This document shows, one piece after another, positions 1 through 64,000 of a DNA stretch of 64,000 bases. Made by a program: the position numbers and the translations under genes. The notes under the pieces are model-generated. The model saw only the letters and a list, made by a program, of their open reading frames with translations, made no database searches and was not told the DNA's origin. Each line of letters begins with the position of its first letter. The first letter of the stretch is position 1. The stretch comes from a bacterium. Its GTDB lineage: Bacteria; Patescibacteriota; Gracilibacteria; BD1-5; UBA2023. The stretch lies in the NCBI GenBank assembly GCA_035437565.1, contig DAOMYL010000003.1, positions 5,596 through 69,595 of the forward strand, written 5' to 3'.

Positions 1-785
1 TTCAGGTCGTCGAGAAATCTCACCCGAAGCGCGGCCATCTCGGTCCGGTAGGCTGTAAGTTGATCCGCTGATCGATCAGTACGCCAAGCGAAGTTCTCCG
101 GATTCTGGTCGTTGGCAATGCGAGAGACGAGATTCTCGATCTGCGCCACCGGATCCGTGGCTCCAGCATAGAGGGTCTGGAGCGAACGGGGTGGAGCGAG
201 ACGGGTATCTCCAAGTCCGTTCATGATCTTTCCCCAGACATGCCCTCCCTTGTCATCGCGCAGGGACGACTGGGGTGTGATCCTCATCTGTACGGACTTC
301 ACGACTATACCGCGCTCCTTGTTGATCCGATCCTGTATCTCGCTCGCCACGGTGATGAGAGGAATTCCGTAACGCGAATTGAAGTCGTTGTATACCTGTT
401 CCGCCTCCGGATTCGTATCGGATCGATCGAGCACAGAACCGGACTCTACCACATACGTAGGCTTGGTCTTGTCGCTAGTCGCCGCGAGCACGACCCCCTC
501 GGTCATGGAGCGAGACGGCATGGCCCCATCGGCGATGGGAGCGGTAGGATCATAGGCCTGCGCGAGGGCCGACCGGGGAGCGAGCAGATCCGGAGTAGCG
601 GCGAGCCCGGCGGCTACCACCGGCACGAAAAAGAGGACTCTCTTTAAGCGATCAGCAACTTGGCAAGTCTTGGCGAAGATACTCTGACGCCCAGCCTCGA
701 GAACAGCATCGGGAGTCTCGCAGACCCCCTGGGCTTCATTTAAGTTTTCATCCCCTATATCGACGATGGATGCGGAAGCGACCAT
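1..785 (-). CDS. hypothetical protein, C-terminal part lies beyond the window edge
   Basis: ATG at 785 on the minus strand and the frame stays open to base 1, so it is absent from the ORF track. Codon usage is GC3-rich like its neighbours. One hydrophobic stretch VLFFVPVVAAGLAA; no motif recognised. Confidence 0.5.
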   Translation of the reverse strand, partial: MVASASIVDIGDENLNEAQGVCETPDAVLEAGRQSIFAKTCQVADRLKRVLFFVPVVAAGLAATPDLLAPRSALAQAYDPTAPIADGAMPSRSMTEGVVLAATSDKTKPTYVVESGSVLDRSDTNPEAEQVYNDFNSRYGIPLITVASEIQDRINKERGIVVKSVQMRITPQSSLRDDKGGHVWGKIMNGLGDTRLAPPRSLQTLYAGATDPVAQIENLVSRIANDQNPENFAWRTDRSADQLTAYRTEMAALRVRFLDDL

Positions 786-1085
786 ACAGGCGAAATTGAA
801 GAAATACCATATTCACACATTCTATCCTTTGGAATGGAAAGTCAATGTATTTTGAGAAAGTTACACTTTTGTCAATGACTCCGATTTTACGGTTCTTACA
901 TAAGGTCGAAACGTTTGTATTCGTCTTTCATGCTAATTCATATTCACCCGTCATTCCTCCGGGGGATCATAGCGATCTGTTCACCGGCAGATAGATGGAG
1001 ACGTTCAGGGAAAGCCGCGAGCAACATCTCGCGTTCGTCCGTCGGGATTCCGCGGTCGGCGGGTGGGAACAATACCGACACGGCC

Positions 1086-2852
1086 CTATTCCAACACCGC
1101 CTTGATCCGGCGGACGCCGGCACTGGAGGCCTCTTCTTTGAGGATGCGGAACGTCCCCATGCCTTCGCTCGACTCCACGTGGGGCCCGCCGCAGAGCTCA
1201 CGCGAGTACACCCGCCCATCGACACCCCGCATGGTATAGACGGTCACGATCTCGGGATACTTCTCCCAGAAGCTCCCCTCCACCCCCTGGGCGCGGGCCT
1301 CGTCCTTGGGCATTTGTTCCACGATCGTGGCGAATCCCGTCCGGATCGCCTCGTTCACGCGGGCTTCGATCGTCTGTTTCTCATGCTCCGTCAGCTTCTC
1401 GTGGTGCGTGAAATCGAATCGCAGGCGCTCCACAGTGATATTGGATCCGGCTTGGTGGACGTGCTCGCCGAGGATCTCGCGCATGGCATCGAGCATGAGA
1501 TGCGTGGCGGAGTGCAGCCGGACGGTGGCATCCGAGGTGTCAGCGAGACCCCCCTTGAATTTCTGCTCGGACCCGGCGCGGGAAAGATCCTGGTGCTTGG
1601 AAAACTCACTGTCGAACTCCGTTTGGTCGAATGAGGGCTTACCGAGTGTCGCGAGCTCATCGCGGATCATTTCGGGTGGCAGTCCGTAGGTCTGGAAGAG
1701 GTCGAAGGCGGTCTTGCCATCCACCTGGTCCGAAACTTTCTCAAGCTCCCGCAGGCCATTCTTGAGGGTCTTGGCGAACCGCTCCTCTTCCTTCGAGAGC
1801 TCATCGAGAATTCGATCTGCGCCCATACGGATCGACTGATACACATCGCGGAACTTCGCGATATAAATCTTCGCGATCTCGGTGATAACCGGCCGCTCGT
1901 ACCCCATCTTGAAAAACTCGCGGATAGCCCGGCGTACCAATCGGCGCAGAATATACCCCTGATCGACATTCTTCGGTACGACTCCATCGGAAATCATGTG
2001 TGTGGCGGCTCGTAGGTGGTCGGCAATGATGCGAGCAGAACGCTCGACATAGGCGGATTGGCCCACGATCTCCCGGATCCGCGCGAGAACATCGGCGAAA
2101 ATATCAGTCTCGTACACGGTCTTTTTATGATTGAGGGTCGCGGTGATCCGCTCGAGTCCCATACCGGTATCCACATTCTGGGCAGGGAGCTTCTCAAGCA
2201 CCCCCTCGGCAGTACGATTATACTCCATGAAGACGTTGTTCCAGATCTCCATCCACTTCTTCGGCTCCTTGCCAACGTTGGATTCGGGGTCGGGCTCCCC
2301 TTCTCCCACCCAATAAAATATCTCAGTGTCGGGTCCGCACGGCCCTGTCGGTCCTGCGGCCCACCAGTTATCTTCCGCGGGCAGGTAGCTGATACGATTC
2401 TCCGGGATTCCGAGCGATTTCCAGATCGCCGCCGACTCCTCGTCGCGGGGCGCATTGGTATCCCCCTCGAAGACCGTGACAGCGAGCCACGAGGGATTGA
2501 GTCCGAGCCACTTCGGGTCCGTAAGAAATTCATAACTCCATTCGATGGATTCCTTCTTGAAGTAGTCTCCGAGCGACCAGTTGCCGAGCATCTCGAAGAA
2601 CGAGAGGTGCGTATTGTCTCCGATGTCATCTATATCCCCGGTTCGCACACACTTCTGCACATCGGCGATACGCTGCCCCATAGGGTGCGGGCGTCCGAGC
2701 AGATACGGCACGAGCGGCTGCATTCCGGCAGTATTGAAGAGAACCGAGGGATCGTTCTCCGGCACGAGCGGTGCAGACTCGATAACGGCATGTTCCTTGG
2801 AACGGAAAAATTCAAGATATTTGGATCGCAGGTCGGATGAAAGAATAGCCAT
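1086..2852 (-). CDS. alaS: alanine--tRNA ligase, short 588-aa form ending right after the editing domain
   Basis: N-terminus MAILSSDLRSKYLEFFRSKEHAVIESAPLVPENDPSVLFNTAGMQP. Editing-domain motifs HSATHLM and CGGPHV. Ends GVRRIKAVLE followed by TAG. Confidence 0.93.
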   Translation of the reverse strand: MAILSSDLRSKYLEFFRSKEHAVIESAPLVPENDPSVLFNTAGMQPLVPYLLGRPHPMGQRIADVQKCVRTGDIDDIGDNTHLSFFEMLGNWSLGDYFKKESIEWSYEFLTDPKWLGLNPSWLAVTVFEGDTNAPRDEESAAIWKSLGIPENRISYLPAEDNWWAAGPTGPCGPDTEIFYWVGEGEPDPESNVGKEPKKWMEIWNNVFMEYNRTAEGVLEKLPAQNVDTGMGLERITATLNHKKTVYETDIFADVLARIREIVGQSAYVERSARIIADHLRAATHMISDGVVPKNVDQGYILRRLVRRAIREFFKMGYERPVITEIAKIYIAKFRDVYQSIRMGADRILDELSKEEERFAKTLKNGLRELEKVSDQVDGKTAFDLFQTYGLPPEMIRDELATLGKPSFDQTEFDSEFSKHQDLSRAGSEQKFKGGLADTSDATVRLHSATHLMLDAMREILGEHVHQAGSNITVERLRFDFTHHEKLTEHEKQTIEARVNEAIRTGFATIVEQMPKDEARAQGVEGSFWEKYPEIVTVYTMRGVDGRVYSRELCGGPHVESSEGMGTFRILKEEASSAGVRRIKAVLE

Positions 2853-2943
2853 AAGTCAGATTAATAGTGTTTGAACGCCATCATAGCGGCTTGGAGCAAA
2901 AAAACAAGAGGTGGTCCACAAAAGGCTAATCTCTCGCCTACCG

Positions 2944-2973
2944 CAAAGAAAGCCCCCTCTTGGCAGAGGGGGC
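2944..2973 (-). terminator. intrinsic terminator downstream of the antiporter gene
   Basis: Perfect 9-bp GC stem GCCCCCTCT / AGAGGGGGC (2952-2960 / 2965-2973) with a 4-nt loop. On the minus strand it is followed by TTTCTTTG. Confidence 0.75.
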
Positions 2974-2986
2974 ATCATGCTTCATG

Positions 2987-5179
2987 CTATGCGCGGTGAA
3001 TGCCTGCAGCCGAAGAATGGTTTTCGTAGATAGCCTCCTCGATCTCCTCGGTGAAGTGGATATAGAGCTTCGGGGAGATGATCTCCTTGGAGAAGAGATC
3101 CTCGATGATGTTCTTCTCGGTCTTGAGCAGCGATTTATTGATGAGGTACGAGTCGAATGCGAGGATAAGATCCGGATTTTCATCGGAAATGCGCTTGCAC
3201 TCGGATCGAGCATTGTCCACGAACGACTGGTACCGCTCCAAGACGGTCTTGAACGCCTGCTGCGATGCAATGAAGTCAATGCCTTCAAATACAACCAATT
3301 CTTTCAAGACCTTGCGGGCCGTAACCATGCGGGCACGGGCAATCATGTAGCGCGTGACGATCGGCTCACGATCCGGACTAATGAGGAGGGAGATATTCTG
3401 GAGAAGTCGCTCGAAACGATTGGATTCATCCTTGGGATCGCCGGATTCCTTGATCTGTGGGAGATTGAGTTCTATGCGGTGGATCTGCTTCTCTACCTTG
3501 GTCTTGAGAACACGGAAGACACGTTCGGAGACCTCATTGTACTTATAGAATTCCTTGAGCCAGTATTTCTCGATCCCGAGAGCATGCAGGGCAATGACTC
3601 GCTCTACCAAGGAATCGATCGAGCTTCCGTGTTCTTTTACGAGGTCTTCGAGCTGAAACTTGGTCTCTTCGAGCTCGGAGCGGTACCGATCGTGGAGCAT
3701 TCGGTACTCCTTCTCGGGCATATATTCCTTGGAGTGCATGCTCGAGAGCTTGGCGAGAACATCGAGGAGCATGATCATCTTCCCTTCAATGTATTCGAGC
3801 GATTCTATCTCGTGGAGCTTATCGATTTGAAACCGCTTCATCATAGGCTTGATTGTCGTTGCCTTGATAAAGATGGTAAAAACGATACAAGCAACAACAA
3901 GTGCGATTACGAACTCGCGGACGGTGTACGGCAGATTCCATCCCGGGAGTACGAGCGTCTCGGGAATCATGAGTGCCATAATGACGGCCAGTCCTCCGCG
4001 CAGGCTCCCCCACGAGAGCATGTACGCCCATGCGTCCGGAATCTTCGCAGCTCCGGATACGAGCATATTGTATGGCAAGACCACACTATACACGCTCAGG
4101 GTCCGAGCAAGCGCGACCACGATAATAACCGCGATCGAAGGCAGTGCAAAGAGTGTCCAGTCCACCTCGAGATTCACAATGAGTATTCCCATCAGCATGA
4201 ATACGAGCGAGTTCGAGATGAAGGCGAAGAATTCCCAGAAGTGTCCCATCGTCTCTTCTACGGTCGGGGAAATCTTATAGCGTCCGTAGTTTCCCACAAC
4301 CATGGCGGCGATGGTGGTAGCTACAACTCCCGATACGGGCACGAGGTAGTGGGAGATGACCTCGGCGAGAATAAAGGTAAAGTGCGCGAGTACGAGCGTG
4401 AGCGAGATCTCGAGAAATTCGAGGTTACGAATGCGCTTGATGATCTTGGAAAAGACGACAGCAATGAACGCTCCAAAGAGGATTCCCCCCACCATCATGG
4501 AAATGAAGGAAAATGCTCCGCGCACGATGGAGAGGTCGATACCGAGCGATGCCTGGAGAGATTCAAAGAGATGGAAGAAGAGACTGTGTCCTCCGGGAAT
4601 ATCGAGTCCGCCACCGACCGACTGCTCAATGATGAGCCCGAGAATAACGAGAAAGAGTGCGACAGAAGTCCCATCATTGAAGAGGCTCTCTCCCTCGAAA
4701 ATGAGCATGAGCCGACGGGGCGCACCGAGCTCCTTGAAGAGTGCGAGAACCGCGACCGGGTCAGTTGCGGAAATGATTGCTCCGAAAAGGAGTGCTACAA
4801 TGAACGGGACATCGAGACCAATAAATCCGAGCACAAAGTAGAGCCCTCCTCCCACGGCGAATGCCGAGATGAAGAGTGCAACGACCGCAAGGAGCGTGAT
4901 TGGCACAACGTCGCGGGCGAATTCGCGGAATTTCATGTTGTACGCCGATTCGAACAACAGGACCGGCAAGAAGACGTAGAGTAGCACATCGGGTGTGAGC
5001 TCAAAATCATCAATGAATCCGAGTCCCGGAACGAACTTCGCCGCGAAGGCGAAGACGATTCCCACGAGCACGAGCAGGACGGAATATGGAGCCGCTGTCC
5101 TCTTGGAAACCAAGAAAACCCCCGACGCCGCGAACAGAAGGAACATGCACGACAAGGCGGTGGAAAGAAATTCGCTCAT
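2987..5179 (-). CDS. Na+/H+ exchanger (CPA1/NhaP-like) with a long soluble C-terminal domain
   Basis: Multi-TM N-terminal half (LLYVFLPVLLFESAYNM, ATDPVAVLALFKELGAP, LFNDGTSVALF) typical of the Na+/H+ exchanger family. Start moved to MSEFLST (residue 100 of track ORF 2987..5476). TAG stop. Confidence 0.85.
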   Translation of the reverse strand: MSEFLSTALSCMFLLFAASGVFLVSKRTAAPYSVLLVLVGIVFAFAAKFVPGLGFIDDFELTPDVLLYVFLPVLLFESAYNMKFREFARDVVPITLLAVVALFISAFAVGGGLYFVLGFIGLDVPFIVALLFGAIISATDPVAVLALFKELGAPRRLMLIFEGESLFNDGTSVALFLVILGLIIEQSVGGGLDIPGGHSLFFHLFESLQASLGIDLSIVRGAFSFISMMVGGILFGAFIAVVFSKIIKRIRNLEFLEISLTLVLAHFTFILAEVISHYLVPVSGVVATTIAAMVVGNYGRYKISPTVEETMGHFWEFFAFISNSLVFMLMGILIVNLEVDWTLFALPSIAVIIVVALARTLSVYSVVLPYNMLVSGAAKIPDAWAYMLSWGSLRGGLAVIMALMIPETLVLPGWNLPYTVREFVIALVVACIVFTIFIKATTIKPMMKRFQIDKLHEIESLEYIEGKMIMLLDVLAKLSSMHSKEYMPEKEYRMLHDRYRSELEETKFQLEDLVKEHGSSIDSLVERVIALHALGIEKYWLKEFYKYNEVSERVFRVLKTKVEKQIHRIELNLPQIKESGDPKDESNRFERLLQNISLLISPDREPIVTRYMIARARMVTARKVLKELVVFEGIDFIASQQAFKTVLERYQSFVDNARSECKRISDENPDLILAFDSYLINKSLLKTEKNIIEDLFSKEIISPKLYIHFTEEIEEAIYENHSSAAGIHRA

Positions 5180-5272
5180 AAAGGAGCTATTAAATGCAAG
5201 TCGGCGATTATATCCCTTTTGTTTTTTTGTCCAGTGGAAGATCGGACTTTTTATTTGCCAATAAAAAATCCT

Positions 5273-6898
5273 ATGTGTTATGATGGAGGAAACTGTCTCT
5301 CGCACCCCATGGTCTCTGGCACAAAGCTCATTCTTATATACTCTGCCGGATTCGACAATATCGGCATAGACGATCTTTCCGAGGGGCGGAAAGGAATCTA
5401 TGTGTACACCGGATCGTATGCCGAGATCGAGCGAGCGAGCGAGGGTGATACGGTCATATTTTTCCAGACAGGGCAACGGCGTGCGTACATGTTCGCATTC
5501 CGGGACTCATACCGTATCCAGCAGAACAATAGCCTCTACGTAGAGCTTCCCGGAGAACACCTAGAATTTGATTGTTCCATCGAGGAATTCAAGAATTTCT
5601 ACTTCGTTGACATCGATGCGATCCGCTCGTGGGTACGCTCTCCCCTCTCCTCGGGTCGCAATATTCTCCTACTAGAACCGCGGCACCTACTCGCAGACTT
5701 CTTGAATTTCCCAACGCTTCGCGAAGCCTTTTTGAAAAAGGAAATCTTCATGCGGACCTACGACATCTCGGAATCCTTGCCCGAAAAACCTCTGGAGATC
5801 GAGCGAGTGATTCTCTTGTATGACGCGGAATCCCGCATGTTCGGACGCGAATACTCAGCCTTTGCACCGGAGGGTCGGGATGTGCCGATCACGGGACTCT
5901 CGATGGATGATATTATCCGGGAGAACGAGTCGATGGGTGGATACCTACTCAAAAGCTACCAGCTCGTAAAACGCCTGAAGCGACTCTCGCTCCATTCCTA
6001 CGTCCGCTACTATGATCTCTCACGCGGGAGCCGTGTCATAAAGGAGCTTTGCATTGCAAAAACCCTATCCGCCAAAGATTCCCTGGAAGATCATCCCTCT
6101 CCGGCATCGACAGTATCGATGCAGCCAAATACCCCGGCCGGGGGAGCATGAGATGCTGCATGGATGGAGGCATCCACCGAGAACGAACCCGTTTTGGAGA
6201 CGGGATCCATCGAATCCCTCTCAGATGCGGAAGAAATGATCGAGCGGGCCGCCGTAGACAAAGAACGCCTCTCTGCAGTCCACCGGGAAAAACTCTACGC
6301 CCTCAAGAAGTCCACGGAAGAAGAGATAACGAAACTCCGACACCAAGTGGATTCGCTGCGGATGAACTATACGCTCGAATACTTCCTCAACAAGTCGGCA
6401 GTCGATGAGCTCGGCTATGACCGTGCCGACTACTATGCCGAACTGGAGAATGGACGGTTCGTGGCATCCCGTGGCTCGGTATTCGACATCTTCGGTAACA
6501 GACTCAAAAAACTCAATTATGTCCTCCCTGCACTGCGGATCTCGTATCTCGGACAGTGGAAAGAAACAGTAACCGCGGACAAGAGCCTCTCGGCTCGAGA
6601 GAAGAGCGAAGAAATGCAGAAAATCATCCAGAAATTCGACGATATACTCACCGAAGACCAGAAGCGTGCCCAAAAACGCAGCGTCTTCCGCTGACTCATG
6701 GGATTCCTTTTTTTCGAGACGGTCGCGGTCTTCGTCACGGTTTACATGATGAAAATCGATTATGCCACTATGGCACTACTCATTGGCGCGACACTCGCGC
6801 AAATCACGGTAGTAATCTACCATATCGTGAAGAATCTCTACCCCGTGGACTCGGCGCAGATCGAGCGGATCGGATGGAGTACCAAGCAGGACGCATAA
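5273..6898 (+). CDS. hypothetical protein with a C-terminal TM tail, read through two in-frame TGA
   Basis: Track ORFs 5219..6151, 6164..6694 and 6698..6898 share one frame and are joined only by TGA at 6152-6154 and 6695-6697. TAA stop at 6896-6898. First ATG at 5273, alternative at 5309. Tail is hydrophobic: FLFFETVAVFVTVYMMKIDYATMALLIGATLAQITVVIY. Confidence 0.6.
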
Positions 6899-7090
6899 CC
6901 GGGTGGATTTCGGCCCGAATTTCTCCCATTCGGATTCCAGAGAGCTGGAATCAAAAAAGACGAGCTCTTCTTCGAAGGTCGGTACTACGGACCTACTGGA
7001 TCTGGAGCTCATCCTCCCGCGGTCGAGATAGCCCTTTACATGACGAATGGAACCCGTATCATTCCGGCGAGATACTCTTTTTTCCATTCC

Positions 7091-7354
7091 ATGAAAACGA
7101 TACGCATCTACTCCAAGTCCTATTGCCCCTACTGTGTGGAGGCCAAACGCCTGCTCGATCAGCTCGAAATCCCCTACGAAACGATCGATGTGACAGATGA
7201 CGCCGGAACGCTCATCGAGATCTCCGCGAAGTCCGGCATGCGGACGGTCCCACAGATCTGGGCTGATGACGAATGCCTGGGAGGATACTCGGACCTACTC
7301 GCACTCTGCAAATCCGGCGAGCTCGATGGACGGATCCGGAAAATTCTGTCTTAA
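7091..7354 (+). CDS. grxC: glutaredoxin
   Basis: MKTIRIYSKSYCPYCVEAKRLL carries the CPYC active site; TVPQIW and GGYSDL are also present. About 87 aa, TAA stop. Confidence 0.9.
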   Translation: MKTIRIYSKSYCPYCVEAKRLLDQLEIPYETIDVTDDAGTLIEISAKSGMRTVPQIWADDECLGGYSDLLALCKSGELDGRIRKILS

Positions 7355-7398
7355 TGAAGGATTGATACCCTGCCCTTTCGACTTTTTTCTAAAAATCC

Positions 7399-8553
7399 AT
7401 GTCCGATGAAAACAAGACCGTCTATGAACGGAGTCTCGATCTGCATCGCCAGTATGCCGGGAAACTCGAAACCGTGGCAAAATTCCCCATAGAATGACGC
7501 GAGACTCTCTCGCTCGCATACAGTCCCGGCGTGGCCGAGCCGTGCCGAGAAATTGCCCGCGACCCCGAGAAGGCCTACGAATATACCCTCAAATCCAGTA
7601 CGGTCGCCGTCATCAGCGATGGGACCGCCGTCCTCGGACTCGGCGATATTGGCCCGCTCGCAAGCCTTCCTGTTATGGAAGGAAAATGCGTATTGTTCCG
7701 GGAATTTGGTGGAGTCAATGCTTTCCCGATCGTTATCGATACGAAGAATCCCGATGAATTCGTCGAGACCGTGAAGCGAATCGCCGGATCATTTGGCGGA
7801 ATAAACCTCGAAGATATCTCGGCTCCACGATGTTTCGAGATAGAGCGTCGGCTCAAGGCAGAACTCGATATCCCCGTGATGCACGATGATCAGCACGGTA
7901 CGGCAATTGTCGTGTTGGCCGGACTTATCAATGCTCTGAAAATTACCGGTCGTGATCCGCAGACTCTTCGCGTTGTCGTGAACGGACTCGGTGCCGCGGG
8001 AACCGCCGCCATCAATCTCCTACGTTCATACGGCATATCCGATATTGTCGCGTGCGATAGTCGCGGCATTGTCTCGCTCGATCGCGAGGATCTCAATCCA
8101 GAGAAGCGCGGCATCGCGGAATCCACCAACCCACGCAAACTCTCCGGCACACTCACAGACGCGCTTGAGTGAGCGGATTGCTTCATTGGAGTGAGCGTGG
8201 CATGAGCTCTCACGCCGGACATGGTCCGGTCCATGGCGAGCGATCCGATCGTTTTCGCGCTCGCGAACCCCACACCAGAGATTCTCCCGGAAGATGCCAA
8301 GGCTGCGGGGGTACGCATCATGGCAACAGGGCGATCCGACTACCCGAACCAGATCAATAACGTCCTGGCGTTCCCAGGGATATTCCGCGGTGCTCTCTCC
8401 GCCCGCAAGCGCGAAATCACCGATGAGATGAAACTCGCGGCAGCCCAGGCAATCGCTTCTCTCGTAGAACACCCGACTCCCGATGAGATCATCCCAGATC
8501 CATTCGACCGCCGCGTTCCGGAGATTGTGGCCGAGAGAATCCGAAGTCTCTAA
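7399..8553 (+). CDS. NAD(P)-dependent malic enzyme, short form of about 384 aa
   Basis: [37 protein letters not shown] and ANPTPEI are present. Three in-frame TGA (7495, 8170, 8203) fall in PIE[G]RETLSLAY and ALE[G][10 protein letters not shown][G]ALT. Confidence 0.92.
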
Positions 8554-8587
8554 CAAAAAATCCCTCCGATTCTTGTGGAGGGATTTT

Positions 8588-9559
8588 TTAGAGATATCCT
8601 CGCTCTGTTTGCTCGGATGAAAAGATCGAAGTGATATAGAGATATCCTCCTACCAGGTAGGCGAAGACGATGCCCGGAAATCCCAAAACCATAGCAGAAT
8701 TGAAAACCGCATGTACGAGGATCGCCGCACCCACGCCGTAAATAAGATACCTCCGGAATGCCATCCAGGGAGTCATACGATCGGATGCGATGAACGACCC
8801 GAAAAAAGAGACTGCGAGCATCGCCGAACACGTGACGTGCAGAAACGTGGAGAAAACAGAGCGGTATCCGAGTGTTTGCCAGTATATACCGGAGAAGACC
8901 GACCCGGACGAGGCAATGGTTGCGAGGTAGAGGATGTTTTCCACGAACGAAAAACCAAGTGCTACGAACGTACCGGAGACCAAGGCTTGCTGAAGCGTCC
9001 CGGACGATGGAAATGAGCCGGAAAGGAACCCGAAATGCTTGACCGCTTCTTCGGATGCCGCGACTAAAACATAGTAGAAGAATATCGCTCCGACCGTGGC
9101 ATAAACAGCATCTTGGAGAACGAGCGGCGAAGCTGGCTCGATACCATAGAGTCCCGTGATACCAGCAAGTTGCCACAATACGGCTGCCACAACGCCGAAA
9201 ACAAGAAAGGCCCCGGTACTCCGAAGTCGATCCCGTGACGATGCTCAGGTCACTCCGAAGAGGAATCCGAAGACGAAAATCAGCAACGCGAATAACATGA
9301 CCATCAGCGCGTACCCGAGGAAAAACACTACGATTCCCGCAGATACGTCCGCAGCGAGAGGAAACGGATTGAGTCATCCAACCCCTGCCATGGAGAGAAT
9401 CGAATCAAGTGACAAGACGAGGGCTATGGCCGTACCACCGAATACAAGCCCGAGCAAAAACCGTCTCGCGCTCGCCGGGGAGCTATCGTAATACGAAAAG
9501 AGGTATCCCCAGAAGAGCACCGGAACGAATGCGAGAATAGCCGTCGCGATCGTACCCAC
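8588..9559 (-). CDS. PrsW-family intramembrane metalloprotease
   Basis: Polytopic membrane protein with EEAVKH, GFSFVEN and HAVFN motifs. Track ORFs 9374..9559 and 8588..9190 share a frame. They are joined through TGA at 9374-9376 and a second TGA in the open gap (my count about 9248-9250). Confidence 0.75.
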
Positions 9560-9571
9560 AGGTGGTGGTGG

Positions 9572-9775
9572 TTATTTTTTTCGACGGTAAATTTCGTAGT
9601 CGCCGAAACGGAAAGTCTGACGATCCTGCTGATCTTTTCGTCCGAATGCAACAGAAGCGATGAGCATGTTGACGCCGATCGACAAGAAAAAGAAACCGAT
9701 GATGTACGCGACAAGATCGGGAAAGATAATAAACAGCACCCCGAATATGAAGAAGATCGCGCCGATAGTTCGCAT
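9572..9775 (-). CDS. small two-TM membrane protein (67 aa)
   Basis: MRTIGAIFFIFGVLFIIFPDLVAYIIGFFFLSIGVNMLIASVAF followed by a basic tail. Sits 10 nt after the murA stop, with its TAA 10 nt before the PrsW start. Confidence 0.6.
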   Translation of the reverse strand: MRTIGAIFFIFGVLFIIFPDLVAYIIGFFFLSIGVNMLIASVAFGRKDQQDRQTFRFGDYEIYRRKK

Positions 9776-9785
9776 GGACAGGATG

Positions 9786-11054
9786 TTAGGATTCTATACG
9801 ATCGATCTGGATTCCGAGCGACCGGAGTTTCCCGAGAATATCCTCGTAACCCCGCTCGATATACTCGACATTCGTAATGCGCGTCTCTCCTTCGGCGATA
9901 AGACCCGCGAGGATCATGGATGCACCGGAGCGGAGATCCCAGCTCGTGACCGTAGTGCCGCGCAGTTTCGTTGGACCGAAGATGAGTGCCTCGTGAGGAT
10001 TGAGGATGGCAGAATGCCCTTTCATGGCTTCGAGCTCCATGAGCATATTGAATCGCCCTTCGAACAAGATCTCATGCACGCGCGATATTCCCTCGGCTTG
10101 CGTAAGCATCACGGTAAAAGGCGATTGGATATCCGTCGGGAATCCGGGAAAGACATTGGTCTGCAGGGAGATCGCCCGGAGATTCGAGCGGGAGTTATGC
10201 ACGCGTATGGTATCGTTGGACCGTAACTCGTAGCATACTCCCGCTTCGGATGCTTTGATGAGGAAACTTCCGAGATCCCCGATCCGGGCATGCTCGATGT
10301 CGATAAATTCTTCCGCACAAAGTGCGCCAAGAAGAATAAAAAATCCCGACTCGAGGTAATCGTGTATGACGGTATACTCCACATGCTCGGGGAGCTCCGA
10401 TATGCCGGAGACTTCGAACGAATGATCATAGGAAGTCTCAATCCGAGCACCGCAAGCGCGCAGAAACCCAACCACATCCATTACGTGCGGCTCGATCGCG
10501 GCAAGACGGATTTTGGTAGTGCCAGGCCGGAAAGCACTCGCGGCGAGCAGATTCTCCGTCGCAGTGACTGAGAAAAACGTGGAAAGCTCGACATCGTGTC
10601 GGAATCAGTCACCCGAGAAAGAAAGCAGTCCGTCCGACTCGGAGAAGCCGTATCCGAGCATTCTGAGTCCATTGACATGCTCATCGATCGGACGCTTTCC
10701 GAGATTGCATCCTCCTGGATACGGGAGATCCACTCGCCCGAATCGATGCAAAAGAGCGGGGATGAGCAGGATACTCGCCCGAATCTTCTTCACGAGTCCA
10801 GGGTCATCACTCTCCGGCCTCATGTCAGAAGTATCGAGCTCGACCGTATTTCCCTCAAAACGAACGGTCACACCGTAGCTCTCGAAAATGCGAAGCAACA
10901 TCATGACATCCCCTATGTGGGGAATATTATGAAGGGTGGACCGCCGAGCAAATAGGGCAGACGCAAGAACTGGAAGGGCTGCATTTTTCGCGCCGCTCAT
11001 ACGCACGGTTCCACGGGCGGTTTGTCCTCATTCGATTCGGAGCATGGGAGTCAT
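9786..11054 (-). CDS. murA: UDP-N-acetylglucosamine 1-carboxyvinyltransferase
   Basis: MTPMLRIE[G]GQTARGTVRMSGAKNAALP N-terminus, PGGCNLGKRPID, TENLLAA and the C-terminal GETRITNVEYIERGYE. In-frame TGA at 11028-11030 and 10602-10604. Confidence 0.95.
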
Positions 11055-11077
11055 GGTTGGCGAAAAAAGGAATTATT

Positions 11078-12679
11078 CTAGCGATCGTTTTTTTCGACCA
11101 TGGCACGGACAAATCCGATGAAGAGCGGATGGGGTCTCGTGGGACGGGACTTGAATTCTGGATGGAATTGGGCTCCGATCATGAATGGATGATCAGCGAT
11201 CTCGACAATCTCCACGAGACTTCCGTCCGGGCTCGTTCCAGAGATTCGGAATCCGTTGGCTTCCATGCGATCACGGTAAGCGTTATTGAATTCATAGCGG
11301 TGACGATGTCGTTCGTCAATGGATGTTTCACCATAGAGACGGTGCGCGAGTGATCCTTCGGTGATAGTACAGGGATAGGTACCGAGACGCATGGTTCCAC
11401 CCTTTTTTGTGATATCTTTCTGGGAGTCCATGATATGGACCACCGGGTCCGATGTCATCTCATCAAATTCCTGACTGTTCGCACTTGGCAGACCCAAGAC
11501 ATCGCGAGCGAATTCGATCGCCATAATCTGTGACCCGAGGCAAACACCGAGGTACGGGATTTTGTTCTTTCGAGCGTACCGAGCCGCAAGGATCTTTCCT
11601 CCTGTGCCACGAATACCGAACCCCCCTGGAATACAGATACCATCGAGGTCTCGGAGAATCGACTCAGCATCCCTGGACTCGAGTGATTCAGCATCGATGA
11701 ATCGAATATCAACTTTTTTTCGCAGGCCGAATCCGGCAGTACGGAGACCCTCATTGAGAGAGTAGTACGCGTCCTCAAGATCATTATACTTACCGATCAT
11801 CCCGATCACGAGGGACTCCGAAGAAGCCTCGATATTCTCGGAGAGTCGAGTCCATGCGGCAAAATCGAAGCCCCGATCCGAAAGCCCGAGACGCCGAAGG
11901 ACGGACATCCTGACACCCTGTCGCTCGAACTCTACCGGTACCTGGTAGATGCTCGGAAGATTTGGTGAAGCGATGACGCTCGACCGGTCGAGCGAACAAA
12001 AGTACGCAGTCTTGGCAAGGATATCCTCAGGGATCGCTTCATCAGATCGCAGGACAACAAAATCCGGCGTAATTCCGTAGGACATGAGTGTCCGGACGGC
12101 GTGCTGTGTCGGCTTGGTCTTGAGCTCCTTGGACGCACCGAGATACGGCAAGAGCGTAACGTGGACGAAGAGAACATTATCTCGTCCGAGTTCTTGGCCC
12201 ATTTGCCGAGCCGTCTCGATGAAGTATTCATTCTCCATATCTCCTACGGTTCCACCGATCTCGATGATCGACACATCTGCACCGCTCGTCTCGAACCCCT
12301 CGCGAACCTTGGACTTCACGAGATCCGTGAGGTGCGGCACGATCTGCACGGTCTTGCCGAGGTAGTCGCCGTGTCGTTCGCGAGCAATAACCTCCTCGAA
12401 GAGTCGCCCTGAAGTAAACGAAGAGAGCTTGTTGAGTTCGCTGTCGATGAATCGCTCATAGTGACCGATGTCAAGATCTGTCTCGGCTCCGTCTTGAGTG
12501 ACGAAGACTTCTCCGTGCTGGAATGGCGACATCGTGCCAGGGTCGACATTGAGGTATCAGTCGAACTTCTGAAAAAACACTCGGTATCCGCTCGCCTTGA
12601 GCAATGCTCCAATACTCGAGGCTACGATTCCTTTCCCGATACCAGACAACACTCATCCCGTCACGAATATGCACTTCAT
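11078..12679 (-). CDS. pyrG: CTP synthase
   Basis: MKCIFVTG[G]VLSGIGKGI ... KFD[G][20 protein letters not shown]. Glutaminase half has GICLGSQ-type [15 protein letters not shown] and [11 protein letters not shown] at 12653-12655 and a second one nine codons upstream of the track start at 12532. Confidence 0.96.
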
Positions 12680-12828
12680 TCCTGTGTCATTAAAATTTGA
12701 CCCAAGTATAGGAAAAGTCCGCCGGAAGTACAGGGAGTTTTTCCGCAAAAAATTCCCAGAACGCAAAGAATGTCCGAGTGAATGGGAAGACATTGAATGG
12801 ATCGTTTTTCTCAAGAAGAAAAAAAGAT

Positions 12829-12856
12829 TTGAAAAACAGGCATGACTCCATATAAT
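12829..12856 (+). promoter_or_regulatory. sigma70-like promoter of tRNA-Glu
   Basis: TTGAAA (12829-12834), 16-nt spacer, TATAAT (12851-12856). It lies 13 nt upstream of tRNA base 1. Confidence 0.65.
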
Positions 12857-12869
12857 CGCCGCACTTCGA

Positions 12870-12944
12870 GAGGCTATCGTCTAGTGGTCAGGACAACGGG
12901 TTTTCATCCCGTAAACCGGAGTTCAATTCTCCGTAGCCTTACCA
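12870..12944 (+). tRNA. tRNA-Glu (anticodon UUC) with encoded CCA
   Basis: Hand-folded cloverleaf. Acceptor GAGGCTA/TAGCCTT; D arm GTCT-AGTGGTCA-GGAC; anticodon arm ACGGG-TTTTCAT-CCCGT; 4-nt variable loop; T arm CGGAG-TTCAATT-CTCCG; discriminator A then CCA. Confidence 0.9.
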
Positions 12945-12959
12945 AGTATGTCTCGAGAG

Positions 12960-12983
12960 CGGTCCTTCATGGATCGTTTTTTT
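12960..12983 (+). terminator. intrinsic terminator after tRNA-Glu
   Basis: CGGTCC-TTCAT-GGATCG hairpin (6 bp including one G-T pair) followed by a run of seven T. Confidence 0.6.
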
Positions 12984-13012
12984 CGTTCAGGCACATCCCC
13001 ATGCTTCTTTGT

Positions 13013-13040
13013 TTGCTTTCCCATAGAACTTGCTTATAAT
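13013..13040 (+). promoter_or_regulatory. sigma70-like promoter of efp
   Basis: TTGCTT (13013-13018), 16-nt spacer, TATAAT (13035-13040). It lies 35 nt upstream of the efp ATG. Confidence 0.6.
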
Positions 13041-13075
13041 CCGCGAGATTTACTCAAATACGAAAAGAAACCGCT

Positions 13076-13651
13076 ATGAAAACGGCATTCTACGCACGCA
13101 CTGGTACGGTCGTGAAGATCGGCGATGATATCCTCCGGGTCGTAAAGCATACGCTCAAATCCACGAATAAAGGCCGTGGAAAGGGGTTTCTCGTCCAAAT
13201 GCGCCTCAAGAATCTCATTACCGGATCGGTCATAGAGGAGGTATACGACAGCGAGGACAAGATGGATGATATCACGCTCGAGCGTGCCAAGGCTGAATTT
13301 CTCTATGAATCGGCCGGAACTTACGCATTCATGAATCAGGAGACCTACGAGCAGACCGAGCTTTCCGAAGAAGATGTTGGGGATGCCAAGGACTTTCTCA
13401 TTGAAGGGCAGATCGTGGATCTCCAGCAGTATGAGGGACAGTTTGTAGGAATTGTCCTTCCGCTCCAGGTCAAACTCCGAGTCACTGAATGCGAACCGGG
13501 GGTGAAGGGAAATACTGCCGATGGACGCATTACAAAGGACGCAACACTCGAAACCGGATATGTGGTAAAGGTACCAGGATTCATTGAAACTGGGGATGAA
13601 CTCATGATCAATACCGAAACCGGGGAATACACGGAACGAGCGAAGGACTAG
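13076..13651 (+). CDS. efp: elongation factor P
   Basis: 191 aa; KGRGKGFLVQMRLKNLITG, YLYESAGTYAFMNQETYEQ-type core and VKVPGFIETGD. TAG stop. Confidence 0.93.
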   Translation: MKTAFYARTGTVVKIGDDILRVVKHTLKSTNKGRGKGFLVQMRLKNLITGSVIEEVYDSEDKMDDITLERAKAEFLYESAGTYAFMNQETYEQTELSEEDVGDAKDFLIEGQIVDLQQYEGQFVGIVLPLQVKLRVTECEPGVKGNTADGRITKDATLETGYVVKVPGFIETGDELMINTETGEYTERAKD

Positions 13652-13677
13652 CCTTTAGAAGATTTTGCATTGTCCAG

Positions 13678-13727
13678 AAAATTGCGGTACACTGCCGAGC
13701 AATGGCAGTGTACCGCAATTTTTCATT
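13678..13727 (+). terminator. strong intrinsic terminator after efp
   Basis: Perfect 19-bp inverted repeat AAATTGCGGTACACTGCC(...)GGCAGTGTACCGCAATTT (13678-13696 / 13704-13722) with a 7-nt loop, followed by TTTTC. Confidence 0.85.
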
Positions 13728-13732
13728 CTTCG

Positions 13733-14005
13733 ATGTCTCACGTTGATACACTCTCGCACGTCCGGACCGTGCTTTCGAAGCTCGGTACGTCCTGGGTTGC
13801 GTCAGCAGGGATTCTTGCGATGCTCGATTCGGATGAAGTGAGTATGGATGAGTCGGCCATACAGGGTCTCGCAAAGATTTTGGACGAAGTTCTCAAAGAG
13901 ATCGGACCCGAGTCGCTCAGCTGAGACAACGGGGAATGAGCCGAATATTTGCGCGATTGGCAGGAGACATCAAGACAGTCATCCATTGCCTTCGCGATGA
14001 CATAA
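13733..14005 (+). CDS. small hypothetical protein (about 90 aa); may instead be the displaced N-terminus of the next gene
   Basis: ATG 13733. Reasonable sequence: MSHVDTLSHVRTVLSKLGTSWVASAGILAMLDSDEVSMDESAIQGLAKILDEVLKEIGPESLS. It then reads through TGA (13922, 13937) to TAA at 14003-14005. Overlaps the next ORF by 70 nt in another frame. Confidence 0.3.
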
Positions 14006-15384
14006 CCACACGACTCATGAATGCGGTGCGGCCCGATATGCCGATGATTGATACCGTGCTTTCCAATACGCAATGAGCGAGGTGTGTTTCGCTAGGGCTC
14101 GATAGGCGTCTGCCGGAGATTCGTGCGATTCTCCAGGCTTCGTTCGAGCGTTTTTTCGAGAAAACAATCCCGCCTGACGAAGAATTTTCCCGACTCTGAG
14201 CAAGAGAGCGACTCGTGCTGGCTGCCTATGCGGCGATTTCGTACGGATCTCGCATGCAAGCACATCCTGCCATGCTCCAGAAATCTCCTGGCTCATTGGA
14301 ACTCATGGGCTTGTTTGATCGAATGCAGGCCGAACGCCGCTTGGTACGGATCAGCCAAAATCGCGCGGCCGCATGACACGAAAACAATATTGATACCGCT
14401 CCTGTGGACCGCCAGATCCGCCAGCTTGCCTGTGTGGACAATTTTGGCCTCACGGACGTACTTGTCTTGACCGAGCGGTGACATGACTGCTCCGGATTGT
14501 TTTTCATCGATACAGACGGTGCACAGACAAATCTCGAGAGTGCGATATTCCACCGAACGCCCGTATTCTTCTCCCCACCAAAAACATTTGTCGCGAATGA
14601 AGCGGTCGCGCCGCTCGATATTTTTCTATCGGCACTCGACAACATCGTGATAAACGGAACCGTCGCAAAGCTCGATATATCGCCGAGTCCCGGCTACTAC
14701 CCCCAGTCCGCTTCGGAGAGATGGGACGCGGGGATTTTTCTCTGGCCGTGATTTACGATCGTCGCCGCGTGATCCCCAAGGCGCCAAGATGATATTGTCC
14801 GAGCTTGTGTATCACAATACCGGATACAACGAATATTCTCCCTGCGCTTGATGTGTTTCCTGCACGATCGGACATTCGTTCCGGTAGTTCCGAGCGAATA
14901 CGATCAGCGAATTCGAGCGATGCTCGCAGCATTCGAGCGAAAGTTTCCGGAGAGTGGAGCGGTCATGCGAGACCTGCGCGAACGCTGAGGAGCAATCTTC
15001 GACCTCGAGCGTTCGCTTGCAGCGACGCTCCCATGGCACGTCCGGACAGCCTGGAAGCGCATCTTTCCTCTACTCATCGCCCGATCATGCGGAGCGAAAG
15101 TCGGTACCGGAAACGACTGGAATGGAGACCCAATGACGACATATAACGAAGAGTCGGTATGGGATATGCCCCCAGCAGAGGAAAACACAGTGCTCATGGT
15201 ACGAGCGTTCTCGTGCAAAGGGAAGTCTCGCGGGGTCTTGGCACTTGTGCAGGAGGGACGATGGACAGCACTCGACTTCGATAGGCGGCGGTATATTCCA
15301 CTCACGACATTCCTCCGGGACTACGATGGATACTCGATCGAGCAAAAACCCCTCCTCCAAGAAGTCGTATCTCAATCAAATTAG
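13936..15384 (+). CDS. hypothetical protein (about 482 aa) containing seven in-frame TGA
   Basis: One frame is free of TAA/TAG from 13936 to TAG at 15382-15384. It links track ORFs 14497..14751 and 15133..15384. TGA at 14074, 14197, 14374, 14479, 14752, 14770 and 14986. Composition is protein-like (LVLTEAGHDCSGLFFIDTDGAQTNLESAIF...). Start uncertain; alternative ATGs at 14017, 14038 and 14044. Confidence 0.55.
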
Positions 15385-17768
15385 CGTTCCCAATCAACAG
15401 AAGCCATCTGGTTGTAGCTGCCGTCCATATTGTGGACGGTTACTTTGTCGTCACTCATGACGAAGAGGTATGATCCAATGTAGACGCTCCGAGCCACGAA
15501 CGAACGTTGGTATTCCCACGAATTATATGCCATATAGGACTCGGGTGTAGAATCAGCATAGCAGTAGGATGGCACCCATGTCTGAGTGACAGGAAGACAA
15601 TATTCCCCTCCCCCGATAAGTTTCTTACACTGTGGCTCGGAAGATGTCGATGAGATGTACGTCATGCAAGCCTTCTCTCGCTGGGAAGCTATCGCCGAAA
15701 GATCCATATGGGTAATTTCGCGTCGCTCGTTGATTCCTGTTTCCGGATCGATACCGAGAACGAGCGATCCTTGGAATGCGTCACTGATGTCATACGGACG
15801 ACTCGGATCACTATGGTAGTGGAGCAATACCGGAAGAACGAGGGTCTTTCGTGAAGCAATCCACATGAAGGTCCGAGGATCAATGAGTGTCTCCGAGAAG
15901 CTTCCCTGCTGACCGAATGTCTTGGCTGCAACCTGGCTCACGCGGATACGCGATGAATCAACGCCATCGAGACATTCATCATAACGAGCAGGATCGGTCT
16001 CGCGAAGAGTTCAACAGCGGCTCTCAGCCGTTTCCCGCTCATCGTAGTCTATGCGGTAGAGTGCGACCTGGATTCCCCCATTGCGTGTTCCGCCCCACTC
16101 CGTCATTTCGGTATCATACCCTATTCCCATGAGGTGATTCTCGTCATATGAATGCAAGTAGGTCGAGTATCCTGGCATTTTCAGCTCCCCAATTACTTCA
16201 GGTGCCGTCTCATTGGAAATGTCGATCACAAAAAGTGGATCGATAGATTGGAACGTGACGAGAAAGAGCTTGTCACCAATATAGCGGGAACTCTTGAATT
16301 CCTCTCCTTCAGCGAGACGTTCGAGCGATCCGATTTTCTTAAAATTCTTATCGAGCACGTAAACCGATGTTGATTGTTTGGGAGAGCGATTGGAGGTAAC
16401 GATACGAAAGGAGCCTGAGGCCGACTGATCCATGGAGTACTGATTCAGTGGCTCTCCGGGAACGAACGCCGTCCGGTCGTAGGCAAGATTTCGTCCATTG
16501 ACCGAGAATTTGTGCACGAGCGTGTTTGTATTGGAGATTCCCCACTGAGGCATGAGACAAAAAGCATCTACCGGACAGCGGAACAAAGCCGGCTCAGAGT
16601 CGTATATCCGACTCGTGAGATAGAGGTGATCGAGACTCATGTATACTTCGTTGAGATCACCGAGAACGACATCGGTCGCGATCTCCTTGCTCGCATCGGA
16701 AGTATCGATGGCCGAGAGTGTAACAAAGCGCGGATTGAAACCGAATTGAGAGACGGACTCATCATTCGGCAGGATATACGCCACATCCGAACAATCGACA
16801 CTCGCACCAGAAGAGAGCCTGTACGCTATTTTCCGCCCCCGAACCGTAACGTTGCCATCGGCGGCACTGGACACGCTTCGGAGTTCGGCATAGCGAGGGA
16901 GTATGTCCGCTGCATCAAACGCCTGGTCGAAAGTCGAAAATTCCGAGTTTTTTCCTCCCTGTTGCCAGGAATACGGCATGTGTACGTACGTGCTTGAGAC
17001 GACATAGAGCGTATCTCCAATCATACGGGACCGCTCGAACGATCCATCGAGCAGCTCATAGCGTTCGAGCTTGAGATTATCAATGTCAGAGGTATCGTAG
17101 ACGATCGCGGCCGTCCGTACCGATCGATCCGACCAATATCGAGAATAGCGTACTCCATCGGAAGCCTGGGAAGGAGCATACCGGGTCGAGAGGATGACGA
17201 GCCTGTCATTCGTGAGAAAAAGCTCCGGATTCGCGAAGGAATCGGGGATCTTAATGGATTTTCGTACAGATACGGCATTGGGGTCGGAAGCATCCGCGAT
17301 ATATATGCGACGGTCGGCGTTATTCGAATAGTAGATATAGCGTCCGTCCGTTTTTACGCGCTCACTCTCGTCCACACCAAGAACCTGGACATTGGTGATA
17401 GAATATTCGTTATGAACTTCCGGCACATCGGAGTCGGAAACAGCCGATACTCACGGATCTACCGCCTTCGTGGGTGCCGACATACCCTCAGCCATCATAT
17501 CATCCACAGCGTAGTCTCCGCCATAGTACGAATCCGAAGACACGTGCGAATACAGATCGTACAAACGCTCCTGCATATCCTCGCAACTCTCGAATCGCTG
17601 CATGGAAAATGATGAGGCAACATCTTCCCCGGAGACAGATGACGAGTTTTCCTTATCGATCAGCTGAGTGTCTTCAGATTGGGCCGATACTGGTACGACC
17701 GCGAGAGTCGAGAGCACTCCGATAGTTACGAGCCAGAAACGGAAGCTCCAGGATGAAGGGGTATTCAT
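15381..17768 (-). CDS. secreted beta-propeller-domain protein (COG4880-like), about 795 aa
   Basis: Track ORFs 17451..17840, 16011..17426 and 15381..15941 share a frame and are joined by TGA at 17451 and 16011. Signal peptide MNTPSSWSFRFWLVTIGVLSTLAVVPVSAQS. Body (RYIYYSNNADRRIYIADASDP, DKLFLVTFQSIDPLFVIDISN) resembles the exported beta-propeller family. Confidence 0.7.
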
Positions 17769-17912
17769 ACGATGAGAATAAGGAATTATCATGAGGAAGA
17801 GACGATGGAACGGTGAAAAGGTGACAGAAAACTCCCCCATTGTAGTGTCCCGATATGAAAATCAAAGTAAAACTCTCTTCACCAAGAGAAAAAACACTCT
17901 CCTAATATGATT

Positions 17913-19067
17913 CTAGTACCGATCGGCTTTGCGCGGATCGGAGATCCGTCCATCAGGCGTACGCATTCGCACCACCCAGCGTCCGGTCTCTTCGTCTCGG
18001 ACATAGGCGGCTCACGATCCGTCCGGTAACTGCTGGAAATCTCTCGGCTCATAGGGGAGGTATCCGATCCGGTAGAGGGTATCAGCATCCTTCGCATGGG
18101 CACCATCATGATCCCGGAAGTATGCCTCATCCGCCTGTCGGACATGGGCGAGCTGAGTCATGCGCTCGAGTCGAAGAATATACTCACGACAGAGTCCAGA
18201 TTCGACCGTCCGAACCCGCTCGTACACATCGATAAATCTCTTCGCCTCACGGACGGGATCTATAAAAGAATACGAGAGGATTCCTTCTTGAAAATACTCA
18301 CTATAAAGACGCTTGAGCGTGCCTGCCACAGAGGAGCATGCGGGAGCTGACTCTCCAGAAAATATGGCGAGATCCAGCAACATCTCCATTGCGGCGGTCG
18401 GATCACCGGAGTCCGAGAGTGTGGTGGCAGCAATGGTACGCACTCCGGCAGGAGCATCTGCATGGGCAGAGGCAATTTTGTAGTACCGATTGGCCTTCTC
18501 GGGATCATTGGCATAGAAGTAGTGGTCGTACCCGAGGTAAAACGGAATCCAGAGCGTTTCACATGGTTCTCGCGTTGATTCGTCCACCGGAAGCGATGCA
18601 ATATCCAGTGCCATGTCGATCGCGCGGATCTTACGGGCGTCGCAAAGGTGAACGAGTCACTTCTCTCCGAGACCGATGGCCTCGTTCAGATGCCGATCCT
18701 CCCCCTGGTACTCATCCAATTCACGAGGAAGAAGTGTCTGCCCAAATATATACGCATCGACCATTCGAGGATCGATATCCGTCACGAGTTCGAGCAGTGT
18801 CGCGAGATACGCGCGGTATTCGGCACCAACGGCATGCGTCCCGACATACTGTATGGTTTCGAGCCAGTACATGTCTCCTATGGCGAGATCGTATCACCCC
18901 CCCGCCACAGCGATCGAGAGGCGGGAAGGAATAAAATCAGGGTGCTGCACGCGTCGGTATGTTTCGTTTTCAAATTTGACCGCATTCACCCCAACAACCA
19001 TTCGGTGGAAGAAGAATCCAGAAAAGAGGATAGCGGCAAACAATGCGATAACCCGAAGCTGGAACAT
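17913..19067 (-). CDS. membrane-anchored hypothetical protein with TPR-like helical repeats (384 aa)
   Basis: Same-frame merge of track ORFs 18657..18872 and 18012..18614 plus an upstream extension. TGA at 18894, 18657 and 18012. N-terminal TM MFQLRVIALFAAILFSGFFF. TAG stop at 17913-17915. Confidence 0.6.
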
Positions 19068-19129
19068 CGACAAGCAAAAGAAAAACGGAAGGACATTCTA
19101 TGGATTCCGCCGGGCTTGTCACGGCCGTA

Positions 19130-19172
19130 CTCAAAAAAAGATCCGACATCTCCGCAGAGATGGTCAGATCCG
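19130..19172 (-). terminator. probable intrinsic terminator after dnaA
   Basis: On the minus strand an imperfect hairpin GGATCTGACCATCTC-TGCG-GAGATGTCGGATC is followed by a run of seven T. Confidence 0.5.
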
Positions 19173-19197
19173 AAAGTCTCAGCGTAGAGAAAATCCG

Positions 19198-20625
19198 CTA
19201 GATGCCGAGTTTATCGCGCAGGACGTTTATTTCGTAGAAGAGATTCTGGTCTTTCTTGAGAATCTGTTCAAGTTTCTTGCAAGAATAGAGGACCGAGGAA
19301 TGATTGCGACCGGAGAAAATATTTCCGATACGGTCATACGTATAATTGAGTCGATTCTTGAGCAGATACATGGCAACCTGTCTCGGAATCATGTTCTCTT
19401 TGCGGCGATCCTCCCCCACCAAACTCCCCACCTCGATACCGAAATGCGCACTTACTGCATCGAGAAGTTCTTGGTATCCGGCAATCTTGGTTCTGGATTT
19501 TTTTGGTCCCGAGAAGTCATCGGTAATCGCGAGCTTCTTGAATTTCTTCGCGACGTGCTCGATCGTCGGAGGCGTATTATGTAGCTCATATTCGGCCACG
19601 AGCTGATTGAGAATTCCTTCGAGCTCGCGCACGTTCTCCCCTGTATTATAGGCAATGAACTCGGCGACCTGCTGAGGAATGATGAACTCCCGCGCACGAG
19701 CCTTCTCCTGGAGGATCGCGAGCCGCGTCTCGAAATCCGGTGCGCCAATATCGACAATAATTCCCCACTCGAAGCGGTTTCGGAGACGCGGTTCAAGCTC
19801 CGAGAGCTCCTTGGGCGGACGATCGCCGGAGAGGACGATCTGCTTATTCCCTTCGTAAAGGATATTGAAAATATTATAGAGCTCTTCCTGCGTCTGCTTT
19901 TTGCCAGCGAGGAACTGTACGTCATCGATAATGAGTACATCGATCGAGCGGTATTTCTCGCGCATCTGGTCGACCTTCCGAGCCTTCACACTCGTAATGT
20001 AGTCCGTGAGAAATCGATCGGCGGTCGTATAGATCACACGCTTATCGCGAAATCTTGCCCGGATACCGTTTCCGATCGCCTGGAGAAGATGGGTCTTTCC
20101 GAGCCCAACATCCCCATAGATGAAGAGTGGATTGTAGCTCGATCCCGGCTTCCGGCAGACAGCATCGGCGGCGGCGTATGCGAGCTGGTTCGATGGACCA
20201 ATGATGAAGTTATCGAGACGATATTTGTCGTTGATAACGCGGGAGACGATCCCATCGACCTGCTCGTGTCCGGGAATCTCGGTCTTCTTAGTGCGCTTGG
20301 AGGTAAATTCCTTATAGAGTGTTTGGCAATCGACAACCTGCGTATTGGTCGTATTGTCGATCGCCGTATCGACAACGAAATCCACCGATTCGATGGATGG
20401 AACAAATTTTTTGGTCGCTTGCTTGATTTCGTCGTAAAACTTGTGAGAAAGGTTGTCGCGCATAAAACTCGATACGACCCCGAAAACAATACGGTCGGAC
20501 GTACGGTCAACAACGGACAGCTTCTTGAAATAGGTCAGGAAATCCTGCTTGCGCACGGTGCTTACGAGCTCCGAGACAATCTCTTTCAGGATGATTTTTG
20601 CTTCGAGGGAATCGGTTTGCTGCAT
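19198..20625 (-). CDS. dnaA: chromosomal replication initiator protein DnaA
   Basis: 475 aa. AAA+ Walker A GDVGLGKTHLLQAIGN, box VII and sensor regions, and the C-terminal DNA-binding helix (MIPRQVAMYLLKN, IGNIFSGRNHSSVLYSC). Confidence 0.96.
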   Translation of the reverse strand: MQQTDSLEAKIILKEIVSELVSTVRKQDFLTYFKKLSVVDRTSDRIVFGVVSSFMRDNLSHKFYDEIKQATKKFVPSIESVDFVVDTAIDNTTNTQVVDCQTLYKEFTSKRTKKTEIPGHEQVDGIVSRVINDKYRLDNFIIGPSNQLAYAAADAVCRKPGSSYNPLFIYGDVGLGKTHLLQAIGNGIRARFRDKRVIYTTADRFLTDYITSVKARKVDQMREKYRSIDVLIIDDVQFLAGKKQTQEELYNIFNILYEGNKQIVLSGDRPPKELSELEPRLRNRFEWGIIVDIGAPDFETRLAILQEKARAREFIIPQQVAEFIAYNTGENVRELEGILNQLVAEYELHNTPPTIEHVAKKFKKLAITDDFSGPKKSRTKIAGYQELLDAVSAHFGIEVGSLVGEDRRKENMIPRQVAMYLLKNRLNYTYDRIGNIFSGRNHSSVLYSCKKLEQILKKDQNLFYEINVLRDKLGI

Positions 20626-20757
20626 GTGTTGCGAAGGCGACTTTGACGAATACTTGCGGGTATTTCTCCCAACTTCTGGTCTTCCGTGGACGGGGACATG
20701 TTTACTCGGTTTCTGCGTGTTGTCAAAATGAAAAATCGCTTGACGGACACATATCCG

Positions 20758-20774
20758 AACACAAATTGTGTTCG
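20758..20774. promoter_or_regulatory. 17-nt palindrome, candidate operator
   Basis: GAACACAA-A-TTGTGTTC: perfect 8-nt arms within the dnaA / FNR-like intergenic region. Confidence 0.4.
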
Positions 20775-20814
20775 TTTATCACTCCTTATGGAAAATATTT
20801 TGTTTCGTGTCTCG

Positions 20815-20826
20815 ATTGTATACAAT
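20815..20826. promoter_or_regulatory. 12-nt perfect palindrome, candidate operator
   Basis: ATTGTATACAAT, 24 nt upstream of the FNR-like gene start. It shares the ACAA/TTGT half-site with the palindrome at 20758. Confidence 0.35.
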
Positions 20827-20849
20827 TCGCTCGTTTTTCCAAGCGAATC

Positions 20850-21521
20850 ATGCAAACCATCACCCTCCGCATTACTGATAGGAAATGGCTCACGAAAGAC
20901 GTTTTCGAGATGGTCATCGAGCCTTCCGAACCCGTCTCGGCGAAGCCTGGACAGTTCAGCATGTTCCTGCTTCCTTCCGGACTGAAGCGATCGTATTCGA
21001 TTGCATGGGCCCGGGAATGAAGTCTCGGATACATCATTAAGAAACTCGAGGGCTGAAAGGGAAGCACGGAGCTCTCGGAGCTTCCGATCGGCTCGGAATT
21101 CAGGTCCATGCCTCCACTTGGACACTTCACGCTCACAGATGGAGACGTTGCACGGTATTTTATCGGGACTGGTACCGGATTCGCACCACTCTATTTCCAG
21201 ATCCTCTCCGCACTCTCCCGTGGAGACCGGTCGGAGATGTTGCTCGTATTCTGAGTCCGCTCCATGCAAGACGTCTTCTACCGCGAGGAGCTCTCACTCC
21301 TCGAAAAAGCGTATCCGAATTTCTGTACACACTACTACCTCAGCCGCGAAGACAACCCTGGATACGAGCGCGGGTACGTGACGGATACGATCACCGAAAC
21401 ACTCACCGGAGTATACAAAGAATACTACCTCTGCGGCAGCCCCGCAATGGTAAAAGACGCGCGTGCTCGTCTCTCAGAGGCGGGAGTGGAACCGGGGCAA
21501 ATCCGATTCGAGCAATACTAG
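20850..21521 (+). CDS. FNR-like FAD/NAD(P)-binding oxidoreductase (223 aa)
   Basis: RSYSIA flavin motif, GTGTGFAP NAD(P) motif and YLCGSPAMV. In-frame TGA at 21018, 21054 and 21252. TAG stop. Confidence 0.85.
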
Positions 21522-21635
21522 AGACATAACTTCGACCTACCAAACGCGTCCGGGAAATGGATGCGTTTTTTTGATAATACGAGCCAAACTGGTACAATGG
21601 GAGCGAATATGCCCTGAATCGTAAACGATCGTACC

Positions 21636-24600
21636 ATGACCACCGGAAATACCAATACCCTTAACTCCGCCAATGAAAATATCCGGCGTCAAGCCGAGAC
21701 TCCGGAAGCCCGGCGCGAACGCCTGAGAAGGAGGCTGCTCTCGGAAGTCCTGGAGGAGCGGATCCACCGAGGTGAATGAACCGCCGGGAAGGGGTTGGAG
21801 TATTACGACCGCGTCAAATCGGAGTCGGGATATCTATCGATACGCGCTGATATGCGCTCCTATCTCGCATCCGCCGACCCTGAAACACTCGATGATGCCC
21901 TCAGAGAGATCACTCCCGCCGAAATCGCCGAACTCGTGAGCGGAATCCCCGATGACGACATACGGCATACGCTCATGCGGTACGGTGCCTCTATCGAATC
22001 CGATCGTGAAGCAGCTCTCGAACGGATCAAGGGAGAGTATTCCCTCGTACCGGCAGACTTCCAGACGATCCGGGGTTTCATTGCCACGGCGAGCCGCGAA
22101 GATCTCACAGCTATGGCCAAGAACAAAGCCGCTCGCAAACGCGTGATCCAGACGAAGGCTCACGTGAACCTAGAAGGACGCGACCGAAACATTGCGAGTA
22201 TCCTCGATGAGATCGGACTCAACCAGGTAAGCAAGCCTCTGAACGATACGGACAAGGCTCTGATTCGGCGACTCATGTACCCAGGAGGGGGTGATGTTCG
22301 ATTCGTATCATCCGCCGATGTGAAGCGTCTATTTCAGATCCTCGACTTCACTAATGCTGCCAACCGCAATGCAAAATCTCGCAAGGCACTGCGGAATCTC
22401 TTTCGCGCATACTGTCCGATGATCCGTACTGGGACACTGCGGAAATCCGGATTGCTCACTCCCGAGACGGTACGATCCATTCGCGAAGCGATCATCCGGC
22501 ATCAGCCCGGAGACATGGAGGCGACATTCGGATCGTACATCATGGGGATCAATCTCACGGAGGAAGAAATTGTCCGTCACGATTCTATTGCCATACCATT
22601 CGACCAAATTGCCGACTCAACGATCGACCGACTCATAGATGCCGAGAATAGCGATCTCTTCGAAGCGATAGCAAAAGATTTAACGGACGAGCGGAAACCT
22701 GACCAACCACACGAATCTGGAGAGCTCGGCGAGCGCGATCCTCATGACTGGCTCATTGAATCCGAAGACGAGCGTCCGGGACGTGACAACTCCAGTGTCC
22801 CTGAGTCTTTAGGGCTCTACGAGTATCTCAACGACCATGGACAATTGGTGCCGAGACTCGCCGCAAGAATCAAAAAACTCTTTCCTCACGTCACTGGAAC
22901 CGAGAGAATCGGGGACGACACCTTCGTCATGGGGAAGATCCGCGATAAAAAAACAGGCAAAGAATCATCCGTCTACATTCAGATCCACGAAGCATTCTCC
23001 GGATGATTCCTCTCCCCAACCATCCGTATCCAAAGCCGCGGAATCATTGACGCTATCGATCTCGAAACCGACACTTCTGGTGATACGGTGGAAGAGCTCG
23101 ATTATAATGAATTCATCACAAGTCTCGGGTCCCTCGACTCGGCCGAAATTATCGACCGCACGGAACTCGACCGCCGTCTCCAGATCAACAGAAATATCGA
23201 ATCCGGACAGCAGGTATCGGATGAAGACCGAAAACTCGCAGTCGCCGACTACGTGCCATCGACCAACATCCGGACGATTCACGAACTCGCACGCCATCTC
23301 AACGAAATTGACTCGACCAGATCGGTAACGGAATTCGGCGTTGGATCGAGTTTCGACTTCGGAAATCCGAAGAGACCCGATGGATACGAGACATTCTCCG
23401 TTACGGCCATCAACGAGCCCTCATCATTAATCACCATAAATGACGGAGCCGGCAATTCATTCACCGTATCGTTTACCGAGTTCTACGCACAATTCTCGGC
23501 TCTGAAAGCGGCTCGTTTCTCCGACCCTCTGAATACTGCTGATGGCGTGGTAAAGACACTCGGATCGGAGCTCAGCGGAAATAAGTCGGATGCCTGGAGA
23601 AAGATCGCATACGCGAACGGCGAATTCCGGGACTCGTCCTCTGTGGGCGATGGTGCGAATCCTTCCGAAGAACTGAAAAAGCCGTTCCGATTCTTCCAGC
23701 AAGGGGACACACTCGTCGAAATTGTCAAATCCGCTCCGGGATACGTCACGTTCGTCCGACACGAGGGTTTCACGCCGGAAAAAGTCGAGAAGGACAAGGT
23801 GACTCCGGCGACTTCCAAGAAAGCCTGGAGGTACGAGCGGGTTGGGTACGAGAAGCTCTATCAAGTATTGCGGACCTATGAGTGTGAGCCAACAAGACTC
23901 TCGCATGAGATCGGTGGAATCGATAGGAAATTCGACATCCAGGAAGAATGATCTCCGATCAAAGGACTCTTCAAGAACAAACTCAGCATCCGCGATATTA
24001 TTGGCGCGTTCAAGCAAGGGTCTGAATATTTCAATAACAAACTTGAGAAGAACGATACCATCAACCAGGCGAAGCTGCTCTCCTCGGTATTCAAGCACAT
24101 GCCGGACTGGCTCTTCTCCGAGGCCGACAAGCTCAAGCTCAAGAGTCAATTGCATGGGGAAGTAGAGAAAAAAATCGATGAAGTGAAGGGCATGCTCGAA
24201 AAGAGCATGTCGGGGCTCGACCGGCGCAAACTCACCGAGAAAATGCTCCTCAACCGGAACACGAAAATGCCGGAACTCATGGGTGCCATGCTCGTAACGC
24301 TCGAGAAGTGAGGAGGAATGCTCTACGCCGAACCGCCTCTCTCCAAGTACGAATGAACCGGGCTCTGGTTCAAGCGGTTTGCTGGTCTTCCACCAAACTG
24401 CGACCATACGAAGACGCAGAAGTGGAAGGAATACTACCAGGAAGCCATGGACTTCCGCGACTCGGAAGCCGGAAAACAGCTCAATCTCTCCGGGGAAGTT
24501 ACCGAGATCGAGATCATCTGGACCTGGGCTCGCAAAGTGGAGAAGGACGGAGATGCGACATTCATCCCAAACTTCGGCCCGCGCGTATTTCGAGCATGGG

Positions 24601-25961
24601 CTGAATGACGCCAGGCCGAAACCGAAAAAGGCAAGCGCGAGGCCGACAACTACGGAGACCCAGGGAAACGATTGACCTACGCGCTCAACAAGGCGCGCGA
24701 AGGACTATGGTATTGCGCGATGGGAGACTACAACAAATCGGGGGACGGTGCCGCCATGCAATCGATCATCAACAAGGGATGAGATGACTACCTCAACGGC
24801 GCATTTCCGTTCGTAGCGATCATGGGAAATGCCTCCAAGATGGTGCCGATCGGAGTCTTCAACAAACTGCGTGTCAGCATGGCTATGGGAGGGAAATATA
24901 CCTACCCTCCCTTCATGTTCATGAAGAATCATGACGATATGAAGCTCTTCCGGCGAGTCGTGGAGAAGCTCATAGCAAAACACGGAAGTCAAAAGGCGAA
25001 AGAGCTTGTCCAAAAAATCGCCTACATCCGCGATGAGCATCCCGGAGCCACATACGATGGGCAACCCGTTAACCAAATCCTGGTGGATCTCACGCACCAG
25101 CTCTGGAAAGACCATTGACGCGACATGGATCTCATGCAGAAGCTCAACGTCTTCCGAGACCGCACCCTCATAGCCGAACGACATAATGACCCGGATTTCG
25201 ATCGATATATCCGGAATATGGAGTGATTTTACAGCGATAGCGAGTGGTCGAAAGGAAGCGCGGAGAACGAGAGCGAACGCCAAAACGAAGTCTACGCTGG
25301 AAACCACACCCCTCCGCGCGTAGACGTGATCGCGAAGTGGATACACTTCAGCGACCAGACAAGCGGCATGGACAGCAAGTCGAGTAAACTCTGGACGCAG
25401 GTCCTCTCACACCTCGACATGATCAAGACACTCAAAGACCCGCGCGTCCGAAGCGACGATGCTCAGGCCGAAGCAAAGCACGATCTCTACCGGAAGAAAC
25501 TCTTTGCCGAGTATCAGCACGCCATCGCCAAGGAAATCATGGACGAGACCAACCAGCACAACGACTACACGAGAACCCAGAAGTACGCGAAGGAGCTTAT
25601 CGAGAAGTATGGATTCGATGAGACCCTCTTCGTACCGGAGATGCTCCGGACCCACCCCGACCCGGAAAAGCGCGTAAAAGAGCTCCGCGAGCAACGGGAG
25701 CCTCTCGAGATTCTCGAATTCGATTCATACCAGTATGCCGAAGATGGCGCATACGACCGGTATGTCTCGGAACCTGGAATCAATGCGATCGAGAAACGAT
25801 CGTTCCAAGACCGGTTCAATACGTTTATGGGGCGGAGTTCCACCACAGTCTCCACCGGAGAGACTGGACCAATCAAGTTTTGAGCACTCGGACGAAAAGT
25901 CGCTGAGCAAGTCGCAGGATCGGTCGCGAACGACCAAGATGAATGGCGACGCGCAGCCTAG
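21636..25961 (+). CDS. giant hypothetical protein (about 1441 aa), no signal peptide, about ten in-frame TGA
   Basis: Track ORFs 21795..23006, 23088..23951, 24099..24311, 24822..25118 and 25326..25883 are all in frame 0. I translated every gap and found only TGA interruptions. TAG at 25959-25961. The frame is also open upstream to ATG 21636 (MTTGNTNTLNSANENIRRQAETPEARRER); other candidate ATGs at 21597 and 21561. Confidence 0.75.
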
Positions 25962-26239
25962 ACATTCTTTCGTCGTATTCGTACGATCTTGCGCTCGTCT
26001 CAGGCACCAGAAATGATCGAGAGTTCCCACTCCTTATCGAGCGAGAGCTCATCGGCGAGCCACGACAGGAGTGCCGCGTTGGCGCGTCCACGCTCTGGTG
26101 CTGCCGCTATCCGGATCTTGTGGGTCCCATCATCCATAGTGCCCGCATACTCAGCGCGCTTCGAACGCGGAACAACTTTGATTGGCAGGTAAACGGGATC
26201 TCCGGTTTGGGGAATTTTGACAATATCCGATAAGCGCAT
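25958..26239 (-). CDS. DUF167 (YggU) family protein
   Basis: KIRIAAAPERGRANAALLSWLADELSLDKEWELSIISGA[G]DERKIVRI matches the DUF167 pattern. TGA at 26000. TAG stop overlaps the stop of the giant ORF. Confidence 0.75.
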
Positions 26240-26292
26240 ATTCTTGGTCTCAAGATGATGGTGCGATTATATGGATTTTTCGACTTTTTCGC

Positions 26293-27423
26293 ATGCGAAT
26301 AGGGATTGATTGCCGGTTCTTTTCCACGGAGTACTCCGGGATCGGCCGGTACGTGGAAGAGCTTGTCCGAGCACTCGAGCGTCTGGACACGGAAAACGAG
26401 TATATACTCTTCATGAAAAGCAAGGCCTACGAAACGTACCGACCCTCGCGAGCAAATTTTCGCGCGGTACGGACGGATATCCCCCACTACTCTCTGCGCG
26501 AACAGGTGGAGCTCCCGATCGCCATAGCAAGCGAGAAACTCGATCTCATGCACTACACCCACTTCAATGCCCCGATATTTCCAGGACGGACTCCGGTCGT
26601 GGTAACGATTCACGACCTTACGCTCTCGTTCTATCCGGGTCAGAATAAGACGAGTGCGTTTCATGCTTGGGCCTATCGCCTCACTATCTCATCCATTACG
26701 CGGCGAGCAAAACAAATCATCGCGATCACCGGACATACGCGCAAGGATCTCAACGAAATACTCAACGTGGATCTCGAGAAAATCTCGGTCGTCTACAATG
26801 GTGTTGATGTCGCACCTTTTCGCCGAGAGGTCTCCGAAGACCTCTGGACTCGCTACGTCGCGGAGAAATGACTCAGACTCCCCTACTTGCTGTCAGCCGG
26901 CGTACACCGGGAACACAAGAACCTCCCGCGCCTCATCCGGGCATATGCTTCGATGATCCGCAATAACCCGGACATACCGCATGATCTCATCCTCGTGGGC
27001 AAAGAAGATGCCCGACACTCAGCTCGCAGTATCGCACTCCAGCATGGCATAGAGAAGCGAGTGCATGTACTCGGATACGTACCGGACGATGAGCTCGCAG
27101 CAATTTATCGCCATGCGGATGCCTACGTATTTCCATCGCTCTACGAAGGCTTCGGACTCCCGATTCTTGAGGCCATGGCAGCAGGACTCCCTGTTGCTTG
27201 CTCGAATAACTCCTGTCTCCCCGAGGTAGCCGGAGCAGGAAATGCTATCTTCTTCGATCCGTTTCGTGAGCGAGAAATTGAATCAGCAATGCTTGGTCTC
27301 ATCCGCGATCAAAATCTCCGGGAGTCTCTCCGTGAAGCCGGGACTCATCGGGTGGAAGATTTTTCGTGGGAGAAGATGGCTCGAGAAACGCTGACAGTTT
27401 ACAAAAGCATCGCAAATATATAG
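26293..27423 (+). CDS. GT4-family (GT-B) glycosyltransferase
   Basis: MRIGIDCRFFSTEYSGIGRYVEEL N-terminal half. C-terminal half has HVLGYVPDDELAAIYRHADAYVFPSLYEGFGLPILEAMAAGLPV (the E-x7-E region). One TGA at 26869. Confidence 0.88.
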
Positions 27424-27490
27424 TATCTACCATTTGCTAAATTGCTTTAATTAAGTATTATTTACACTAAATTAAAGTAACATACGTCCT

Positions 27491-27973
27491 ATGAGTATGA
27501 TTGTTACAAAACCAGCAGCTGACGAGGAGTTCGGTATGAGCGATTGGCTGAGGCTCATTGAATCACTTTCACCTAGGAATCATGCCTCTGTTTTGTCAAT
27601 AATTGATATATTACCGCCAGAAGATGCATTCAATCAACTCTCGGACGACGAACTTATAGACGTCACACGACGTTTTGCCTCTGTTCTTAATCGCATCTCG
27701 ACATATGGCCACCTCGGAGGGAGGATTTGAGGAGCATGTGCTCAAATCGATATGCTCAATGCTCGATTTGAAGGTGAAATTCTAAAACTCGAACCAGTCC
27801 TCACAATGATTGCGAGAGGTCCACATTCTGACAACACACGAACAAGTATTCTCGCAATATTTGCAAATATACGATTCCTAGTCGCTCTCATTGCCCCAAT
27901 TGTACAAGCTCTGAATCAACAATCTATCGCGGGGCAGGTTATTGAGCTCTTGGAACGAGACAAAATTATTTAG
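27491..27973 (+). CDS. hypothetical protein (160 aa) in a compositionally atypical AT-rich islet
   Basis: Track ORFs 27491..27730 and 27752..27973 share a frame; TGA at 27728. A/T-ending codons are favoured, unlike the neighbours. Preceded by a very AT-rich 67-nt leader. Confidence 0.55.
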
Positions 27974-29070
27974 AGTTGATAGAATCGACACTCGATCGCC
28001 CCATTTCGGAGCTTGCGATTGCGGTATTCCCGAGCATCCACGATCGGATACGATGTAATGAATCCACCTGATACTCCGTCACGCTGAAACATATTCGACA
28101 ACTCCCGATAGAGCTCGGGGAGATTGTCAGATTTTAGACGATTCCCATACGGGGGATTCGTCACGCAATGAAATGGAGCCGGATAGTCACGGACACTCTC
28201 AGGAAACGGTGCCGTCTCGACCGAAATACATGCAAGCAATCAGGCACGATCGACATTCTCCCAAGCAACCTCGGCCATAGTCACATCCGCGTCGATACAG
28301 CGAATTGAGAGTCCTTCTGGAGTCTTCGCGCGGGCATCGAGTGCCACCCTCTGTGAGACGAATGTTTCAGGTGTATGACAGAGAAATCGCTCGAACGCAA
28401 ACGATCGAATCGTATTGGGCGGAATATTCAGGGCGATCTGCGCCGCCTCGATGGCGATGGTGCCACTTCCTCCGAATGGATCGACGAATGGCATGGATCC
28501 GTCCCATCCCGACAGGAGCACGAGCCCGGCGGCGAGGGTTTCCTTTATCGGGGCCTCCCCAGCCCTCGGGCGGTACCCGCGCTTGTGCAGAGGTGCACCG
28601 GACGTATCGAGCATGATCCATGCCTCGTCCCGCAGAATCAGCGCGAGCACATCAGAAGGCTCCTCATCATCGCGTTCGTCGCCTGGCAAACTCCGGATCC
28701 GGTCGCCGATAGCCCGGCGGACGAGCTTCTGCATGGTCGGCTCGCTATCGAGGACGGACGAGACGCTCGATGCATGGATCCGTACCGGCCGCTCCCGCGG
28801 CACGAATTTCTCCCACTCTCCTCACCTCGCGAGCTCATAGAGCCGATCGAAGTGGTCACATCGTGCGCTGTGCGCCATGACCCGCCAGATCCGCTGGGCC
28901 GTGCGTACGGCCATATTGACCCGCATCATGCCAGCATCATCCGCCTCGAAAAACACCAATCGATTCTCGACACGAGTTGTATAGACCGCGAGAGCACGCA
29001 GCTCTTTTTCGAGAATCTTTTCGAGACCGGTCGGACAGGTTGCGGCGTAAAGGGGCTTGTTGGATTCCAT
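27970..29070 (-). CDS. THUMP-domain class I SAM-dependent RNA methyltransferase (RlmL/COG0116-like)
   Basis: LYAATCPTGLEKILEKEL THUMP N-terminus, SAM motif DPFGGSGTIAIEAA and catalytic NPPYGNRL. Same-frame merge of 28822..29184, 28240..28803 and 27970..28239 through TGA at 28822 and 28240. Start moved to MESNKPLY. Confidence 0.85.
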
Positions 29071-29090
29071 GAAGATACTTATATGCTGAT

Positions 29091-29744
29091 CTATCGGGGC
29101 ATTTCGAGTATCTCTGCGGAAATCTCGAATATTAATACTTCCCCATCGCGCACAGCGATGAATGGGATTTTGTTCTCTATGCAATATTGAATCTCCCGAT
29201 CGGTACTCTCAGACTCAGAATGATTAGATTTATAGTGTGGCTCAAATGCGTAGGAAATGCATCCGAGACCCTCATACAAAGTCTCTTGAATCTCCTGATA
29301 TGGAAAGTTATCGGGATCGTCAGTAATCGCATATACACGCAAATTACTGGAAAGCACGCACCCCGCTGCGCTGTATCATCCATAGACGAAATCGGATCGA
29401 GCAAGCAGTCTCGGGAAAATCGTATCGAATCCCGAGAGTCGCATCGTCTGTCGCAGGACAAAGGTATTTCCTCCACTCACCCACACCCCAGCGAGGGTGT
29501 CGAGTTTTGCAATCAGCCCTTCGGTATTGCCGAAATATTCCCGCAGATCGAGAAGCTCTGGCTCCAGACCGAGAGACGCAAGTCCCGCCATATCATTGCG
29601 AGTACGCTCATTTTTTCGTGCCGGATCAGCACCGACAAAATCTCGTGCGTTCGGGATGTATGCAATTCGCTTATTTGCACCAAAGAGAGAGGCGAGACGT
29701 TCTGGATTCTCGCCCAGTTCGTATGATGAGAGATAAAATTGCAT
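29091..29744 (-). CDS. S51 peptidase (dipeptidase E-like)
   Basis: VWVSGGNTF, VYG[G]YSAGA (nucleophile Ser) and FEPHYKSNH. TGA at 29376. Start MQFYLSSYELG lies 4 nt after the ppa stop. Confidence 0.75.
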
Positions 29745-29748
29745 AAGA

Positions 29749-30336
29749 CTACGCAGCGAGTTTCGGCGCGTACTCTGTCGCGTATCGCTCGATGCACTCG
29801 TCAAGAATCTTGCGAGCCTCATCAACTCCGAAGAATCCCTCGACCTTGCCGGTGCCAGGCTTCTTCATGTCCTTGTAGTGCTCCCAGTAGTAGGTGGATT
29901 CCTTCACGAAGTATTCCCCGAGATCCTCGTAGGTCTTGATGTGGTCGAATCGCTTGTCGGCCGAGAGCACCGCGATGATCTTGTCATCCTGCTCTCCCCC
30001 GTCCACGAATTTCATCACGCCGATGATACGAGCCTCGGCCAGAGACCCGGGCACAAGCGGTTCGGTCACATTAGGAATGAGGATGTCGAGCGGATCACCG
30101 TCGAGGTCCCACGTACCAGGAATCGCCCCATAGACGAACGGGTATGTCATGGGCGAGTATCCCACACGATCGAGTTTCAGGTGTCCGGTCTCCGTAATGA
30201 TCTCGTACTTGTTGAGCGATCCAGCATTGATCTCTACGATCATATTCACACTCTCGCGCGAGTCGTCCGTGTATGCGGGCAGGATATGCAGGAGGTTCGC
30301 CATCGTCTTGGAAGGCTTGATGTCGATGTTTGCCAT
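29749..30336 (-). CDS. ppa: inorganic pyrophosphatase (family I)
   Basis: VNMIVEINAGSLNKYEI, DRVGYSPMTYPFVYGAIPGTWDLDGDPLDILI and DDKIIAVL. Start moved to MANIDIKPS. Confidence 0.9.
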   Translation of the reverse strand: MANIDIKPSKTMANLLHILPAYTDDSRESVNMIVEINAGSLNKYEIITETGHLKLDRVGYSPMTYPFVYGAIPGTWDLDGDPLDILIPNVTEPLVPGSLAEARIIGVMKFVDGGEQDDKIIAVLSADKRFDHIKTYEDLGEYFVKESTYYWEHYKDMKKPGTGKVEGFFGVDEARKILDECIERYATEYAPKLAA

Positions 30337-30346
30337 GGTGTCAGGG

Positions 30347-33300
30347 CTAGTTGGTAAACTTGGTTGGATCGTACGGAAGCGCACGCATCGCATCCCGCAC
30401 GTACTGGGTGTAGAGCCCATCGGGATTGTCGATCCCGAGAATGCTCGCCGAGAATCGCGAGAGCGAGTCCCGAGTAACGCCCCCGTAGTAGCCAGTCGTA
30501 GGGGTATCGGCGGGGAAGTACCCGTAGGCCTTCAGAACCGACTGGAGGATCCGGATACCCTCGTTCGACTGCCCGAAGGCCGCACTCTCCGGGAGAGTGA
30601 CCATGTCGCCGAGCGTCTTCGCAGGTTCGGGTGTGGTGGGCACGACCGGAGTATCAATCGGAGCATCTGCGGCTGGCTGCTGGACGGGTACGGACTCGGG
30701 GATCGCGATCGCTATCTTGACCGGCGTCCGGTAGATCGCGTATGCCCGGGCGAAGGCCTGCTTCGCATCGGACTTGATTCCGGACGATGGAGACTCGCGG
30801 TAGAGTGCCATGAGCAGGACGAAGTCTTGGAATTCAGCGAGCATCTCCGAGTGCTCCGCAAGCGAGATGCTGCCACTCGACAGGAGCCTGGAATCACGCT
30901 GTGCGAACGTGCGGGAAAAAGACTTGAGCACCTTCGCGAGCTTCTCGTCCGAGGGGAGACGAATAGACCAGGTACCGGACTCGATGGTCACCGAAGATTG
31001 TAACAGCACATTCTCTACGACAGTACGAGCATCGCGCAGTGTGGGCAGTGCCTCTTGGTACGCCCGATATCCGGCAATCGCCTCAGCCTTATCCGCCGGG
31101 GATTTCGATGCTTTCCACTTGAGCGCGCGATCAAGAAGGAGTGCTACGCCGTTCGTAGCACGAGCATAGGCGGTATCTATTTCATCGATCGAGCGGTAGT
31201 GTGAGAGGTACGGGTCGTCAAGGAGAGGTAAGAGAAGTTTGTTCGCGAGCTTCACGACCGACTGGTTCACTCCGATAGAATCGAGGTAGATTGATACTTC
31301 TTCCGGAGAATCAAAGTACGCAACAGAGAGTGTTCAGGAAGAAAGGTGTGCACGGATATGCTCAGGATCTTCTTCGATACCGGATCTGTCACACCGTCCA
31401 TCGTAGCGGCTGCCGGAGAGATCCGATCCTCCACAGTCATCCGGGGTACGATCAGCCGTGGAGTTATTCGTACTCGATCCTCCACCACCTCCGCCACCCC
31501 CACCACCTCCGCCTCATCCGGACGTTGAGGAGCTTCCGGATGTGGAAGATGAAGAAGAGAGCGAAGCAACCGCAAAATACGAGAGGTGGTTCGTTGAGAA
31601 GCTACAGAGTTTCGCACCCGAGATGACACACGTTGCGGAAGGGGTATTATTTGCCCATGTATCCCCATCACGTGAACGGTAAATTCGCAGAGTCGAGCCG
31701 ACAGTGGCCGATGGCACGATGAAGGAGACTGTGAATGTGCCACCGCTCGCGGAAAGTCCGACTCCGTCCTCGGCCCCCACTGCAATGGTCTGGAGAATGG
31801 TTCCAGAATAGGTAGTGACGGTAACAACTCCGTTCGAAGTAGACTGTGTATCGAGCGCGGAAACAAGCACGCGAATATCGGCAGACACTGCGGCGTCCGG
31901 GTGAGACGAAGCGATGAGACGCGGAGCATAGAGGATTCCGGACCATGCGGATCATTCTACTGTAATGGATGCGATATTCGAGAACGCGAGGCTTCCCGTG
32001 AGGGCATCTGTATTGGCAGGGTCGCTCGCGAGGGAAAAGACGACTCCAGAGAGCGAAAAGACTGATGATACTGGCACGGTAGAACCTGTAAGCGAGATCG
32101 CTCAGGATCCGGTCGCGGGAGTGGGCGGCGTTACTGGATCGGCAGCCGTATAAAACGATCCGGTCGCCGAGGATGAATTCCCAAAATTATCCGAGAGATT
32201 GATGCGGTAGTCATAGCGCGTTCCGGATACTAGTCCTGAGAGGGTCGCGCTTCCTGTATTGGTAGACCCGGTCTCGACCGAGATAGGAAACGATCCAGCA
32301 TTCGTGTATGATCCGCCCGTACCAACCGTCACGGAGCCGGTCGCGGTCCCGGGCGTATAGTGAGTATCGGTAAAGGCAAATCGGATGATTGCGGAATCCC
32401 GACCAATATTCAATACATCCTGGTTACCGATCACGGGCGCATCGGTCTCGTAATCGGACGCTATGGAGAATGAGAGCGTCGCGCTATTGAGTGAGGTATC
32501 GGTGACGACGAGCGTATAAGACCCCGGCACAGTCACCGTGGATCCAGATGAAAACGCCCCTCCATTCAGGAGCCCCACCCCTTCAGTAAATCCGAGCGTC
32601 ACAGACCCTGTGTAGTATGTCCCATCTACGGCACCCGTGAGGTATGGAGCGGCACGATCGAGCTCATTCACAGAAGTATCGTCGAGCGTAACACCATCGA
32701 ATACTCCGCCGATCTGTGGCGCATCGTATGTCCCGTAGGTAGACGGCGCGAATGTAATAACCGCCCCAGTAGAACCCGATGCTGATCGCGAAAGAATCGT
32801 GCTTCCCCCGACCGTGAGCCCATCGAGGTCCGAGATGTCGGACAGTGGGGATGTAAAAGAGAGAAGGTACGACTCGATATAGGGAGAATCCGCATCTCCG
32901 ATCGTCTCGGCGGAGGCAATGGTATTGACCGCGATAATGCCGACTGTCACCGAGTTTCCAACCGATTGGGCTGATCCGTTGAGAATCGAGACCGTCTTGC
33001 TCCCGGCCGTAGCCGAGGGGGTGATACGATAGGTAAAATCGACCCGTGAGGTACAGGGCGCACCCGCCCCACTATAGGAGAACGCATAGCGGAAATTCCC
33101 GTCGCTCGCGTTCGAGAGAGAGTACCCACACGTGCTATTGGAGTTCGATGAAACATACTCGAATCCCGACGGCATATTGATAGAAAGTGTATCCGCTGTG
33201 GGTGATCAGGAGTTCGTCACGATCGCTGTGATACGGAATGACACGAGCGAATTTGCATTGCTGACGCCGGTGAGACTCGAGAGTCCTCCAGTGGCCGATG

Positions 33301-33430
33301 CTCATTGATTCACGATCATCGTGGGCGCGACCAGGTATGCCGCATCGGCCGATCCGCTCTGCAAGACAAACGAAAAAACAAAGAGCGCGAAACCCGCGAG
33401 AAAGCGGAGAAAACGGGAGAAGTACTGCAT
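30347..33430 (-). CDS. giant secreted surface protein (1027 aa): signal peptide, Ig/FN3-like beta-rich repeats, Ser/Gly linker, helical region, C-terminal peptidoglycan-binding domain
   Basis: Track ORFs 32102..33175, 31514..31888 and 30347..31270 share a frame. Gaps contain only TGA (33302, 33206, 32102, 31952, 31514, 31334). Signal peptide MQYFSRFLRFLAGFALFVFSFVLQSGSADA. FN3-like GTRYDYRINLSDNFGNSS. C-terminus GIRILQSVLKAYGYFPADTPTTGYYGGVTRDSLSRF is PG_binding_1-like. Confidence 0.8.
31478..31519 (-). repeat. run of 14 glycine codons, one of which is TGA
   Basis: Minus strand reads GGA TGA GGC GGA GGT GGT GGG GGT GGC GGA GGT GGT GGA GGA. It is flanked by a Ser-rich linker (SSSSSTSGSSSTS ... 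SSTNNST). Confidence 0.9.
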
Positions 33431-33435
33431 GGCTC

Positions 33436-34521
33436 TTATTTGGCTAGGACGCGAAAAGTCGACTCAGGAACTCAGACGATCTCATTCGGAAGCATAATAT
33501 TAAGAAAATACGTTCCGGGGTCAAGCCCCTCCGGAATCTCCACCACCATTACACGATCATTGATCCTCGTGAATTCCGTGCTTTTGAGAATGTAGGTATT
33601 GTTGAGCTGAATAGAGACGACGCGATCGAATCCGCGTCCTTGGAGTACGAGATTGACAGCATGCTCATTATCGAGGGTGTCAGGCGTGATGGCATGTACC
33701 TCTACGCTGCGATCCGGGTAGTCCGCGAACCGGAGAGAAAGATCCGTAGGGCGCAGGAATTGTGAGTCGTATTCAAGCGCGACAAAATAATCACCTGCCG
33801 CAAACTCGCGAGCGGAAAGCGCGATGAAGGATTCATTATCAACCCGTCGGACCGGTACGCGCCGATCCCCCACAACGATGCTCGACACCCGAAGGGCCGT
33901 CTCCCCGGAGAGCTTCAACAAGTGATCGGTCCGTGGATCGAGGGGCATAGAGGTACCGATTGGGTGGTCGTTTTCGAGTAACCCAACCTGCGGATGGGCC
34001 GGAATATCGGCTGAGCCCGACAGAGAGATGCCGGAAGATGCCTGAGCAGGTGTCTCGGGGGGATTTTCAGATACGATCGAATCGGTGGTATCTCCGGATG
34101 ATATGACCGAGTATGTGAGCCAATCTTTCGGATCGAAAGGAGATTCATTGCTTTGGGATTTCGCCACGACATCAATCCGAACGCCCGAAGCCTCGGAGAG
34201 ATCGGCTATGCCGTCACTTCCGACTGGCTTACCATCGACAGAAACGGAGCGCACTTCGAACACATTTTTTATTTCAGAAAGATCAAACCGAACACGGGAA
34301 GTACGATCTGAGCGAATAATGTAGTAGTATTGGAGCTCATCACCCTTCTGGAACGGGACGCTTTCAACGTATTCAGTATCCCACGAGACGTTACGTACGA
34401 GTGCTGTGACAGAGGTGTCATTTCATACAAGCGAAGCCTCGGGATTCGTCCAGTGCCATGCGGCCAAAAAAATCCCCACACACACAACGAATATGAGAGC
34501 GAGAAAACCGTATCCGCGCAT
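33436..34521 (-). CDS. membrane-anchored or exported hypothetical protein (361 aa)
   Basis: N-terminal TM MRGYGFLALIFVVCVGIFLAAW, followed by a beta-rich body. TGA at 34423 and 33472. TAA at 33436, 5 nt before the next start. Confidence 0.65.
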
Positions 34522-34536
34522 GAGAGAAAAGATGGG

Positions 34537-34962
34537 CTAGTACGCGTAGATGCTCACGTTGGTGGAGACGGTGTTCGTGCCGTCATTGATGGTAATCGTA
34601 ATGGCGTACGGATTCGTTGCCGGGTCGGAGGACGGCGTGAGATGCGTGAAGTGGATGTACGCGCCGGAAGCACTATCGTATGATGATATTGTACCGCTCG
34701 TGGGATTCACGTAGCCATACTGGGGCGTAACAGTATATGTCACCGATTGCTTTTCGTACTCGGTGAAGTGAATACTGTAATTCTGCGATGAATTCTTTGG
34801 CAGAGGATTTACGTCCACGTCCGGATTTCGACCAATAACAGCTGGTGGAAGATTTGCCCCCTGCACGACCGCGGTAATAATAACCTTCTGATTGGCCGAG
34901 ACGGTCCAGAGCATTGTCGCGGACAATGTGACAAGTCCAAGAATAAGAAAAAATCGTTTCAT
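34537..34962 (-). CDS. small secreted protein (141 aa)
   Basis: Signal peptide MKRFFLILGLVTLSATMLWTVSA. Thr/Ser/Tyr-rich beta-type sequence. TAG stop 15 nt before the next start. Confidence 0.65.
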   Translation of the reverse strand: MKRFFLILGLVTLSATMLWTVSANQKVIITAVVQGANLPPAVIGRNPDVDVNPLPKNSSQNYSIHFTEYEKQSVTYTVTPQYGYVNPTSGTISSYDSASGAYIHFTHLTPSSDPATNPYAITITINDGTNTVSTNVSIYAY

Positions 34963-34974
34963 AGTCGATCGGGG

Positions 34975-36177
34975 TTAACGATCGTTCGAACGTGCCATCT
35001 CTCGCATAATCTCGCGACGCATGCGCTCGCGGGACCGAGGTGCCCAGTACAGTATATACACGAGGATTAGGACCAGCACAAGAGCAAACCCGGCAATAAC
35101 GAAGTAGTTGTAGTCGACATACCGCTCCTCGTATCGGATGGAGAATGCCTTGGATTCACGAAATTCGCGGACTTGTTGATCTTTTCCGGCGTAGGAAAGA
35201 AAGAAATTCGCCGTGAGATCCTTGGTGACAGTGCGGGTCTTGACCGATTCCCAGAACTGGAGAAATTTTTTCTGATCCTCGGCCTTCTCGGCGTAGTAAT
35301 CTGCCGGAGTACGGAAAAAAACAGACTTCGTTCCGTTATCATTGAGGACTTGGTAGGCGAATCCTTCCCATGGGGATTTGAATTTTCGAGTGGTTCCCGG
35401 CAGAACATCTCCCCCGACATCGTTGATCGGAAGATAGTCGACAATCTCATCGCGAATGAAGGCTCCAGCCTGATTCATGACCGTCTGTTTGCCGATGCCA
35501 GTAAGTTTTTGGCCATTCTCATCGACAATCTCAATACGTCCGGTCGGGCTCAGGTGGGTGTTTCCGGAGTTGCTGAATGCTGTCTCAAATGAAATGGGGA
35601 ATTGCTCAAATACATCCGGGTACGTGAGAGTCCCGTCAGCTCCAGCAAAGCCAACATTATAGGACGTTGGCTCTCCTGAGACGCGGATCTCCCCCGAGAC
35701 CTCCACCAGCACGAGGACTCCGAGGCGTGCTACGGCAGCAACGGTCTCCTGTACGGGCTGATCAGACGCGAAGAGTGCGGCCCCGTAGTGCCCTCCTGGC
35801 TCGGCGTTCGATGGAACATCGATGCGGATTACAACCTCTCGGGTCTCGCCGGGCGAGAGTGTGAGATTCTTGTCCGGAATGTTGATCCATCGTGCCAAAC
35901 TGTATGCATCGGACACCTGTCGATCGGTCGGAATAAAGGTTGGCCGACCGGAATCGTCGGACGCGAAGAAATCCTCGACCGAGGTATAGAGCGTCTCGGC
36001 ACCTGTACCAGTATTTCGCAATCGGATCGTCCGAGTGAGCGAAGTACCGGGATCGGCCGAGAGTTCGAACTTAAGAGGCGATACCTCTATGGAGGCGAAT
36101 GCTGGGGTCGAAATCATGAAAGCTGCAATCGAAGCGAGCAATCATGTCACAATCAAACGCAGGAGCCGTACCGTCAT
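34975..36177 (-). CDS. cell-surface protein with signal peptide and C-terminal TM anchor; resembles the DUF916/DUF3324 type
   Basis: MTVRLLRLIVT[G]LLASIAAFMISTPAFA signal peptide. IEVSPLKFELSADPGTSLTRTIRLRNTG fold-start pattern. C-terminal TM FVIAGFALVLVLILVYILYW plus a basic tail. The family call comes from remembered sequence pattern only. Confidence 0.6.
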
Positions 36178-36233
36178 AGCGAAAGGTAAGGGGAAACGCC
36201 CGCATAGTACGCATTTTCAAGAGAAACACAACC

Positions 36234-36932
36234 CTACGAATCGAAAAACCTCTTATAGATCATGCGCGAGACGATGCGGAGGGCGTTGAGATTCTTTTGG
36301 CCCTTGCTTAAGGAATACTCATCGTACCGAATATTGACGGGGGTCTCAGCATAGGAAAGCTGATTCCGGACGAGTTCGTCAATCAATTCGGATGCATATT
36401 CCATACCATCCATGGTAAGACGAATGCTCCGGATCGCTTTTACCGAAAGAACTCGGTAGCCATTGTGAGCATCTGAGAGACGGACACCGGAAAACCCCCA
36501 CGTGAAGAGTCGCCCACCCCATAGAACGATCCTCCGGAGGATGGGCATGTGACTCGCGGAACCGAGCGACCTCGATCCGAGCCAAACATCTACCTGCGGA
36601 CGCTCGCGCATACACGAAAGAAAATTCTCCATATCCGCAATGTCCATTTGCCCATCGGCATCAAACGTAACAACATGAGTGATCCCGAATGACTGAGCAT
36701 TGCGCCGGACGAACTCAAAGCCCGTCTCAAGTGCGGCTCCCCCGCCCCGATTGAACGGATGCCGGAGATAAAATATATCGTTTCTTCCCGACAAAAGCGA
36801 CTCCGTCGCATCGGTACTGCCATCATCCACTACGAGCACGCGCGAGTACCCGGCCGAGAAGATCGAATCAATCGTCGACCCAATGCGTTCAGCTTCGTTA
36901 TAGGAACGGACGAGGAAGAGGAATTCTGGCAT
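36234..36932 (-). CDS. GT2-family (GT-A) glycosyltransferase
   Basis: FLFLVRSYNEAERIGSTIDSI, VLVVDDGSTDAT and VTFDADGQ (DxD). Start moved to MPEFLFLV. Confidence 0.85.
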   Translation of the reverse strand: MPEFLFLVRSYNEAERIGSTIDSIFSAGYSRVLVVDDGSTDATESLLSGRNDIFYLRHPFNRGGGAALETGFEFVRRNAQSFGITHVVTFDADGQMDIADMENFLSCMRERPQVDVWLGSRSLGSASHMPILRRIVLWGGRLFTWGFSGVRLSDAHNGYRVLSVKAIRSIRLTMDGMEYASELIDELVRNQLSYAETPVNIRYDEYSLSKGQKNLNALRIVSRMIYKRFFDS

Positions 36933-36987
36933 GATGGAGGGGTCGGTATGCCTGGATTCTATCGGGAACGCGCGCGATTGCAAGCAT

Positions 36988-38658
36988 CTAATTCCGCAAG
37001 ACGATGTCCCGCACGAGTAGCTGAATCCGTGTCCGACCGCGAAAGTTCGTTCTCTCGACCTCGATGACGAGATCGAATCGCACTCCAGAGCGTAATGTCC
37101 GGTACGAATCGCCAAATCCGAATGCAACGATCTCTCCATCGTCCGGAAGGCTCCGGTGTCTGAATTTCAGGTGTTTCAGAGAATTTCCGAGGTATGATAT
37201 TTCTTCGGGGAGGAAGTCTTCGAGCAGGAAGAGTGGCTTTTCATTCCCGCGACCGAAGGGTCGAAACGAATCCACAAGATCAGCGAGATTCCCATTCACC
37301 GATTCCATGGGCACGGCTACGGCCCGGAGAGTCCTCATGGGGAGAGGATCGGGCAGGAGCTCTCCGACCCGCACCGAAAATGCCTCGCGAAAAGCGTCGT
37401 ACCGATCATGAGCGATAGTGAATCCTGCCGCTTGTCGATGCCCACCGAATGCCACGAACCACTCGCGAAACTCCTCGAGAACCCCCACAAGATCGAACCA
37501 TTCTGGCCCCCGGCAGCTCGCTACCATATTTTCTCCATGGGAACAGAGGCAAATCGTTGGTTTGTCGAATCGGTTGGCGAGCCGCCCGGCAATAAGACCA
37601 ATGATTCCATGCGGCACATCCGACGAATCCCAGAACACGGCCGGACGCGATCCATCGACCACAGCAAGCGCGCTCGCGAGGTACCGCTCGGTCTCGCTCT
37701 TACGGCGTTCGTTGATCTGTTCGAGGTCCGAGAGGATAGGATCGAGCGAATCCTCCCCAGCAAGCAGTGCTCGCAAAGCGAGATACGGCGAACCGAGCCG
37801 GCCGGCAGCATTGATTCTGGGGCCGACTTGAAACCCCACCACATCGGCATCAAGCGGATTCTGGAATCGCCCCTCCACCAGTCGTGCGAGCCCCGGATGC
37901 TCGCTCTTCGCCATGCTCTTGAGTCCGAGAGTTGCGATTGTGCGGTTTTCTCATACGAGGGGCATGCAGTCGGCGATCGTGCCGAGCGTGGCGATATCGC
38001 AATAACGTGCGAGCTCACGGCGGACACGGGCCGGATCGTGCGGATAAAGCCGGAGCAGGCAAGCATGCAGAAGCTTGAATGCAACACCCGATCCTGCCAG
38101 ATGCGGAAACGGGTAGGAAGTGCCGGGCAAGCGTGGATTGAGGAGAGCCACGACTTCCTCCGGTACGCGCTCCGGAACATGATGATGGTCCGTCACAATG
38201 ACATCGATCCCTCGGGCTACAGCTCCAGCAATAGTGTCTATGTCACGGGTTCCGCAGTCCACAGTAATCACGAGTCCCACCTGAGCTTCGGCGAGATCCG
38301 GCAGAAAATGCGGCTTGAACCCGTATCCGTCTTTCGCACGATCCGGGAGACGGTATGATATTTCGACTCCGTGTCGGTGGAAAAATCGCACAAGAAGTGC
38401 GGTAGAAGAAATGCCATCGACATCGTAATCACCGAATACAACAACACGCTCATGGCGGTCACGAGCGAGAAATATCCGCTCTACCGCTGCCTCCATGCCA
38501 GGAAGCAGGAATGGGTCATGCAAATGACCGAAGTCCGGCGAGAAAAACTCGGCGGTATCCGCAACATTGCGCGCCACCATGAGTTCCTCGCGTAAACGGT
38601 CTATGGACCGAAACCGGGAGGAAACTTCTACGTGCTGGCCGAGGATGGATCGGTTCAT
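36988..38658 (-). CDS. recJ: single-stranded-DNA-specific exonuclease RecJ
   Basis: DHH motifs VVVFGDYDVDGISS, ITVDCGT and VTDHH, then the DHHA1 motif FGGHRQAAG. TGA at 37951 joins 37951..38718 to 36988..37914. Start taken at MNRSILGQ. Confidence 0.9.
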
Positions 38659-39305
38659 GCTGGATCGATATGATGCTGGTAGTACAGGCACTTCGGACGC
38701 AGTGGGCAGTCTCCACATCGGGGCTTACGGGCGAGACAGCGATAGCGTCCGAAGAGGACGAGCGGGTGGTGGATGGTATGTTTTTGATCCTCGGTAAATC
38801 GACGCTCTACCTCGCGATCGGTTTCGAGCGGTGTCTTGGTGCGTACGATTCCGATACGATTGAGAACTCGATGAACATGCGTATCAACCCCAACGTACGG
38901 ACGATCGTAGAGGACGCCGAGCACCACCTTGGCGGTTTTCATCCCAATACCAGGCATCGCCACGAGTGAATCGAGATCATCAGGCACTACGTCCCCGTAA
39001 CGCTCATGCAGGATCTTCGCCGTGGCGTGAATATGCCGTGCCTTATTGCGGAAAAAATTGACGCTCCGGATCATTGGCTCGAACTCGGAGAGCGGAAGAA
39101 TCGCCAGATCTGCACTCGATCGGACTTGAGCGAAGATCGGCGGCGTAACACGATTGACCTGCTTATCTGTGGTTTGTGCCGAGAGCATGACCGCCATGAG
39201 AAACTGGAACGGCGTCTCGTAGACAAGCTCCGTCCGAATGTCGGGAAATTCTCGTTCTATGGCAGCGAGTATCTCGTTGAGACTATCGTCCTTCGGTGAT
39301 TTCAT
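38628..39305 (-). CDS. nth: endonuclease III
   Basis: HhH-GPD MPGIGMKTAKVVL, VDTHVHRV and the Fe-S cluster loop CLARKPRCGDCPLRPKC. The standard-code stop TGA at 38655 is read through to TAG at 38628. Confidence 0.9.
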
Positions 39306-41109
39306 AGGCGGCACCACGTGAATAGATCGTCTGTTTGTCGGGAGAAAGAATGACCGGAACAATGGTGTCGCACGCAACGATACCAGCGGTAAAGTCTGCC
39401 CGGTACCGGCACGGACAAGAAGAGCACGACACAATAATCCCGAGCATATACGGTCGCCCGGCGAGACGATTCTGTTGGCAGAGATTCGTCGGGAATACGG
39501 ACGGAAGCGATACATCGGAGCCGGTGTCATCGATTACCGGAACCTCAGGGCACCCACGGAGCGAGCGCAGACCGTAGACTCGAGGGCACGCATCGTCAAT
39601 ATTGAGCGTGCCATCATCGTCATAGTCATCGTTATCTCTCACAGAGACCGAGACGGACGCGTATCCCGTATTCCCCACGGAGTCTCGAACCGAGAGCGTA
39701 ACGAGACGCGTACCGGTGGTCACATAGGCATGTGTCGGTGCTGCTTCGGAGGCAGTTGTCCCATCGACAAAATCCCATGCGTACGAATATGGCCCGACTC
39801 ATCCGGAGACAACGGATGAAAAGATGACATTCTCATCGACCATTGGGGAGAGTGGATTTGCCGATACCGTCACGGCAAGTGCATTGAGAGCCCTACACCG
39901 TCCTTCGGTCGAGCATGTGCGCGTATCGGAAGAGCTACACGCAAACCCGGCCGGACACGAACACACACCATCCGCGCAGGGCTGGAGACCGCTCTCATCA
40001 GTGCGGTCGGATACATTCGGACACGCAACCTGAAAATCAGCCGAGGCATCGATGACGCCGGAAGGATCGATCGCTTCGACATGTCCGAGCCAGACCGAAG
40101 AGCAAAGATCAAGTCCAGACAAGCTGACCCCATCATACTCGCGCATCTCTCCAGAGAGACTACGGAGCGTCCAATGATACCGATCATCAGATGCGGAAGA
40201 TACCACCGAGAGAGAGACACTCCCGTTGTTATACTGAGTGTTTGCTGCGAGCGATTCGCTCGCTCAAGCCCTGGATCCCCCTCCCGTGGAAGATCCGACT
40301 CCTCATCCGGCATTGTTTCCGGTGATACCAGGAGCGTCCTCGGTATCCTGCTCCGAGTTCGAGCGATTCGTCCGAAATCGATCATCCGAATCAACATTCC
40401 CTTCTTCACAGAGGCGGGATTGGAGTATCTTGGCAGCCATCCGAGCAAACTCTGCGCGATTGATGTATTCGTTTGGCGATACCCTCCCCTCATCGTCAGC
40501 CGCGATCAACTCAAAATCAATGGCACGCATTGCATAGCCGTACCAGTAGTCAGACACATCCGAGAGTACATACCGATGCTCGTAGTCGTTCGCGTTGCGA
40601 ATTTCATCCCAGAAACCAGCGTGCCGCAGGAGGACAGCTGCTGCCTCTATGCGGGTGATATTGTTCATTGGACAAAACGGGACGCTCCCGTAGGTCGTAC
40701 CGTCTTGGCACGAAGTCCGACCAGAATCATCGAGGACATATCCACGCACAACCGAAAGGGATTCGGCCCGAGCAATACAGTAGAAGTTTTCATTCTCGAA
40801 TCCGACATCGGGAAATACTGGGGAGGTGTACGAAAGAATGAGATTTTGGTCGGGACGCAAACACTCTTCGCACCCCACTTCCATGACAATGCTCGTAAAG
40901 TCATCACGGGCGATGAGCTCGCGCGGACGGAAGAGGTGGCTTCCGTCATCCCCAATGATGCCCTGCTCGTAGAGTGTCTCAATAGATTCGTATGAGATAT
41001 CCCCCGTTGAAACGTCTGTGAATGGAATAGAAGCCTCCGCCGGCGCGAACGACAAAAGTCCGAGAAAGAGGAGAAAACCATTAGCGAGAGGACGGAACAT
41101 TCGAAGCAT
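39283..41109 (-). CDS. secreted SLH-domain surface protein with PKD domain and TSP3-like calcium-binding repeat (608 aa)
   Basis: Signal peptide MLRMFRPLANGFLLFLGLLSFAPAEA. SLH-like FTDVSTGDISYESIETLYEQGIIGD and VSPNEYINRAEFARMAAKIL. PKD YSYAWDFVDGTTASEAAPTHAYVTTGTRLVTLSVRDSVGN. DNDDYDDDGTLNIDDACP. TGA at 40303, 40264 and 39799. Confidence 0.8.
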
Positions 41110-41193
41110 GAAGAAATTGATCGGTATTTTTGTGCTGTCCGGGCAAGTATAGCACGATTCTTACAAAATGAAAAAGAAGCTCAGGTACCGGAA

Positions 41194-43026
41194 TTATTCT
41201 ACGGTCACGCTCTTTGCGAGATTCCTCGGTTTGTCTACGTCGCGGCCGAGCGCAACGGTCATATGATATGCGAAGAGCTGGAGCAAGACTGTCTGCACGA
41301 ACGGCACGAGCTCGTAGATGGCATCCGGGTATCGCAGCACTGCATCATACCCATCCTCTGAGGCCCGATCGCTTATGATTCCAATGACAAGACCCCCACG
41401 AGAACGCACCTCCTCAAGCGAGCTGAGATTCTTGGCATGCAGTGGTCCGTCAGCATTGAGTAGGATCGTCGGAAAATCTGCATCTATCAGCGCGATCGGA
41501 CCGTGCTTGAGCTCTCCAGAAGAATACGCTTCAGCGTGGCGGTATGTCAGTTCCTTGAGCTTGAGTGCTCATTCCAGTGCCACAGGCAATTCGAGAGTCC
41601 GCCCAAGGTAGAAGAAATCTTCGTACCGGGCGTACTGTCGAGCAATCTCCTCGATCCGGTTCGAGCGACGAAGCGTATCGGAAACAAGCTCCGGAATACT
41701 GGAAAGTCCGGAGAGAATCCGTGAAGATTCGGCAGTATCAAGCGACCGGGCATTACCGAGAGCCACTGCCATAAGCAAAAACGTCGCGATCTGCGCGATG
41801 AAGGCTTTGGTTGAAGCTACTCCCACCTCCGCGCCCGCACGGGTATGGAGTCCGGAATCCGTAAGTCGGGAAATACTCGACCCCGGCACGTTGACCACGC
41901 CGAAAGCATATCCTCCGCGTTTCTTCACGAGCTTCAGACATTCGAGCGTATCGGCTGTCTCTCCGGATTGGGAAACGAAGATGAAGAGCCGATCCTTCTC
42001 TACGAACGGACGAGCGTATTTGAACTCGGCCGAGATCACCACATCCGTCTCGATTCCCGCAAGATGCTCGAAGTAGTATTTCCCAACCATGCCAGCGTAC
42101 GAGCTCGTACCGGAAGCTACGATGGTAATTTTACGAATATCGCGTCGAGCAAGCTCCTCCAGAGATGGATTCTCCAGAGAGAGGTTATCGGCAGATAGTC
42201 GTCCGGACAAAACATTGCGAATCACGTCTGGTTGCTCGTGGATCTCCTTGAGCATAAAATGTGGATAGCCTTCAAGCTCAGGAGCATGGATCTCGATCGA
42301 TGGAATTTCCCGACCGCGTGTCGCGCTCATTCCCCCATTGCGAATGCGGTACTCCTGTCGGTCGGCCACGAATATATCACCATCCTCAAGGGTCACGAAT
42401 TCGGATATTTCCGAACCGAAACTGCGCGAATCACTCGATGCGCACGTCCCGTGATCCGAGAATCCGAGCACAAGCGGGCTCCCGCGCTTGGCCCCGAATA
42501 TCCGATCCGGGTGGCGAATGTCAACAAATACGAGGGCGTAAGCTCCATCGATACGCGCGACAAACCGGTCGAGCAAGTCGAGCGTAGAAAGATCATCCGA
42601 TGATTCCCGTGCGATCTTCGCGAGGAGGTTCACGGCGACTTCGGAGTCGGTCTGTCAGTAGAATATAATCCCTTCGTCTTCGAGTTCACGGCGAATCGTA
42701 CGGTAATTCTCGATTATACCGTTATGCACGGCGTAGAATCGTCCGTCTCCCGACCGATGGGGATGGCAATTTTCTTCGGATACTTTCCCGTGTGTCGCCC
42801 ATCGGGTATGACCGATTCCAATGCTATCGAGGCGATTTCATTCGGCATCCAGTCGATTCGCCAAGAGAGCCACCCGACCGACCGATCGCACGAGCGATGC
42901 ATGTCCCGAAGCATCGAGCGTACAGACTCACGCGCTGTCGTAGCCGCGATATTCGAGACGTCCGAGTCCGCGCACCACCGTGTCAGCAGCCGATTCGCGG
43001 CCGAGATAGCAGAAGATTCCGCACAT
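41194..43026 (-). CDS. glmS: glutamine--fructose-6-phosphate aminotransferase
   Basis: MCGIFCYLG Ntn start, RGYDSA[G], [11 protein letters not shown] domains, and C-terminal [12 protein letters not shown]. About six in-frame TGA, including 42928, 42838, 42655 and 41569. Confidence 0.95.
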
Positions 43027-43146
43027 TGTTTTCTGGAGATTGGAAATAGGGATACCGCATGTTACCGGGAAACGCAACGAAGTAAACGGTAAGGAATTTG
43101 CAATGGACGAGGAAACGAGCTACAATGGCCCTGTTATACACTTACC

Positions 43147-43587
43147 ATGGTGCGTATGGCTTCAATCCAAGCAATTATTCCTCGACTCAAAGCCCTTTCA
43201 TTCTTCGAATGAATCTCTGAATCGGACATCTCCCGAATCATGAGCGAAGGAGAACTCTGTGTCTTCGAGGCGGGAACAATCCTATTTCACGAAGGCGACC
43301 AAGAAGTCGAAAAGGCCTATGTCATCCTTTCTGGGGGCGTGGACGTGACAATCGATGGCGAGTCTGTGGCATCCCTCTCGGTGTGAGAAATATTCGGAGA
43401 ATATGCGATCGTCTCGAGAGAGGCTCGAACTGCTACCGTGACAACCCGCGAAACAACCGCATGTGTGGCGATCACAGAAGACCTACTCCTCCACCTCGTA
43501 AGTGAGTACGCGAGTGTCAACGATACGCTTCTTGGTCGTATAAAAGACAATATCCGAAACAGTCGGGGTGTCTTCCGCGGATGTTAA
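43147..43587 (+). CDS. stand-alone cyclic-nucleotide-binding domain protein (146 aa)
   Basis: LKALSFFE[G]ISESDISRI ... FEAGTILFHEGD ... V[G]EIFGEYAIVSREARTATVTT is the cNMP phosphate-binding-cassette pattern. Not in the track because two TGA split it. TAA at 43585-43587. Confidence 0.7.
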
Positions 43588-43644
43588 GTCCGGATAAAAA
43601 GCAAAACGGGGAGTTCCCGCTTTTTGATACAGAGACTAGAAATA

Positions 43645-45003
43645 CTATTCCTTCGAATGTGCTCGTATCCGCTCGGCAACCTCAAAGAAGCGCGCATTGA
43701 GTGTCTCCCGGTTTTGAGCCTCGACATTGAGTCGGAGCAATGGCTCGTTTGATGATGGACGGATATTGCACCACCAGTCCTGGTACCGCAGAGTCACGCC
43801 ATCGCCATCGATACGTTGAGCATCCGGGTAGTACGCTGCGACAGCCGCAATGGTCGACCAAATATTGCGGACTTCGAAGTTGGTCTCAGGCGTACTCTCT
43901 CGCGTATGAAATTCATCCCAGATTTCGGACGCCCTCTTGCCGCTATCCGAGAGGTATCGCAAGAAAACAAGAAACGCGATCAGGCCACTATCAATGCACT
44001 GATTCTCGCGGAAATAGTAATGCCCCGAATGCTCTCATGCAAAAACGATTCTCGGATCCGAGCGCATTCGTTCTTTGATATAGACGTGTCCCACATATTC
44101 CTGCACGAACTCGCCTCCGAGCAAACGAACAAGGTTGCGAGCATCGTCTCCGAGAAGAGTATTACCACATATCGCGGCACCTGGATGCCTCTCGAGCATT
44201 ATTTTCGCGATAATTGCCGTCATCTGCGTTCCGGAGAATATCCGCCCCTTCTCATCTACCACGACCGCACGATCGGCATCGCCATCAAATGCGATACCGA
44301 GGTCTGCCCCGATATTCCGCACGCGATCGATGAGCATGTGAAGTGTCTCTGGATCGAGTGGGTTCGCCGGATGATTCGGAAATGTTCCATCCGGCTCGAA
44401 GTAGAGAGGATCGATATTGAGTCCGATAGATTGCGCAAGTGCTTCGAGCGGCGGGCCTGCGACACCATTTCCTGCATCAGCGATGATACGCAGCGGGACA
44501 AGCGTGGTCTCTCATGCGGCAAACGCCGAAACATGACCGATCCAGTCTTCGAGGATCGAACGGAACTCGATTGTGCCGGATTGCCCACCCAATAGTTCTG
44601 GGAGATCCGACATAATACTGCGAATCGCCGGACTGTGTGTCTTGAAATTGAACGGAACCCCCCCTTTCTCACAGACCTTCACACCATTGTATCGTCCGGG
44701 ATTATGACTCGCGGTGACCATGACAGCGAGATCAATATCATCAAATCGGACACTCGACCAGTGGCACATATCCGTGGAAACAAGTCCGAGGGAAACCACA
44801 TTGACACCCTCGGCAGCGAATCCGCGCATGAGTGCGTCCGAGAGAGATGGAGACGATACACGCGCATCCCATCATACGGATACCCGCGATGGAGAGCGGT
44901 ATCGTGCCAACGCCCGCCCAAGCGCGAAGAACCATGCTTCATCGATTGTCTCGGGATAGACGGCGCGTATATCATACGATGATCCGATGAAAGAAGTATC
45001 CAT
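43645..45003 (-). CDS. alpha-D-phosphohexomutase (phosphomannomutase / phosphoglucomutase / GlmM-type)
   Basis: VSV[G]WDAR, TASHNPGRYNGVK (active-site Ser), GIAFDGDADR, G[G]EHSGH and IRPSSNEPLLRLNVEA. TGA at 44872, 44512 and 44035. Confidence 0.9.
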
Positions 45004-45079
45004 GAAATTCGTTGTTACCGGAAAACGCCCCGATTGTACGGAGACGGAAACAAAATGAAAGATGAAAGGGGGAAATCAA

Positions 45080-45101
45080 AGAAAAAACCCCCGAAGGGGC
45101 T
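45080..45101 (-). terminator. probable intrinsic terminator after rplS
   Basis: Minus strand: a short GC stem CCCC-TTCG-GGGG followed by TTTTTTC. Confidence 0.5.
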
Positions 45102-45117
45102 GTGTCTCGAAAAGCAA

Positions 45118-45471
45118 TTATTTGATCTCCTTGAGACGAGCGGACTTTCCGCGAAGCGATCGGATGAATCCGATATTCTTGCGGCGCACCTTGAACTTGC
45201 GAAGTACACGGATGCTCGTAACCGTAGGACACTGAAGAGGAATAACCTTCTCCACTCCGACACCGCTCATCTCCTTACGGACAACAATAGCGCGGGTAAG
45301 GGGTGAGTTTCCGCGGGTGTGGATGACGAGTCCCGTGAACTTCTGCTGACGCTCCTTGGCCCCCTCCGTAAATGTCTGGATAATCTCCACTTCATCTCCC
45401 GTGCGTACATCGGGGATCTCCTCGTTCTTCGTGAATTGGCTCTGTATAGCCTGTACCAATGTCGCGTCCAT
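45118..45471 (-). CDS. rplS: 50S ribosomal protein L19
   Basis: 117 aa; IPDVRTGDEVEI, QKFTGLVIHTRGNS and SIRVLRKFKVRRKNIGFIR. Confidence 0.93.
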   Translation of the reverse strand: MDATLVQAIQSQFTKNEEIPDVRTGDEVEIIQTFTEGAKERQQKFTGLVIHTRGNSPLTRAIVVRKEMSGVGVEKVIPLQCPTVTSIRVLRKFKVRRKNIGFIRSLRGKSARLKEIK

Positions 45472-45508
45472 AGTCTCGCGTGTGTTTAGGATTGTTGGAA
45501 GTGGGGCA

Positions 45509-45535
45509 ATTATATGGAAAAATCCATGATTGCAA
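45509..45535 (-). promoter_or_regulatory. sigma70-like promoter of rplS
   Basis: Minus strand: TTGCAA (45535-45530), 15-nt spacer, TATAAT (45514-45509). The spacer is short by my count. Confidence 0.45.
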
Positions 45536-45551
45536 ACGATTTTTGATCTTC

Positions 45552-46232
45552 CTACACCCGACGGACAGGATTGCGGGCATAAGAGTTATACGCGTATCTT
45601 TTTATGTCCTCGGCCCCCCGAGCAGCGCTGTCGAGGTCGACATTGCACGCCCGCATAATGTCATTGCGAAATTTTTGAGTCAAATCAGCGTCCACACCGG
45701 CTTCACCCAAATCGAGGCAGAGGGATTTGAGGGATTTGGCGAAATAAGATTCGGCGAGACCTTCGAGTGTTTTCGGATCGACTCCGCGTGCAAAAGTGTG
45801 AATCGCCCATACCGCCATACCGAGCGTGGAAGCAATCAGGGCATACACGGCAACATCCTCAACCATGACCGAGTATCCCTTCAACTTCTCGATCATCATC
45901 AAGAGAGAGACTGGCCCTCATACGCTTACAGAGGTAAAAAAAGCATACCCGAATCTTCGGGCCGCTCGTAGCTGGTGCGTACGAACATCATGGTCGAGCG
46001 CCATGTCTGAAACGGATGAATTCTCGAGCAACCTCTTGACACGATTGTCCAGATCTCTCAATAACGTCGCTGCCTTGGATTGCGTCGGCTCAAAACTGAC
46101 TCGCAATGGCCCCGGTACGTCTGTTGGTGAAAAATTCGCGATTTGATTTAAACTATCCTCCACACTGCCTAGAGTCTCTTTAAGCCTTTGTATGTCTTCA
46201 AGACGGTCTTGAAGAACAGCTAAATCAGCCAT
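45552..46232 (-). CDS. hypothetical protein (226 aa), coiled-coil N-terminus and central hydrophobic segment
   Basis: Same-frame merge of 45918..46232 and 45552..45902 through TGA at 45918. TAG stop. No motif recognised. Confidence 0.55.
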
Positions 46233-46387
46233 GGGAAATCGTTATACTGGTAGTAATTTTCTTGTATTTATTTTTTATCGTAAGTCAAATCTATCTCATA
46301 GTAGGGCAAATGGCAACGAAAAAGGTTCGTACGAATCGAAAACAACAACAATCCAGAGTTATCTCGAAGCCAAACTGCAATGGATTG

Positions 46388-47071
46388 CTACTTCGCCAAA
46401 CTATACCCTCCTCCCCGCTCGTCCGATACCACCTGCCCTTCATCGAAGGCGATGACCCGCTTCTTCATGCGGTCCACCATCGCCGAGTCGTGCGTGGCCA
46501 CGATGACGGTCTTGCCGGATTCGTGGAGCTCCGTCAGGATCTTCATGATCTCGGCGGAATTCTTGGGATCGAGGTTTCCGGTCGGCTCATCGCCGATAAT
46601 GACGTCTGGATCGTGAATGAGTGCCCGGGCGATCGCCACGCGCTGCACCTCTCCCCCCGAGAGCTCGTGGATGAATTGGTGTGTCTTGGAGAGGAGTCAT
46701 ACCTGAGACAATACCTCCGGCACGCGCGCCGAGATATGCAGGTCATCGTACCCTGACACCTCCATGGCAAAGGCGACATTCTCGTAGACGGTCTTGGATT
46801 TGAGGAGCTTAAAATCCTGGAAGATGACTCCGATATTGCGGCGATAGCGGGCCATAGCCCGGGATCGGTAGGAGTAGACGTTCCCTCCTTGGTTATCAAT
46901 GAACATTCCTCCTTTCGGCGGGAAATCCCCGATGAGCATACGGATGAAGCTCGTCTTACCAGAGCCGGATCCTCCGATGAGGAAGACGAATTCCCCCGGC
47001 TCGATGACGACCGAGACATTGCGGAGAATGGTTTTGTGCCCGTACGCCAGGGTGATGCCTTCGAATCTCAT
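46388..47071 (-). CDS. ftsE: cell-division ABC ATPase FtsE
   Basis: Walker A GGSGSGKTS, signature LSGGEVQRVAIARAL and Walker B VIIGDEPTGNLD. TGA at 46697. Confidence 0.88.
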
Positions 47072-48259
47072 TTACCAGAGTTTTGTTACGTCGTTGACGG
47101 CCACAAATATACTCAAGACAATGAGAATGGCAAATCACGCGAGATGGATATACCCCTCCACGAGGGCACCGAGATCGGCGGATCGGGGAAATGCCCGATG
47201 GAGCGCGGCGCGAATCACGAGAATGACAGCCCTTCCGCCATCGAGCGCGGGAATAGGGAGGATATTGAATACGCCGAGATTCACTGACAGGAGTGCCATC
47301 ATGACGAATATGACGGAGACAGGAACCGAGACGGAGACGAGATCCACGAAGAGATTGCCGATACCGATAGGCCCAGAGAGGCTCTCGACTGCGTGGGTAC
47401 GGTCTTCTGGCACTGCCGGCACGATGATATTGGACACGAGCGTGCTGAGGAGCGAGAACGTGAGCTGTATCTGTGCTCCCGTCTCACGCACGGCGACTCC
47501 AGCGGCCTGCCAGAATGAATAACGGTACTCAAAACCGGGATCGAGTACGAGACCGGAGTATCCGATATGTGCACCAATCTTGCCATCGGCAAGTGGAACC
47601 TCCACGACAATTTCTTCCCCCGCCCGCTCTACACCAAGACGGACGGACGACCCCTGTGCACCTGCCACCAGAGCAACAGCCTGGGATGGATCAGAGACGG
47701 CCACGCCATCAACGCTCGCAAGGATGTCGCCCTCAGTGATCCCCACCTCCCGGGCAGGACTCGTGCCCTTTGTGATCGGCGCGATGGAGATACCATCGGT
47801 CTTGAGGAGTCCGGATTCCACCGCTTGGCGCACGGTCGGCACGAGCCGAGATTCCACGGATTCATCGGGAAATTCCGCATTCACCCCAACGGGATGCACA
47901 CCCCAAAAGAACAGCCCCCAGAGAATTAGGAATGCGAGGAGAAAATTCATGGCCACGCCCGCCACGGTAATGAAGAGCTTGGCAGGCAAGGATGCGGCGG
48001 CGAACGAACCGGGAGTTGCTGTTCCGGTCTCGTCTTCTTCGAGCATTCGCACGAATCCGCCGATTGGGAGCCAGTTAATGGTGTATTCGGTGCCGGAGCT
48101 ATCCCGGGCGATCGTTGCCGCCTTTGGCGGTATGCCGACACCGAACTCCTCCACGTGTACCCTCGACAGGCGTGCAGCCAAGAAATGACCGAGCTCGTGG
48201 ATGACGATAACCGCAAGGAATACTCCGAGCGCGAGCAAGATTCAAAGAAAGACGATCAC
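47072..48259 (-). CDS. rseP: RIP metalloprotease RseP (M50 site-2 protease with PDZ domain)
   Basis: HELGHFLAAR zinc motif, a PDZ segment and NILPIPALDGG. TGA at 48242 and 47135. The final TM FAILIVLSIFVAV lies after the second TGA. Its TAA directly abuts the ftsE ATG (TAAATG). Confidence 0.88.
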
Positions 48260-48262
48260 CGG

Positions 48263-48589
48263 TTACGCGTGAACGGACGAAACTTTTCGGCTCGACAAAT
48301 CCTCCTTGAGATGGTCGAACAAGTGATTTACGAGGTCATCGAGATTGGTATAGTCCTCACGAGAGTAGTAGAAGTTTTCTCCAGGGAATGCGGCTCGCAA
48401 AGAAGCCGCGAATTTTCCCTTCTCGCTTTGTTCCACGACGAGCTTGATCTTCCCCTCGGCGTCCGGATGTTTTCCGTACATGTTGAGGTATCGGTCGAGT
48501 TTGTTGTCCACATTTGCTTGTGCGAGACGCTCGATCACTTCCCGGTCATGCTCAACGTTCTTGAGGGTCAGCTCGATCTGTGGTGTCAT
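48263..48589 (-). CDS. hpf: ribosome hibernation promoting factor (S30EA / HPF family, short form)
   Basis: 108 aa; MTPQIELTLKNVEHDREVIERL ... YSREDYTNLDDLVNHLFDHLKEDL follows the HPF/RaiA pattern. TAA stop 3 nt before the rseP start. Confidence 0.7.
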   Translation of the reverse strand: MTPQIELTLKNVEHDREVIERLAQANVDNKLDRYLNMYGKHPDAEGKIKLVVEQSEKGKFAASLRAAFPGENFYYSREDYTNLDDLVNHLFDHLKEDLSSRKVSSVHA

Positions 48590-48833
48590 AAAGCGAGAAA
48601 GTTAGAAGACGTTTCCTCGTGAAGAGGATGGGAGAGTATATCCCTCTTGTCGTTAAGCGTAAAGGGGAAATTATTCTTTTTCTGGGAGTTCTGCCTGGAC
48701 TTCCTGGTACAACATGTCAAAAGCAAGAAAAGAACAATGCGGCAAGCACGCAGGCGAGTGGGGGGCGAAGAAAATGGTATTGGCCGAATCGATATTCCGG
48801 ATACAATCGGGAAAAGACTTCTTCGCCCATCCA

Positions 48834-49850
48834 ATGGTCATCCGGTCGAGCCAACCATCTACCGCCCGCATCGTCTCACCAAAAGAAGATACGAAGCATC
48901 CGTCCGACAACCCGGCACTTCGTCCGCGATCTTTCGATGAGTACGTGGGACAATCCGATGTAGTGGGGAGACTCCGGGTCGCGACCGAATCAGCCCGTAT
49001 CCGACAAACACCCCTGGAGCACGTACTCTTCTATGGTCCTCCGTGACTCGGCAAAACGACGCTCGCGAATATCCTCTCGCACGAGATGGGAGCACACCTG
49101 CGACAAACCTCATGACCCGCATGTCAGAAGCCGAGCGATCTCATATCCATCCTCACGGGACTCAAGGATGGCGACATGCTCTTCATTGACGAGATGCACC
49201 GTCTCCCTCCTGCACTCGAAGAGATCTGCTACTCCGCAATGGAAGATCGGACGATCGACATCATGATCGGATCCGGTACAGGAGCCACGAGTGTGACAAT
49301 GAATATCGCTCCTTTTACCCTCATCGGTGCCACGACGAGACTGTCGCTTCTTTCTGGACCCCTGCGTGACCGATTCGGAAATATCCTCAAGCTCGACCTC
49401 TACGATGAGGAAGAACTCGCCCGTATCGCCCGCCGGTCGATGAGCCTCCTCGGATATGACGGCCTGCCGAACGAGGCAGTATCGCTCATTGCGCGCCGCG
49501 GACGCGGGACTCCGCGTATCGTGAATCGCTATGCGAAGATCCTGCGCGACTACGCGACCGTGGGGCGTGATATTGCCTCTCCCGAGGCTATCAGCTCGGT
49601 CTTCATGGAGATCGGCGTGGATAATGAATGACTCGACCAAATCGACCGGACACTCTTACAGGCACTCTCGGTCACATTCGCTGGGCGGGCGGTATGAGTA
49701 GGCACGCTCGCGGCGTATCTCGGAGAGGAAGCCGAAACTCTCGAGGACGTGATCGAGCCATACCTCCTGAAGAAGGGCTACATGGAAAGAACGCCCGCAT
49801 GACGACGAATCACGCGGGCAGGAGAATCGATTATCAGAACGCTCGGCTAA
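48834..49850 (+). CDS. ruvB: Holliday junction branch-migration ATPase RuvB
   Basis: [12 protein letters not shown], Walker A GPP[G]LGKTT, TS[G][35 protein letters not shown][G]VGTLA and RTPA[G]RRIT. TGA at 49044, 49110, 49629, 49695 and 49800. Start uncertain (48714, 48774 or 48834). Confidence 0.93.
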
Positions 49851-50320
49851 TTCAGGAATCCATTTATCCTCGTAATGGTATCCGAACGCACAGACACGGC
49901 CCCCTGCAATGGGGAAAAGCAACTTTGGAGATCGCGCAGACTTGCCATAGCACTGGCTCATAGCTGAATAAACTTCGGATTCGGAACGAAGAGCTTCGGA
50001 GCCTTCTCCCGAGACTGCATAATTCCGAGGGGGAGATACGTACTGCCGACCATGATTCCGACTTCAATATGATCGCCGTAACTGTCGGTTCTTTGGATAT
50101 CGTACACCTGCTTGTAGTATGCCTTGGCCCTGGCAAGGGCAGCTGGATCAAATCGGACGCGGAGAAGATTCGCGCATGCTCCAACCAATTCAGCATTGTC
50201 CCGAATCCAATGGAAGAACTCTCACTCGCCACCCTCCTCAAAACGAGAAGCTCATGGGAGGGCACTTCCATTCTTCTGCAGGCCATCAGCCACGAATCGT
50301 CCGAGTTGGTCGAGCGACAT
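49847..50320 (-). CDS. hypothetical protein (157 aa)
   Basis: Extension of track ORF 49958..50188 through TGA at 50252, 50222 and 49958. ATG at 50320. TAG at 49847 overlaps the ruvB TAA. Confidence 0.5.
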
Positions 50321-50345
50321 ATTCGTATCATTAGTTGGTACGTTT

Positions 50346-50376
50346 ATATTAAAACACAGTAATTTTTAATCGTCAA
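50346..50376 (-). promoter_or_regulatory. possible sigma70-like promoter for the 49847..50320 gene
   Basis: Minus strand: TTGACG (50376-50371), 17-19 nt spacer, TTTAAT/TAATAT. Confidence 0.35.
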
Positions 50377-50802
50377 TATTCCTCTACTTATTTTTGCGCC
50401 ATAGTATTCTTGTTTCGGACCTTACAGTATTCCATCAAAAGAACCATCGCCACGATGTTGCGGTTGGAGTTTCCTGGCTTGGCAATTCTCCGGTTCGCAG
50501 CGGACGTCTCGGCGGATGCCGATATTTCACCTCCAGCACCGAACGCATCCGTACCCCCCTCGTAGCGGTTGGTAGGCCTGACTCACCTACGAGTATTCCT
50601 GTTTTTATTACAGGAACATGGAGAAGAAAAATAAAAACGAATCTTCGGGAAGAAGACTCGTCTCGATCTCGAAGCCCCGCTTCGCTCTCGGGAGCAACCT
50701 GCCTTTCTCTACCAGAAGAATACAACACCAAAAGGCCGAAGCGATACGTGGGAGGAGGCGACTACATGGAGCATGAGGACATACGGATGGAAAAGGAAGA
50801 GA

Positions 50803-50830
50803 TAAAAAAATCCTCTCCCGCGGGAGAGGA
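50803..50830 (-). terminator. strong intrinsic terminator with no CDS directly upstream
   Basis: Perfect palindrome TCCTCTCCCG/CGGGAGAGGA (50811-50830). On the minus strand it is followed by seven T. Confidence 0.7.
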
Positions 50831-50955
50831 TAACCGATACAATGAACAAAGCCTACGTTCGAGAAACCGCTCCCGCCATGTGGAAGACGTAAAACGAGCA
50901 AAAGTAGGACTGTCGACTCATGGAAATCGGTAACGAGTGAGGAAAGACAATACTC

Positions 50956-50986
50956 TGAAAACCCCGAAAGCAAACAGATTTTTCGG
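50956..50986 (-). terminator. intrinsic terminator after the LacI-like fragment
   Basis: Minus strand: CCGAAA-AATCTGTTTGC-TTTCGG followed by GGTTTTC. It begins 7 nt after the TAG at 50993. Confidence 0.55.
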
Positions 50987-50992
50987 TATCAC

Positions 50993-51529
50993 CTAGGCAC
51001 GCGACTCGGGCAAAGCATTTTCGAGTTTGCCCAAGAATCTCAAGGGACGGTCATCATCGTACGCGATGATGGTCGTATTCTCCGGGATGGTGATTCATTT
51101 CGCCGCACAGCGTGCGAGCAGGTCATCGGCGATACAGGATATCACTACGACAGGTGGTACAGCTCCGGAGAGCGCGAGCCTCGTCATGAGCTCAGCGATA
51201 CCCCAAGCCGTAAATGCCACATAGTTGGCAACGATCACGGAGGGAGGATTCGCCGATGCGATAGCACTCGTCAAACGTGCATGAAGCCCGTCACGCATCT
51301 GAACGAACACCTCGGGCAAGATGCCATTCGGGAATGCCTCGGGATCTTCTGGTTTGAATCTGGGTGGCAACAATACCGAGTCTACGGCGTGATCGTTTCT
51401 CTCCAGGACACGCACGGTAGCACTGAGTCGATCGGAGAAAGTATCGAAGACGAGAGCGGACGAAGAAGGATCTTCAGAAGAAAGCACGTCGGACACGGGC
51501 GGTCGATAGTAAGATTTCGGTAAGTACAT
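50993..51529 (-). CDS. LacI-type sugar-binding (periplasmic-binding-fold) fragment without an HTH domain; possible gene remnant
   Basis: 178 aa; PPSVIVANYVAFTAWGIAELMTRL and K[G]ITIPENTTIIAYDDD match the C-terminal subdomain of LacI/PurR regulators. No DNA-binding N-terminus is encoded upstream. Confidence 0.45.
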
Positions 51530-51545
51530 ACTATACCAAAATCTC

Positions 51546-51584
51546 CGAAAAAAAACAAAAACCTCTTCCTGAGAGAAAGAGGTA
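51546..51584 (-). terminator. intrinsic terminator after gyrB
   Basis: Minus strand: ACCTCTT-TCTCTCAGG-AAGAGGT (7-bp stem) followed by TTTTGTTTTTTT. Confidence 0.7.
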
Positions 51585-51603
51585 CAGTGTCGGTATGAGA
51601 AAA

Positions 51604-53592
<1,989 letters not shown>

Positions 53593-53667
53593 TCACCCTC
53601 CCGTGAAACGTTGCGTCTGGAGGGAAAACGAATACAATCTTCTGCCATCCAATAAACTCCCAACGAC

Positions 53668-54336
53668 ATGGGCAACGCGCATATCATCACGGAACACAAG
53701 GACGACACGCTCGAAAACTACTTCTTCGGCCTCATCATGGCAAAAGCCGTAACCTACGAGACGATCGATGGGGTGCTCGCGAAAATCCGCTATCTCCCGA
53801 CAGAACTGGGAGACCGCACGAGCGAGATGCGTTGGCTCTCTGAAGAAGAGCGTATGGCAATCATTTGAATGCTGCTCGGATCGGGATTCGATGGAGACTT
53901 CGACGGAATCCGGAAGTATGTGAACCGCACGTTCTTGGAACACATGGATATAATCCGAAAAATGCCGTACGAAGAGCGTGGGGCCATCCCCTCTCTCATT
54001 CTGAATATCGTAGAGAACCTCATCGATATTCACGACTCAAATGCCATGAATTTCGTCATGCACGACAAGAAAGAAGATGTGGAACGACTCCTTTTGGAGT
54101 GTGTCGTCAATGCGACAAAAGAGCTCGGACGGGAGCTCCTCTCGATCCTCTCGAGCGTCCGCGACCTCTTCGAACGCACGGTCGGAGCAAACCATGCGGC
54201 GGAGCTTGCGACCATCTCAGGACGCGTGAAACGGGCGATGGAAAGTCTCGTGGAAAAATACGAATACGACCCCGAGATCGAGAATAATATCGAGCTCTTC
54301 CGAATCGACATGCAGCGACTCCGCAGCCGGCTGTAA
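53668..54336 (+). CDS. hypothetical helical protein (222 aa), upstream partner of giant ORF 2
   Basis: Track ORFs 53668..53868 and 53869..54336 share a frame, joined by TGA at 53866. TAA stop 47 nt before the next start. Confidence 0.6.
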
Positions 54337-54383
54337 GGAAAACCTGCACGAAAGCGCGTACGAAAAATCCTACTAGATTTCCA

Positions 54384-57300
54384 ATGAGCGACGCTCTTTT
54401 ATCCACGCGAGAAGACCCCTGCCAGACCGTACCGAATGCGAAGCCGGCACATACGTCCCCCATTCTTCCGCCGCTCGAATCAAATGAAGCCTTTCTCGCC
54501 GTGATTCATGCTCTCCGCGATGCCGAGGTTTCGAGTCCAGATCGCACCCGGAGTATCGATGCAATTATCGCAAAAACGACGGCAGGCACGGGAAGTCCTA
54601 GGATCAACAAGAATGGTGTGATGGCGATATACACGATTGCTTCGAGTCTCGCCGAAACATTCCAGAACCCTACATTCCAGCAAGATCCGAAAGAGCCTAT
54701 CCACTCTTTCGTTTCGAATCTCCCGGACATGTTCGAACCAGGGTCATGGATGAGATCCGTGATCGCTTCGGATCTTCCGCGAAACCGACGTGAAACACTC
54801 ATATACGGCACGTTTTTTATCTGGCTCGATCGGACGTATTTCCGGCACAAGGGAGCCCGAGTACCCGAACCAATACTCCGGTACCTCCAAGAAGATCATG
54901 TCCAGACACAGGGCGTCCACTTCTTGAAGGCGAGTCTCGATAGAATGGGGAGCAACAATGACAATCACCGGAACCGACACCTCGAACTCGGATTCTGTCT
55001 CCTCTCAGGAGACGACTCGCTCGAGATCGCGGAGCTCGTAGAGGAGGCGAAGCGACCGGAAAACCAGTGACTCGACAAACAAAGCTGCGTGGCACTCGAA
55101 AAAATAGAGACGGGTTTCCGGACTGCGGCGAACGTACTCAAGAATGAATTTCAAGAGCAAATCAACAGTACAAAAGGGGCGGCCACGATTTCGGACATCT
55201 CGAAGTTCCTCATCAAGACCGACCGAATTGTCGACCGCTTCGGTGTGCATATCAACCTGATGAACTGGTCGATGCAACCATATGCCGAGGAGCCGGCACA
55301 CCGTCCGTACATTCTCCTGCTTCGCAACCACATAGACCGAATAGAAAAGAGCGTCCGCGATGTACTGGATATCGTCTCGGATATCGAGAAGCTCTACCCT
55401 GCAAATTCCCCTTGGGCATCGAGCCAGAATGGAATGCTCGTTTCGGTCTTGCGACTCCGAATGCTCTGGCTCCAATACAATCTCTGCAAGATCCAGATCA
55501 ACACCGCCCCCTCCCTATTCGAGCAGAGAATACATAAAGGCGGAGGAAAAACGCAAGAGAACCACCAAATCTACGCAGCCGAGACAGAGCGTTTCACAAA
55601 GCGAATAGAACTCGGGGAACAAAATCTCTCCCAAATTATCGCGCTCTGCGATGATCTCGCCAGTCGGGAGCCGCGGTACGCACAATGTGCGGCGGCTGCC
55701 CCCTGGGACAATTCCGGATGACCGTCACAGATGCGGACCGGAGATCTCATCGATGCTATCATTGGGCACGCTACCACATCCCTCGATGCCGACAAGAATC
55801 GCGCATTGGAGCAAAGAGAAAAACGCAGAACTTACGGTATTCTCTGCAATTTCTCCTATCTCCCACTCATACTCGCACGCTACGAATCGAGACTTGAGTC
55901 ATCAGTGCGGCGCGACATCGAGAGTGGAATCTCAAATATCCTGCTCATGCAGGAAGAGAGAGATCCGAATACTCTCAACGATGTGGATCTGGTGACAGCG
56001 GAAAACGCACAAACCCGACGCCTCCAGTTCATTCGGAATTTCGCACAGGTACCACCGGAAAATCCGGACATTTTTCGCGAAACCGTAGAGAACGCATACC
56101 AACTCTTCCGGACTCTTCCTGCCGAAGAGCGCACCGACGACCTACTCTCGATGCTCGCTGATACGCTCATGCGACGTCTTCAAGAAGTCTGATCGCGGCG
56201 GACTTCGCTCCAGGCATCCCTCCTACTCTTCGAGGTGACGCAAGCACTCCGTCTATCATACTTTCGCAGTCCCCGAGGATCAAAAACACTTTCTGGTACG
56301 CTCTCTCGGATTTCACAGTTTGCCAAAACAAACTCAAGTGCTGGATCTTCATCGGATTCTCTCGGACGAATCTGTCTCGAGCTTGCCCGAGTCTCCGCCA
56401 TCATCGGAGCAGATCTCTGTACCAACCGGAAATACTCCGTTGTTCCGAAGGAATTAAAACAAGAATGCTTCGAGAGTCTCCGAAGAGCTCTCTACCTTCA
56501 TCCGAATTTTTCAGCGGTCCTCTCATCAATGGAGGCTGATGAGCTCCAGCGCATCAGCGTAATGCTCGACATCCAGAGTCCCACCGATCTGCTCACGAAG
56601 ACTCGTCCGGCAAAAGACGTACTGGTGAAAGGAATCAGGAGCATCGTTATGACGATGGGGTCGAGAGAGCGTTCGAGAGCACTCACGAACGCTCTCTCCA
56701 AGGAAATCGCCACGACCGTGAATGAATTGCTCGAAACGGAAGATGCCCAACACGCCAAGGCGACATGAACGGTAATCAACCATCTAAGAACCCGTCTCAC
56801 CAAGAGCGTCTTTGCGATGATCGGCGAAAAAATATTCCACGGCCGCTGAGTCGTCCATATGGCGATTCTCAAACCTGAATCATTCAAGACGTCCGAGGTG
56901 CCCGACTCATCAGCGATACTCTCGGCCGCGGTAAAGAACGAAGAAATTTCCCGAGATCAGCGCATCACGCCACTCGTGATTCATCCGTGAGTCGTGATAT
57001 TCGTGGCTCACGAGCCGACCGTCTCATCCCAGATCCGCTCCATTATTCAGTCCGAAGGACTGGAAGACTCGATGGAACGTCTCTGCGATGCCATACTCGA
57101 TCTCCAAGACGGCCTCGATGGAGCCAAGCTCGCGAAAAAATGTATCGAGGCTCTCCTGCCACGGAAGAGGAGTGGCATGATGAATGCCTGTGCCGGATGG
57201 GTCATCGATCCGGACACGGGCATTGCATCAGCTCTTGCGGGTGATTCAATCAATGAAAACAAGACTCCTGAGAATAGAGCTTCTTCTGTCGCCCGGGCCG

Positions 57301-58541
57301 CGAGTGCCTGCTATCTCGCTGTCACCGATGCTGGCGAAGCACAGGAATTCAAAAAACCTGGAAGTGAGTCTACCCATTATTTTCAGTCGCTCTACTTCCA
57401 GACATCAACACGCACTCCCCCATCTTGCCTGCGTCCCGGTGCGACAATTTTCCTCCAGGTAGTGCCGCAGTGAGAATACTTGTCACACCTCGTGAGAAAT
57501 GGAATCATTTCGGGGAGCGCGCTCGCAACGATACCGGCACACGAAGTCGCCGCCCTCGAGAATACCGTCCCACTGATCGGAACAATTTCCCATGTGAGCC
57601 AATGATGACAGGTGGACGTTATGATTACCGGACCACTCACCTTTGCCCGGCACTATCTCACAACCATGCGGGCAGCACGATCGGCGGGAGTCGTCTACAT
57701 CGATGAGCGGAGTATCCAAGGGTCCAATTCGGAACACGGCATGCTCACGGCACAATCACAAATAACGACCGGGAACCGCGGACAAACGGTCGCCCCGAGA
57801 GTCCTCATGAGCGGCCCTGGGTGAGAAAATATGAGAGGCGTCTGTTCGTTTCTTGGTCCGGATTCATTGCGAGTCGTCTTCGAGCTTTCGAGAGATGCGA
57901 TCTCAAGACTCGGCCCGTTTCTTGCGACACAGGGCGATCTGACAGTGGCGGTAAACATACTCTCCGATCTTCGAGCGAACCTCGTCTCTGCTCTCAGAAA
58001 CCTCTGTCGCAAAGACGAAACAGCAAAAGGGGAAATGGTCACCAAATACCTGGACCAAACCCTGCAAAGGATCCTCGACAATCCACAGGCGTCACCTGGA
58101 AAAAACTCCAGAATTTGAACTGAAACAGCACGAAAAATCCATTGGGGTGAGCTGATAAAAAGGACAATCCGCGCCGCAATCCCTCCGGAAAAAGACTACA
58201 CGCCCGATGCCGTAGATGAGATCATTCGAACCGTCGGTGACGATCTTATCGAGCACACGTCATCACACGATTCCATCTTCCACGAACTCCTCGCGCTCCC
58301 TGGGCTCGATGCCGCCAAAAATCCGCTCTTTCGCATAACAATAGACTCGAAAACACTTGAGCTTTCCACGGCAACGATCGACCATCTCAAAACACCGCTT
58401 ATCACGATGAACCCTCACTCTGGACTCGTGGAGCTGACATTCCGATATACCAGATCGGCGGAATCCAATAAGTTTGTCCGATCGTTGCGAGAGAAGCTTC
58501 TCTGAAACGATGCATCGGGAATGCGATCGACGCTTCTCTAG
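54384..58541 (+). CDS. giant hypothetical protein (1385 aa), no signal peptide, twelve in-frame TGA
   Basis: Track ORFs 54384..55070, 55089..55721, 55731..56192, 56235..56768, 56994..57473, 57612..57824 and 57831..58118 are all in frame 0. All gaps I translated contain only TGA. TAG at 58539-58541. No motif recognised; predominantly helical-looking sequence. Confidence 0.75.
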
Positions 58542-59695
58542 AACCCCCTGCGCCGTACGATCAAGAATCGCGCGAAATATCCGACAAGAAACATTGACAA
58601 AAAGATCATTCTCAGAAGGTCGGTGCTTTCGAGTGCGGTACGCACTGAGTCTGGAAAAGAGAAGATGACCGCTGCCTGTGCGATCCCGTTGATAAATACC
58701 TCAATGACCGCAAATCCCCCGAGGAGCTCTTTAATGTTTTTTATGTGGTCAACCCGATCACGATCGATCCGGGCGCGGCGCAGTTCCGATTCACGTTCGG
58801 CGGCACGGCGCGCGCTCTCGAGGACGGTTTCCTTCACGAGGGTATTCTTAGAGACGGCTTTTTCGTAGGAACGGAGCGTTGCCTTCGCCTTCCGTACAAA
58901 ATTATCGAAGTACCGGGACTCCGTGGCACCGAGCGTTTCAATGCGCGATTCCAGATTCTCCACATTGCCTTCTATCGACTCAATGTCGTAGGCGAGAGAG
59001 AAATTGAGAGAATCGAATCGCGAGACTTCCCGGTTGAGCTTCGCGAGAACATCATCTCCAAGACTCCGGCGAGACTCATCAGCCAAGAGGCGTTCGCATT
59101 CACGTACGATCTGCTCATGCATGACGAGTGATTCTGGGTAGACCCCTCAGAGAAAATGCTCGTGAAATCGGGCGATCTTGCGGGAGTATACGATAATGTG
59201 TTCGATATTCTTAAGAGCGTTGGTGAGGTACTCTTCATCCTCCTCAAGAGAAAAAACAACGTGTGTCCGGTCGAGACGTTTATGCGCGAGTCCGTAGGCG
59301 ATGTGGTCGAAATAGCGCATATTAGCCGAACAGTCCGTCACCGTGAGCAGTACATCATCGGTCGGGAGAGCCATGCCTCCGGATGGAAGATCCGGAATCG
59401 ACCCAAGAATCTGCCTGGACGATTCCACGAATCATGAGCCATCCACGGTCGAGTCGGACGATTCAACCGTGACGGAGTACTCAAAGAGGTCTACATCGAA
59501 AAAACGCTTCATCCGAAAACGGAGTATCTGCCCCGGAGTCGGAATCCAAGATGCTTCATCTCGTCGTGAAAACCGTCCGTCGAGTGCAGCGTGAACGACC
59601 GAAATATCATCGGTCGTCCGCGAAACGCTCGGATCTCGCAGGACCGGGAAGACTCGAACGTAGGCAGGATTACGAATCGGTATCGGTAAGTGCAT
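58538..59695 (-). CDS. hypothetical protein (385 aa): globular N-domain, coiled coil, two C-terminal TM helices
   Basis: Track ORFs 59432..59695, 59147..59428 and 58538..59122 share a frame; TGA at 59432 and 59147. Coiled coil IESIEGNVENLESRIETLGATESRYFDNFVRKAKATLRSYEKAV. TM helices LLGGFAVIEVFINGIAQAAVIFSF and LLRMIFLSMFLVGYFARFLIV. Confidence 0.65.
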
Positions 59696-60023
59696 GGGTG
59701 TGCTTTATCTGGTCGAGGACAATCGCGGACATAAGAGTAATGGAGTTGCAAATTTCGGCTTCGGTCTCATCGGTACCGGAGAGGTCCATATCCCGCGTCA
59801 CCGAGTCCGAGTATTCGATCGGAATCAGTGCGGTCTCCAGACCGGCACGCAGAGACGCAAGCGCGTTGGAGAGAGCAAGCGCATCCGATCGGCCCGATGT
59901 CCGCCAGACCTCCAGAAGCAATGCCACGATGTTATCGTGCTCGACCGGATCAAACAACCCGTCCTGGAGTGCGCGCGAGACCGAAGCGAGAAGCAAGCGG
60001 GATTCCTGAATCTGCGATAACAT
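59670..60023 (-). CDS. small helical hypothetical protein (117 aa)
   Basis: Uninterrupted ORF. Its ATG is 13 nt after the CHAT gene stop. Its TAA lies 26 nt inside the next gene. Confidence 0.55.
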   Translation of the reverse strand: MLSQIQESRLLLASVSRALQDGLFDPVEHDNIVALLLEVWRTSGRSDALALSNALASLRAGLETALIPIEYSDSVTRDMDLSGTDETEAEICNSITLMSAIVLDQIKHTHALTDTDS

Positions 60024-60036
60024 GGGAGTCTGGGAG

Positions 60037-62514
60037 TTATTCGGTCATGTCCGCACTCTGAGCCGGAAGTCCATCGAGATGCTCATCCGGAGAGCCGTAG
60101 TAAATGAACGCAGCCCATGATATATCCTGCGGATGACGCGAACGGAGGTACTTTTTCGACTCCACGAGCGATGATCCAATCGTGTCTCCGGCAAGTAGGT
60201 GTGAGTAGAAGCGTCCGGCAAAATCGCTCGCAGACACATCATTGACTGGCCACATGGTGGAAATGACACCCTTGGCCCCTCCGACTACGAATCCCGTGGC
60301 GATCCCCACGGATCCGAGCGGATCGGCATCGAAAATGCGATCCGAAGAAGGCACTTCGACGACAGTGTCGGAGAGCGCGCCAGATGAACAGGCATTGAGG
60401 AAAATCAGTGGATTCCCTCCGAGTGACCGCTTGATTTCAGTCACAGAGAGCAGCTGTCCGGAGGCGAGCACGAGACCGCTCTCATCGGGCGTATCACGGT
60501 CGTGCACGGCATGTCCAGCATAATGAATCACATCCCATGCCTGCCCGAGTAGCGGTACGAGATTCGGAATACTGGCATCCTCTCATCGTACTACCGTCAT
60601 ATCCGCAACACTCCGCATGGCAGCAATAATTGTCTCGACCTCTCGCTCCGTCCCCGGAAGATCTCCCGTTGGATTCACGATAAAGAGTATTCGAGGTTTT
60701 CTGTGTGTCTTGACAGGATTGACACGAATCTCGCCAGATACCAGCAACCCTCTTGCTATGGGATAGGAAAGCGCGAGAAATTTCGTACCATCGTGCATGA
60801 TCTCCCACGGAATCTCCTGCTCATCGGTACGGATCACGAGATCTCCGGATCGCGATGAGAGTGCCTCGCGTATGCGCTCGGAGAGGAAGAGTCGGTAGAT
60901 GGTATTGCCTGAGGTTTTGAGATCCGGAACGGACAACGGAAGGCTCGCAAGCTCATCAAGTGCCGTGCCGCGCACGATGGCAAGACGATTCACGGACGAG
61001 ACGAAAGCCCGAATTCCTTCGATCACCGCCTTACGATTCTCCTCAAGGACCTTTATAGAGCGTTCATAGAGGTCTCGGTATTCGATCCGGTATTCATTCC
61101 CGGTGCGAAATATTCGCAAGACATCGGTATTTTTTCGTTGGTCGTCCGAGGATTCCGTACGAGCGTCACGTACGGCAGATGCCCTCATGCGAGGTGACCG
61201 GCGAATCATCCAGATGATTCCTGTCATACCGAGAATCGCGACAAAGATAGCGACAAGAAGAGCTGGATCGAGAGATTCGAACGAGGAAGACGCTCTCGTA
61301 TCGGCGAGTACCTGTGGTTTGGATGACCCGATATCAGCGGTAGCGAGCAAACCGGATCACTCGATCTCGTTGCCACGCTCCTGCAAATCAACGGACTCAA
61401 GAGATTCCGAAGACTGAGGGGCTTGCGAGGATTCGTCCGTTTTTCCCGAGGCGGTGAGATTCTTTGTGTTTCTCTTCGTGTTTGGCGTCTGTGAGACAAC
61501 CCCCGTCCAACTCGGCGTATCCGGTGATTTGGTCACTTTGACACCGAGCGTATATTCATTGATTCGTCTCCTCGTATCATCTACGAACACTCGCAATGAC
61601 GAGGCCCTATCAGACACATATCAAACCGCCTCGAGATCATCGAGCGTGTATGAGATATTATTAATGCGCTCGAGCCATGCAACTCGCTCGGAGTCAGAGA
61701 GATCTTCGCGTGCGAGTGCCTTCGCGAGGAGGGATTTCTCGGATGCGAGATCGACTCCCTCGATGAATTCGATACCTGAACGCTTCCGATCGAGCTTCGA
61801 TTCGAGCGATGACAGGAGGAATTTCTGGGAAGGGGTCATACGTTCATCGTACTCCCGACGTAGCACAGCAATCCGCTCGATCGCTTTCGAAAGGTCTGCT
61901 TGCGAGTTGAGGTACGAGACCACGACTTCTGGCTTATTGCGCAGGAGATCCGGAGCGAGCGATTGGAGCGCGGAGTCCGAGAGGAGAGCGGATTTCTCCG
62001 GAAAGAGTCGTTTTCCGAAGCCGGACAGATCAACAATTTCCTCGCTGCATACGACCCGGCTGTTATCCATTACGATACAGAGGCGAGCGAAACGAGGCCA
62101 GGAATCCGCTCGCGCGAGGACGGAAGCATCCCCCTCGGACCCGAGAGAAAACGCCTGTCGATCCGCATCGTACGACACCGATCAGGGGGCATTTCTCTCA
62201 GAATTATCATAGTACCACAGGAGATTTTCACCCTGATAGGTCATTCAGACATCGTACTCATCGGCATAGATGAGCTTGAACCATGCGGCATCGCGCACTA
62301 ACCGAGAGTCTTGCGCGCTCCAGGAGAAGCGCACAATTCGATCGGACGGCATATCCACGGAAAAATGGATCCGATCCGAGACCACAGACGGATCTGACTG
62401 GACGACTGAGCGGGACTCCTCGGCATATACGAAGCCCGACCACCCGCAGAATAACAATGCGGCGAGACAGCAAAGGACCACATGCCGGGACGAGAAGGAA
62501 TCGAAGAAAGACAT
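60037..62514 (-). CDS. transmembrane CHAT-domain (caspase-like) protease, about 825 aa
   Basis: Track ORFs 62245..62622, 61621..62178, 61357..61617, 60583..61350 and 60037..60531 are all in one frame, joined by TGA at 62245, 62182, 61621, 61357 and 60583. Signal/anchor MSFFDSFSSRHVVLCCLAALLFCGWSGFVYA. Internal TM LLVAIFVAILGMTGIIWMI. CHAT core ILFIVNPTGDLPGTEREV ... VIHYAGHA (His) ... LIFLNACSSG (Cys) ... VISTMWPVNDVSASDFAGRFY. Confidence 0.75.
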
Positions 62515-62781
62515 ATGTCCCATGAAAGAGCAGTTCTCTCTCATCAGAATACCGCACTTTTTGTGCCATGACAACTTCTTGGGCGCAAGAATCGGCAACC
62601 CTCCCGAAAACCCGCCAGCCACGAATAGACGCGAAATCCAGATATTATGGCTTCATTCTGCCATGTTGCCACTTCGTACCGAACAATTTATTTATACGGG
62701 GTAAATTTTGGGATAACTTTTTTTCTGGCTTCGCAGAGGTGATACCGAGTGTTTCCTCAATACTGGCTCTTACTATTTTCT

Positions 62782-62811
62782 TTGACAAAACAAAATAGTG
62801 TTGCTTAATAT
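62782..62811 (+). promoter_or_regulatory. sigma70-like promoter with no downstream CDS
   Basis: TTGACA (62782-62787), 17-18 nt spacer, TTAATAT (62805-62811). Confidence 0.55.
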
Positions 62812-62814
62812 CAA

Positions 62815-62967
62815 CGTGCCACCGGGGAGATCAAATATCCCACCGGCACGGCCTCGGGCCAAGCCATATTCTTACCCTCATTCTTATGCGAGTGATGCAG
62901 TGGCACTAAAAATGAAAAAGCAAAATCTCTGACAAAAGGTTTTCCCGGGAGCAATCCCGGCTTTTTT
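62815..62967 (+). ncRNA. candidate small RNA of about 150 nt, class unknown
   Basis: Bounded by the promoter at 62782 and the terminator at 62944. No plausible ORF. Internal pairing potential: GTGCCAC with GTGGCAC about 80 nt apart, and GGCC-TCG-GGCC. Confidence 0.4.
62944..62967 (+). terminator. intrinsic terminator of the candidate sRNA
   Basis: CCGGGA-GCAA-TCCCGG followed by C then TTTTTT on the plus strand. The minus-strand reading has no adjacent T run. Confidence 0.65.
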
Positions 62968-62987
62968 GTGACCGAATCGCCCGGACC

Positions 62988-63356
62988 CTAGGCAACGGAG
63001 AACAGGAGTCGTTCAAAGAGATCCACGAGAGATTTTTCATCCCGGTATTCGTGGATCCGATCCGTCACAATTCGCAGGGATCCAGAGATCTTCGTGCCCT
63101 CGGCATGGATGCAGACGATCGGCTTGTCGAGCATATGAGCCCACCCGATCTCGATCCCGAGTCCCGTGGAGGGAAACGAAACCTCCGCCACCATGAGATC
63201 GCATGACCGAATGACTCCGAGTGAGTCTTTCGGAATATCACACAACTCGTAGGGAAAAATGATCTCATGCCGGGAATCGGCAAATCGTTCACGTACGGGC
63301 CGATACAGTGTCTCGCGGTAATCGAGATCCTTGGAGTGGCAGACGTATACGCGCAT
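62988..63356 (-). CDS. nucleoside 2-deoxyribosyltransferase-like protein (122 aa)
   Basis: MRVYVCHS ... DLMVAEVSFPSTGLGIEIGWAHMLDKPIVCI fits the Rossmann-like NDT/YtoQ pattern. Assignment rests on pattern memory only. Confidence 0.45.
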   Translation of the reverse strand: MRVYVCHSKDLDYRETLYRPVRERFADSRHEIIFPYELCDIPKDSLGVIRSCDLMVAEVSFPSTGLGIEIGWAHMLDKPIVCIHAEGTKISGSLRIVTDRIHEYRDEKSLVDLFERLLFSVA

Positions 63357-64000
63357 TATTCAGCTGACGAGGATGTATCGACATAGACAACATCGAGACC
63401 GAATCTCTCACGCAGATGCTCGCCCACGGCGATCGGCCCAAACGTCTCGGTCTCGTAGTGGCCACCGAGCACGAATGCCTGTCCCGCCTCGCGCGCCGAA
63501 ATAATCTGATAATGCACAGCCTCTCCCGTGATATAAGCATCGTATCATTCATCATGAGCCTCGAGTATCTGACTCCCGGCTCCTCCGGTCACCACGGATA
63601 CCGAACCGATCGTTTCCTTGCCTTCGAAATTGTAGAGGTCGGGGACGATGCCAATCTCCATGATCGCCTCGACGAACGCATCGGTCGTAACGGGACGGGA
63701 AAACTTGATTCCGAAACCGATCACGCTCCCGTAGTACTGGCCGAACGGTTCGATATTAGCGGACTCATCCTCTCGTCCGAGGGCTATAAGGAGGGCTCGC
63801 ATGAGTGCGATATTGTTGCCGGACTCGGGATGCCTATCGAGCGGGAGATGACAAGCGTAGAGCGCGATCCCTGCATCGAGGAAGCTGCGGACGCGGCGAT
63901 AGTGAAGCCCCGTGAGTACGGACTCATGTCCCCAAAACATGCCGTGATGGACGAACAGGAAATCTACCCCGAGATCTCGCGCCATGTCGGCAGTATACGA
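63356..64000 (-). CDS. NIF3-family dinuclear-metal protein, N-terminus beyond the window edge
   Basis: FLFVHHGMFWG, CHLPLDRHPESGNN and GGHYETETFG. TGA at 63545. Its TAA overlaps the next ATG (TAATG). Confidence 0.85.

Follow-up and report, generated by a model that had tools for sequence, protein, structure and literature searches.

What does TGA mean in a stretch of bacterial DNA whose conserved genes carry it in frame? We analysed a 64-kb genome segment (hereafter the window, positions 1..64000) and conclude that it is almost certainly chromosomal DNA of the uncultured BD1-5 ('Gracilibacteria') Patescibacteria bacterium UBA2023 (GCA_002335145.1), which uses translation table 25, with UGA as a glycine sense codon and only UAA and UAG as stops. 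The recoding itself is already known, as a first-pass annotation of this DNA had recognized. It has been published for this very genome: the source data of the Codetta screen place the assembly in o__BD1-5, with a G+C content of 0.53, glycine for UGA and arginine for both CGA and CGG (Shulgina & Eddy 2021, eLife, PMC8629427).

When TGA alone was dropped from the set of stop codons, mean ORF length in the 64-kb window went from 239 to 438 aa, with coverage rising from 0.86 to 0.97, while dropping TAG or TAA instead gave mean lengths of only 289 and 270 aa, respectively. No comparable jump in ORF length was found on removal of TGA at loci of standard-code relatives. This signal is far beyond chance, and the probability of a 1466-codon frame free of TAA and TAG at the base composition of the window is ~7e-19. 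We counted 101 in-frame TGAs across 43 modelled ORFs; the frames run on unchanged through every one of them and are never interrupted by TAA or TAG. Of the 42 closed ORFs, 22 terminate in TAG and 20 in TAA, in line with the first-pass claim. UAA and UAG are the terminators in use, and UGA is an in-frame sense codon.

Under the standard code, these TGAs would be real stops, and the genes that contain them would be split, would be pseudogenes or would owe their breaks to mistakes in sequencing or assembly. Public pipelines do report fragments of this kind, with table-11 gene calls breaking exactly at the TGAs (murA, 131 + 231 aa; phosphohexomutase, 105 + 100 + 105 aa). However, this reading leaves unexplained why TGA is the only interrupting codon, it requires the essential single-copy genes pyrG, murA, glmS and ruvB all to be broken, and the same genes have identical sequences in four independent assemblies (ENA, JGI, NCBI and Logan). 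In addition, TGA and GGN replace one another between the window and a relative that itself bears in-frame TGAs. The stop-set ORF statistics, the continuity of the frames and the GGN interchange refute the standard code here, and we assign it a vanishingly small probability.

The extent of TGA use was somewhat narrower than the first-pass view that almost every gene is affected. At least one TGA was present in 35 of the 43 modelled ORFs, but those in alaS, a Na+/H+ exchanger and gyrB are confined to spurious 5' extensions, and discounting these leaves about three quarters of the genes. The genes without TGA are dnaA (475 aa; 19198..20625, minus strand), efp, rplS, alaS and gyrB (638 aa; 51604..53520, minus strand), the last of which served as a phylogenetic and synteny probe; dnaA was the gene by which the source contigs were traced. 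TGA accounts for ~5-7% of all glycine codons in the window.

Three independent lines of evidence (solved structures, a syntenic relative and a polyglycine run) strongly support the assignment of TGA as a glycine sense codon, as judged from sequence comparison. At 24 TGA sites that could be aligned to the best solved structure of a standard-code homologue, the residue was Gly at 13 (binomial P ~1e-9) and Trp or Cys at none, with summed BLOSUM62 scores of +63 for Gly, -58 for Trp and -68 for Cys. Not every TGA falls on an invariant glycine, as the earlier statement might suggest; the other 11 sites are mainly variable columns. We then compared 17 orthologue pairs with the syntenic close relative Ga0633753_000042 (pyrG 86% identical), in which 23 of 35 aligned window TGAs stand opposite GGN, followed by Ala (3), Ser (3) and TGG (1). 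Eleven of these 35 sites were not Gly, most of the non-Gly sites being variable columns or Ala, Ser or Thr. In the reverse direction, 10 of 11 TGAs of the relative stand opposite GGN in the window. As controls, GGN codons of the window are opposite Gly in this relative in 78% of cases (next most often Ala, Asp and Ser), TGG is opposite Trp in 82% and TGY is opposite Cys in 78%. The substitution profile of TGA resembles the GGN control, unlike those of TGG and TGY, and UGA swaps mainly with GGA, from which it is one mutation apart. Finally, one TGA is embedded in a run of 13 glycine codons.

These comparisons also bear on two other sense readings. TGA could encode tryptophan, as in translation table 4 of Mycoplasmatales and several insect endosymbionts; it is clearly a sense codon, one of the 35 sites is opposite TGG in the close relative, and W appears at such positions in some database records of relatives. 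As those W residues fall on invariant glycines, they look like the products of table-4 translation pipelines. No structure-aligned site is Trp, only one of the 35 relative-aligned sites is Trp as against 23 Gly, and a further BLOSUM62 sum over TGA sites was -93 for Trp versus +133 for Gly; by comparison, true TGG codons retain Trp at the 82% given above, and in the pyrG outgroup the figure is 96%. Tryptophan is therefore effectively refuted, and we regard it as extremely improbable. Selenocysteine, or occasional context-dependent readthrough short of genome-wide reassignment, would be suggested by the use of UGA as a Sec codon in many bacteria and by the ARAGORN label 'SeC' for any tRNA with anticodon UCA. 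However, about 100 sites in about three quarters of the genes lie far above any selenoproteome, none is opposite Cys or Sec, and Walker A and structural glycines are among the positions concerned, so that the chance of this explanation being correct is negligible.

The seven TGAs given coordinates at first pass, in pyrG, murA, malic enzyme (two), ruvB, glmS and the phosphohexomutase, proved to be in frame at the positions and on the strands claimed. In pyrG (CTP synthase, 533 aa; 11078..12679, minus strand), the TGA at 12653-12655 is opposite the invariant Gly of FVTGGV. A second TGA (12557-12559) lies within DxYLNVD, in a column that is Pro in most bacteria; among 120 homologues from the clade, 80 have Gly there, and two low-GC relatives themselves use TGA, so this seeming exception is a clade-specific glycine. 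Both murA TGAs (422 aa; 9786..11054, minus strand; TGAs at 11028-11030 and 10605-10607) are GGA in the close relative and fall in columns that vary among distant homologues. The three in malic enzyme (384 aa; 7399..8553, plus strand; TGAs at 7495-7497, 8170-8172 and 8203-8205) are opposite GGG, GGA and GGA, respectively. Gly occupies all five TGA positions of ruvB (48714..49850, plus strand) in solved RuvB structures, including that in the Walker A motif GPP[TGA]LGKT (49044-49046).

The four TGAs of glmS (610 aa; 41194..43026, minus strand), including 42928-42930, are opposite G, E, S and G in E. coli GlmS, and the C-terminal SVTVE is an exact match. The three in the conserved part of the phosphohexomutase (43645..45003, minus strand) are opposite G, D and G; the one in the GGE.S.H loop (44035-44037) reads VFA[TGA]EHSGH rather than G[TGA]EHSGH, as it had been transcribed. 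A cNMP-binding protein (43147..43587, plus strand) has a TGA in SV[TGA]EIFGE (~43384-43386) that matches a conserved Gly in three of four repeats of the best structural match, and a second TGA in a variable column. An FNR-like reductase (NAD_binding_1; 20850..21521, plus strand) contains three TGAs, which correspond to K/G, G and G in structures and to GAT, GGC and GGA in the close relative.

Three long ORFs had been described as giant, but at 1466, 1385 and 1027 aa they are better called large. The largest (21561..25961, plus strand) has 11 TGAs and no Pfam family, and only two clusters of it exist among 1.84 billion representatives. It is 46% identical over 1461 aligned positions to its counterpart in the close relative, with the alignment running through the TGAs and 8 of 10 aligned TGAs opposite GGN. 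The 1385-aa ORF (predicted; 54384..58541, plus strand) has 12 TGAs, among them a tandem TGA-TGA at ~57603-57608, and also lacks a Pfam family. The 1027-aa surface-type protein (30347..33430, minus strand) contains the glycine run, which includes GGA TGA GGC GGA GGT GGT GGG, with its TGA at 31514-31516.

It could also be that TGA has a dual meaning, encoding mostly Gly while still terminating some genes or being partly misread by tRNA-Trp or through wobble. In principle, wobble at U34 could blur UGA and UGG, a point made in the Codetta paper (Shulgina & Eddy 2021, PMC8629427), and there is one TGA-to-TGG site in a conserved context. This site, the sole TGA-to-Trp case, is at 6692-6694 in a ~529-aa gene with no assigned function (5309..6898, plus strand; 76% identical to the close relative), whose other TGA (6149-6151) is opposite CCC. 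However, a lone site of this kind is compatible with ordinary substitution, and no gene in the window requires TGA as a terminator. The C-termini of conserved proteins (pyrG, murA, glmS and malic enzyme) agree with their homologues at TAA or TAG, and TGA is not enriched towards ORF ends, with 6 of 101 in the last tenth. We consider a dual meaning very unlikely.

Table 25 in BD1-5/Gracilibacteria was reportedly described by Rinke et al. in 2013, and Campbell et al. are said to have described the Absconditabacteria (SR1) code, with UGA = Gly, in the same year. The lineage of the window agrees with such a code and with the first-pass placement: the best named pyrG matches are Candidatus Gracilibacteria (63-66% identical), relatives also carry in-frame TGA, and the assembly sits under o__BD1-5. 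Code 25 is placed in BD1-5 or Absconditabacterales, that is, GTDB class JAEDAM01. The window shares UGA = Gly, UAA and UAG as stops and the order o__BD1-5 with published cases (Hanke et al. 2014, PMC4032931; PMC8629427). The sister lineage Absconditabacteria, represented by a pyrG match of 59% identity, also reads UGA as Gly but has a predicted CGA/CGG = Trp (Shulgina & Eddy 2021, PMC8629427). In contrast, CGA and CGG are abundant in the window (12-16 per 1000 codons) and are opposite Arg or Lys, as are CGT and CGC; in agreement with Codetta (Arg/Arg), alignment indicates that both are still arginine codons here.

Table-4 organisms (Mycoplasmatales, Hodgkinia, Zinderia, Nasuia, Stammera and some Eggerthellaceae) captured the same stop codon as sense, with loss of RF2 expected, but for Trp instead of Gly. 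Peribacteria/Peregrinibacteria, which supplied the best gyrB matches among the species representatives listed (~60% identity), belong to the same broad Patescibacteria group and have a similar G+C content (0.5-0.58) but use the standard code; their loci show no ORF gain without TGA, and Codetta assigns no amino acid to their UGA (PMC8629427).

From established knowledge of table 25, UGA would be read by its own tRNA-Gly (anticodon UCA), and the genome would have lost release factor 2 (prfB). The identity elements of tRNA-Gly(UCA) are G1:C72, C2:G71, G3:C70 and U73. The only tRNA of the window is tRNA-Glu(UUC) (12870..12944, plus strand). No tRNA(UCA) was found there, and the remaining 14 kb of the contig, the neighbouring NCBI contig and the loci of two high-GC relatives likewise yielded none. 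As there is a single such gene per genome, its absence from ~80 kb is expected by chance.

Stop-codon capture is usually explained by AT pressure. The G+C content of UBA2023 (0.53) is the highest of the code-25 genomes in the Codetta table, every other being 0.21-0.43 (PMC8629427), and UGA is therefore a rare glycine codon in this organism. TGA use declines with rising G+C: pyrG contains 33, 18, 2 and 0 TGAs at G+C contents of 0.23, 0.39, 0.53 and 0.58, so that UBA2023 has 2 where low-GC code-25 relatives have 18-33. Two relatives of UBA2023 have a local G+C of ~0.58. One reading is that UBA2023 and its relatives (0.53-0.58 locally) form a GC-rich code-25 sublineage that is losing UGA under GC pressure, and in which the decoding machinery might differ and UGA/UGG discrimination could be relaxed. 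We regard this as speculative and rather unlikely; if true, it would show, in nature, a reassigned codon on its way back towards extinction. Decoding in such a sublineage might depart from the highly conserved 79-nt tRNA(UCA) of low-GC members, and the single TGA opposite TGG could hint at relaxed discrimination.

In practice, the table-11 annotation of this contig is wrong, as it splits murA, malic enzyme, ruvB, the mutase, glmS and the large ORFs, and table 25 is required. The case is otherwise ordinary, and high G+C is its only instructive aspect: a genome of 53% GC retains a stop-codon capture, with UGA persisting at low frequency. UBA2023 illustrates how a code change remains frozen in place even once the bias in base composition behind it has been reversed.

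TGA was present in frame, on the strand of the named gene, at all seven of the coordinates cited by the first-pass annotation, which had proposed that this codon encodes glycine across the 64-kb window (53.1% G+C); the one textual slip was in the phosphohexomutase, where the context given as G[TGA]EHSGH reads VFA[TGA]EHSGH. Under the standard bacterial code (table 11), a greedy non-overlapping set contained 76 ORFs averaging 239 aa, with 0.86 of the window covered. Once TGA alone was taken out of the stop set, there were 47 ORFs averaging 438 aa, and coverage was 0.97. Taking out TAG or TAA instead gave means of 289 and 270 aa in the same greedy counting. The TGA-specific jump was absent from most standard-code comparison loci, the exceptions being an ambiguous one (L006) and one at whose 59% G+C spurious long ORFs are to be expected. 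A standard-code neighborhood had been suggested by gyrB matches (~60% identity, to Peribacteria and others among the matches listed), and was overturned by these ORF statistics together with the pyrG search.

At 53% GC, the greedy choice of longest ORFs placed wrong-strand ORFs over pyrG, glmS and ruvB, and these were discarded in favor of a gene model based on codon usage. Reading TGA as sense, this model contained 43 ORFs with 101 in-frame TGAs; it mis-stranded ppa (29749-30336, minus strand) and missed a gene at 5309-6898 (plus strand), and we set both right from public gene calls and the close relative described below. ORFs ended in TAG (22) or TAA (20), as the first-pass annotation had noted for every gene that it could close. 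TGA made up 4.6-7% of Gly-box codons and showed no excess over the final tenth of ORFs; pyrG, murA, glmS and malic enzyme end where their homologs do, at TAA or TAG. We saw no sign that TGA serves as an additional terminator. If the TGAs were real stops, the genes would be pseudogenes or products of error; this explanation is excluded, because the frames are interrupted by TGA only, never by another stop, and the same genes are present in the ENA, JGI, NCBI and Logan assemblies.

We aligned eight proteins, with TGA translated as X, to solved structures from standard-code organisms and recorded the best-match residue at 24 TGA sites. These residues were G at all five sites in ruvB; G and P in pyrG; G, E, S and G in glmS; G, D and G in the mutase; K, G and G in the FNR-like protein; S, D and G in malic enzyme (with G at the second site in a second match); K and K in murA (with G at the first site in the second-best match); and Y and N in the cNMP-binding protein (with G at the second site in three of four repeats). 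Glycine thus accounted for 13 of the 24 sites, and tryptophan and cysteine for none. With glycine at 8% in the background, a count this high or higher has a probability of ~1e-9, and BLOSUM62 scores summed separately for each candidate meaning favored glycine (+63) over the next best (+6), tryptophan (-58) and cysteine (-68). The pyrG TGA in the motif DPYLNVD, where bacteria generally have proline, was considered as a counter-example and rejected, as the clade carries glycine there: this DxYLNVD site is glycine in 80 of the 120 best homologs, those 80 belonging to the clade itself (under the names Candidatus Gracilibacteria or Absconditabacteria), and the codon is TGA itself in two low-GC relatives.

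A close relative allowed the comparison to be made codon by codon. Its pyrG, 86% identical to that of the window, lies on a 394-kb JGI contig (Ga0633753_000042, sample 3300073658) that is syntenic with ~5-31 kb of the window and has a local G+C of 57.7%. Across 17 orthologue pairs, compared in true frames only, 35 window TGAs faced Gly 23 times, Ala and Ser three times each, and Thr, Pro, Asp, Lys, Trp and TGA once each. Among control codons, 460 GGN codons faced Gly in 78% of cases, followed by Ala, Asp and Ser; 51 TGG codons faced Trp (82%), 64 TGY codons faced Cys (78%), and 217 CGA/CGG codons faced Arg (66%) or Lys (11%). In the reverse direction, the relative's 11 TGAs faced GGN ten times and TGA once. 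As the most frequent partner of TGA was GGA, one substitution away, these codon-class counts indicate that TGA is used as a glycine codon synonymous with the others. Tryptophan (table 4) was found at none of the structure sites and at only one of the 35 sites in the relative, and selenocysteine or cysteine fares no better, with cysteine at none of either set; both meanings are excluded. One further TGA can be read without any homologue, at 31514-31516 (minus strand) within the run GGA TGA GGC GGA GGT GGT GGG GGT GGC GGA GGT GGT GGA GGA. The alignments to homologs, 23 of 35 in the relative and 13 of 24 in the structures, agree with the glycine assignment proposed earlier, and the sequence comparisons together support a glycine meaning for TGA in the window.

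The sole TGA opposite a TGG codon (6692-6694, plus strand, in gene 5309-6898) has conserved surroundings (KRSVFRxLMGFLF versus KGTVFRWLMGFLF). The site may reflect a recent change from TGG to TGA, or may hint that UGA and UGG are read ambiguously.

Reading through TGA exposes two large ORFs that match no Pfam family. The first (1466 aa, 21561-25961, plus strand) had no homologue in a word-indexed search, and an exhaustive search of 1.84 billion representative proteins with its 408-aa TGA-free segment recovered only a fragment of the protein itself and one relative, at 36% identity. The cluster of this one relative maps to the syntenic place on the contig of the close relative, and the alignment of the two ORFs spans 1461 positions (46% identity), uninterrupted across the TGAs. 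The 1466-aa ORF, conserved end to end in a syntenic relative, is a real gene. The second (1385 aa, 54384-58541, plus strand) contains 12 TGAs, two of them in tandem (~57603-57608); the chance of such a frame free of TAA and TAG is ~7e-18, and its support is intrinsic only.

By the mechanism established for the clade, UGA would be decoded by a tRNA-Gly with anticodon UCA, and RF2 would have been lost. We did not find tRNA-Gly(UCA) in the window, its 5.8-kb and 8.4-kb contig flanks, the adjoining NCBI contig or, with both ARAGORN and Rfam, the loci of two high-GC relatives, and the only tRNAs in all of these were Glu, Asn, Met and Leu; tRNA-Glu(UUC) at 12870-12944 is the sole tRNA in the window. 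A structural pattern scan of metagenome contigs gave at least 120 matches, mostly one remarkably conserved tRNA(UCA) from low-GC loci. Look-ups with dnaA, alaS and gyrB located the window on a 78,254-bp contig of a bioreactor-sludge metagenome (SRR1506951), and also in JGI sample 3300006417 and NCBI assembly GCA_002335145.1; nothing from samples 3300006417 or 3300073658 was among the matches listed for the tRNA scan. In the low-GC code-25 bacteria (loci L093-L211, 18-44% G+C, among the matches listed), this tRNA is 79 nt long and near-invariant in sequence (GCGGGGGTAACATAAAAGAGTGAGTGTACTAAGGCTTCAACCC...). The next gene is often tRNA-Gly(GCC) or tRNA-Arg(GCG), and the matched loci had no conserved protein neighbor. 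Two high-GC matches (L151 and L130) were considered as candidates for the window organism's tRNA, and no link was found. L151 (positions 1-74, minus strand, of Ga0209488_10042658; 62% G+C) is an ordinary 74-nt tRNA-Gly-like body at a contig end with anticodon UCA, G1-C2-G3, U73 and a CCA end, adjoining a SpoU methylase without in-frame TGA.

Pfam and solved-structure searches identified alaS, a Na+/H+ exchanger, glutaredoxin, malic enzyme, PrsW, murA, pyrG, efp, glmS, ruvB, the phosphohexomutase, the FNR-like reductase and the cNMP-binding protein in the window. Precomputed annotation of the source contigs added dnaA, gyrB, rplS, ppa, RlmL, a GT4 glycosyltransferase, RseP, FtsE, RecJ and a CHAT protein. 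The CHAT-domain (caspase-like) protein (~830-875 aa, 60037-62664, minus strand) contains six in-frame TGAs; its N-terminal region is long, and one membrane segment is predicted. Predicted secreted or cell-surface proteins cluster at 30347-36231 and 39283-41109 (minus strand). Among them are an SLH plus PKD protein, a WxL-interacting-protein-like protein and a 1027-aa protein that combines a poly-Gly linker with a weak peptidoglycan-binding domain. On a public contig (L085, 15844-17256), some 3-4.4 kb past position 1 of the window, tRNA-Asn(GUU) precedes a serine recombinase that has a zinc ribbon, and in the JGI copy (L086) an HTH gene comes next. Such an arrangement typically marks the integration of an element at a tRNA gene.

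The recoding had been described as not new, and it is already published for exactly this genome. The Figure 4 source data of Shulgina & Eddy (eLife 2021, PMC8629427) list GCA_002335145.1 as 'Patescibacteria group bacterium UBA2023' (s__UBA2023 sp002335145, o__BD1-5), with Codetta assigning UGA=Gly, CGA=Arg and CGG=Arg at a completeness of 0.67 and a GC of 0.53. The published usage of CGA, CGG and UGG (128, 137 and 75 per 10,000) agrees with the window's codon counts. According to the gTranslate preprint, table 25 is used by the GTDB class containing Absconditabacterales and BD1-5, and table 11 by some genomes that NCBI labels Gracilibacteria. Our analysis confirms the observation and supports the interpretation of a known result. 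Public gene calls on contigs carrying the window genes (L001, L085 and L088; ENA, JGI, NCBI, Logan) treat TGA as a stop and therefore fragment conserved genes (murA, 131+231 aa; mutase, 105+100+105 aa; ruvB, 151 aa), and truncated proteins of window genes are stored in databases.

The high G+C of UBA2023 is mildly unusual: in the Codetta table (PMC8629427), all other code-25 genomes lie at 0.21-0.43 and UBA2023 alone at 0.53. The two high-GC relatives (L084/L215 and L212) exceed this published maximum, with local G+C of 0.574-0.578, and retain in-frame TGAs; besides Ga0633753_000042, the contigs of these relatives include CAYZVC010000002.1 (383 kb). The number of TGAs in pyrG falls from 33 at a G+C of 0.23 and 18 at 0.39 (low-GC relatives L213 and L214) to 2 at 0.53 (the window) and 0 at 0.58 (L084), as predicted if GC pressure acts on the TGA/GGN synonymous family. 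The code change outlasts the AT bias that is thought to have enabled it.

What the first reader, a model, noticed from the sequence alone, without database searches (positions are those of the whole stretch)
53668..58541. Giant 1385-aa cytoplasmic ORF with a 222-aa upstream partner, no recognisable domains
Seven track fragments lie in one frame, separated only by twelve TGA, and give a 4158-nt gene ending in TAG. There is no signal peptide or TM segment, and I could not spot any nucleotide-binding or catalytic motif. It is preceded by a co-directional 222-aa helical protein (47-nt gap). It converges stop-on-stop with the CHAT module, so the two units may be functionally linked. Under the standard code this locus looks like about eight unrelated short ORFs, which is how such a gene escapes description.
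Basis: partly seen in the sequence, partly recalled or inferred. Interest (0 to 1): 0.62.

Follow-up and report, generated by a model that had tools for sequence, protein, structure and literature searches.

The report
Real orphan 1385-aa gene, TGA=Gly
The twelve TGA-separated fragments are one real, conserved gene for a large soluble protein found only in a small group of stop-codon-recoded (TGA = glycine) bacteria; its function is unknown, and comparison with relatives shows no dependence on the neighbouring CHAT protease genes.

Summary
Window 54384-58541 (+) is one frame of 1385 codons with 12 in-frame TGA and no TAA/TAG. It is preceded by a 222-aa gene and meets a minus-strand 385-aa gene in a shared CTAG.

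The genome reads TGA as glycine. It has a tRNA(UCA) with Gly identity elements and no RF2, and TGA sites align to Gly 14 of 38 times and never to Trp.

The gene is real:
- It is the best coding frame in every 300-nt window.
- Full-length orthologues (1321-1387 aa, 33-40% identity) occur on metagenome contigs; one has no TGA at all.
- dN/dS is 0.13-0.25.

No Pfam, NCBIfam, PADLOC, PHROG or PDB match exists. AlphaFold gives an all-alpha, solenoid-like N-half (pLDDT 71) and a poorly modelled alpha/beta C-half with no fold match.

The family is absent from 88 other species of its family and about 400 genomes of its class. It evolves 3-12 times faster than its housekeeping neighbours.

The proposed link to the CHAT module is not supported: some lineages have the giant gene without CHAT, and one has CHAT without it. 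The 222-aa "partner" also occurs without the giant gene.

Best guess: a lineage-restricted cytoplasmic scaffold protein. This is a new orphan family of moderate interest.

The parts
54384..58541 (+). Giant gene: 1385 codons plus TAG. In-frame TGA (= Gly) codons start at 55068, 55719, 56190, 56766, 56847, 56988, 57471, 57603, 57606, 57822, 58116 and 58503. The exact start is uncertain by about 30 codons, because the first ~33 residues are poorly conserved and modelled as disordered.
   Evidence: frame and TGA positions; best coding frame of six in every 300-nt window; orthologues; dN/dS 0.13-0.25; TGA aligns to Gly.
54384..56648 (+). N-terminal half (residues 1-755): all-alpha, helical-repeat or solenoid-like region. 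It is the better conserved half (38-41% identity to orthologues) and holds the invariant motif MNW.M.PYA.EPAHRP (residues 293-308).
   Evidence: AlphaFold2 on a 4-sequence alignment: pLDDT 70.9, pTM 0.59, only helices. Foldseek against PDB gives only generic alpha-solenoids, best E 4e-4, TM at most 0.26. Alignment A3.
56586..58538 (+). C-terminal half (residues 735-1385): mixed alpha/beta modules plus a helical bundle, with no recognisable fold. Invariant motifs include H.P (876-878), DLQD.LD (906-912), CYL (976-978), LRPG.T (1016-1021), GPLT.AR (1083-1089) and VFE (1165-1167).
   Evidence: AlphaFold2: pLDDT 56.7, pTM 0.35. Foldseek against PDB and BFVD finds nothing with E below 0.01. No internal repeats by hhalign. 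Alignment A2.
53668..54336 (+). Upstream 222-aa acidic protein (P0002; 40 D+E versus 28 K+R; 1 TGA), 47 nt before the giant gene and divergent from gyrB.
   Evidence: coding frame; 70% identity to L015/L027/L028, 39% to G006; profile hits of E 1e-10 to 1e-12 in genus g26. No Pfam or PDB match.
58538..59695 (-). Convergent 385-aa protein (p385): soluble N-terminal part, coiled-coil-like region and two C-terminal transmembrane helices. Its stop overlaps the giant gene's stop in CTAG.
   Evidence: hydrophobic peaks starting at 327 and 362; 61% identity to L015; no credible match in 40 relatives, G006 included; one marginal hit, E 6e-4, in G030; no PDB match.
59670..60023 (-). Small ~115-aa gene between p385 and CHAT, with apparent counterparts in L015 and G006.
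   Evidence: The resemblance is by shared motifs read from the translations; no alignment statistic was computed. The codon score is weak (9.9).
60037..62664 (-). Membrane-spanning CHAT (caspase-like) protease: signal anchor, outside domain of about 400 aa, transmembrane helix near residue 470 and a cytoplasmic CHAT domain. The likely true start is M51 (62514).
   Evidence: Pfam CHAT E 3.8e-35; PADLOC BovA 1e-11; hydrophobic peaks; sequence. No coding signal in the first ~50 codons.
51604..53520 (-). gyrB, the conserved left anchor of the locus. It has 638 aa and no TGA. The table-25 'ORF' running to 54195 is a read-through artefact.
   Evidence: NCBIfam gyrB E 2.7e-286, matching from residue 231 of the extended ORF; table-11 ORF 51604-53520.
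62768..62969 (+). Promoter-to-terminator small-RNA-like unit, the conserved right anchor of the variable slot.
   Evidence: Promoter TTGACA-18-TAATAT and a terminator. Homologous stretches lie right after CHAT in L015, right after the giant gene in L018/L027, and partly after CHAT in G006. No Rfam match.

Best explanation
The locus is one genuine protein-coding gene of a genome that reads TGA as glycine (code 25; class Gracilibacteria in the wide sense). It encodes a soluble, cytoplasmic 1385-aa protein that founds a previously undescribed family.

The family is limited to the window's own genus-level lineage and a few uncultured relatives known only from metagenome contigs. The gene sits in a variable slot between the conserved gyrB/222-aa pair and a conserved small-RNA-like unit.

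Inferred mechanism:
- The N-terminal ~750 residues form an elongated all-alpha, solenoid-like surface that binds other proteins.
- The C-terminal ~630 residues form several compact alpha/beta modules that carry whatever specific activity or recognition the protein has.
- It is a dispensable accessory protein under moderate purifying selection, diverging much faster than its neighbours. That pattern suits a protein whose binding partners also change, for example in host interaction or conflict.
- It acts independently of the neighbouring CHAT protease module and probably is co-transcribed with the 222-aa gene.

Shown: the gene, the genetic code, a single polypeptide, conservation, selection, distribution and the absence of known domains. 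Inferred: the scaffold role and any tie to host interaction.
For: Genetic code:
- The tRNA(UCA) has G1:C72, C2:G71, G3:C70 and U73, which are Gly identity elements.
- Only one release factor was found, and it scores below the prfB cut-off.
- TGA aligns to Gly at 14 of 38 sites against a background of 6.4% (p = 4e-8), and never to Trp. Within this gene it aligns at invariant Gly822 and at Gly229.

Real gene:
- It is the best of six frames in all windows.
- The frame is far longer than chance frames.
- Orthologues are 1387 aa (L015), about 1351 aa (L018) and 1321 aa with zero TGA (L027), plus partial ones (L016, L021, L028). They align end to end at 33-40% identity.
- dN/dS is 0.126 (L016/L021), 0.19 (L018/L027) and 0.24 (L016/L018).
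- Composition looks native: GC3 is 0.575 against a genome mean of 0.619 +/- 0.063.

Soluble: there is no hydrophobic segment.

Fold: the N-half is all-alpha at pLDDT 71 and matches only alpha-solenoids.

Restricted distribution:
- None in 88 other species of the family, by profile search.
- None in about 400 genomes of the class.
- None in genome, metagenome or viral contig scans.
- Among 5.8 billion proteins, only a fragment of its own family (P0004 from L015).

Fast evolution (G000 versus L015): dN is 0.695, against 0.056 for gyrB, 0.064 for ftsE, 0.20 for ruvB and the 222-aa gene, 0.33 for p385 and 0.41 for CHAT.

Independence from CHAT: the slot holds giant gene + p385 + small gene + CHAT in G000 and L015, the giant gene alone in L018/L027, and small gene + CHAT alone in G006.
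Against: - No partner, ligand or activity is shown.
- The alpha-solenoid reading rests on a 4-sequence AlphaFold model of moderate confidence and on Foldseek matches with low TM-scores (at most 0.26).
- No sequence repeats were detected.
- The C-half model is poor (pLDDT 57), so a known fold could be hidden there.
- Many invariant Cys, His and Asp residues in the C-half could form an active site that I cannot recognise.
- Whether the L018/L027 organisms carry a CHAT module elsewhere is unknown, since only 4.5-5.3-kb contigs are held.
Confidence: 0.55

Rival explanations
1. The giant protein is a component, regulator or substrate of the adjacent membrane CHAT protease module. One version is a trans-acting helical-repeat partner, like the TPR regions usually fused to CHAT domains or the solenoid of separase. 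The convergent 2-TM protein p385 would then be the membrane effector.
For: - The two are adjacent with a shared CTAG stop, conserved in two lineages 36% identical in the giant protein.
- The giant gene and p385 are both missing in G006.
- This CHAT protein lacks the helical repeats common in the family.
- The giant gene, p385 and CHAT are the three fastest-evolving genes of the region.
Against: - L018/L027 keep the giant gene under purifying selection with no p385, small gene or CHAT between it and the small-RNA-like anchor.
- G006 keeps the small gene plus CHAT without the giant gene.
- A G281 CHAT homologue lies in an unrelated context.
- Profile comparison shows no relation between the two protein families.
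- The genes are on opposite strands, in separate transcription units.
Confidence: 0.15
2. The giant protein is an effector delivered to a host or prey cell by a route that needs no signal peptide, and the acidic 222-aa upstream protein is its chaperone or adaptor.
For: - The upstream acidic protein is adjacent in 5 of 5 contigs.
- The giant protein diverges very fast but under purifying selection.
- Its lineage distribution is restricted.
- Its N-terminus is disordered and poorly conserved.
- Relatives with this code are epibionts or predators with many large host-interaction proteins (PMC8080830).
Against: - The 222-aa family occurs without the giant gene in G006 and in genus g26, where it sits next to a murA-like gene. 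It is therefore not a dedicated chaperone.
- No secretion signal or secretion system was linked to the gene.
- The large proteins described in Vampirococcus are membrane or surface proteins, unlike this one.
- The whole region is syntenic among these relatives, so adjacency may be mere inheritance.
Confidence: 0.15
3. The long frame is not one functional gene. Either it is a decaying pseudogene or chance frame kept open because only TAA/TAG stop translation, or it is two or more same-frame genes merged by the reading.
For: - With only two stop codons and 53% G+C, long spurious frames are common here. Examples are the 653-aa and 544-aa antisense frames and a 662-aa shadow of gyrB.
- The codon score per codon is in the lower quarter of genes.
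Against: - The frame is far longer than any simulated frame.
- The coding signal is continuous.
- Orthologues have the same length and align end to end. One has no TGA and was called as a single 1321-aa gene.
- dN/dS is 0.13-0.25 in three pairs.
Confidence: 0.03
4. The 222-aa protein and the giant protein act on the chromosome, for example as a HEAT-like DNA- or topoisomerase-associated scaffold, as their constant position beside gyrB might suggest.
For: - Divergent adjacency to gyrB is kept in G000, L015, L027, L028 and G006.
- Foldseek hits include cohesin and condensin HEAT subunits (STAG2, Scc2, a condensin head-segment chain).
Against: - Those hits are generic for alpha-solenoids and rank beside karyopherins, with TM at most 0.26.
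- In genus g26 the 222-aa homologue is not beside gyrB.
- No DNA-binding motif was found.
- The gene is missing from nearly all relatives, and such fast divergence is unusual for chromosome proteins.
Confidence: 0.05

Closest known systems
Alpha-solenoid scaffold proteins (HEAT/ARM/TPR class: importin-beta/transportin, APC5, STAG2, separase N-terminal region)
   Same: The predicted N-half is entirely helical over about 720 residues, and its only structural matches are to this class.
   Different: TM-scores are at most 0.26. There is no Pfam repeat match and no internal sequence repeat. Many helices are 30-38 residues long, longer than in typical HEAT or TPR units. The protein carries a 630-residue alpha/beta C-half unlike any of these.
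Large proteins of code-25 relatives such as Vampirococcus lugosii (PMC8080830)
   Same: Both are very large lineage-specific proteins without a clear function, in small recoded genomes of bacteria that live on other cells. This genome also has 33 ORFs above 1000 aa.
   Different: The Vampirococcus proteins are predicted membrane or surface proteins with WD40, PKD and similar domains. This protein has no signal peptide, no transmembrane helix and no known domain.
CHAT-protease conflict or defence modules (for example Borvo BovA; TPR-CHAT proteins)
   Same: It lies next to a CHAT protease that matches the PADLOC BovA model at 1e-11. Helical-repeat partners are typical of CHAT proteins.
   Different: The giant gene and the CHAT gene occur independently of each other in related genomes. 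There is no sequence relation, and no PADLOC model matches the giant protein.

Membership tests
Gene read by genetic code 25 (TGA = Gly) | A tRNA with anticodon UCA and glycine identity elements | tested here: met
   The tRNA at C7:45097-45175 has G1:C72, C2:G71, G3:C70 and U73. ARAGORN labels it 'SeC' only because of the anticodon.
Gene read by genetic code 25 (TGA = Gly) | No release factor 2 | tested here: met
   There is one RF-like gene at 276 bits, below the prfB cut-off of 370. The genome is only 77% complete, so this is supportive rather than conclusive.
Gene read by genetic code 25 (TGA = Gly) | In-frame TGA aligns with Gly in orthologues | tested here: met
   TGA aligns to Gly at 14 of 38 sites against a background of 6.4% (p = 4e-8), and never to Trp. 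All rseP sites (3 of 3) align to Gly; in ruvB, 3 align to Gly and 4 entries are TGA opposite TGA. Invariant Gly822 and Gly229 lie in this gene.
Alpha-solenoid repeat proteins (HEAT/ARM/TPR) | All-alpha architecture of stacked helical hairpins | tested here: inconclusive
   The AlphaFold N-half is only helices (pLDDT 71, pTM 0.59). Foldseek probabilities are high but TM is at most 0.26.
Alpha-solenoid repeat proteins (HEAT/ARM/TPR) | Detectable sequence repeats or a match to a repeat family model | tested here: not met
   There are no Pfam matches for any of 4 members. hhalign of segments against each other gives probabilities of at most 3.3%.
CHAT-protease module component | Co-occurrence with the CHAT gene across genomes | tested here: not met
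   L018/L027 have the giant gene without CHAT at the locus. G006 has CHAT without the giant gene. G281 has CHAT elsewhere.
CHAT-protease module component | Sequence relation to CHAT proteins or to known defence-system proteins | tested here: not met
   hhalign probability is at most 0.44%. There are no PADLOC hits.
P-loop NTPase / STAND-type large conflict proteins | Conserved Walker A motif in an alpha/beta domain | tested here: not met
   The only GK[ST]-like string, KGGGKT at 385-390, lies between two helices of the all-alpha half. Its Lys is Gln in L015, and the position five residues before the Gly of the G-K-T string is Ile or Val.
Effector plus dedicated chaperone pair | The small upstream protein occurs only together with its effector | tested here: not met
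   The 222-aa family is present without the giant gene in G006 and in genus g26.
Surface or membrane giant proteins of code-25 bacteria | Signal peptide or transmembrane segment | tested here: not met
   The maximum 19-residue hydropathy is 1.27, with no peak above 1.6.

The most novel reading that the evidence does not exclude
The giant protein is the founding member of a new class of fast-evolving cytoplasmic or delivered proteins that code-25 episymbiotic bacteria use to deal with their host or with invaders. Its C-half would carry a fold and activity not yet seen. It sits as an exchangeable cassette, beside a CHAT sensor-protease cassette, in a conserved variable slot next to gyrB.
Probability: 0.12. 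Interest if true: 0.7.

Novelty: new variant of a known kind. Interest (0 to 1): 0.33.

Why it matters
- It shows concretely how a recoded stop codon hides a real 4-kb gene. Public protein sets hold this gene as eight unrelated fragments and its orthologues as 4-6 pieces.
- It defines a new protein family with seven partial or complete sequences from about five lineages and conserved motifs. This family can now be annotated and tested.
- It corrects a tempting guilt-by-association call: the CHAT module next door is an independent cassette.
- The slot between the gyrB/222-aa pair and a conserved small-RNA-like unit varies in content among close relatives. Such slots are useful places to look for accessory and conflict functions in these poorly known bacteria.
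- The function remains unknown, and large orphan proteins are common in these genomes, so the finding is solid but not startling.

Tried and rejected
- **Sequence families.** Pfam, NCBIfam, PADLOC and PHROGs gave nothing for the giant protein or the 222-aa protein. Pfam on all family members also gave nothing.
- **PDB by sequence and by profile.** Nothing was found for the giant protein, the 222-aa protein or p385.
- **Word-indexed search of 5.8 billion proteins.** The single sequence found nothing. The profile found only one orthologue fragment.
- **Six-frame genome searches.** None were found in 40 relatives, about 400 genomes of the class, or all 88 other species of the family.
- **Pattern scans of contig collections.** Genome, metagenome and viral contigs gave none.
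- **Exhaustive HMMER search of 1.84 billion representatives.** This was the only search that found the orthologues.
- **Paralogy with the other giant ORF (21561-25961).** None.
- **Internal repeats.** None.
- **Relation to CHAT proteins.** None.
- **Mobile-element signs.** There are no meaningful flanking direct or inverted repeats, and composition is native-like.
- **Contig C36.** It looked like a second copy but is a 100% identical assembly duplicate of C3, so it is uninformative.
- **Foldseek of the C-half.** PDB and BFVD gave only insignificant hits. Weak longin/roadblock-type hits (Mon1-Ccz1, Fuzzy-Inturned; E 0.05-0.12, TM about 0.1) were considered and rejected as noise.
- **Walker A reading of KGGGKT.** Rejected.
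- **Sample identity.** A literature search for the sample accessions found nothing.


Full report
**1. Observation**

Under NCBI table 25, window 54384-58541 (+) is an open frame of 1385 codons ending in TAG. It has twelve in-frame TGA codons, at residues 229, 446, 603, 795, 822, 869, 1030, 1074, 1075, 1147, 1245 and 1374, and no TAA or TAG. The 222-aa frame at 53668-54336 (+, one TGA) lies 47 nt upstream.

The TAG at 58539-58541 shares the tetranucleotide CTAG (58538-58541) with the stop of a minus-strand 385-aa gene. Under table 11 the locus falls into short ORFs. A public library of predicted proteins holds eight such pieces of 43-228 aa at 99-100% identity.

With only two stop codons and 53% G+C, long spurious frames abound in this window. 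Examples are the 653-aa and 544-aa frames antisense to this gene, and a 662-aa shadow of gyrB. Length alone therefore needed a test. In 60 Markov-1 simulations of 64 kb the longest frame averaged 489 codons and never exceeded 793.

**2. Genetic code**

The assembly has 1.17 Mb in 42 contigs at 53% G+C and is 77% complete. Three lines of evidence support TGA = Gly:
- A tRNA with anticodon UCA has an acceptor stem (G1:C72, C2:G71, G3:C70) and a discriminator (U73) that are the bacterial glycine identity set. ARAGORN calls it 'SeC' only from the anticodon.
- Only one class-I release factor is found, and it scores below the prfB cut-off.
- Across eight syntenic gene pairs between the window and locus L015, TGA sites face Gly in 14 of 38 cases, against a Gly background of 6.4% (p = 4e-8), and never face Trp. 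In rseP all three sites face Gly; in ruvB three face Gly and the others are TGA opposite TGA.

Within the giant gene, TGA sits at an invariant Gly column (822) and at Gly229, which is Gly in both orthologues that cover it.

**3. It is a real, single gene**

- A self-trained codon-usage log-odds model puts the annotated frame first among six in every 300-nt window from 54384 to 58434. The same holds for the frame of the 222-aa gene.
- An exhaustive HMMER search of 1.84 billion representative proteins with residues 186-1385 found fragments of orthologues besides the window's own pieces.
- Their contigs give full-length frames of 1387 aa (L015, a 394-kb JGI contig, 9 TGA), about 1351 aa (L018, 2 TGA in the stop-to-stop frame, one of them upstream of the likely start) and 1321 aa (L027, no TGA, called as one gene by its source). 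Partial frames come from L016, L021 and L028.
- The orthologues align end to end at 33-40% identity to the window's protein, with about 190 invariant columns.
- Nei-Gojobori dN/dS is 0.126 for L016/L021 (85% identity, dS 0.72), 0.19 for L018/L027 (92%) and 0.24 for L016/L018.

A chance frame, a pseudogene or a same-frame fusion of several genes is thus excluded for practical purposes.

**4. What the protein looks like**

- It has no hydrophobic segment: the maximum 19-residue hydropathy is 1.27.
- It has no match in Pfam, NCBIfam, PADLOC, PHROGs or PDB, whether searched as a single sequence or as a family profile.
- It is not a paralogue of the window's other giant ORF, has no internal repeats, and is not related to the neighbouring CHAT protein.
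- AlphaFold2 with the 4-sequence alignment models residues 1-755 as purely helical after a disordered first ~33 residues (pLDDT 70.9, pTM 0.59). Many helices are 30-38 residues long.
- Foldseek returns only the generic alpha-solenoid class for that half: designed repeat proteins, APC5, transportins and importins, STAG2, separase. The best E is 4e-4 and TM is at most 0.26.
- Residues 735-1385 are modelled poorly (pLDDT 56.7) as a helical hairpin, three or four alpha/beta modules, a helical bundle and a small beta-alpha end. Nothing in PDB or BFVD matches at E below 0.01.
- The string KGGGKT (385-390) is not a Walker A motif. It lies between helices, its Lys is not conserved, and the upstream Gly/Ala position is Ile or Val.

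**5. Distribution and rate**

The family was not found in:
- 40 relatives or about 400 genomes sampled from the class;
- all 88 other species genomes of its family, even by profile. The one 68-residue hit at E 0.004 is taken as noise;
- pattern scans of genome, metagenome and viral contig collections.

It is known only from the window's genome, one JGI metagenome and one series of sequencing runs (SRR23950804-10).

Between the window and L015 the dN values are:

| Gene | dN |
|---|---|
| gyrB | 0.056 |
| ftsE | 0.064 |
| hpf | 0.126 |
| 222-aa gene | 0.199 |
| ruvB | 0.20 |
| rseP | 0.227 |
| p385 | 0.333 |
| CHAT | 0.412 |
| giant gene | 0.695 |

The giant gene is the fastest-changing gene of the region yet is still under purifying selection. 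Its GC3 and codon score are within the genome's range. Its TGA density (8.7 per 1000 codons) is above the genome mean (4.8), while gyrB has none. At 1385 aa it ranks about twelfth of 33 ORFs above 1000 aa in this small genome.

**6. Context**

The window reads: ruvB(+), gyrB(-, true start 53520), 222-aa(+), giant(+), p385(-, two C-terminal TM helices), a small ~115-aa gene(-), CHAT(-), a promoter-to-terminator small-RNA-like unit(+), NIF3(-). The CHAT protein has a signal anchor, an outside domain, one TM helix and a cytoplasmic CHAT domain.

| Lineage | Content between the 222-aa gene and the small-RNA-like unit | Calls |
|---|---|---|
| G000 (window) | giant, p385, small, CHAT | above |
| L015 | the same, gene for gene, including the CTAG overlap | 39, 40, 65, 124 |
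| L018 / L027 | giant gene only; the small-RNA-like unit follows directly | 84, 101, 103, 124 |
| G006 (another genus of the family) | small gene and CHAT only; no giant gene, no p385 | 30, 35, 37, 83, 92, 96 |

In L018/L027 the unit matches the window at 88% over 58 nt and 82% over 40 nt. G006 shows part of the unit's terminator beyond CHAT.

The slot between the 222-aa gene and the small-RNA-like unit therefore varies in content. The giant gene and the CHAT module come and go independently. Only p385 is confined to genomes that have both.

The 222-aa protein is 68-70% identical among the giant-gene lineages and 39% identical in G006. Its profile finds full-length proteins of about 220 aa (E 1e-10 to 1e-12) in genus g26 of another family. 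There it precedes a murA/EPSP-synthase-like gene and lies near recA and gyrA. It is therefore a wider conserved hypothetical protein, not a dedicated partner. Because the whole region is syntenic, its constant adjacency to the giant gene may be inheritance only.

**7. Explanation**

What is shown:
- a genuine, single, cytoplasmic 1385-aa protein read with TGA = Gly;
- a new family confined to a narrow lineage;
- moderate purifying selection with fast divergence;
- no obligate tie to the CHAT module.

What is inferred: the helical N-half is a protein-binding scaffold, and the alpha/beta C-half carries the specific function. The gene is a dispensable accessory function, possibly in host interaction or conflict, as its rate and its place in a variable slot suggest.

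I give this cautious statement 0.55. The rivals are:
- part of the CHAT module, 0.15;
- a delivered effector with the 222-aa protein as chaperone, 0.15;
- a chromosome-associated scaffold beside gyrB, 0.05;
- an artefact or pseudogene, 0.03.

**8. Comparison with the known, and verdict**

The nearest known class is the alpha-solenoid scaffolds. The repeat criterion for membership was tested and not met, and the structural criterion is inconclusive.

Large proteins of code-25 relatives such as Vampirococcus (PMC8080830) are membrane or surface proteins with known domains. This protein is neither membrane-bound nor domain-bearing.

The finding is a well-supported new orphan family and a clean demonstration of a gene hidden by recoding. 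It gives no functional insight yet, and such orphans are frequent in these genomes. Interest is 0.33.

Noticed in passing
window 62768-62969 (+); L015 17805-18019; L018 4365-4541; L027 5107-5283; L008 12783-12814: The promoter-to-terminator small-RNA-like unit beyond the CHAT gene is conserved in related lineages (88% over 58 nt, 82% over 40 nt). It marks the right border of the variable slot. It has no Rfam match.
   Followed up: partly
window 59670-60023 (-); L015 about 14815-15139 (-); L008 9611-9958 (-): A small ~115-aa gene directly downstream of the CHAT gene appears to recur in all three CHAT-bearing loci. Shared motifs are D..DPV.H..IVALL and AE.CN....MS.IVLD.IK. It therefore looks like the constant companion of this CHAT protease. 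Homology was judged by eye only.
   Followed up: partly
genome contig C36 (3132 nt) versus C3 63472-66484 (window about 57877-60889): C36 is a 100% identical duplicate of part of this locus, covering the end of the giant gene, p385 and the end of CHAT. It is an assembly redundancy, not a second copy.
   Followed up: yes
window 51595-53583 (+) and 53521-54195 (-): Under code 25 gyrB appears extended to 863 aa, and a 662-aa shadow frame runs antisense to it. Both are artefacts of having only two stop codons. The real gyrB is 51604-53520, with 638 aa and no TGA.
   Followed up: yes
genome contig C7:45097-45175: ARAGORN labels the tRNA(UCA) as tRNA-SeC. Its acceptor stem and discriminator are those of tRNA-Gly, and only tRNA-Gly(UCC) was found besides it.
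   Followed up: yes
whole genome G000: There are 33 predicted ORFs above 1000 aa in a 1.17-Mb genome, the longest 4193 aa. TGA makes up 6.6% of Gly codons. It is avoided in highly conserved genes (gyrB has 0 in 638) and enriched in large lineage-specific ones.
   Followed up: partly
L109 (G026:C1) about 6486-7142 (+); L110 (G030:C7) 8328-8969 (-): Distant homologues of the 222-aa protein occur in another family of the order. Each is followed by a murA/EPSP-synthase-like gene, and in G030 it lies near recA and gyrA. This is an order-wide conserved hypothetical protein with the invariant core ENLID.HD...F.MHDKKEDVE.LLL.
   Followed up: partly
window 62515-62664 (-): The first ~50 codons of the 875-aa CHAT frame show no coding signal. 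The likely start is M51 at 62514, just before the signal-anchor helix.
   Followed up: partly
L027 (SRR23950808 contig, 5283 nt): A close relative of the L018 lineage has 61% G+C, and its 1321-aa orthologue contains no TGA at all. TGA-Gly usage therefore differs strongly between related lineages.
   Followed up: no
window 57603-57608: The tandem TGA-TGA (Gly1074-Gly1075) lies in a variable loop. Orthologues have DG, DD or GD there.
   Followed up: yes

Follow-up and report, generated by a model that had tools for sequence, protein, structure and literature searches.

The 64,000-nucleotide stretch of DNA analyzed here (the window) carries on its minus strand three closely packed genes, A, B and C, which together look like a new membrane switch under the control of a protease; the operon is conserved solely among bacteria that translate UGA as glycine. 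Gene A encodes a membrane-anchored protein with a CHAT protease domain, B a small helical protein and C a membrane protein, and the way in which they would work together is proposed from sequence and predicted structure.

Reading UGA as glycine restores a three-gene module

TGA is a sense codon across the window: coverage by open reading frames roughly doubles once it is read through, and TGA codons occur where CTP synthase, malic enzyme and MurA have conserved glycines. In alignments of the A, B and C families, TGA-coded columns pair with glycine 222 times and with tryptophan 5 times. Translated with table 25 (TGA = Gly), the minus strand at 58538-62514 holds gene A (60037-62514; five in-frame TGA codons), which encodes an 825-residue single-pass membrane CHAT protease, gene B (59670-60023), which encodes a 117-residue soluble helical protein with homologues in 9 loci, and gene C (58538-59695; two TGA codons), which encodes a 385-residue membrane protein. 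B starts 13 nt after the stop of A and overlaps C by 26 nt. The first-pass annotation had merged same-frame fragments into an open reading frame of about 825 residues, a length that the table-25 translation returns exactly. Table 11 splits A at its TGA codons into six pieces, one of only 20 residues, and the five fragments counted in that annotation are in essence correct; C is split into three.

All homologues of A begin directly at the signal peptide, and an alternative, longer reading frame for A from 62664 is therefore unlikely to be used. Since A, B and C all have homologues elsewhere, they are genuine genes rather than chance open reading frames. The intergenic region upstream of A (62515-62987, minus strand) is the likely promoter region of the operon and contains a weak -35/-10-like match at 62574-62546, while the 3' end of the operon is convergent with a 1385-residue gene at 54384-58541.

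Gene A encodes a CHAT protease predicted to face the cytoplasm

A opens with a predicted Sec-type signal peptide (residues 1-31, 62422-62514; hydrophobic segment at residues 12-30), equivalents of which are found in its homologues and which would be cleaved between ...GFVYA and EES. The ectodomain (residues 32-418, 61261-62421) consists of a small beta-type module with a conserved pair of cysteines (residues 146 and 156), presumed to form a disulfide, a helical insert and a Ser/Thr/Gln-rich linker. In the alignment of homologues it varies in both sequence and length (about 110-390 residues), and it has no Pfam match. A transmembrane helix follows at residues 419-437 (61204-61260; hydropathy 2.64), confirming the internal helix of the first-pass annotation with limits somewhat narrower than the 61200-61269 given there. 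The helix is followed by a strongly basic stretch, RRSPRMRASAVRDAR, and the charges on its two sides place the CHAT domain in the cytoplasm. The cytoplasmic region (residues 438-825, 60040-61203) is made up of a conserved juxtamembrane segment, VLRIFRTGNEYRIEY, the motif TDEQEIPWE and the CHAT domain. Hydropathy, charge and signal peptide are thus consistent with the arrangement of an extracytoplasmic sensor joined to an intracellular, not an external, CHAT domain, as had been suggested from the initial reading.

The CHAT fold was recovered by profile search. Pfam CHAT (PF12770) matches residues 535-808 (60091-60912) with E=3.2e-35 and a score of 122.4 bits, the gathering cut-off being 24; the match spans profile positions 3-289 of 289, and the homologues of A, which are found in loci L001-L004 and L008, score 116-139 bits. 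Both motifs on which the initial identification was based are present, VIHYAGHA at residues 662-669 and FLNACSSG at residues 705-712, and these supply the predicted catalytic dyad of His668 (60511-60513) and Cys709 (60388-60390). All six A sequences without exception have the two residues, in the contexts IHY[AS]GH and LN[AS]CxSG. A is, by sequence, a clear member of the CHAT family with a conserved dyad, and is predicted to have peptidase activity. Against the model of separase (Peptidase C50, PF03568), the A protein of the window scores 21.3 bits, below the gathering cut-off of 27.8, and those of L002 and L008 score 39 bits, above it; these scores most likely reflect features held in common across clan CD.

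Genes B and C encode a small helical protein and a two-helix membrane protein

The B protein begins with three helices, continues through a linker and has at its C-terminus a conserved amphipathic helix (59703-59762), and hydropathy finds no hydrophobic segment in it, in keeping with the helical protein originally described 13 nt downstream of A. Its linker contains Arg77 (59793-59795) in the motif TRDMD, the window reading RDM where most homologues read RDW. In an AlphaFold model used for secondary structure only (pLDDT 50), this arginine falls in a non-helical stretch. The linker arginine is kept in all six loci in which B is linked to A and is absent from two independent lineages without an adjacent A (PVW in L006, NDW in L007), though the B protein of L005 retains it without an adjacent A. 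Across these nine loci, which are related to one another, the association between the arginine and adjacency to A has a Fisher p of about 0.08.

The C protein has the anatomy assigned to it at first reading (a globular N-terminal domain, long helices and two transmembrane helices), with a cytoplasmic alpha/beta domain leading through the long helices to a C-terminal transmembrane hairpin (hydrophobic segments at residues 327-345 and 362-380) and a basic tail. The first helix of the hairpin, TM1 (58661-58726), bears a polar stripe (E332/N336/Q340), conserved as E-x3-N-x3-Q/E, and is separated by a short outer loop from TM2 (58556-58618). Invariant basic stalk motifs, KNxLxK and HxKNIKE, lie just before TM1, and the latter, which reads HIKNIKE in the window (58727-58747), continues into it. 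The fold of C was modelled on the homologue P0018, for which AlphaFold gave a moderate model (pLDDT 67.8, six sequences) composed of an alpha/beta domain, three long helices, the last of which runs into TM1, and then TM2, an order of secondary-structure elements that would fit CorA/MRS2. In a Foldseek search of the PDB with this model, the only full-length matches were MRS2 and CorA, and these were weak (E=0.015-0.5, the best being 0.015; TM-score 0.2-0.3).

The putative likeness of C to CorA/MRS2 would lie in an N-terminal cytoplasmic alpha/beta domain and a long stalk helix continuous with TM1 and, at the membrane end, in the short outer loop, TM2 and basic C-terminal tail. C differs from these magnesium channels in other respects: none of 13 C members matches Pfam CorA (PF01544) at E<=10, hhalign of C against E. 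coli CorA gives a probability of 0.2%, and the GMN (Gly-Met-Asn) motif is missing from every C member, TM1 reading ...IEVFINGIAQAAVIF, while the fold match itself is statistically weak. From the model, we infer that C may have a channel-like, oligomeric build of the CorA/MRS2 type. CorA-type effectors also occur in type III CRISPR systems. Neither B nor C matches a family in Pfam, NCBIfam or the PDB sequences, a PADLOC model beyond coiled-coil noise, or a PHROG of known function.

The module is rare but keeps its gene order across deep clades

The C family is small and found only in TGA-recoded (UGA = Gly) Patescibacteria, in genomes with a GC content of 18-60% (18.5-60% for A-B-C loci). A HMMER search returned 13 matches among 1.84 billion representatives, 3 of them fragments from the window itself, and a scan of GTDB with the patterns used located 5 C-family loci in 185,579 species genomes. 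Such rarity is as compatible with an accessory or conflict module as with a signalling one.

Linkage of the trio in other genomes, on which the initial interpretation depended, extends to distant relatives. A, B and C are adjacent and 1-15 nt apart in 6 of the 9 informative loci (the window, L001, L002, L003, L004 and L008), which represent all four deep clades of C, between loci whose C proteins are as little as 20-27% identical. The flanks are unshared in all comparisons that were possible except that between the window and L001, which keeps the neighboring gene D. In all six loci measured, the B and C reading frames share 11-26 nt. The remaining three loci (L005, L006 and L007), represented by short contigs or 6-kb flanks, have no A next to B-C, though A may be encoded elsewhere in these genomes. 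B-C in L005 and L006 instead adjoins a CHASE2 adenylate cyclase, an outward-facing membrane sensor enzyme, and L006, the longer contig of the two, also has a PAS-GGDEF-EAL protein after B-C. The conserved core of the module is the B-C pair. Between the window and L001, identity is 75% for the cytoplasmic part of A, 61% for C, 42% for B and 34% for gene D, which indicates a tighter constraint on A and C than on the genome at large.

In the window, the neighbors of the module are gene D (no assigned family), a deoxyribosyltransferase-like open reading frame, NIF3 and gyrB, with dnaA nearby; across the inspected loci they include gyrB, NIF3, HtrA, ribonucleotide reductase, a nadB-like gene and signalling enzymes. 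In the window, L002, L003 and L005-L008 (L004 was not resolved), the module adjoins no gene for restriction, CRISPR, a toxin or a mobile element.

Comparison with known CHAT systems

We found no published description of the A-B-C trio, in agreement with the first-pass annotation, but membrane-bound CHAT proteins as such are already known (PMC8406250, PMC11506125). A shares with the CHAT family (PF12770; clan CD, with separase C50) the full-length Pfam match and the His/Cys dyad, and departs from its relatives in its order of signal peptide, ectodomain, transmembrane helix and CHAT domain, in having no TPR match in Pfam or known accessory domain, and in its partners of unrecognized families. 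HetF of Anabaena likewise joins a single transmembrane segment to a CHAT domain, but in the order CHAT, transmembrane segment, TPR; its transmembrane segment is preceded by neither a signal peptide nor an ectodomain, it has no partners of the B or C type, and its role is in division and differentiation (PMC8406250). DdvA of Myxococcus, a transmembrane anti-sigma factor with TPR-CHAT for which proteolysis upon an outside signal has been proposed, resembles A in crossing the membrane once and in linking transmembrane signalling to a CHAT module; its topology is the opposite, with CHAT in the periplasm and a zinc anti-sigma domain in the cytoplasm, and its partner is an ECF sigma factor with transcription as the output (PMC11506125). 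This opposite topology, and the absence of anti-sigma and sigma matches from all three proteins, led us to reject a DdvA-type anti-sigma factor as an identity for A.

The protease core of A also matches BovA of Borvo (PADLOC, E=9e-12), but over only positions 508-670 of the 711 in the profile and with a different architecture, and A was rejected as a full-length BovA; Borvo is moreover a single soluble protein, unlike A-B-C, for which no defence phenotype or context is known. A caspase-family protease encoded next to a small protein and a third, putatively membrane-active one recalls both gasdermin-protease pairs and the type III-E Craspase, in which TPR-CHAT/Csx29 cleaves Csx30. A Craspase identity was rejected, as A has no TPR match and its neighbors are those listed above; A-B-C lacks cas genes, TPR repeats and an RNA-guided activator, and the sensor of A faces outside. 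A gasdermin identity was likewise rejected, with no gasdermin match for B or C in Pfam or PADLOC, and C shows no gasdermin fold and, in contrast to gasdermins, is membrane-integral from the outset, with two transmembrane helices and a helical stalk.

A putative outside-in proteolytic switch

The CHAT domain, B and the large domain of C are all predicted, from hydropathy and charge, to be cytoplasmic. Our preferred reading, held tentatively and at somewhat less than even confidence, is that A-B-C works as a proteolytic switch from the outside in, A being a receptor-like protein that controls the membrane protein C through cleavage of B. Directly established are the structures of the genes, the CHAT identity of the protease domain with its conserved dyad, and the conservation of gene order and overlap; to these the proposal adds the predicted topology, a channel nature of C, putative binding of B to C, cleavage of B and a biological output. 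B and C are a translationally coupled pair, in which B is a small protein, predicted to be cytoplasmic, whose helical head is joined through a flexible acidic linker to the amphipathic C-terminal helix. At rest, B would be bound to C and hold it in one state. A cue at the ectodomain of A would activate the CHAT domain, for example by dimerization, which would then cut the linker of B, the conserved arginine of the R-D-W motif being the candidate P1 residue. Cut B would switch C and alter ion flux or membrane permeability, with signalling (envelope or host-contact) or suicide of the cell as possible outputs. A protease-activated membrane effector, one possibility raised in the first-pass annotation, is a reasonable conjecture. 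Alternatively, B-C may act without any protease, and A then need not act on B. In a fuller version, a receptor at the surface, bearing its caspase-family protease on the inner face, cuts B, a plug or adaptor gating a CorA-like channel C, such that an external cue (e.g. host-cell contact) is turned by irreversible proteolysis into ion flux, and B and C found two new families confined to UGA = Gly bacteria. This would be a signalling principle not recognized before, in ultra-small bacteria that depend on hosts, and is rather unlikely to hold in all its parts.

The same switch could also operate with C instead of B as the substrate, A cutting the cytoplasmic part or stalk of C to free the membrane hairpin and B serving as a chaperone or protease inhibitor. 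Gasdermins are activated by just such proteolytic removal of an inhibitory domain, and the invariant basic motifs KNxLxK and HxKNIKE before TM1 count in favor of this variant. These motifs are, however, equally invariant in L005-L007, where no A is adjacent, and are therefore more likely to be structural or gating elements; they also lie within a continuous helix of the P0018 model, a poor protease substrate. We regard this variant as improbable. About equally improbable, or marginally more so, is a housekeeping role, with A an anchored CHAT protease of division or envelope biogenesis in the manner of HetF, a membrane-anchored CHAT protein within the divisome (PMC8406250), and B-C a constitutive transporter or scaffold that is merely co-transcribed. 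The proximity of the window module to dnaA and gyrB and the occurrence of B-C without an adjacent A are in line with such a role, but a core function would call for a module far commoner among code-25 genomes than this one, A lacks the domain order and TPR repeats of HetF, and each of the four deep clades keeps A adjacent to B-C although the flanks are scrambled.

A stronger competitor, albeit still an unlikely one, is anti-phage defence or abortive infection, as the first-pass annotation had suggested. Infection would lead CHAT to activate C, directly or via B, and a C pore would kill or arrest the cell, following the logic of gasdermin-protease pairs or Borvo. CHAT domains are effectors of known defence systems, the BovA model matches the protease part of A, the module is sparse and patchy over distant lineages with unrelated flanks, its protease is strongly conserved relative to a variable ectodomain, and the hairpin of C carries a polar stripe. 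On the other hand, the BovA match extends over only 163 of 711 profile positions, B and C have neither a PADLOC model (coiled-coil noise aside) nor a PHROG of known function, no recognizable defence gene lies beside the module in the seven loci inspected for this, a sensor outside the cell would be unusual for phage sensing, and B-C is retained without an adjacent A in three loci. A defence role is thus possible, but the suggestion gained no contextual support, and an outside-in switch acting through B remains the preferred reading.

Implications

A picture is emerging of CHAT proteases, members of the caspase family, as central switches of immunity and development in prokaryotes, and to our knowledge very few of their substrates or outputs have been described. 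The A-B-C module offers a compact, conserved set of protease, putative adaptor and membrane protein for which a clear wiring can be proposed, from code-25 Patescibacteria, whose biology is almost wholly inferred from genomes. Public annotation flags only a 164-residue CHAT fragment of it, and the breaking up of A and C by table-11 gene calls renders the module effectively invisible there. If C is a protease-gated channel, the CorA-type architecture would gain a new regulatory mode, and two new protein families would gain a function.

A transmembrane CHAT protease heads a three-gene module

Translation with table 25 confirms the three minus-strand genes described in the first-pass annotation (58538-62514) and the anatomy it gave to them. 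Gene A (60037-62514, with five in-frame TGA codons) encodes an 825-aa protein, gene B (59670-60023) starts 13 nt past the A stop codon and encodes 117 aa, and gene C (58538-59695) overlaps B by 26 nt and encodes a 385-aa protein with two C-terminal hydrophobic helices. Protein A consists of a signal peptide (aa 1-31), an ectodomain (aa 32-418), a strongly hydrophobic TM helix (aa 419-437; 61204-61260) followed by RRSPRMRASAVRDAR, and a cytoplasmic region carrying a full-length CHAT domain (PF12770, E=3.2e-35), in which His668 lies in VIHYAGHA and Cys709 in FLNACSSG. The ectodomain has no Pfam, NCBIfam, PADLOC or PHROGs match beyond coiled-coil noise, and a search of A against PDB sequences gave nothing significant.

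Alignment of A homologues places high conservation in the cytoplasmic half of the protein, with a juxtamembrane LxIF..NEYxIEY element followed by TDEQEIPWE, IHY[AS]GH and NPLIFLN[AS]CxSG; two homologues exceed the gathering score for separase (C50). The ectodomain varies from ~110 to ~390 aa among homologues; in most of them it contains a small beta-type module whose two cysteines are conserved, as would suit a position outside the cytoplasm.

The module lies on a chromosome that uses genetic code 25

Coverage of the window by ORFs of at least 100 aa approximately doubled once TGA was allowed as a sense codon, with no such gain for TAG or TAA. TGA encodes residues that are conserved as glycine in CTP synthase (FVTG[G]V), malic enzyme and MurA, genes whose identities are backed by Pfam. 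In the family alignments of A, B and C, Gly stands opposite a TGA-coded position in 222 cases and Trp in 5. The whole window (1-64000) reads TGA as Gly, as in the Gracilibacteria/SR1-type code (translation table 25). At aa 88 and 183 of C (59432-59434 and 59147-59149), the window's two TGA codons face Arg in the homologue on L001, the contig of its closest relative; these may be CGA/AGA-to-TGA changes at variable sites, and they concern only two positions. Another related locus, L004 (CAZINU010000001.1), comes from a MAG labelled 'Candidatus Peribacteria', and its organism, too, seems to use TGA as a sense codon, since an in-frame TGA in its A homologue falls where other family members have Gly/TGA.

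The window, at ~53% GC, is a segment of a cellular chromosome in which TGA is a sense codon, and it carries dnaA (19198-20625) and gyrB (51604-53520); on this context and the lack of PHROG matches, a phage or prophage origin of the module was rejected. Upstream of the module lies a NIF3 gene, and between this gene and the operon is an unannotated-looking 122-aa ORF (62988-63356, minus strand) with weak PHROG matches that include nucleoside deoxyribosyltransferase (E=0.003). Convergent with the module is D (54384-58541, plus strand), a 1385-aa ORF with 12 TGA codons and no TM segment; it overlaps the C stop codon by 4 nt and gave no match beyond noise in Pfam, NCBIfam, PADLOC or PHROGs. Elsewhere in the window are a 1027-aa ORF (30347-33430, minus strand), a probable surface protein given its signal peptide and a 14-Gly run set in Ser-rich sequence, and a very large ORF of 1466 aa (21561-25961, plus strand). 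The window's organism is also contained in two public assemblies, JGI 3300006417 and SRR1506951 (L011 and L012), where table-11 gene calls leave A in six pieces and C in three and the CHAT label is limited to one 164-aa fragment.

The A-B-C trio is conserved across divergent lineages

A word-indexed search with C returned one relative, P0005, whose 6-kb contig (L001, GC 60%) encodes a partial A, then B, then C, plus a convergent D homologue. Identity between the window and L001 is 75% for the cytoplasmic part of A, 61% for C, 42% for B and 34% for D. The L001 C homologue carries a 2-nt deletion relative to the window (~2262-2275) that shifts its frame; since the frame beyond it remains strongly conserved, either the sequence is in error here or the gene was disrupted very recently. 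The same kind of search with full-length A recovered only four unrelated TPR-CHAT proteins and missed the true homologues, and is thus no gauge of the rarity of A. HMMER, queried with a profile built from P0005 and the window's TGA-free fragments against 1.84 billion representatives, found 13 proteins, including three fragments of the window itself; several of the others have W where the family has G and therefore represent table-4 translations of code-25 genomes. Initial pattern scans of genomes and metagenomes based on a two-sequence alignment (A1) found zero loci, while rescans with a ten-sequence alignment (A3) found 5 loci in GTDB species genomes and 1 in metagenomes. Two HMMER hits and these GTDB and metagenome scans together supplied eight further loci, and in all eight the reading improves when TGA is taken as a sense codon. 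The GC content of organisms with loci ranges from 18.5% to 60%.

Conserved linkage, the key test of the module proposed in the first-pass annotation, holds beyond the closest relative. A, B and C are adjacent, in one order and 1-15 nt apart, in the window, L001, L002, L003, L004 and L008, with B and C overlapping by 11-26 nt in six measured loci; L009 is truncated on its upstream side and is uninformative on linkage. C homologues form four deep clades that share 20-38% identity with one another, and each clade includes loci with an adjacent A. In the comparisons that could be made, the flanks differ from locus to locus, the window/L001 pair excepted: NIF3 and D in the window, an HtrA-like protease in L003, ribonucleotide reductase in L008 and a giant 1884-aa protein in L002. 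Adjacency in every C clade amid changing flanks shows that selection keeps the trio together and that its linkage is no mere residue of common descent. D was considered as a fourth component and ruled out, as it accompanies the trio only in L001 (34% identity, equivalent position). The large L002 ORF (5280-10931, plus strand; >1884 aa), which in this low-GC relative comes after the trio and then a 108-aa ORF, is not homologous to D.

Three loci (L005, L006 and L007) have B-C without an adjacent A. A has lost its place next to the pair on at least two occasions: in L005/L006, and separately in L007, where C shares 81% identity with its counterpart in L002, a locus that contains A. In L005 and L006, B-C adjoins a divergently transcribed CHASE2 adenylate cyclase (L006 2257-4323 and L005 1-762, both minus strand), and in L006 a PAS-GGDEF-EAL protein follows B-C (~6600-8444, plus strand). 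These neighbours hint that B-C can couple to other membrane sensors. Separately, three loci (L004 8300-10114, L006 9570-11165 and L008 12093-12764) have large type IV pilin-like genes with a GFTLVEL N-terminal motif downstream of C, at distances of 1.4-5.3 kb, with none in the window. In the database protein P0015, a pilin-like leader is fused to the stalk and TM region from the C-terminus of a C homologue. Coincidence or a chimeric gene call could account for this pilin/C link, as could a real association.

B and C represent new protein families

Searches of Pfam, NCBIfam, PADLOC and PHROGs with B and C gave only noise (for these proteins and D, coiled-coil-type matches to JetC, LmuB, LegC2/C7, PhaM and KAP), and neither the B nor the C profile had significant matches among PDB sequences. 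Only 1 of 13 members of the C family weakly matched the Mycoplasma two-TM family TIGR04527, and this match was discarded.

Invariant motifs in C include NFxLxYDxES, SRYF, KNxLxK and HxKNIKE, the last directly preceding TM1; E332, N336 and Q/E340 lie on one helical face of TM1, and TM2 starts with TxxxRM. The stalk ahead of the hydrophobic helices is basic and the tail is RRRGF, which would place the large N-terminal part of C in the cytoplasm together with the CHAT domain and B. An AlphaFold model of a C homologue, P0018, rather than of the window's own C, was built from a six-row alignment (pLDDT 67.8, pTM 0.47) and has an alpha/beta domain (aa 1-141), three long helices, the last of which continues into TM1, and then TM2. 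Its only full-length Foldseek matches in the PDB were human MRS2 and bacterial CorA, and these were weak (best E=0.015, TM-score 0.2-0.3). Comparison of C with E. coli CorA by hhalign gave no signal, C has no GMN motif, and Pfam and hhalign rule it out as a sequence-detectable CorA relative, leaving a weak resemblance at the fold level. On these grounds, C is described here as having a CorA/MRS2-like build and a plausibly pore-lining polar stripe, and is not assigned to the CorA family.

B starts with a helical part, followed by a variable acidic linker and, at the C-terminus, a conserved region with the consensus R-D-W-[ND]-[IF]-[ED]...[DE]N[IV]ExFNSIEMMSAIFL, which in the window reads TRDMD...EAEICNSITLMSAIVL. 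A single-sequence AlphaFold model (three helices, an Arg77-bearing loop at aa 66-85 and a long C-terminal helix) was too poor for fold searches (pLDDT 50), and secondary structure alone was taken from it. The linker Arg is kept in 6 of 6 A-linked loci; it is replaced in L006 and L007, two independent lineages without an adjacent A, and retained in L005. Across nine related loci, this correlation between the linker Arg and an adjacent A is suggestive only (p ~0.08).

A proposed proteolytic transmembrane switch and its possible outputs

As the best-supported reading, we infer that the module is a proteolytic transmembrane switch. A would be a receptor-like protease, with a sensor outside and a caspase-family protease inside, and B-C its conserved, translationally coupled output pair; the candidate interaction surfaces of all three proteins would be cytoplasmic and at the membrane. 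B may bind C through its conserved amphipathic helix, and activated A would cut B within the linker. Many clan CD enzymes, including separase and metacaspases, cleave after Arg, which makes the linker Arg of B a candidate P1 residue.

Such a switch could serve physiological or host-contact signalling, a possibility consistent with the outward-facing sensor of A and with the occurrence of B-C beside the CHASE2 cyclase and the GGDEF-EAL protein. A role in conflict or abortive infection, as raised by the first-pass annotation, is also possible: the module is rare and patchy (two peptide patterns matched 5 loci in 185,579 species genomes), its ectodomain is variable, and CHAT proteases have precedents in defence. 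PADLOC bears on this role unevenly, as a BovA profile matches the protease core of A (E=9e-12) and B and C yield only noise. However, an outward-facing sensor sits less easily with conflict, as does the finding of zero defence genes nearby in the window, L002, L003 and L005-L008, which favours signalling.

Membrane-bound CHAT proteins are already known. HetF, a divisome component, has the order CHAT, TM, TPR (PMC8406250), and in DdvA a TM helix separates a cytoplasmic anti-sigma domain from a periplasmic TPR-CHAT region (PMC11506125); compared with each of them, A has different partners and a different domain order or topology. The defining features of Borvo, type III-E Craspase modules and gasdermin systems were tested, and the trio lacks them. 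The first-pass view that this is not a described system stands, as no paper in the literature searched ties CHAT/caspase-type proteins to Gracilibacteria or their relatives; its broader interpretation is partly supported. The trio represents the protease-plus-partner theme in a new form, brings with it two new protein families, and would operate by a mechanism that can be tested.
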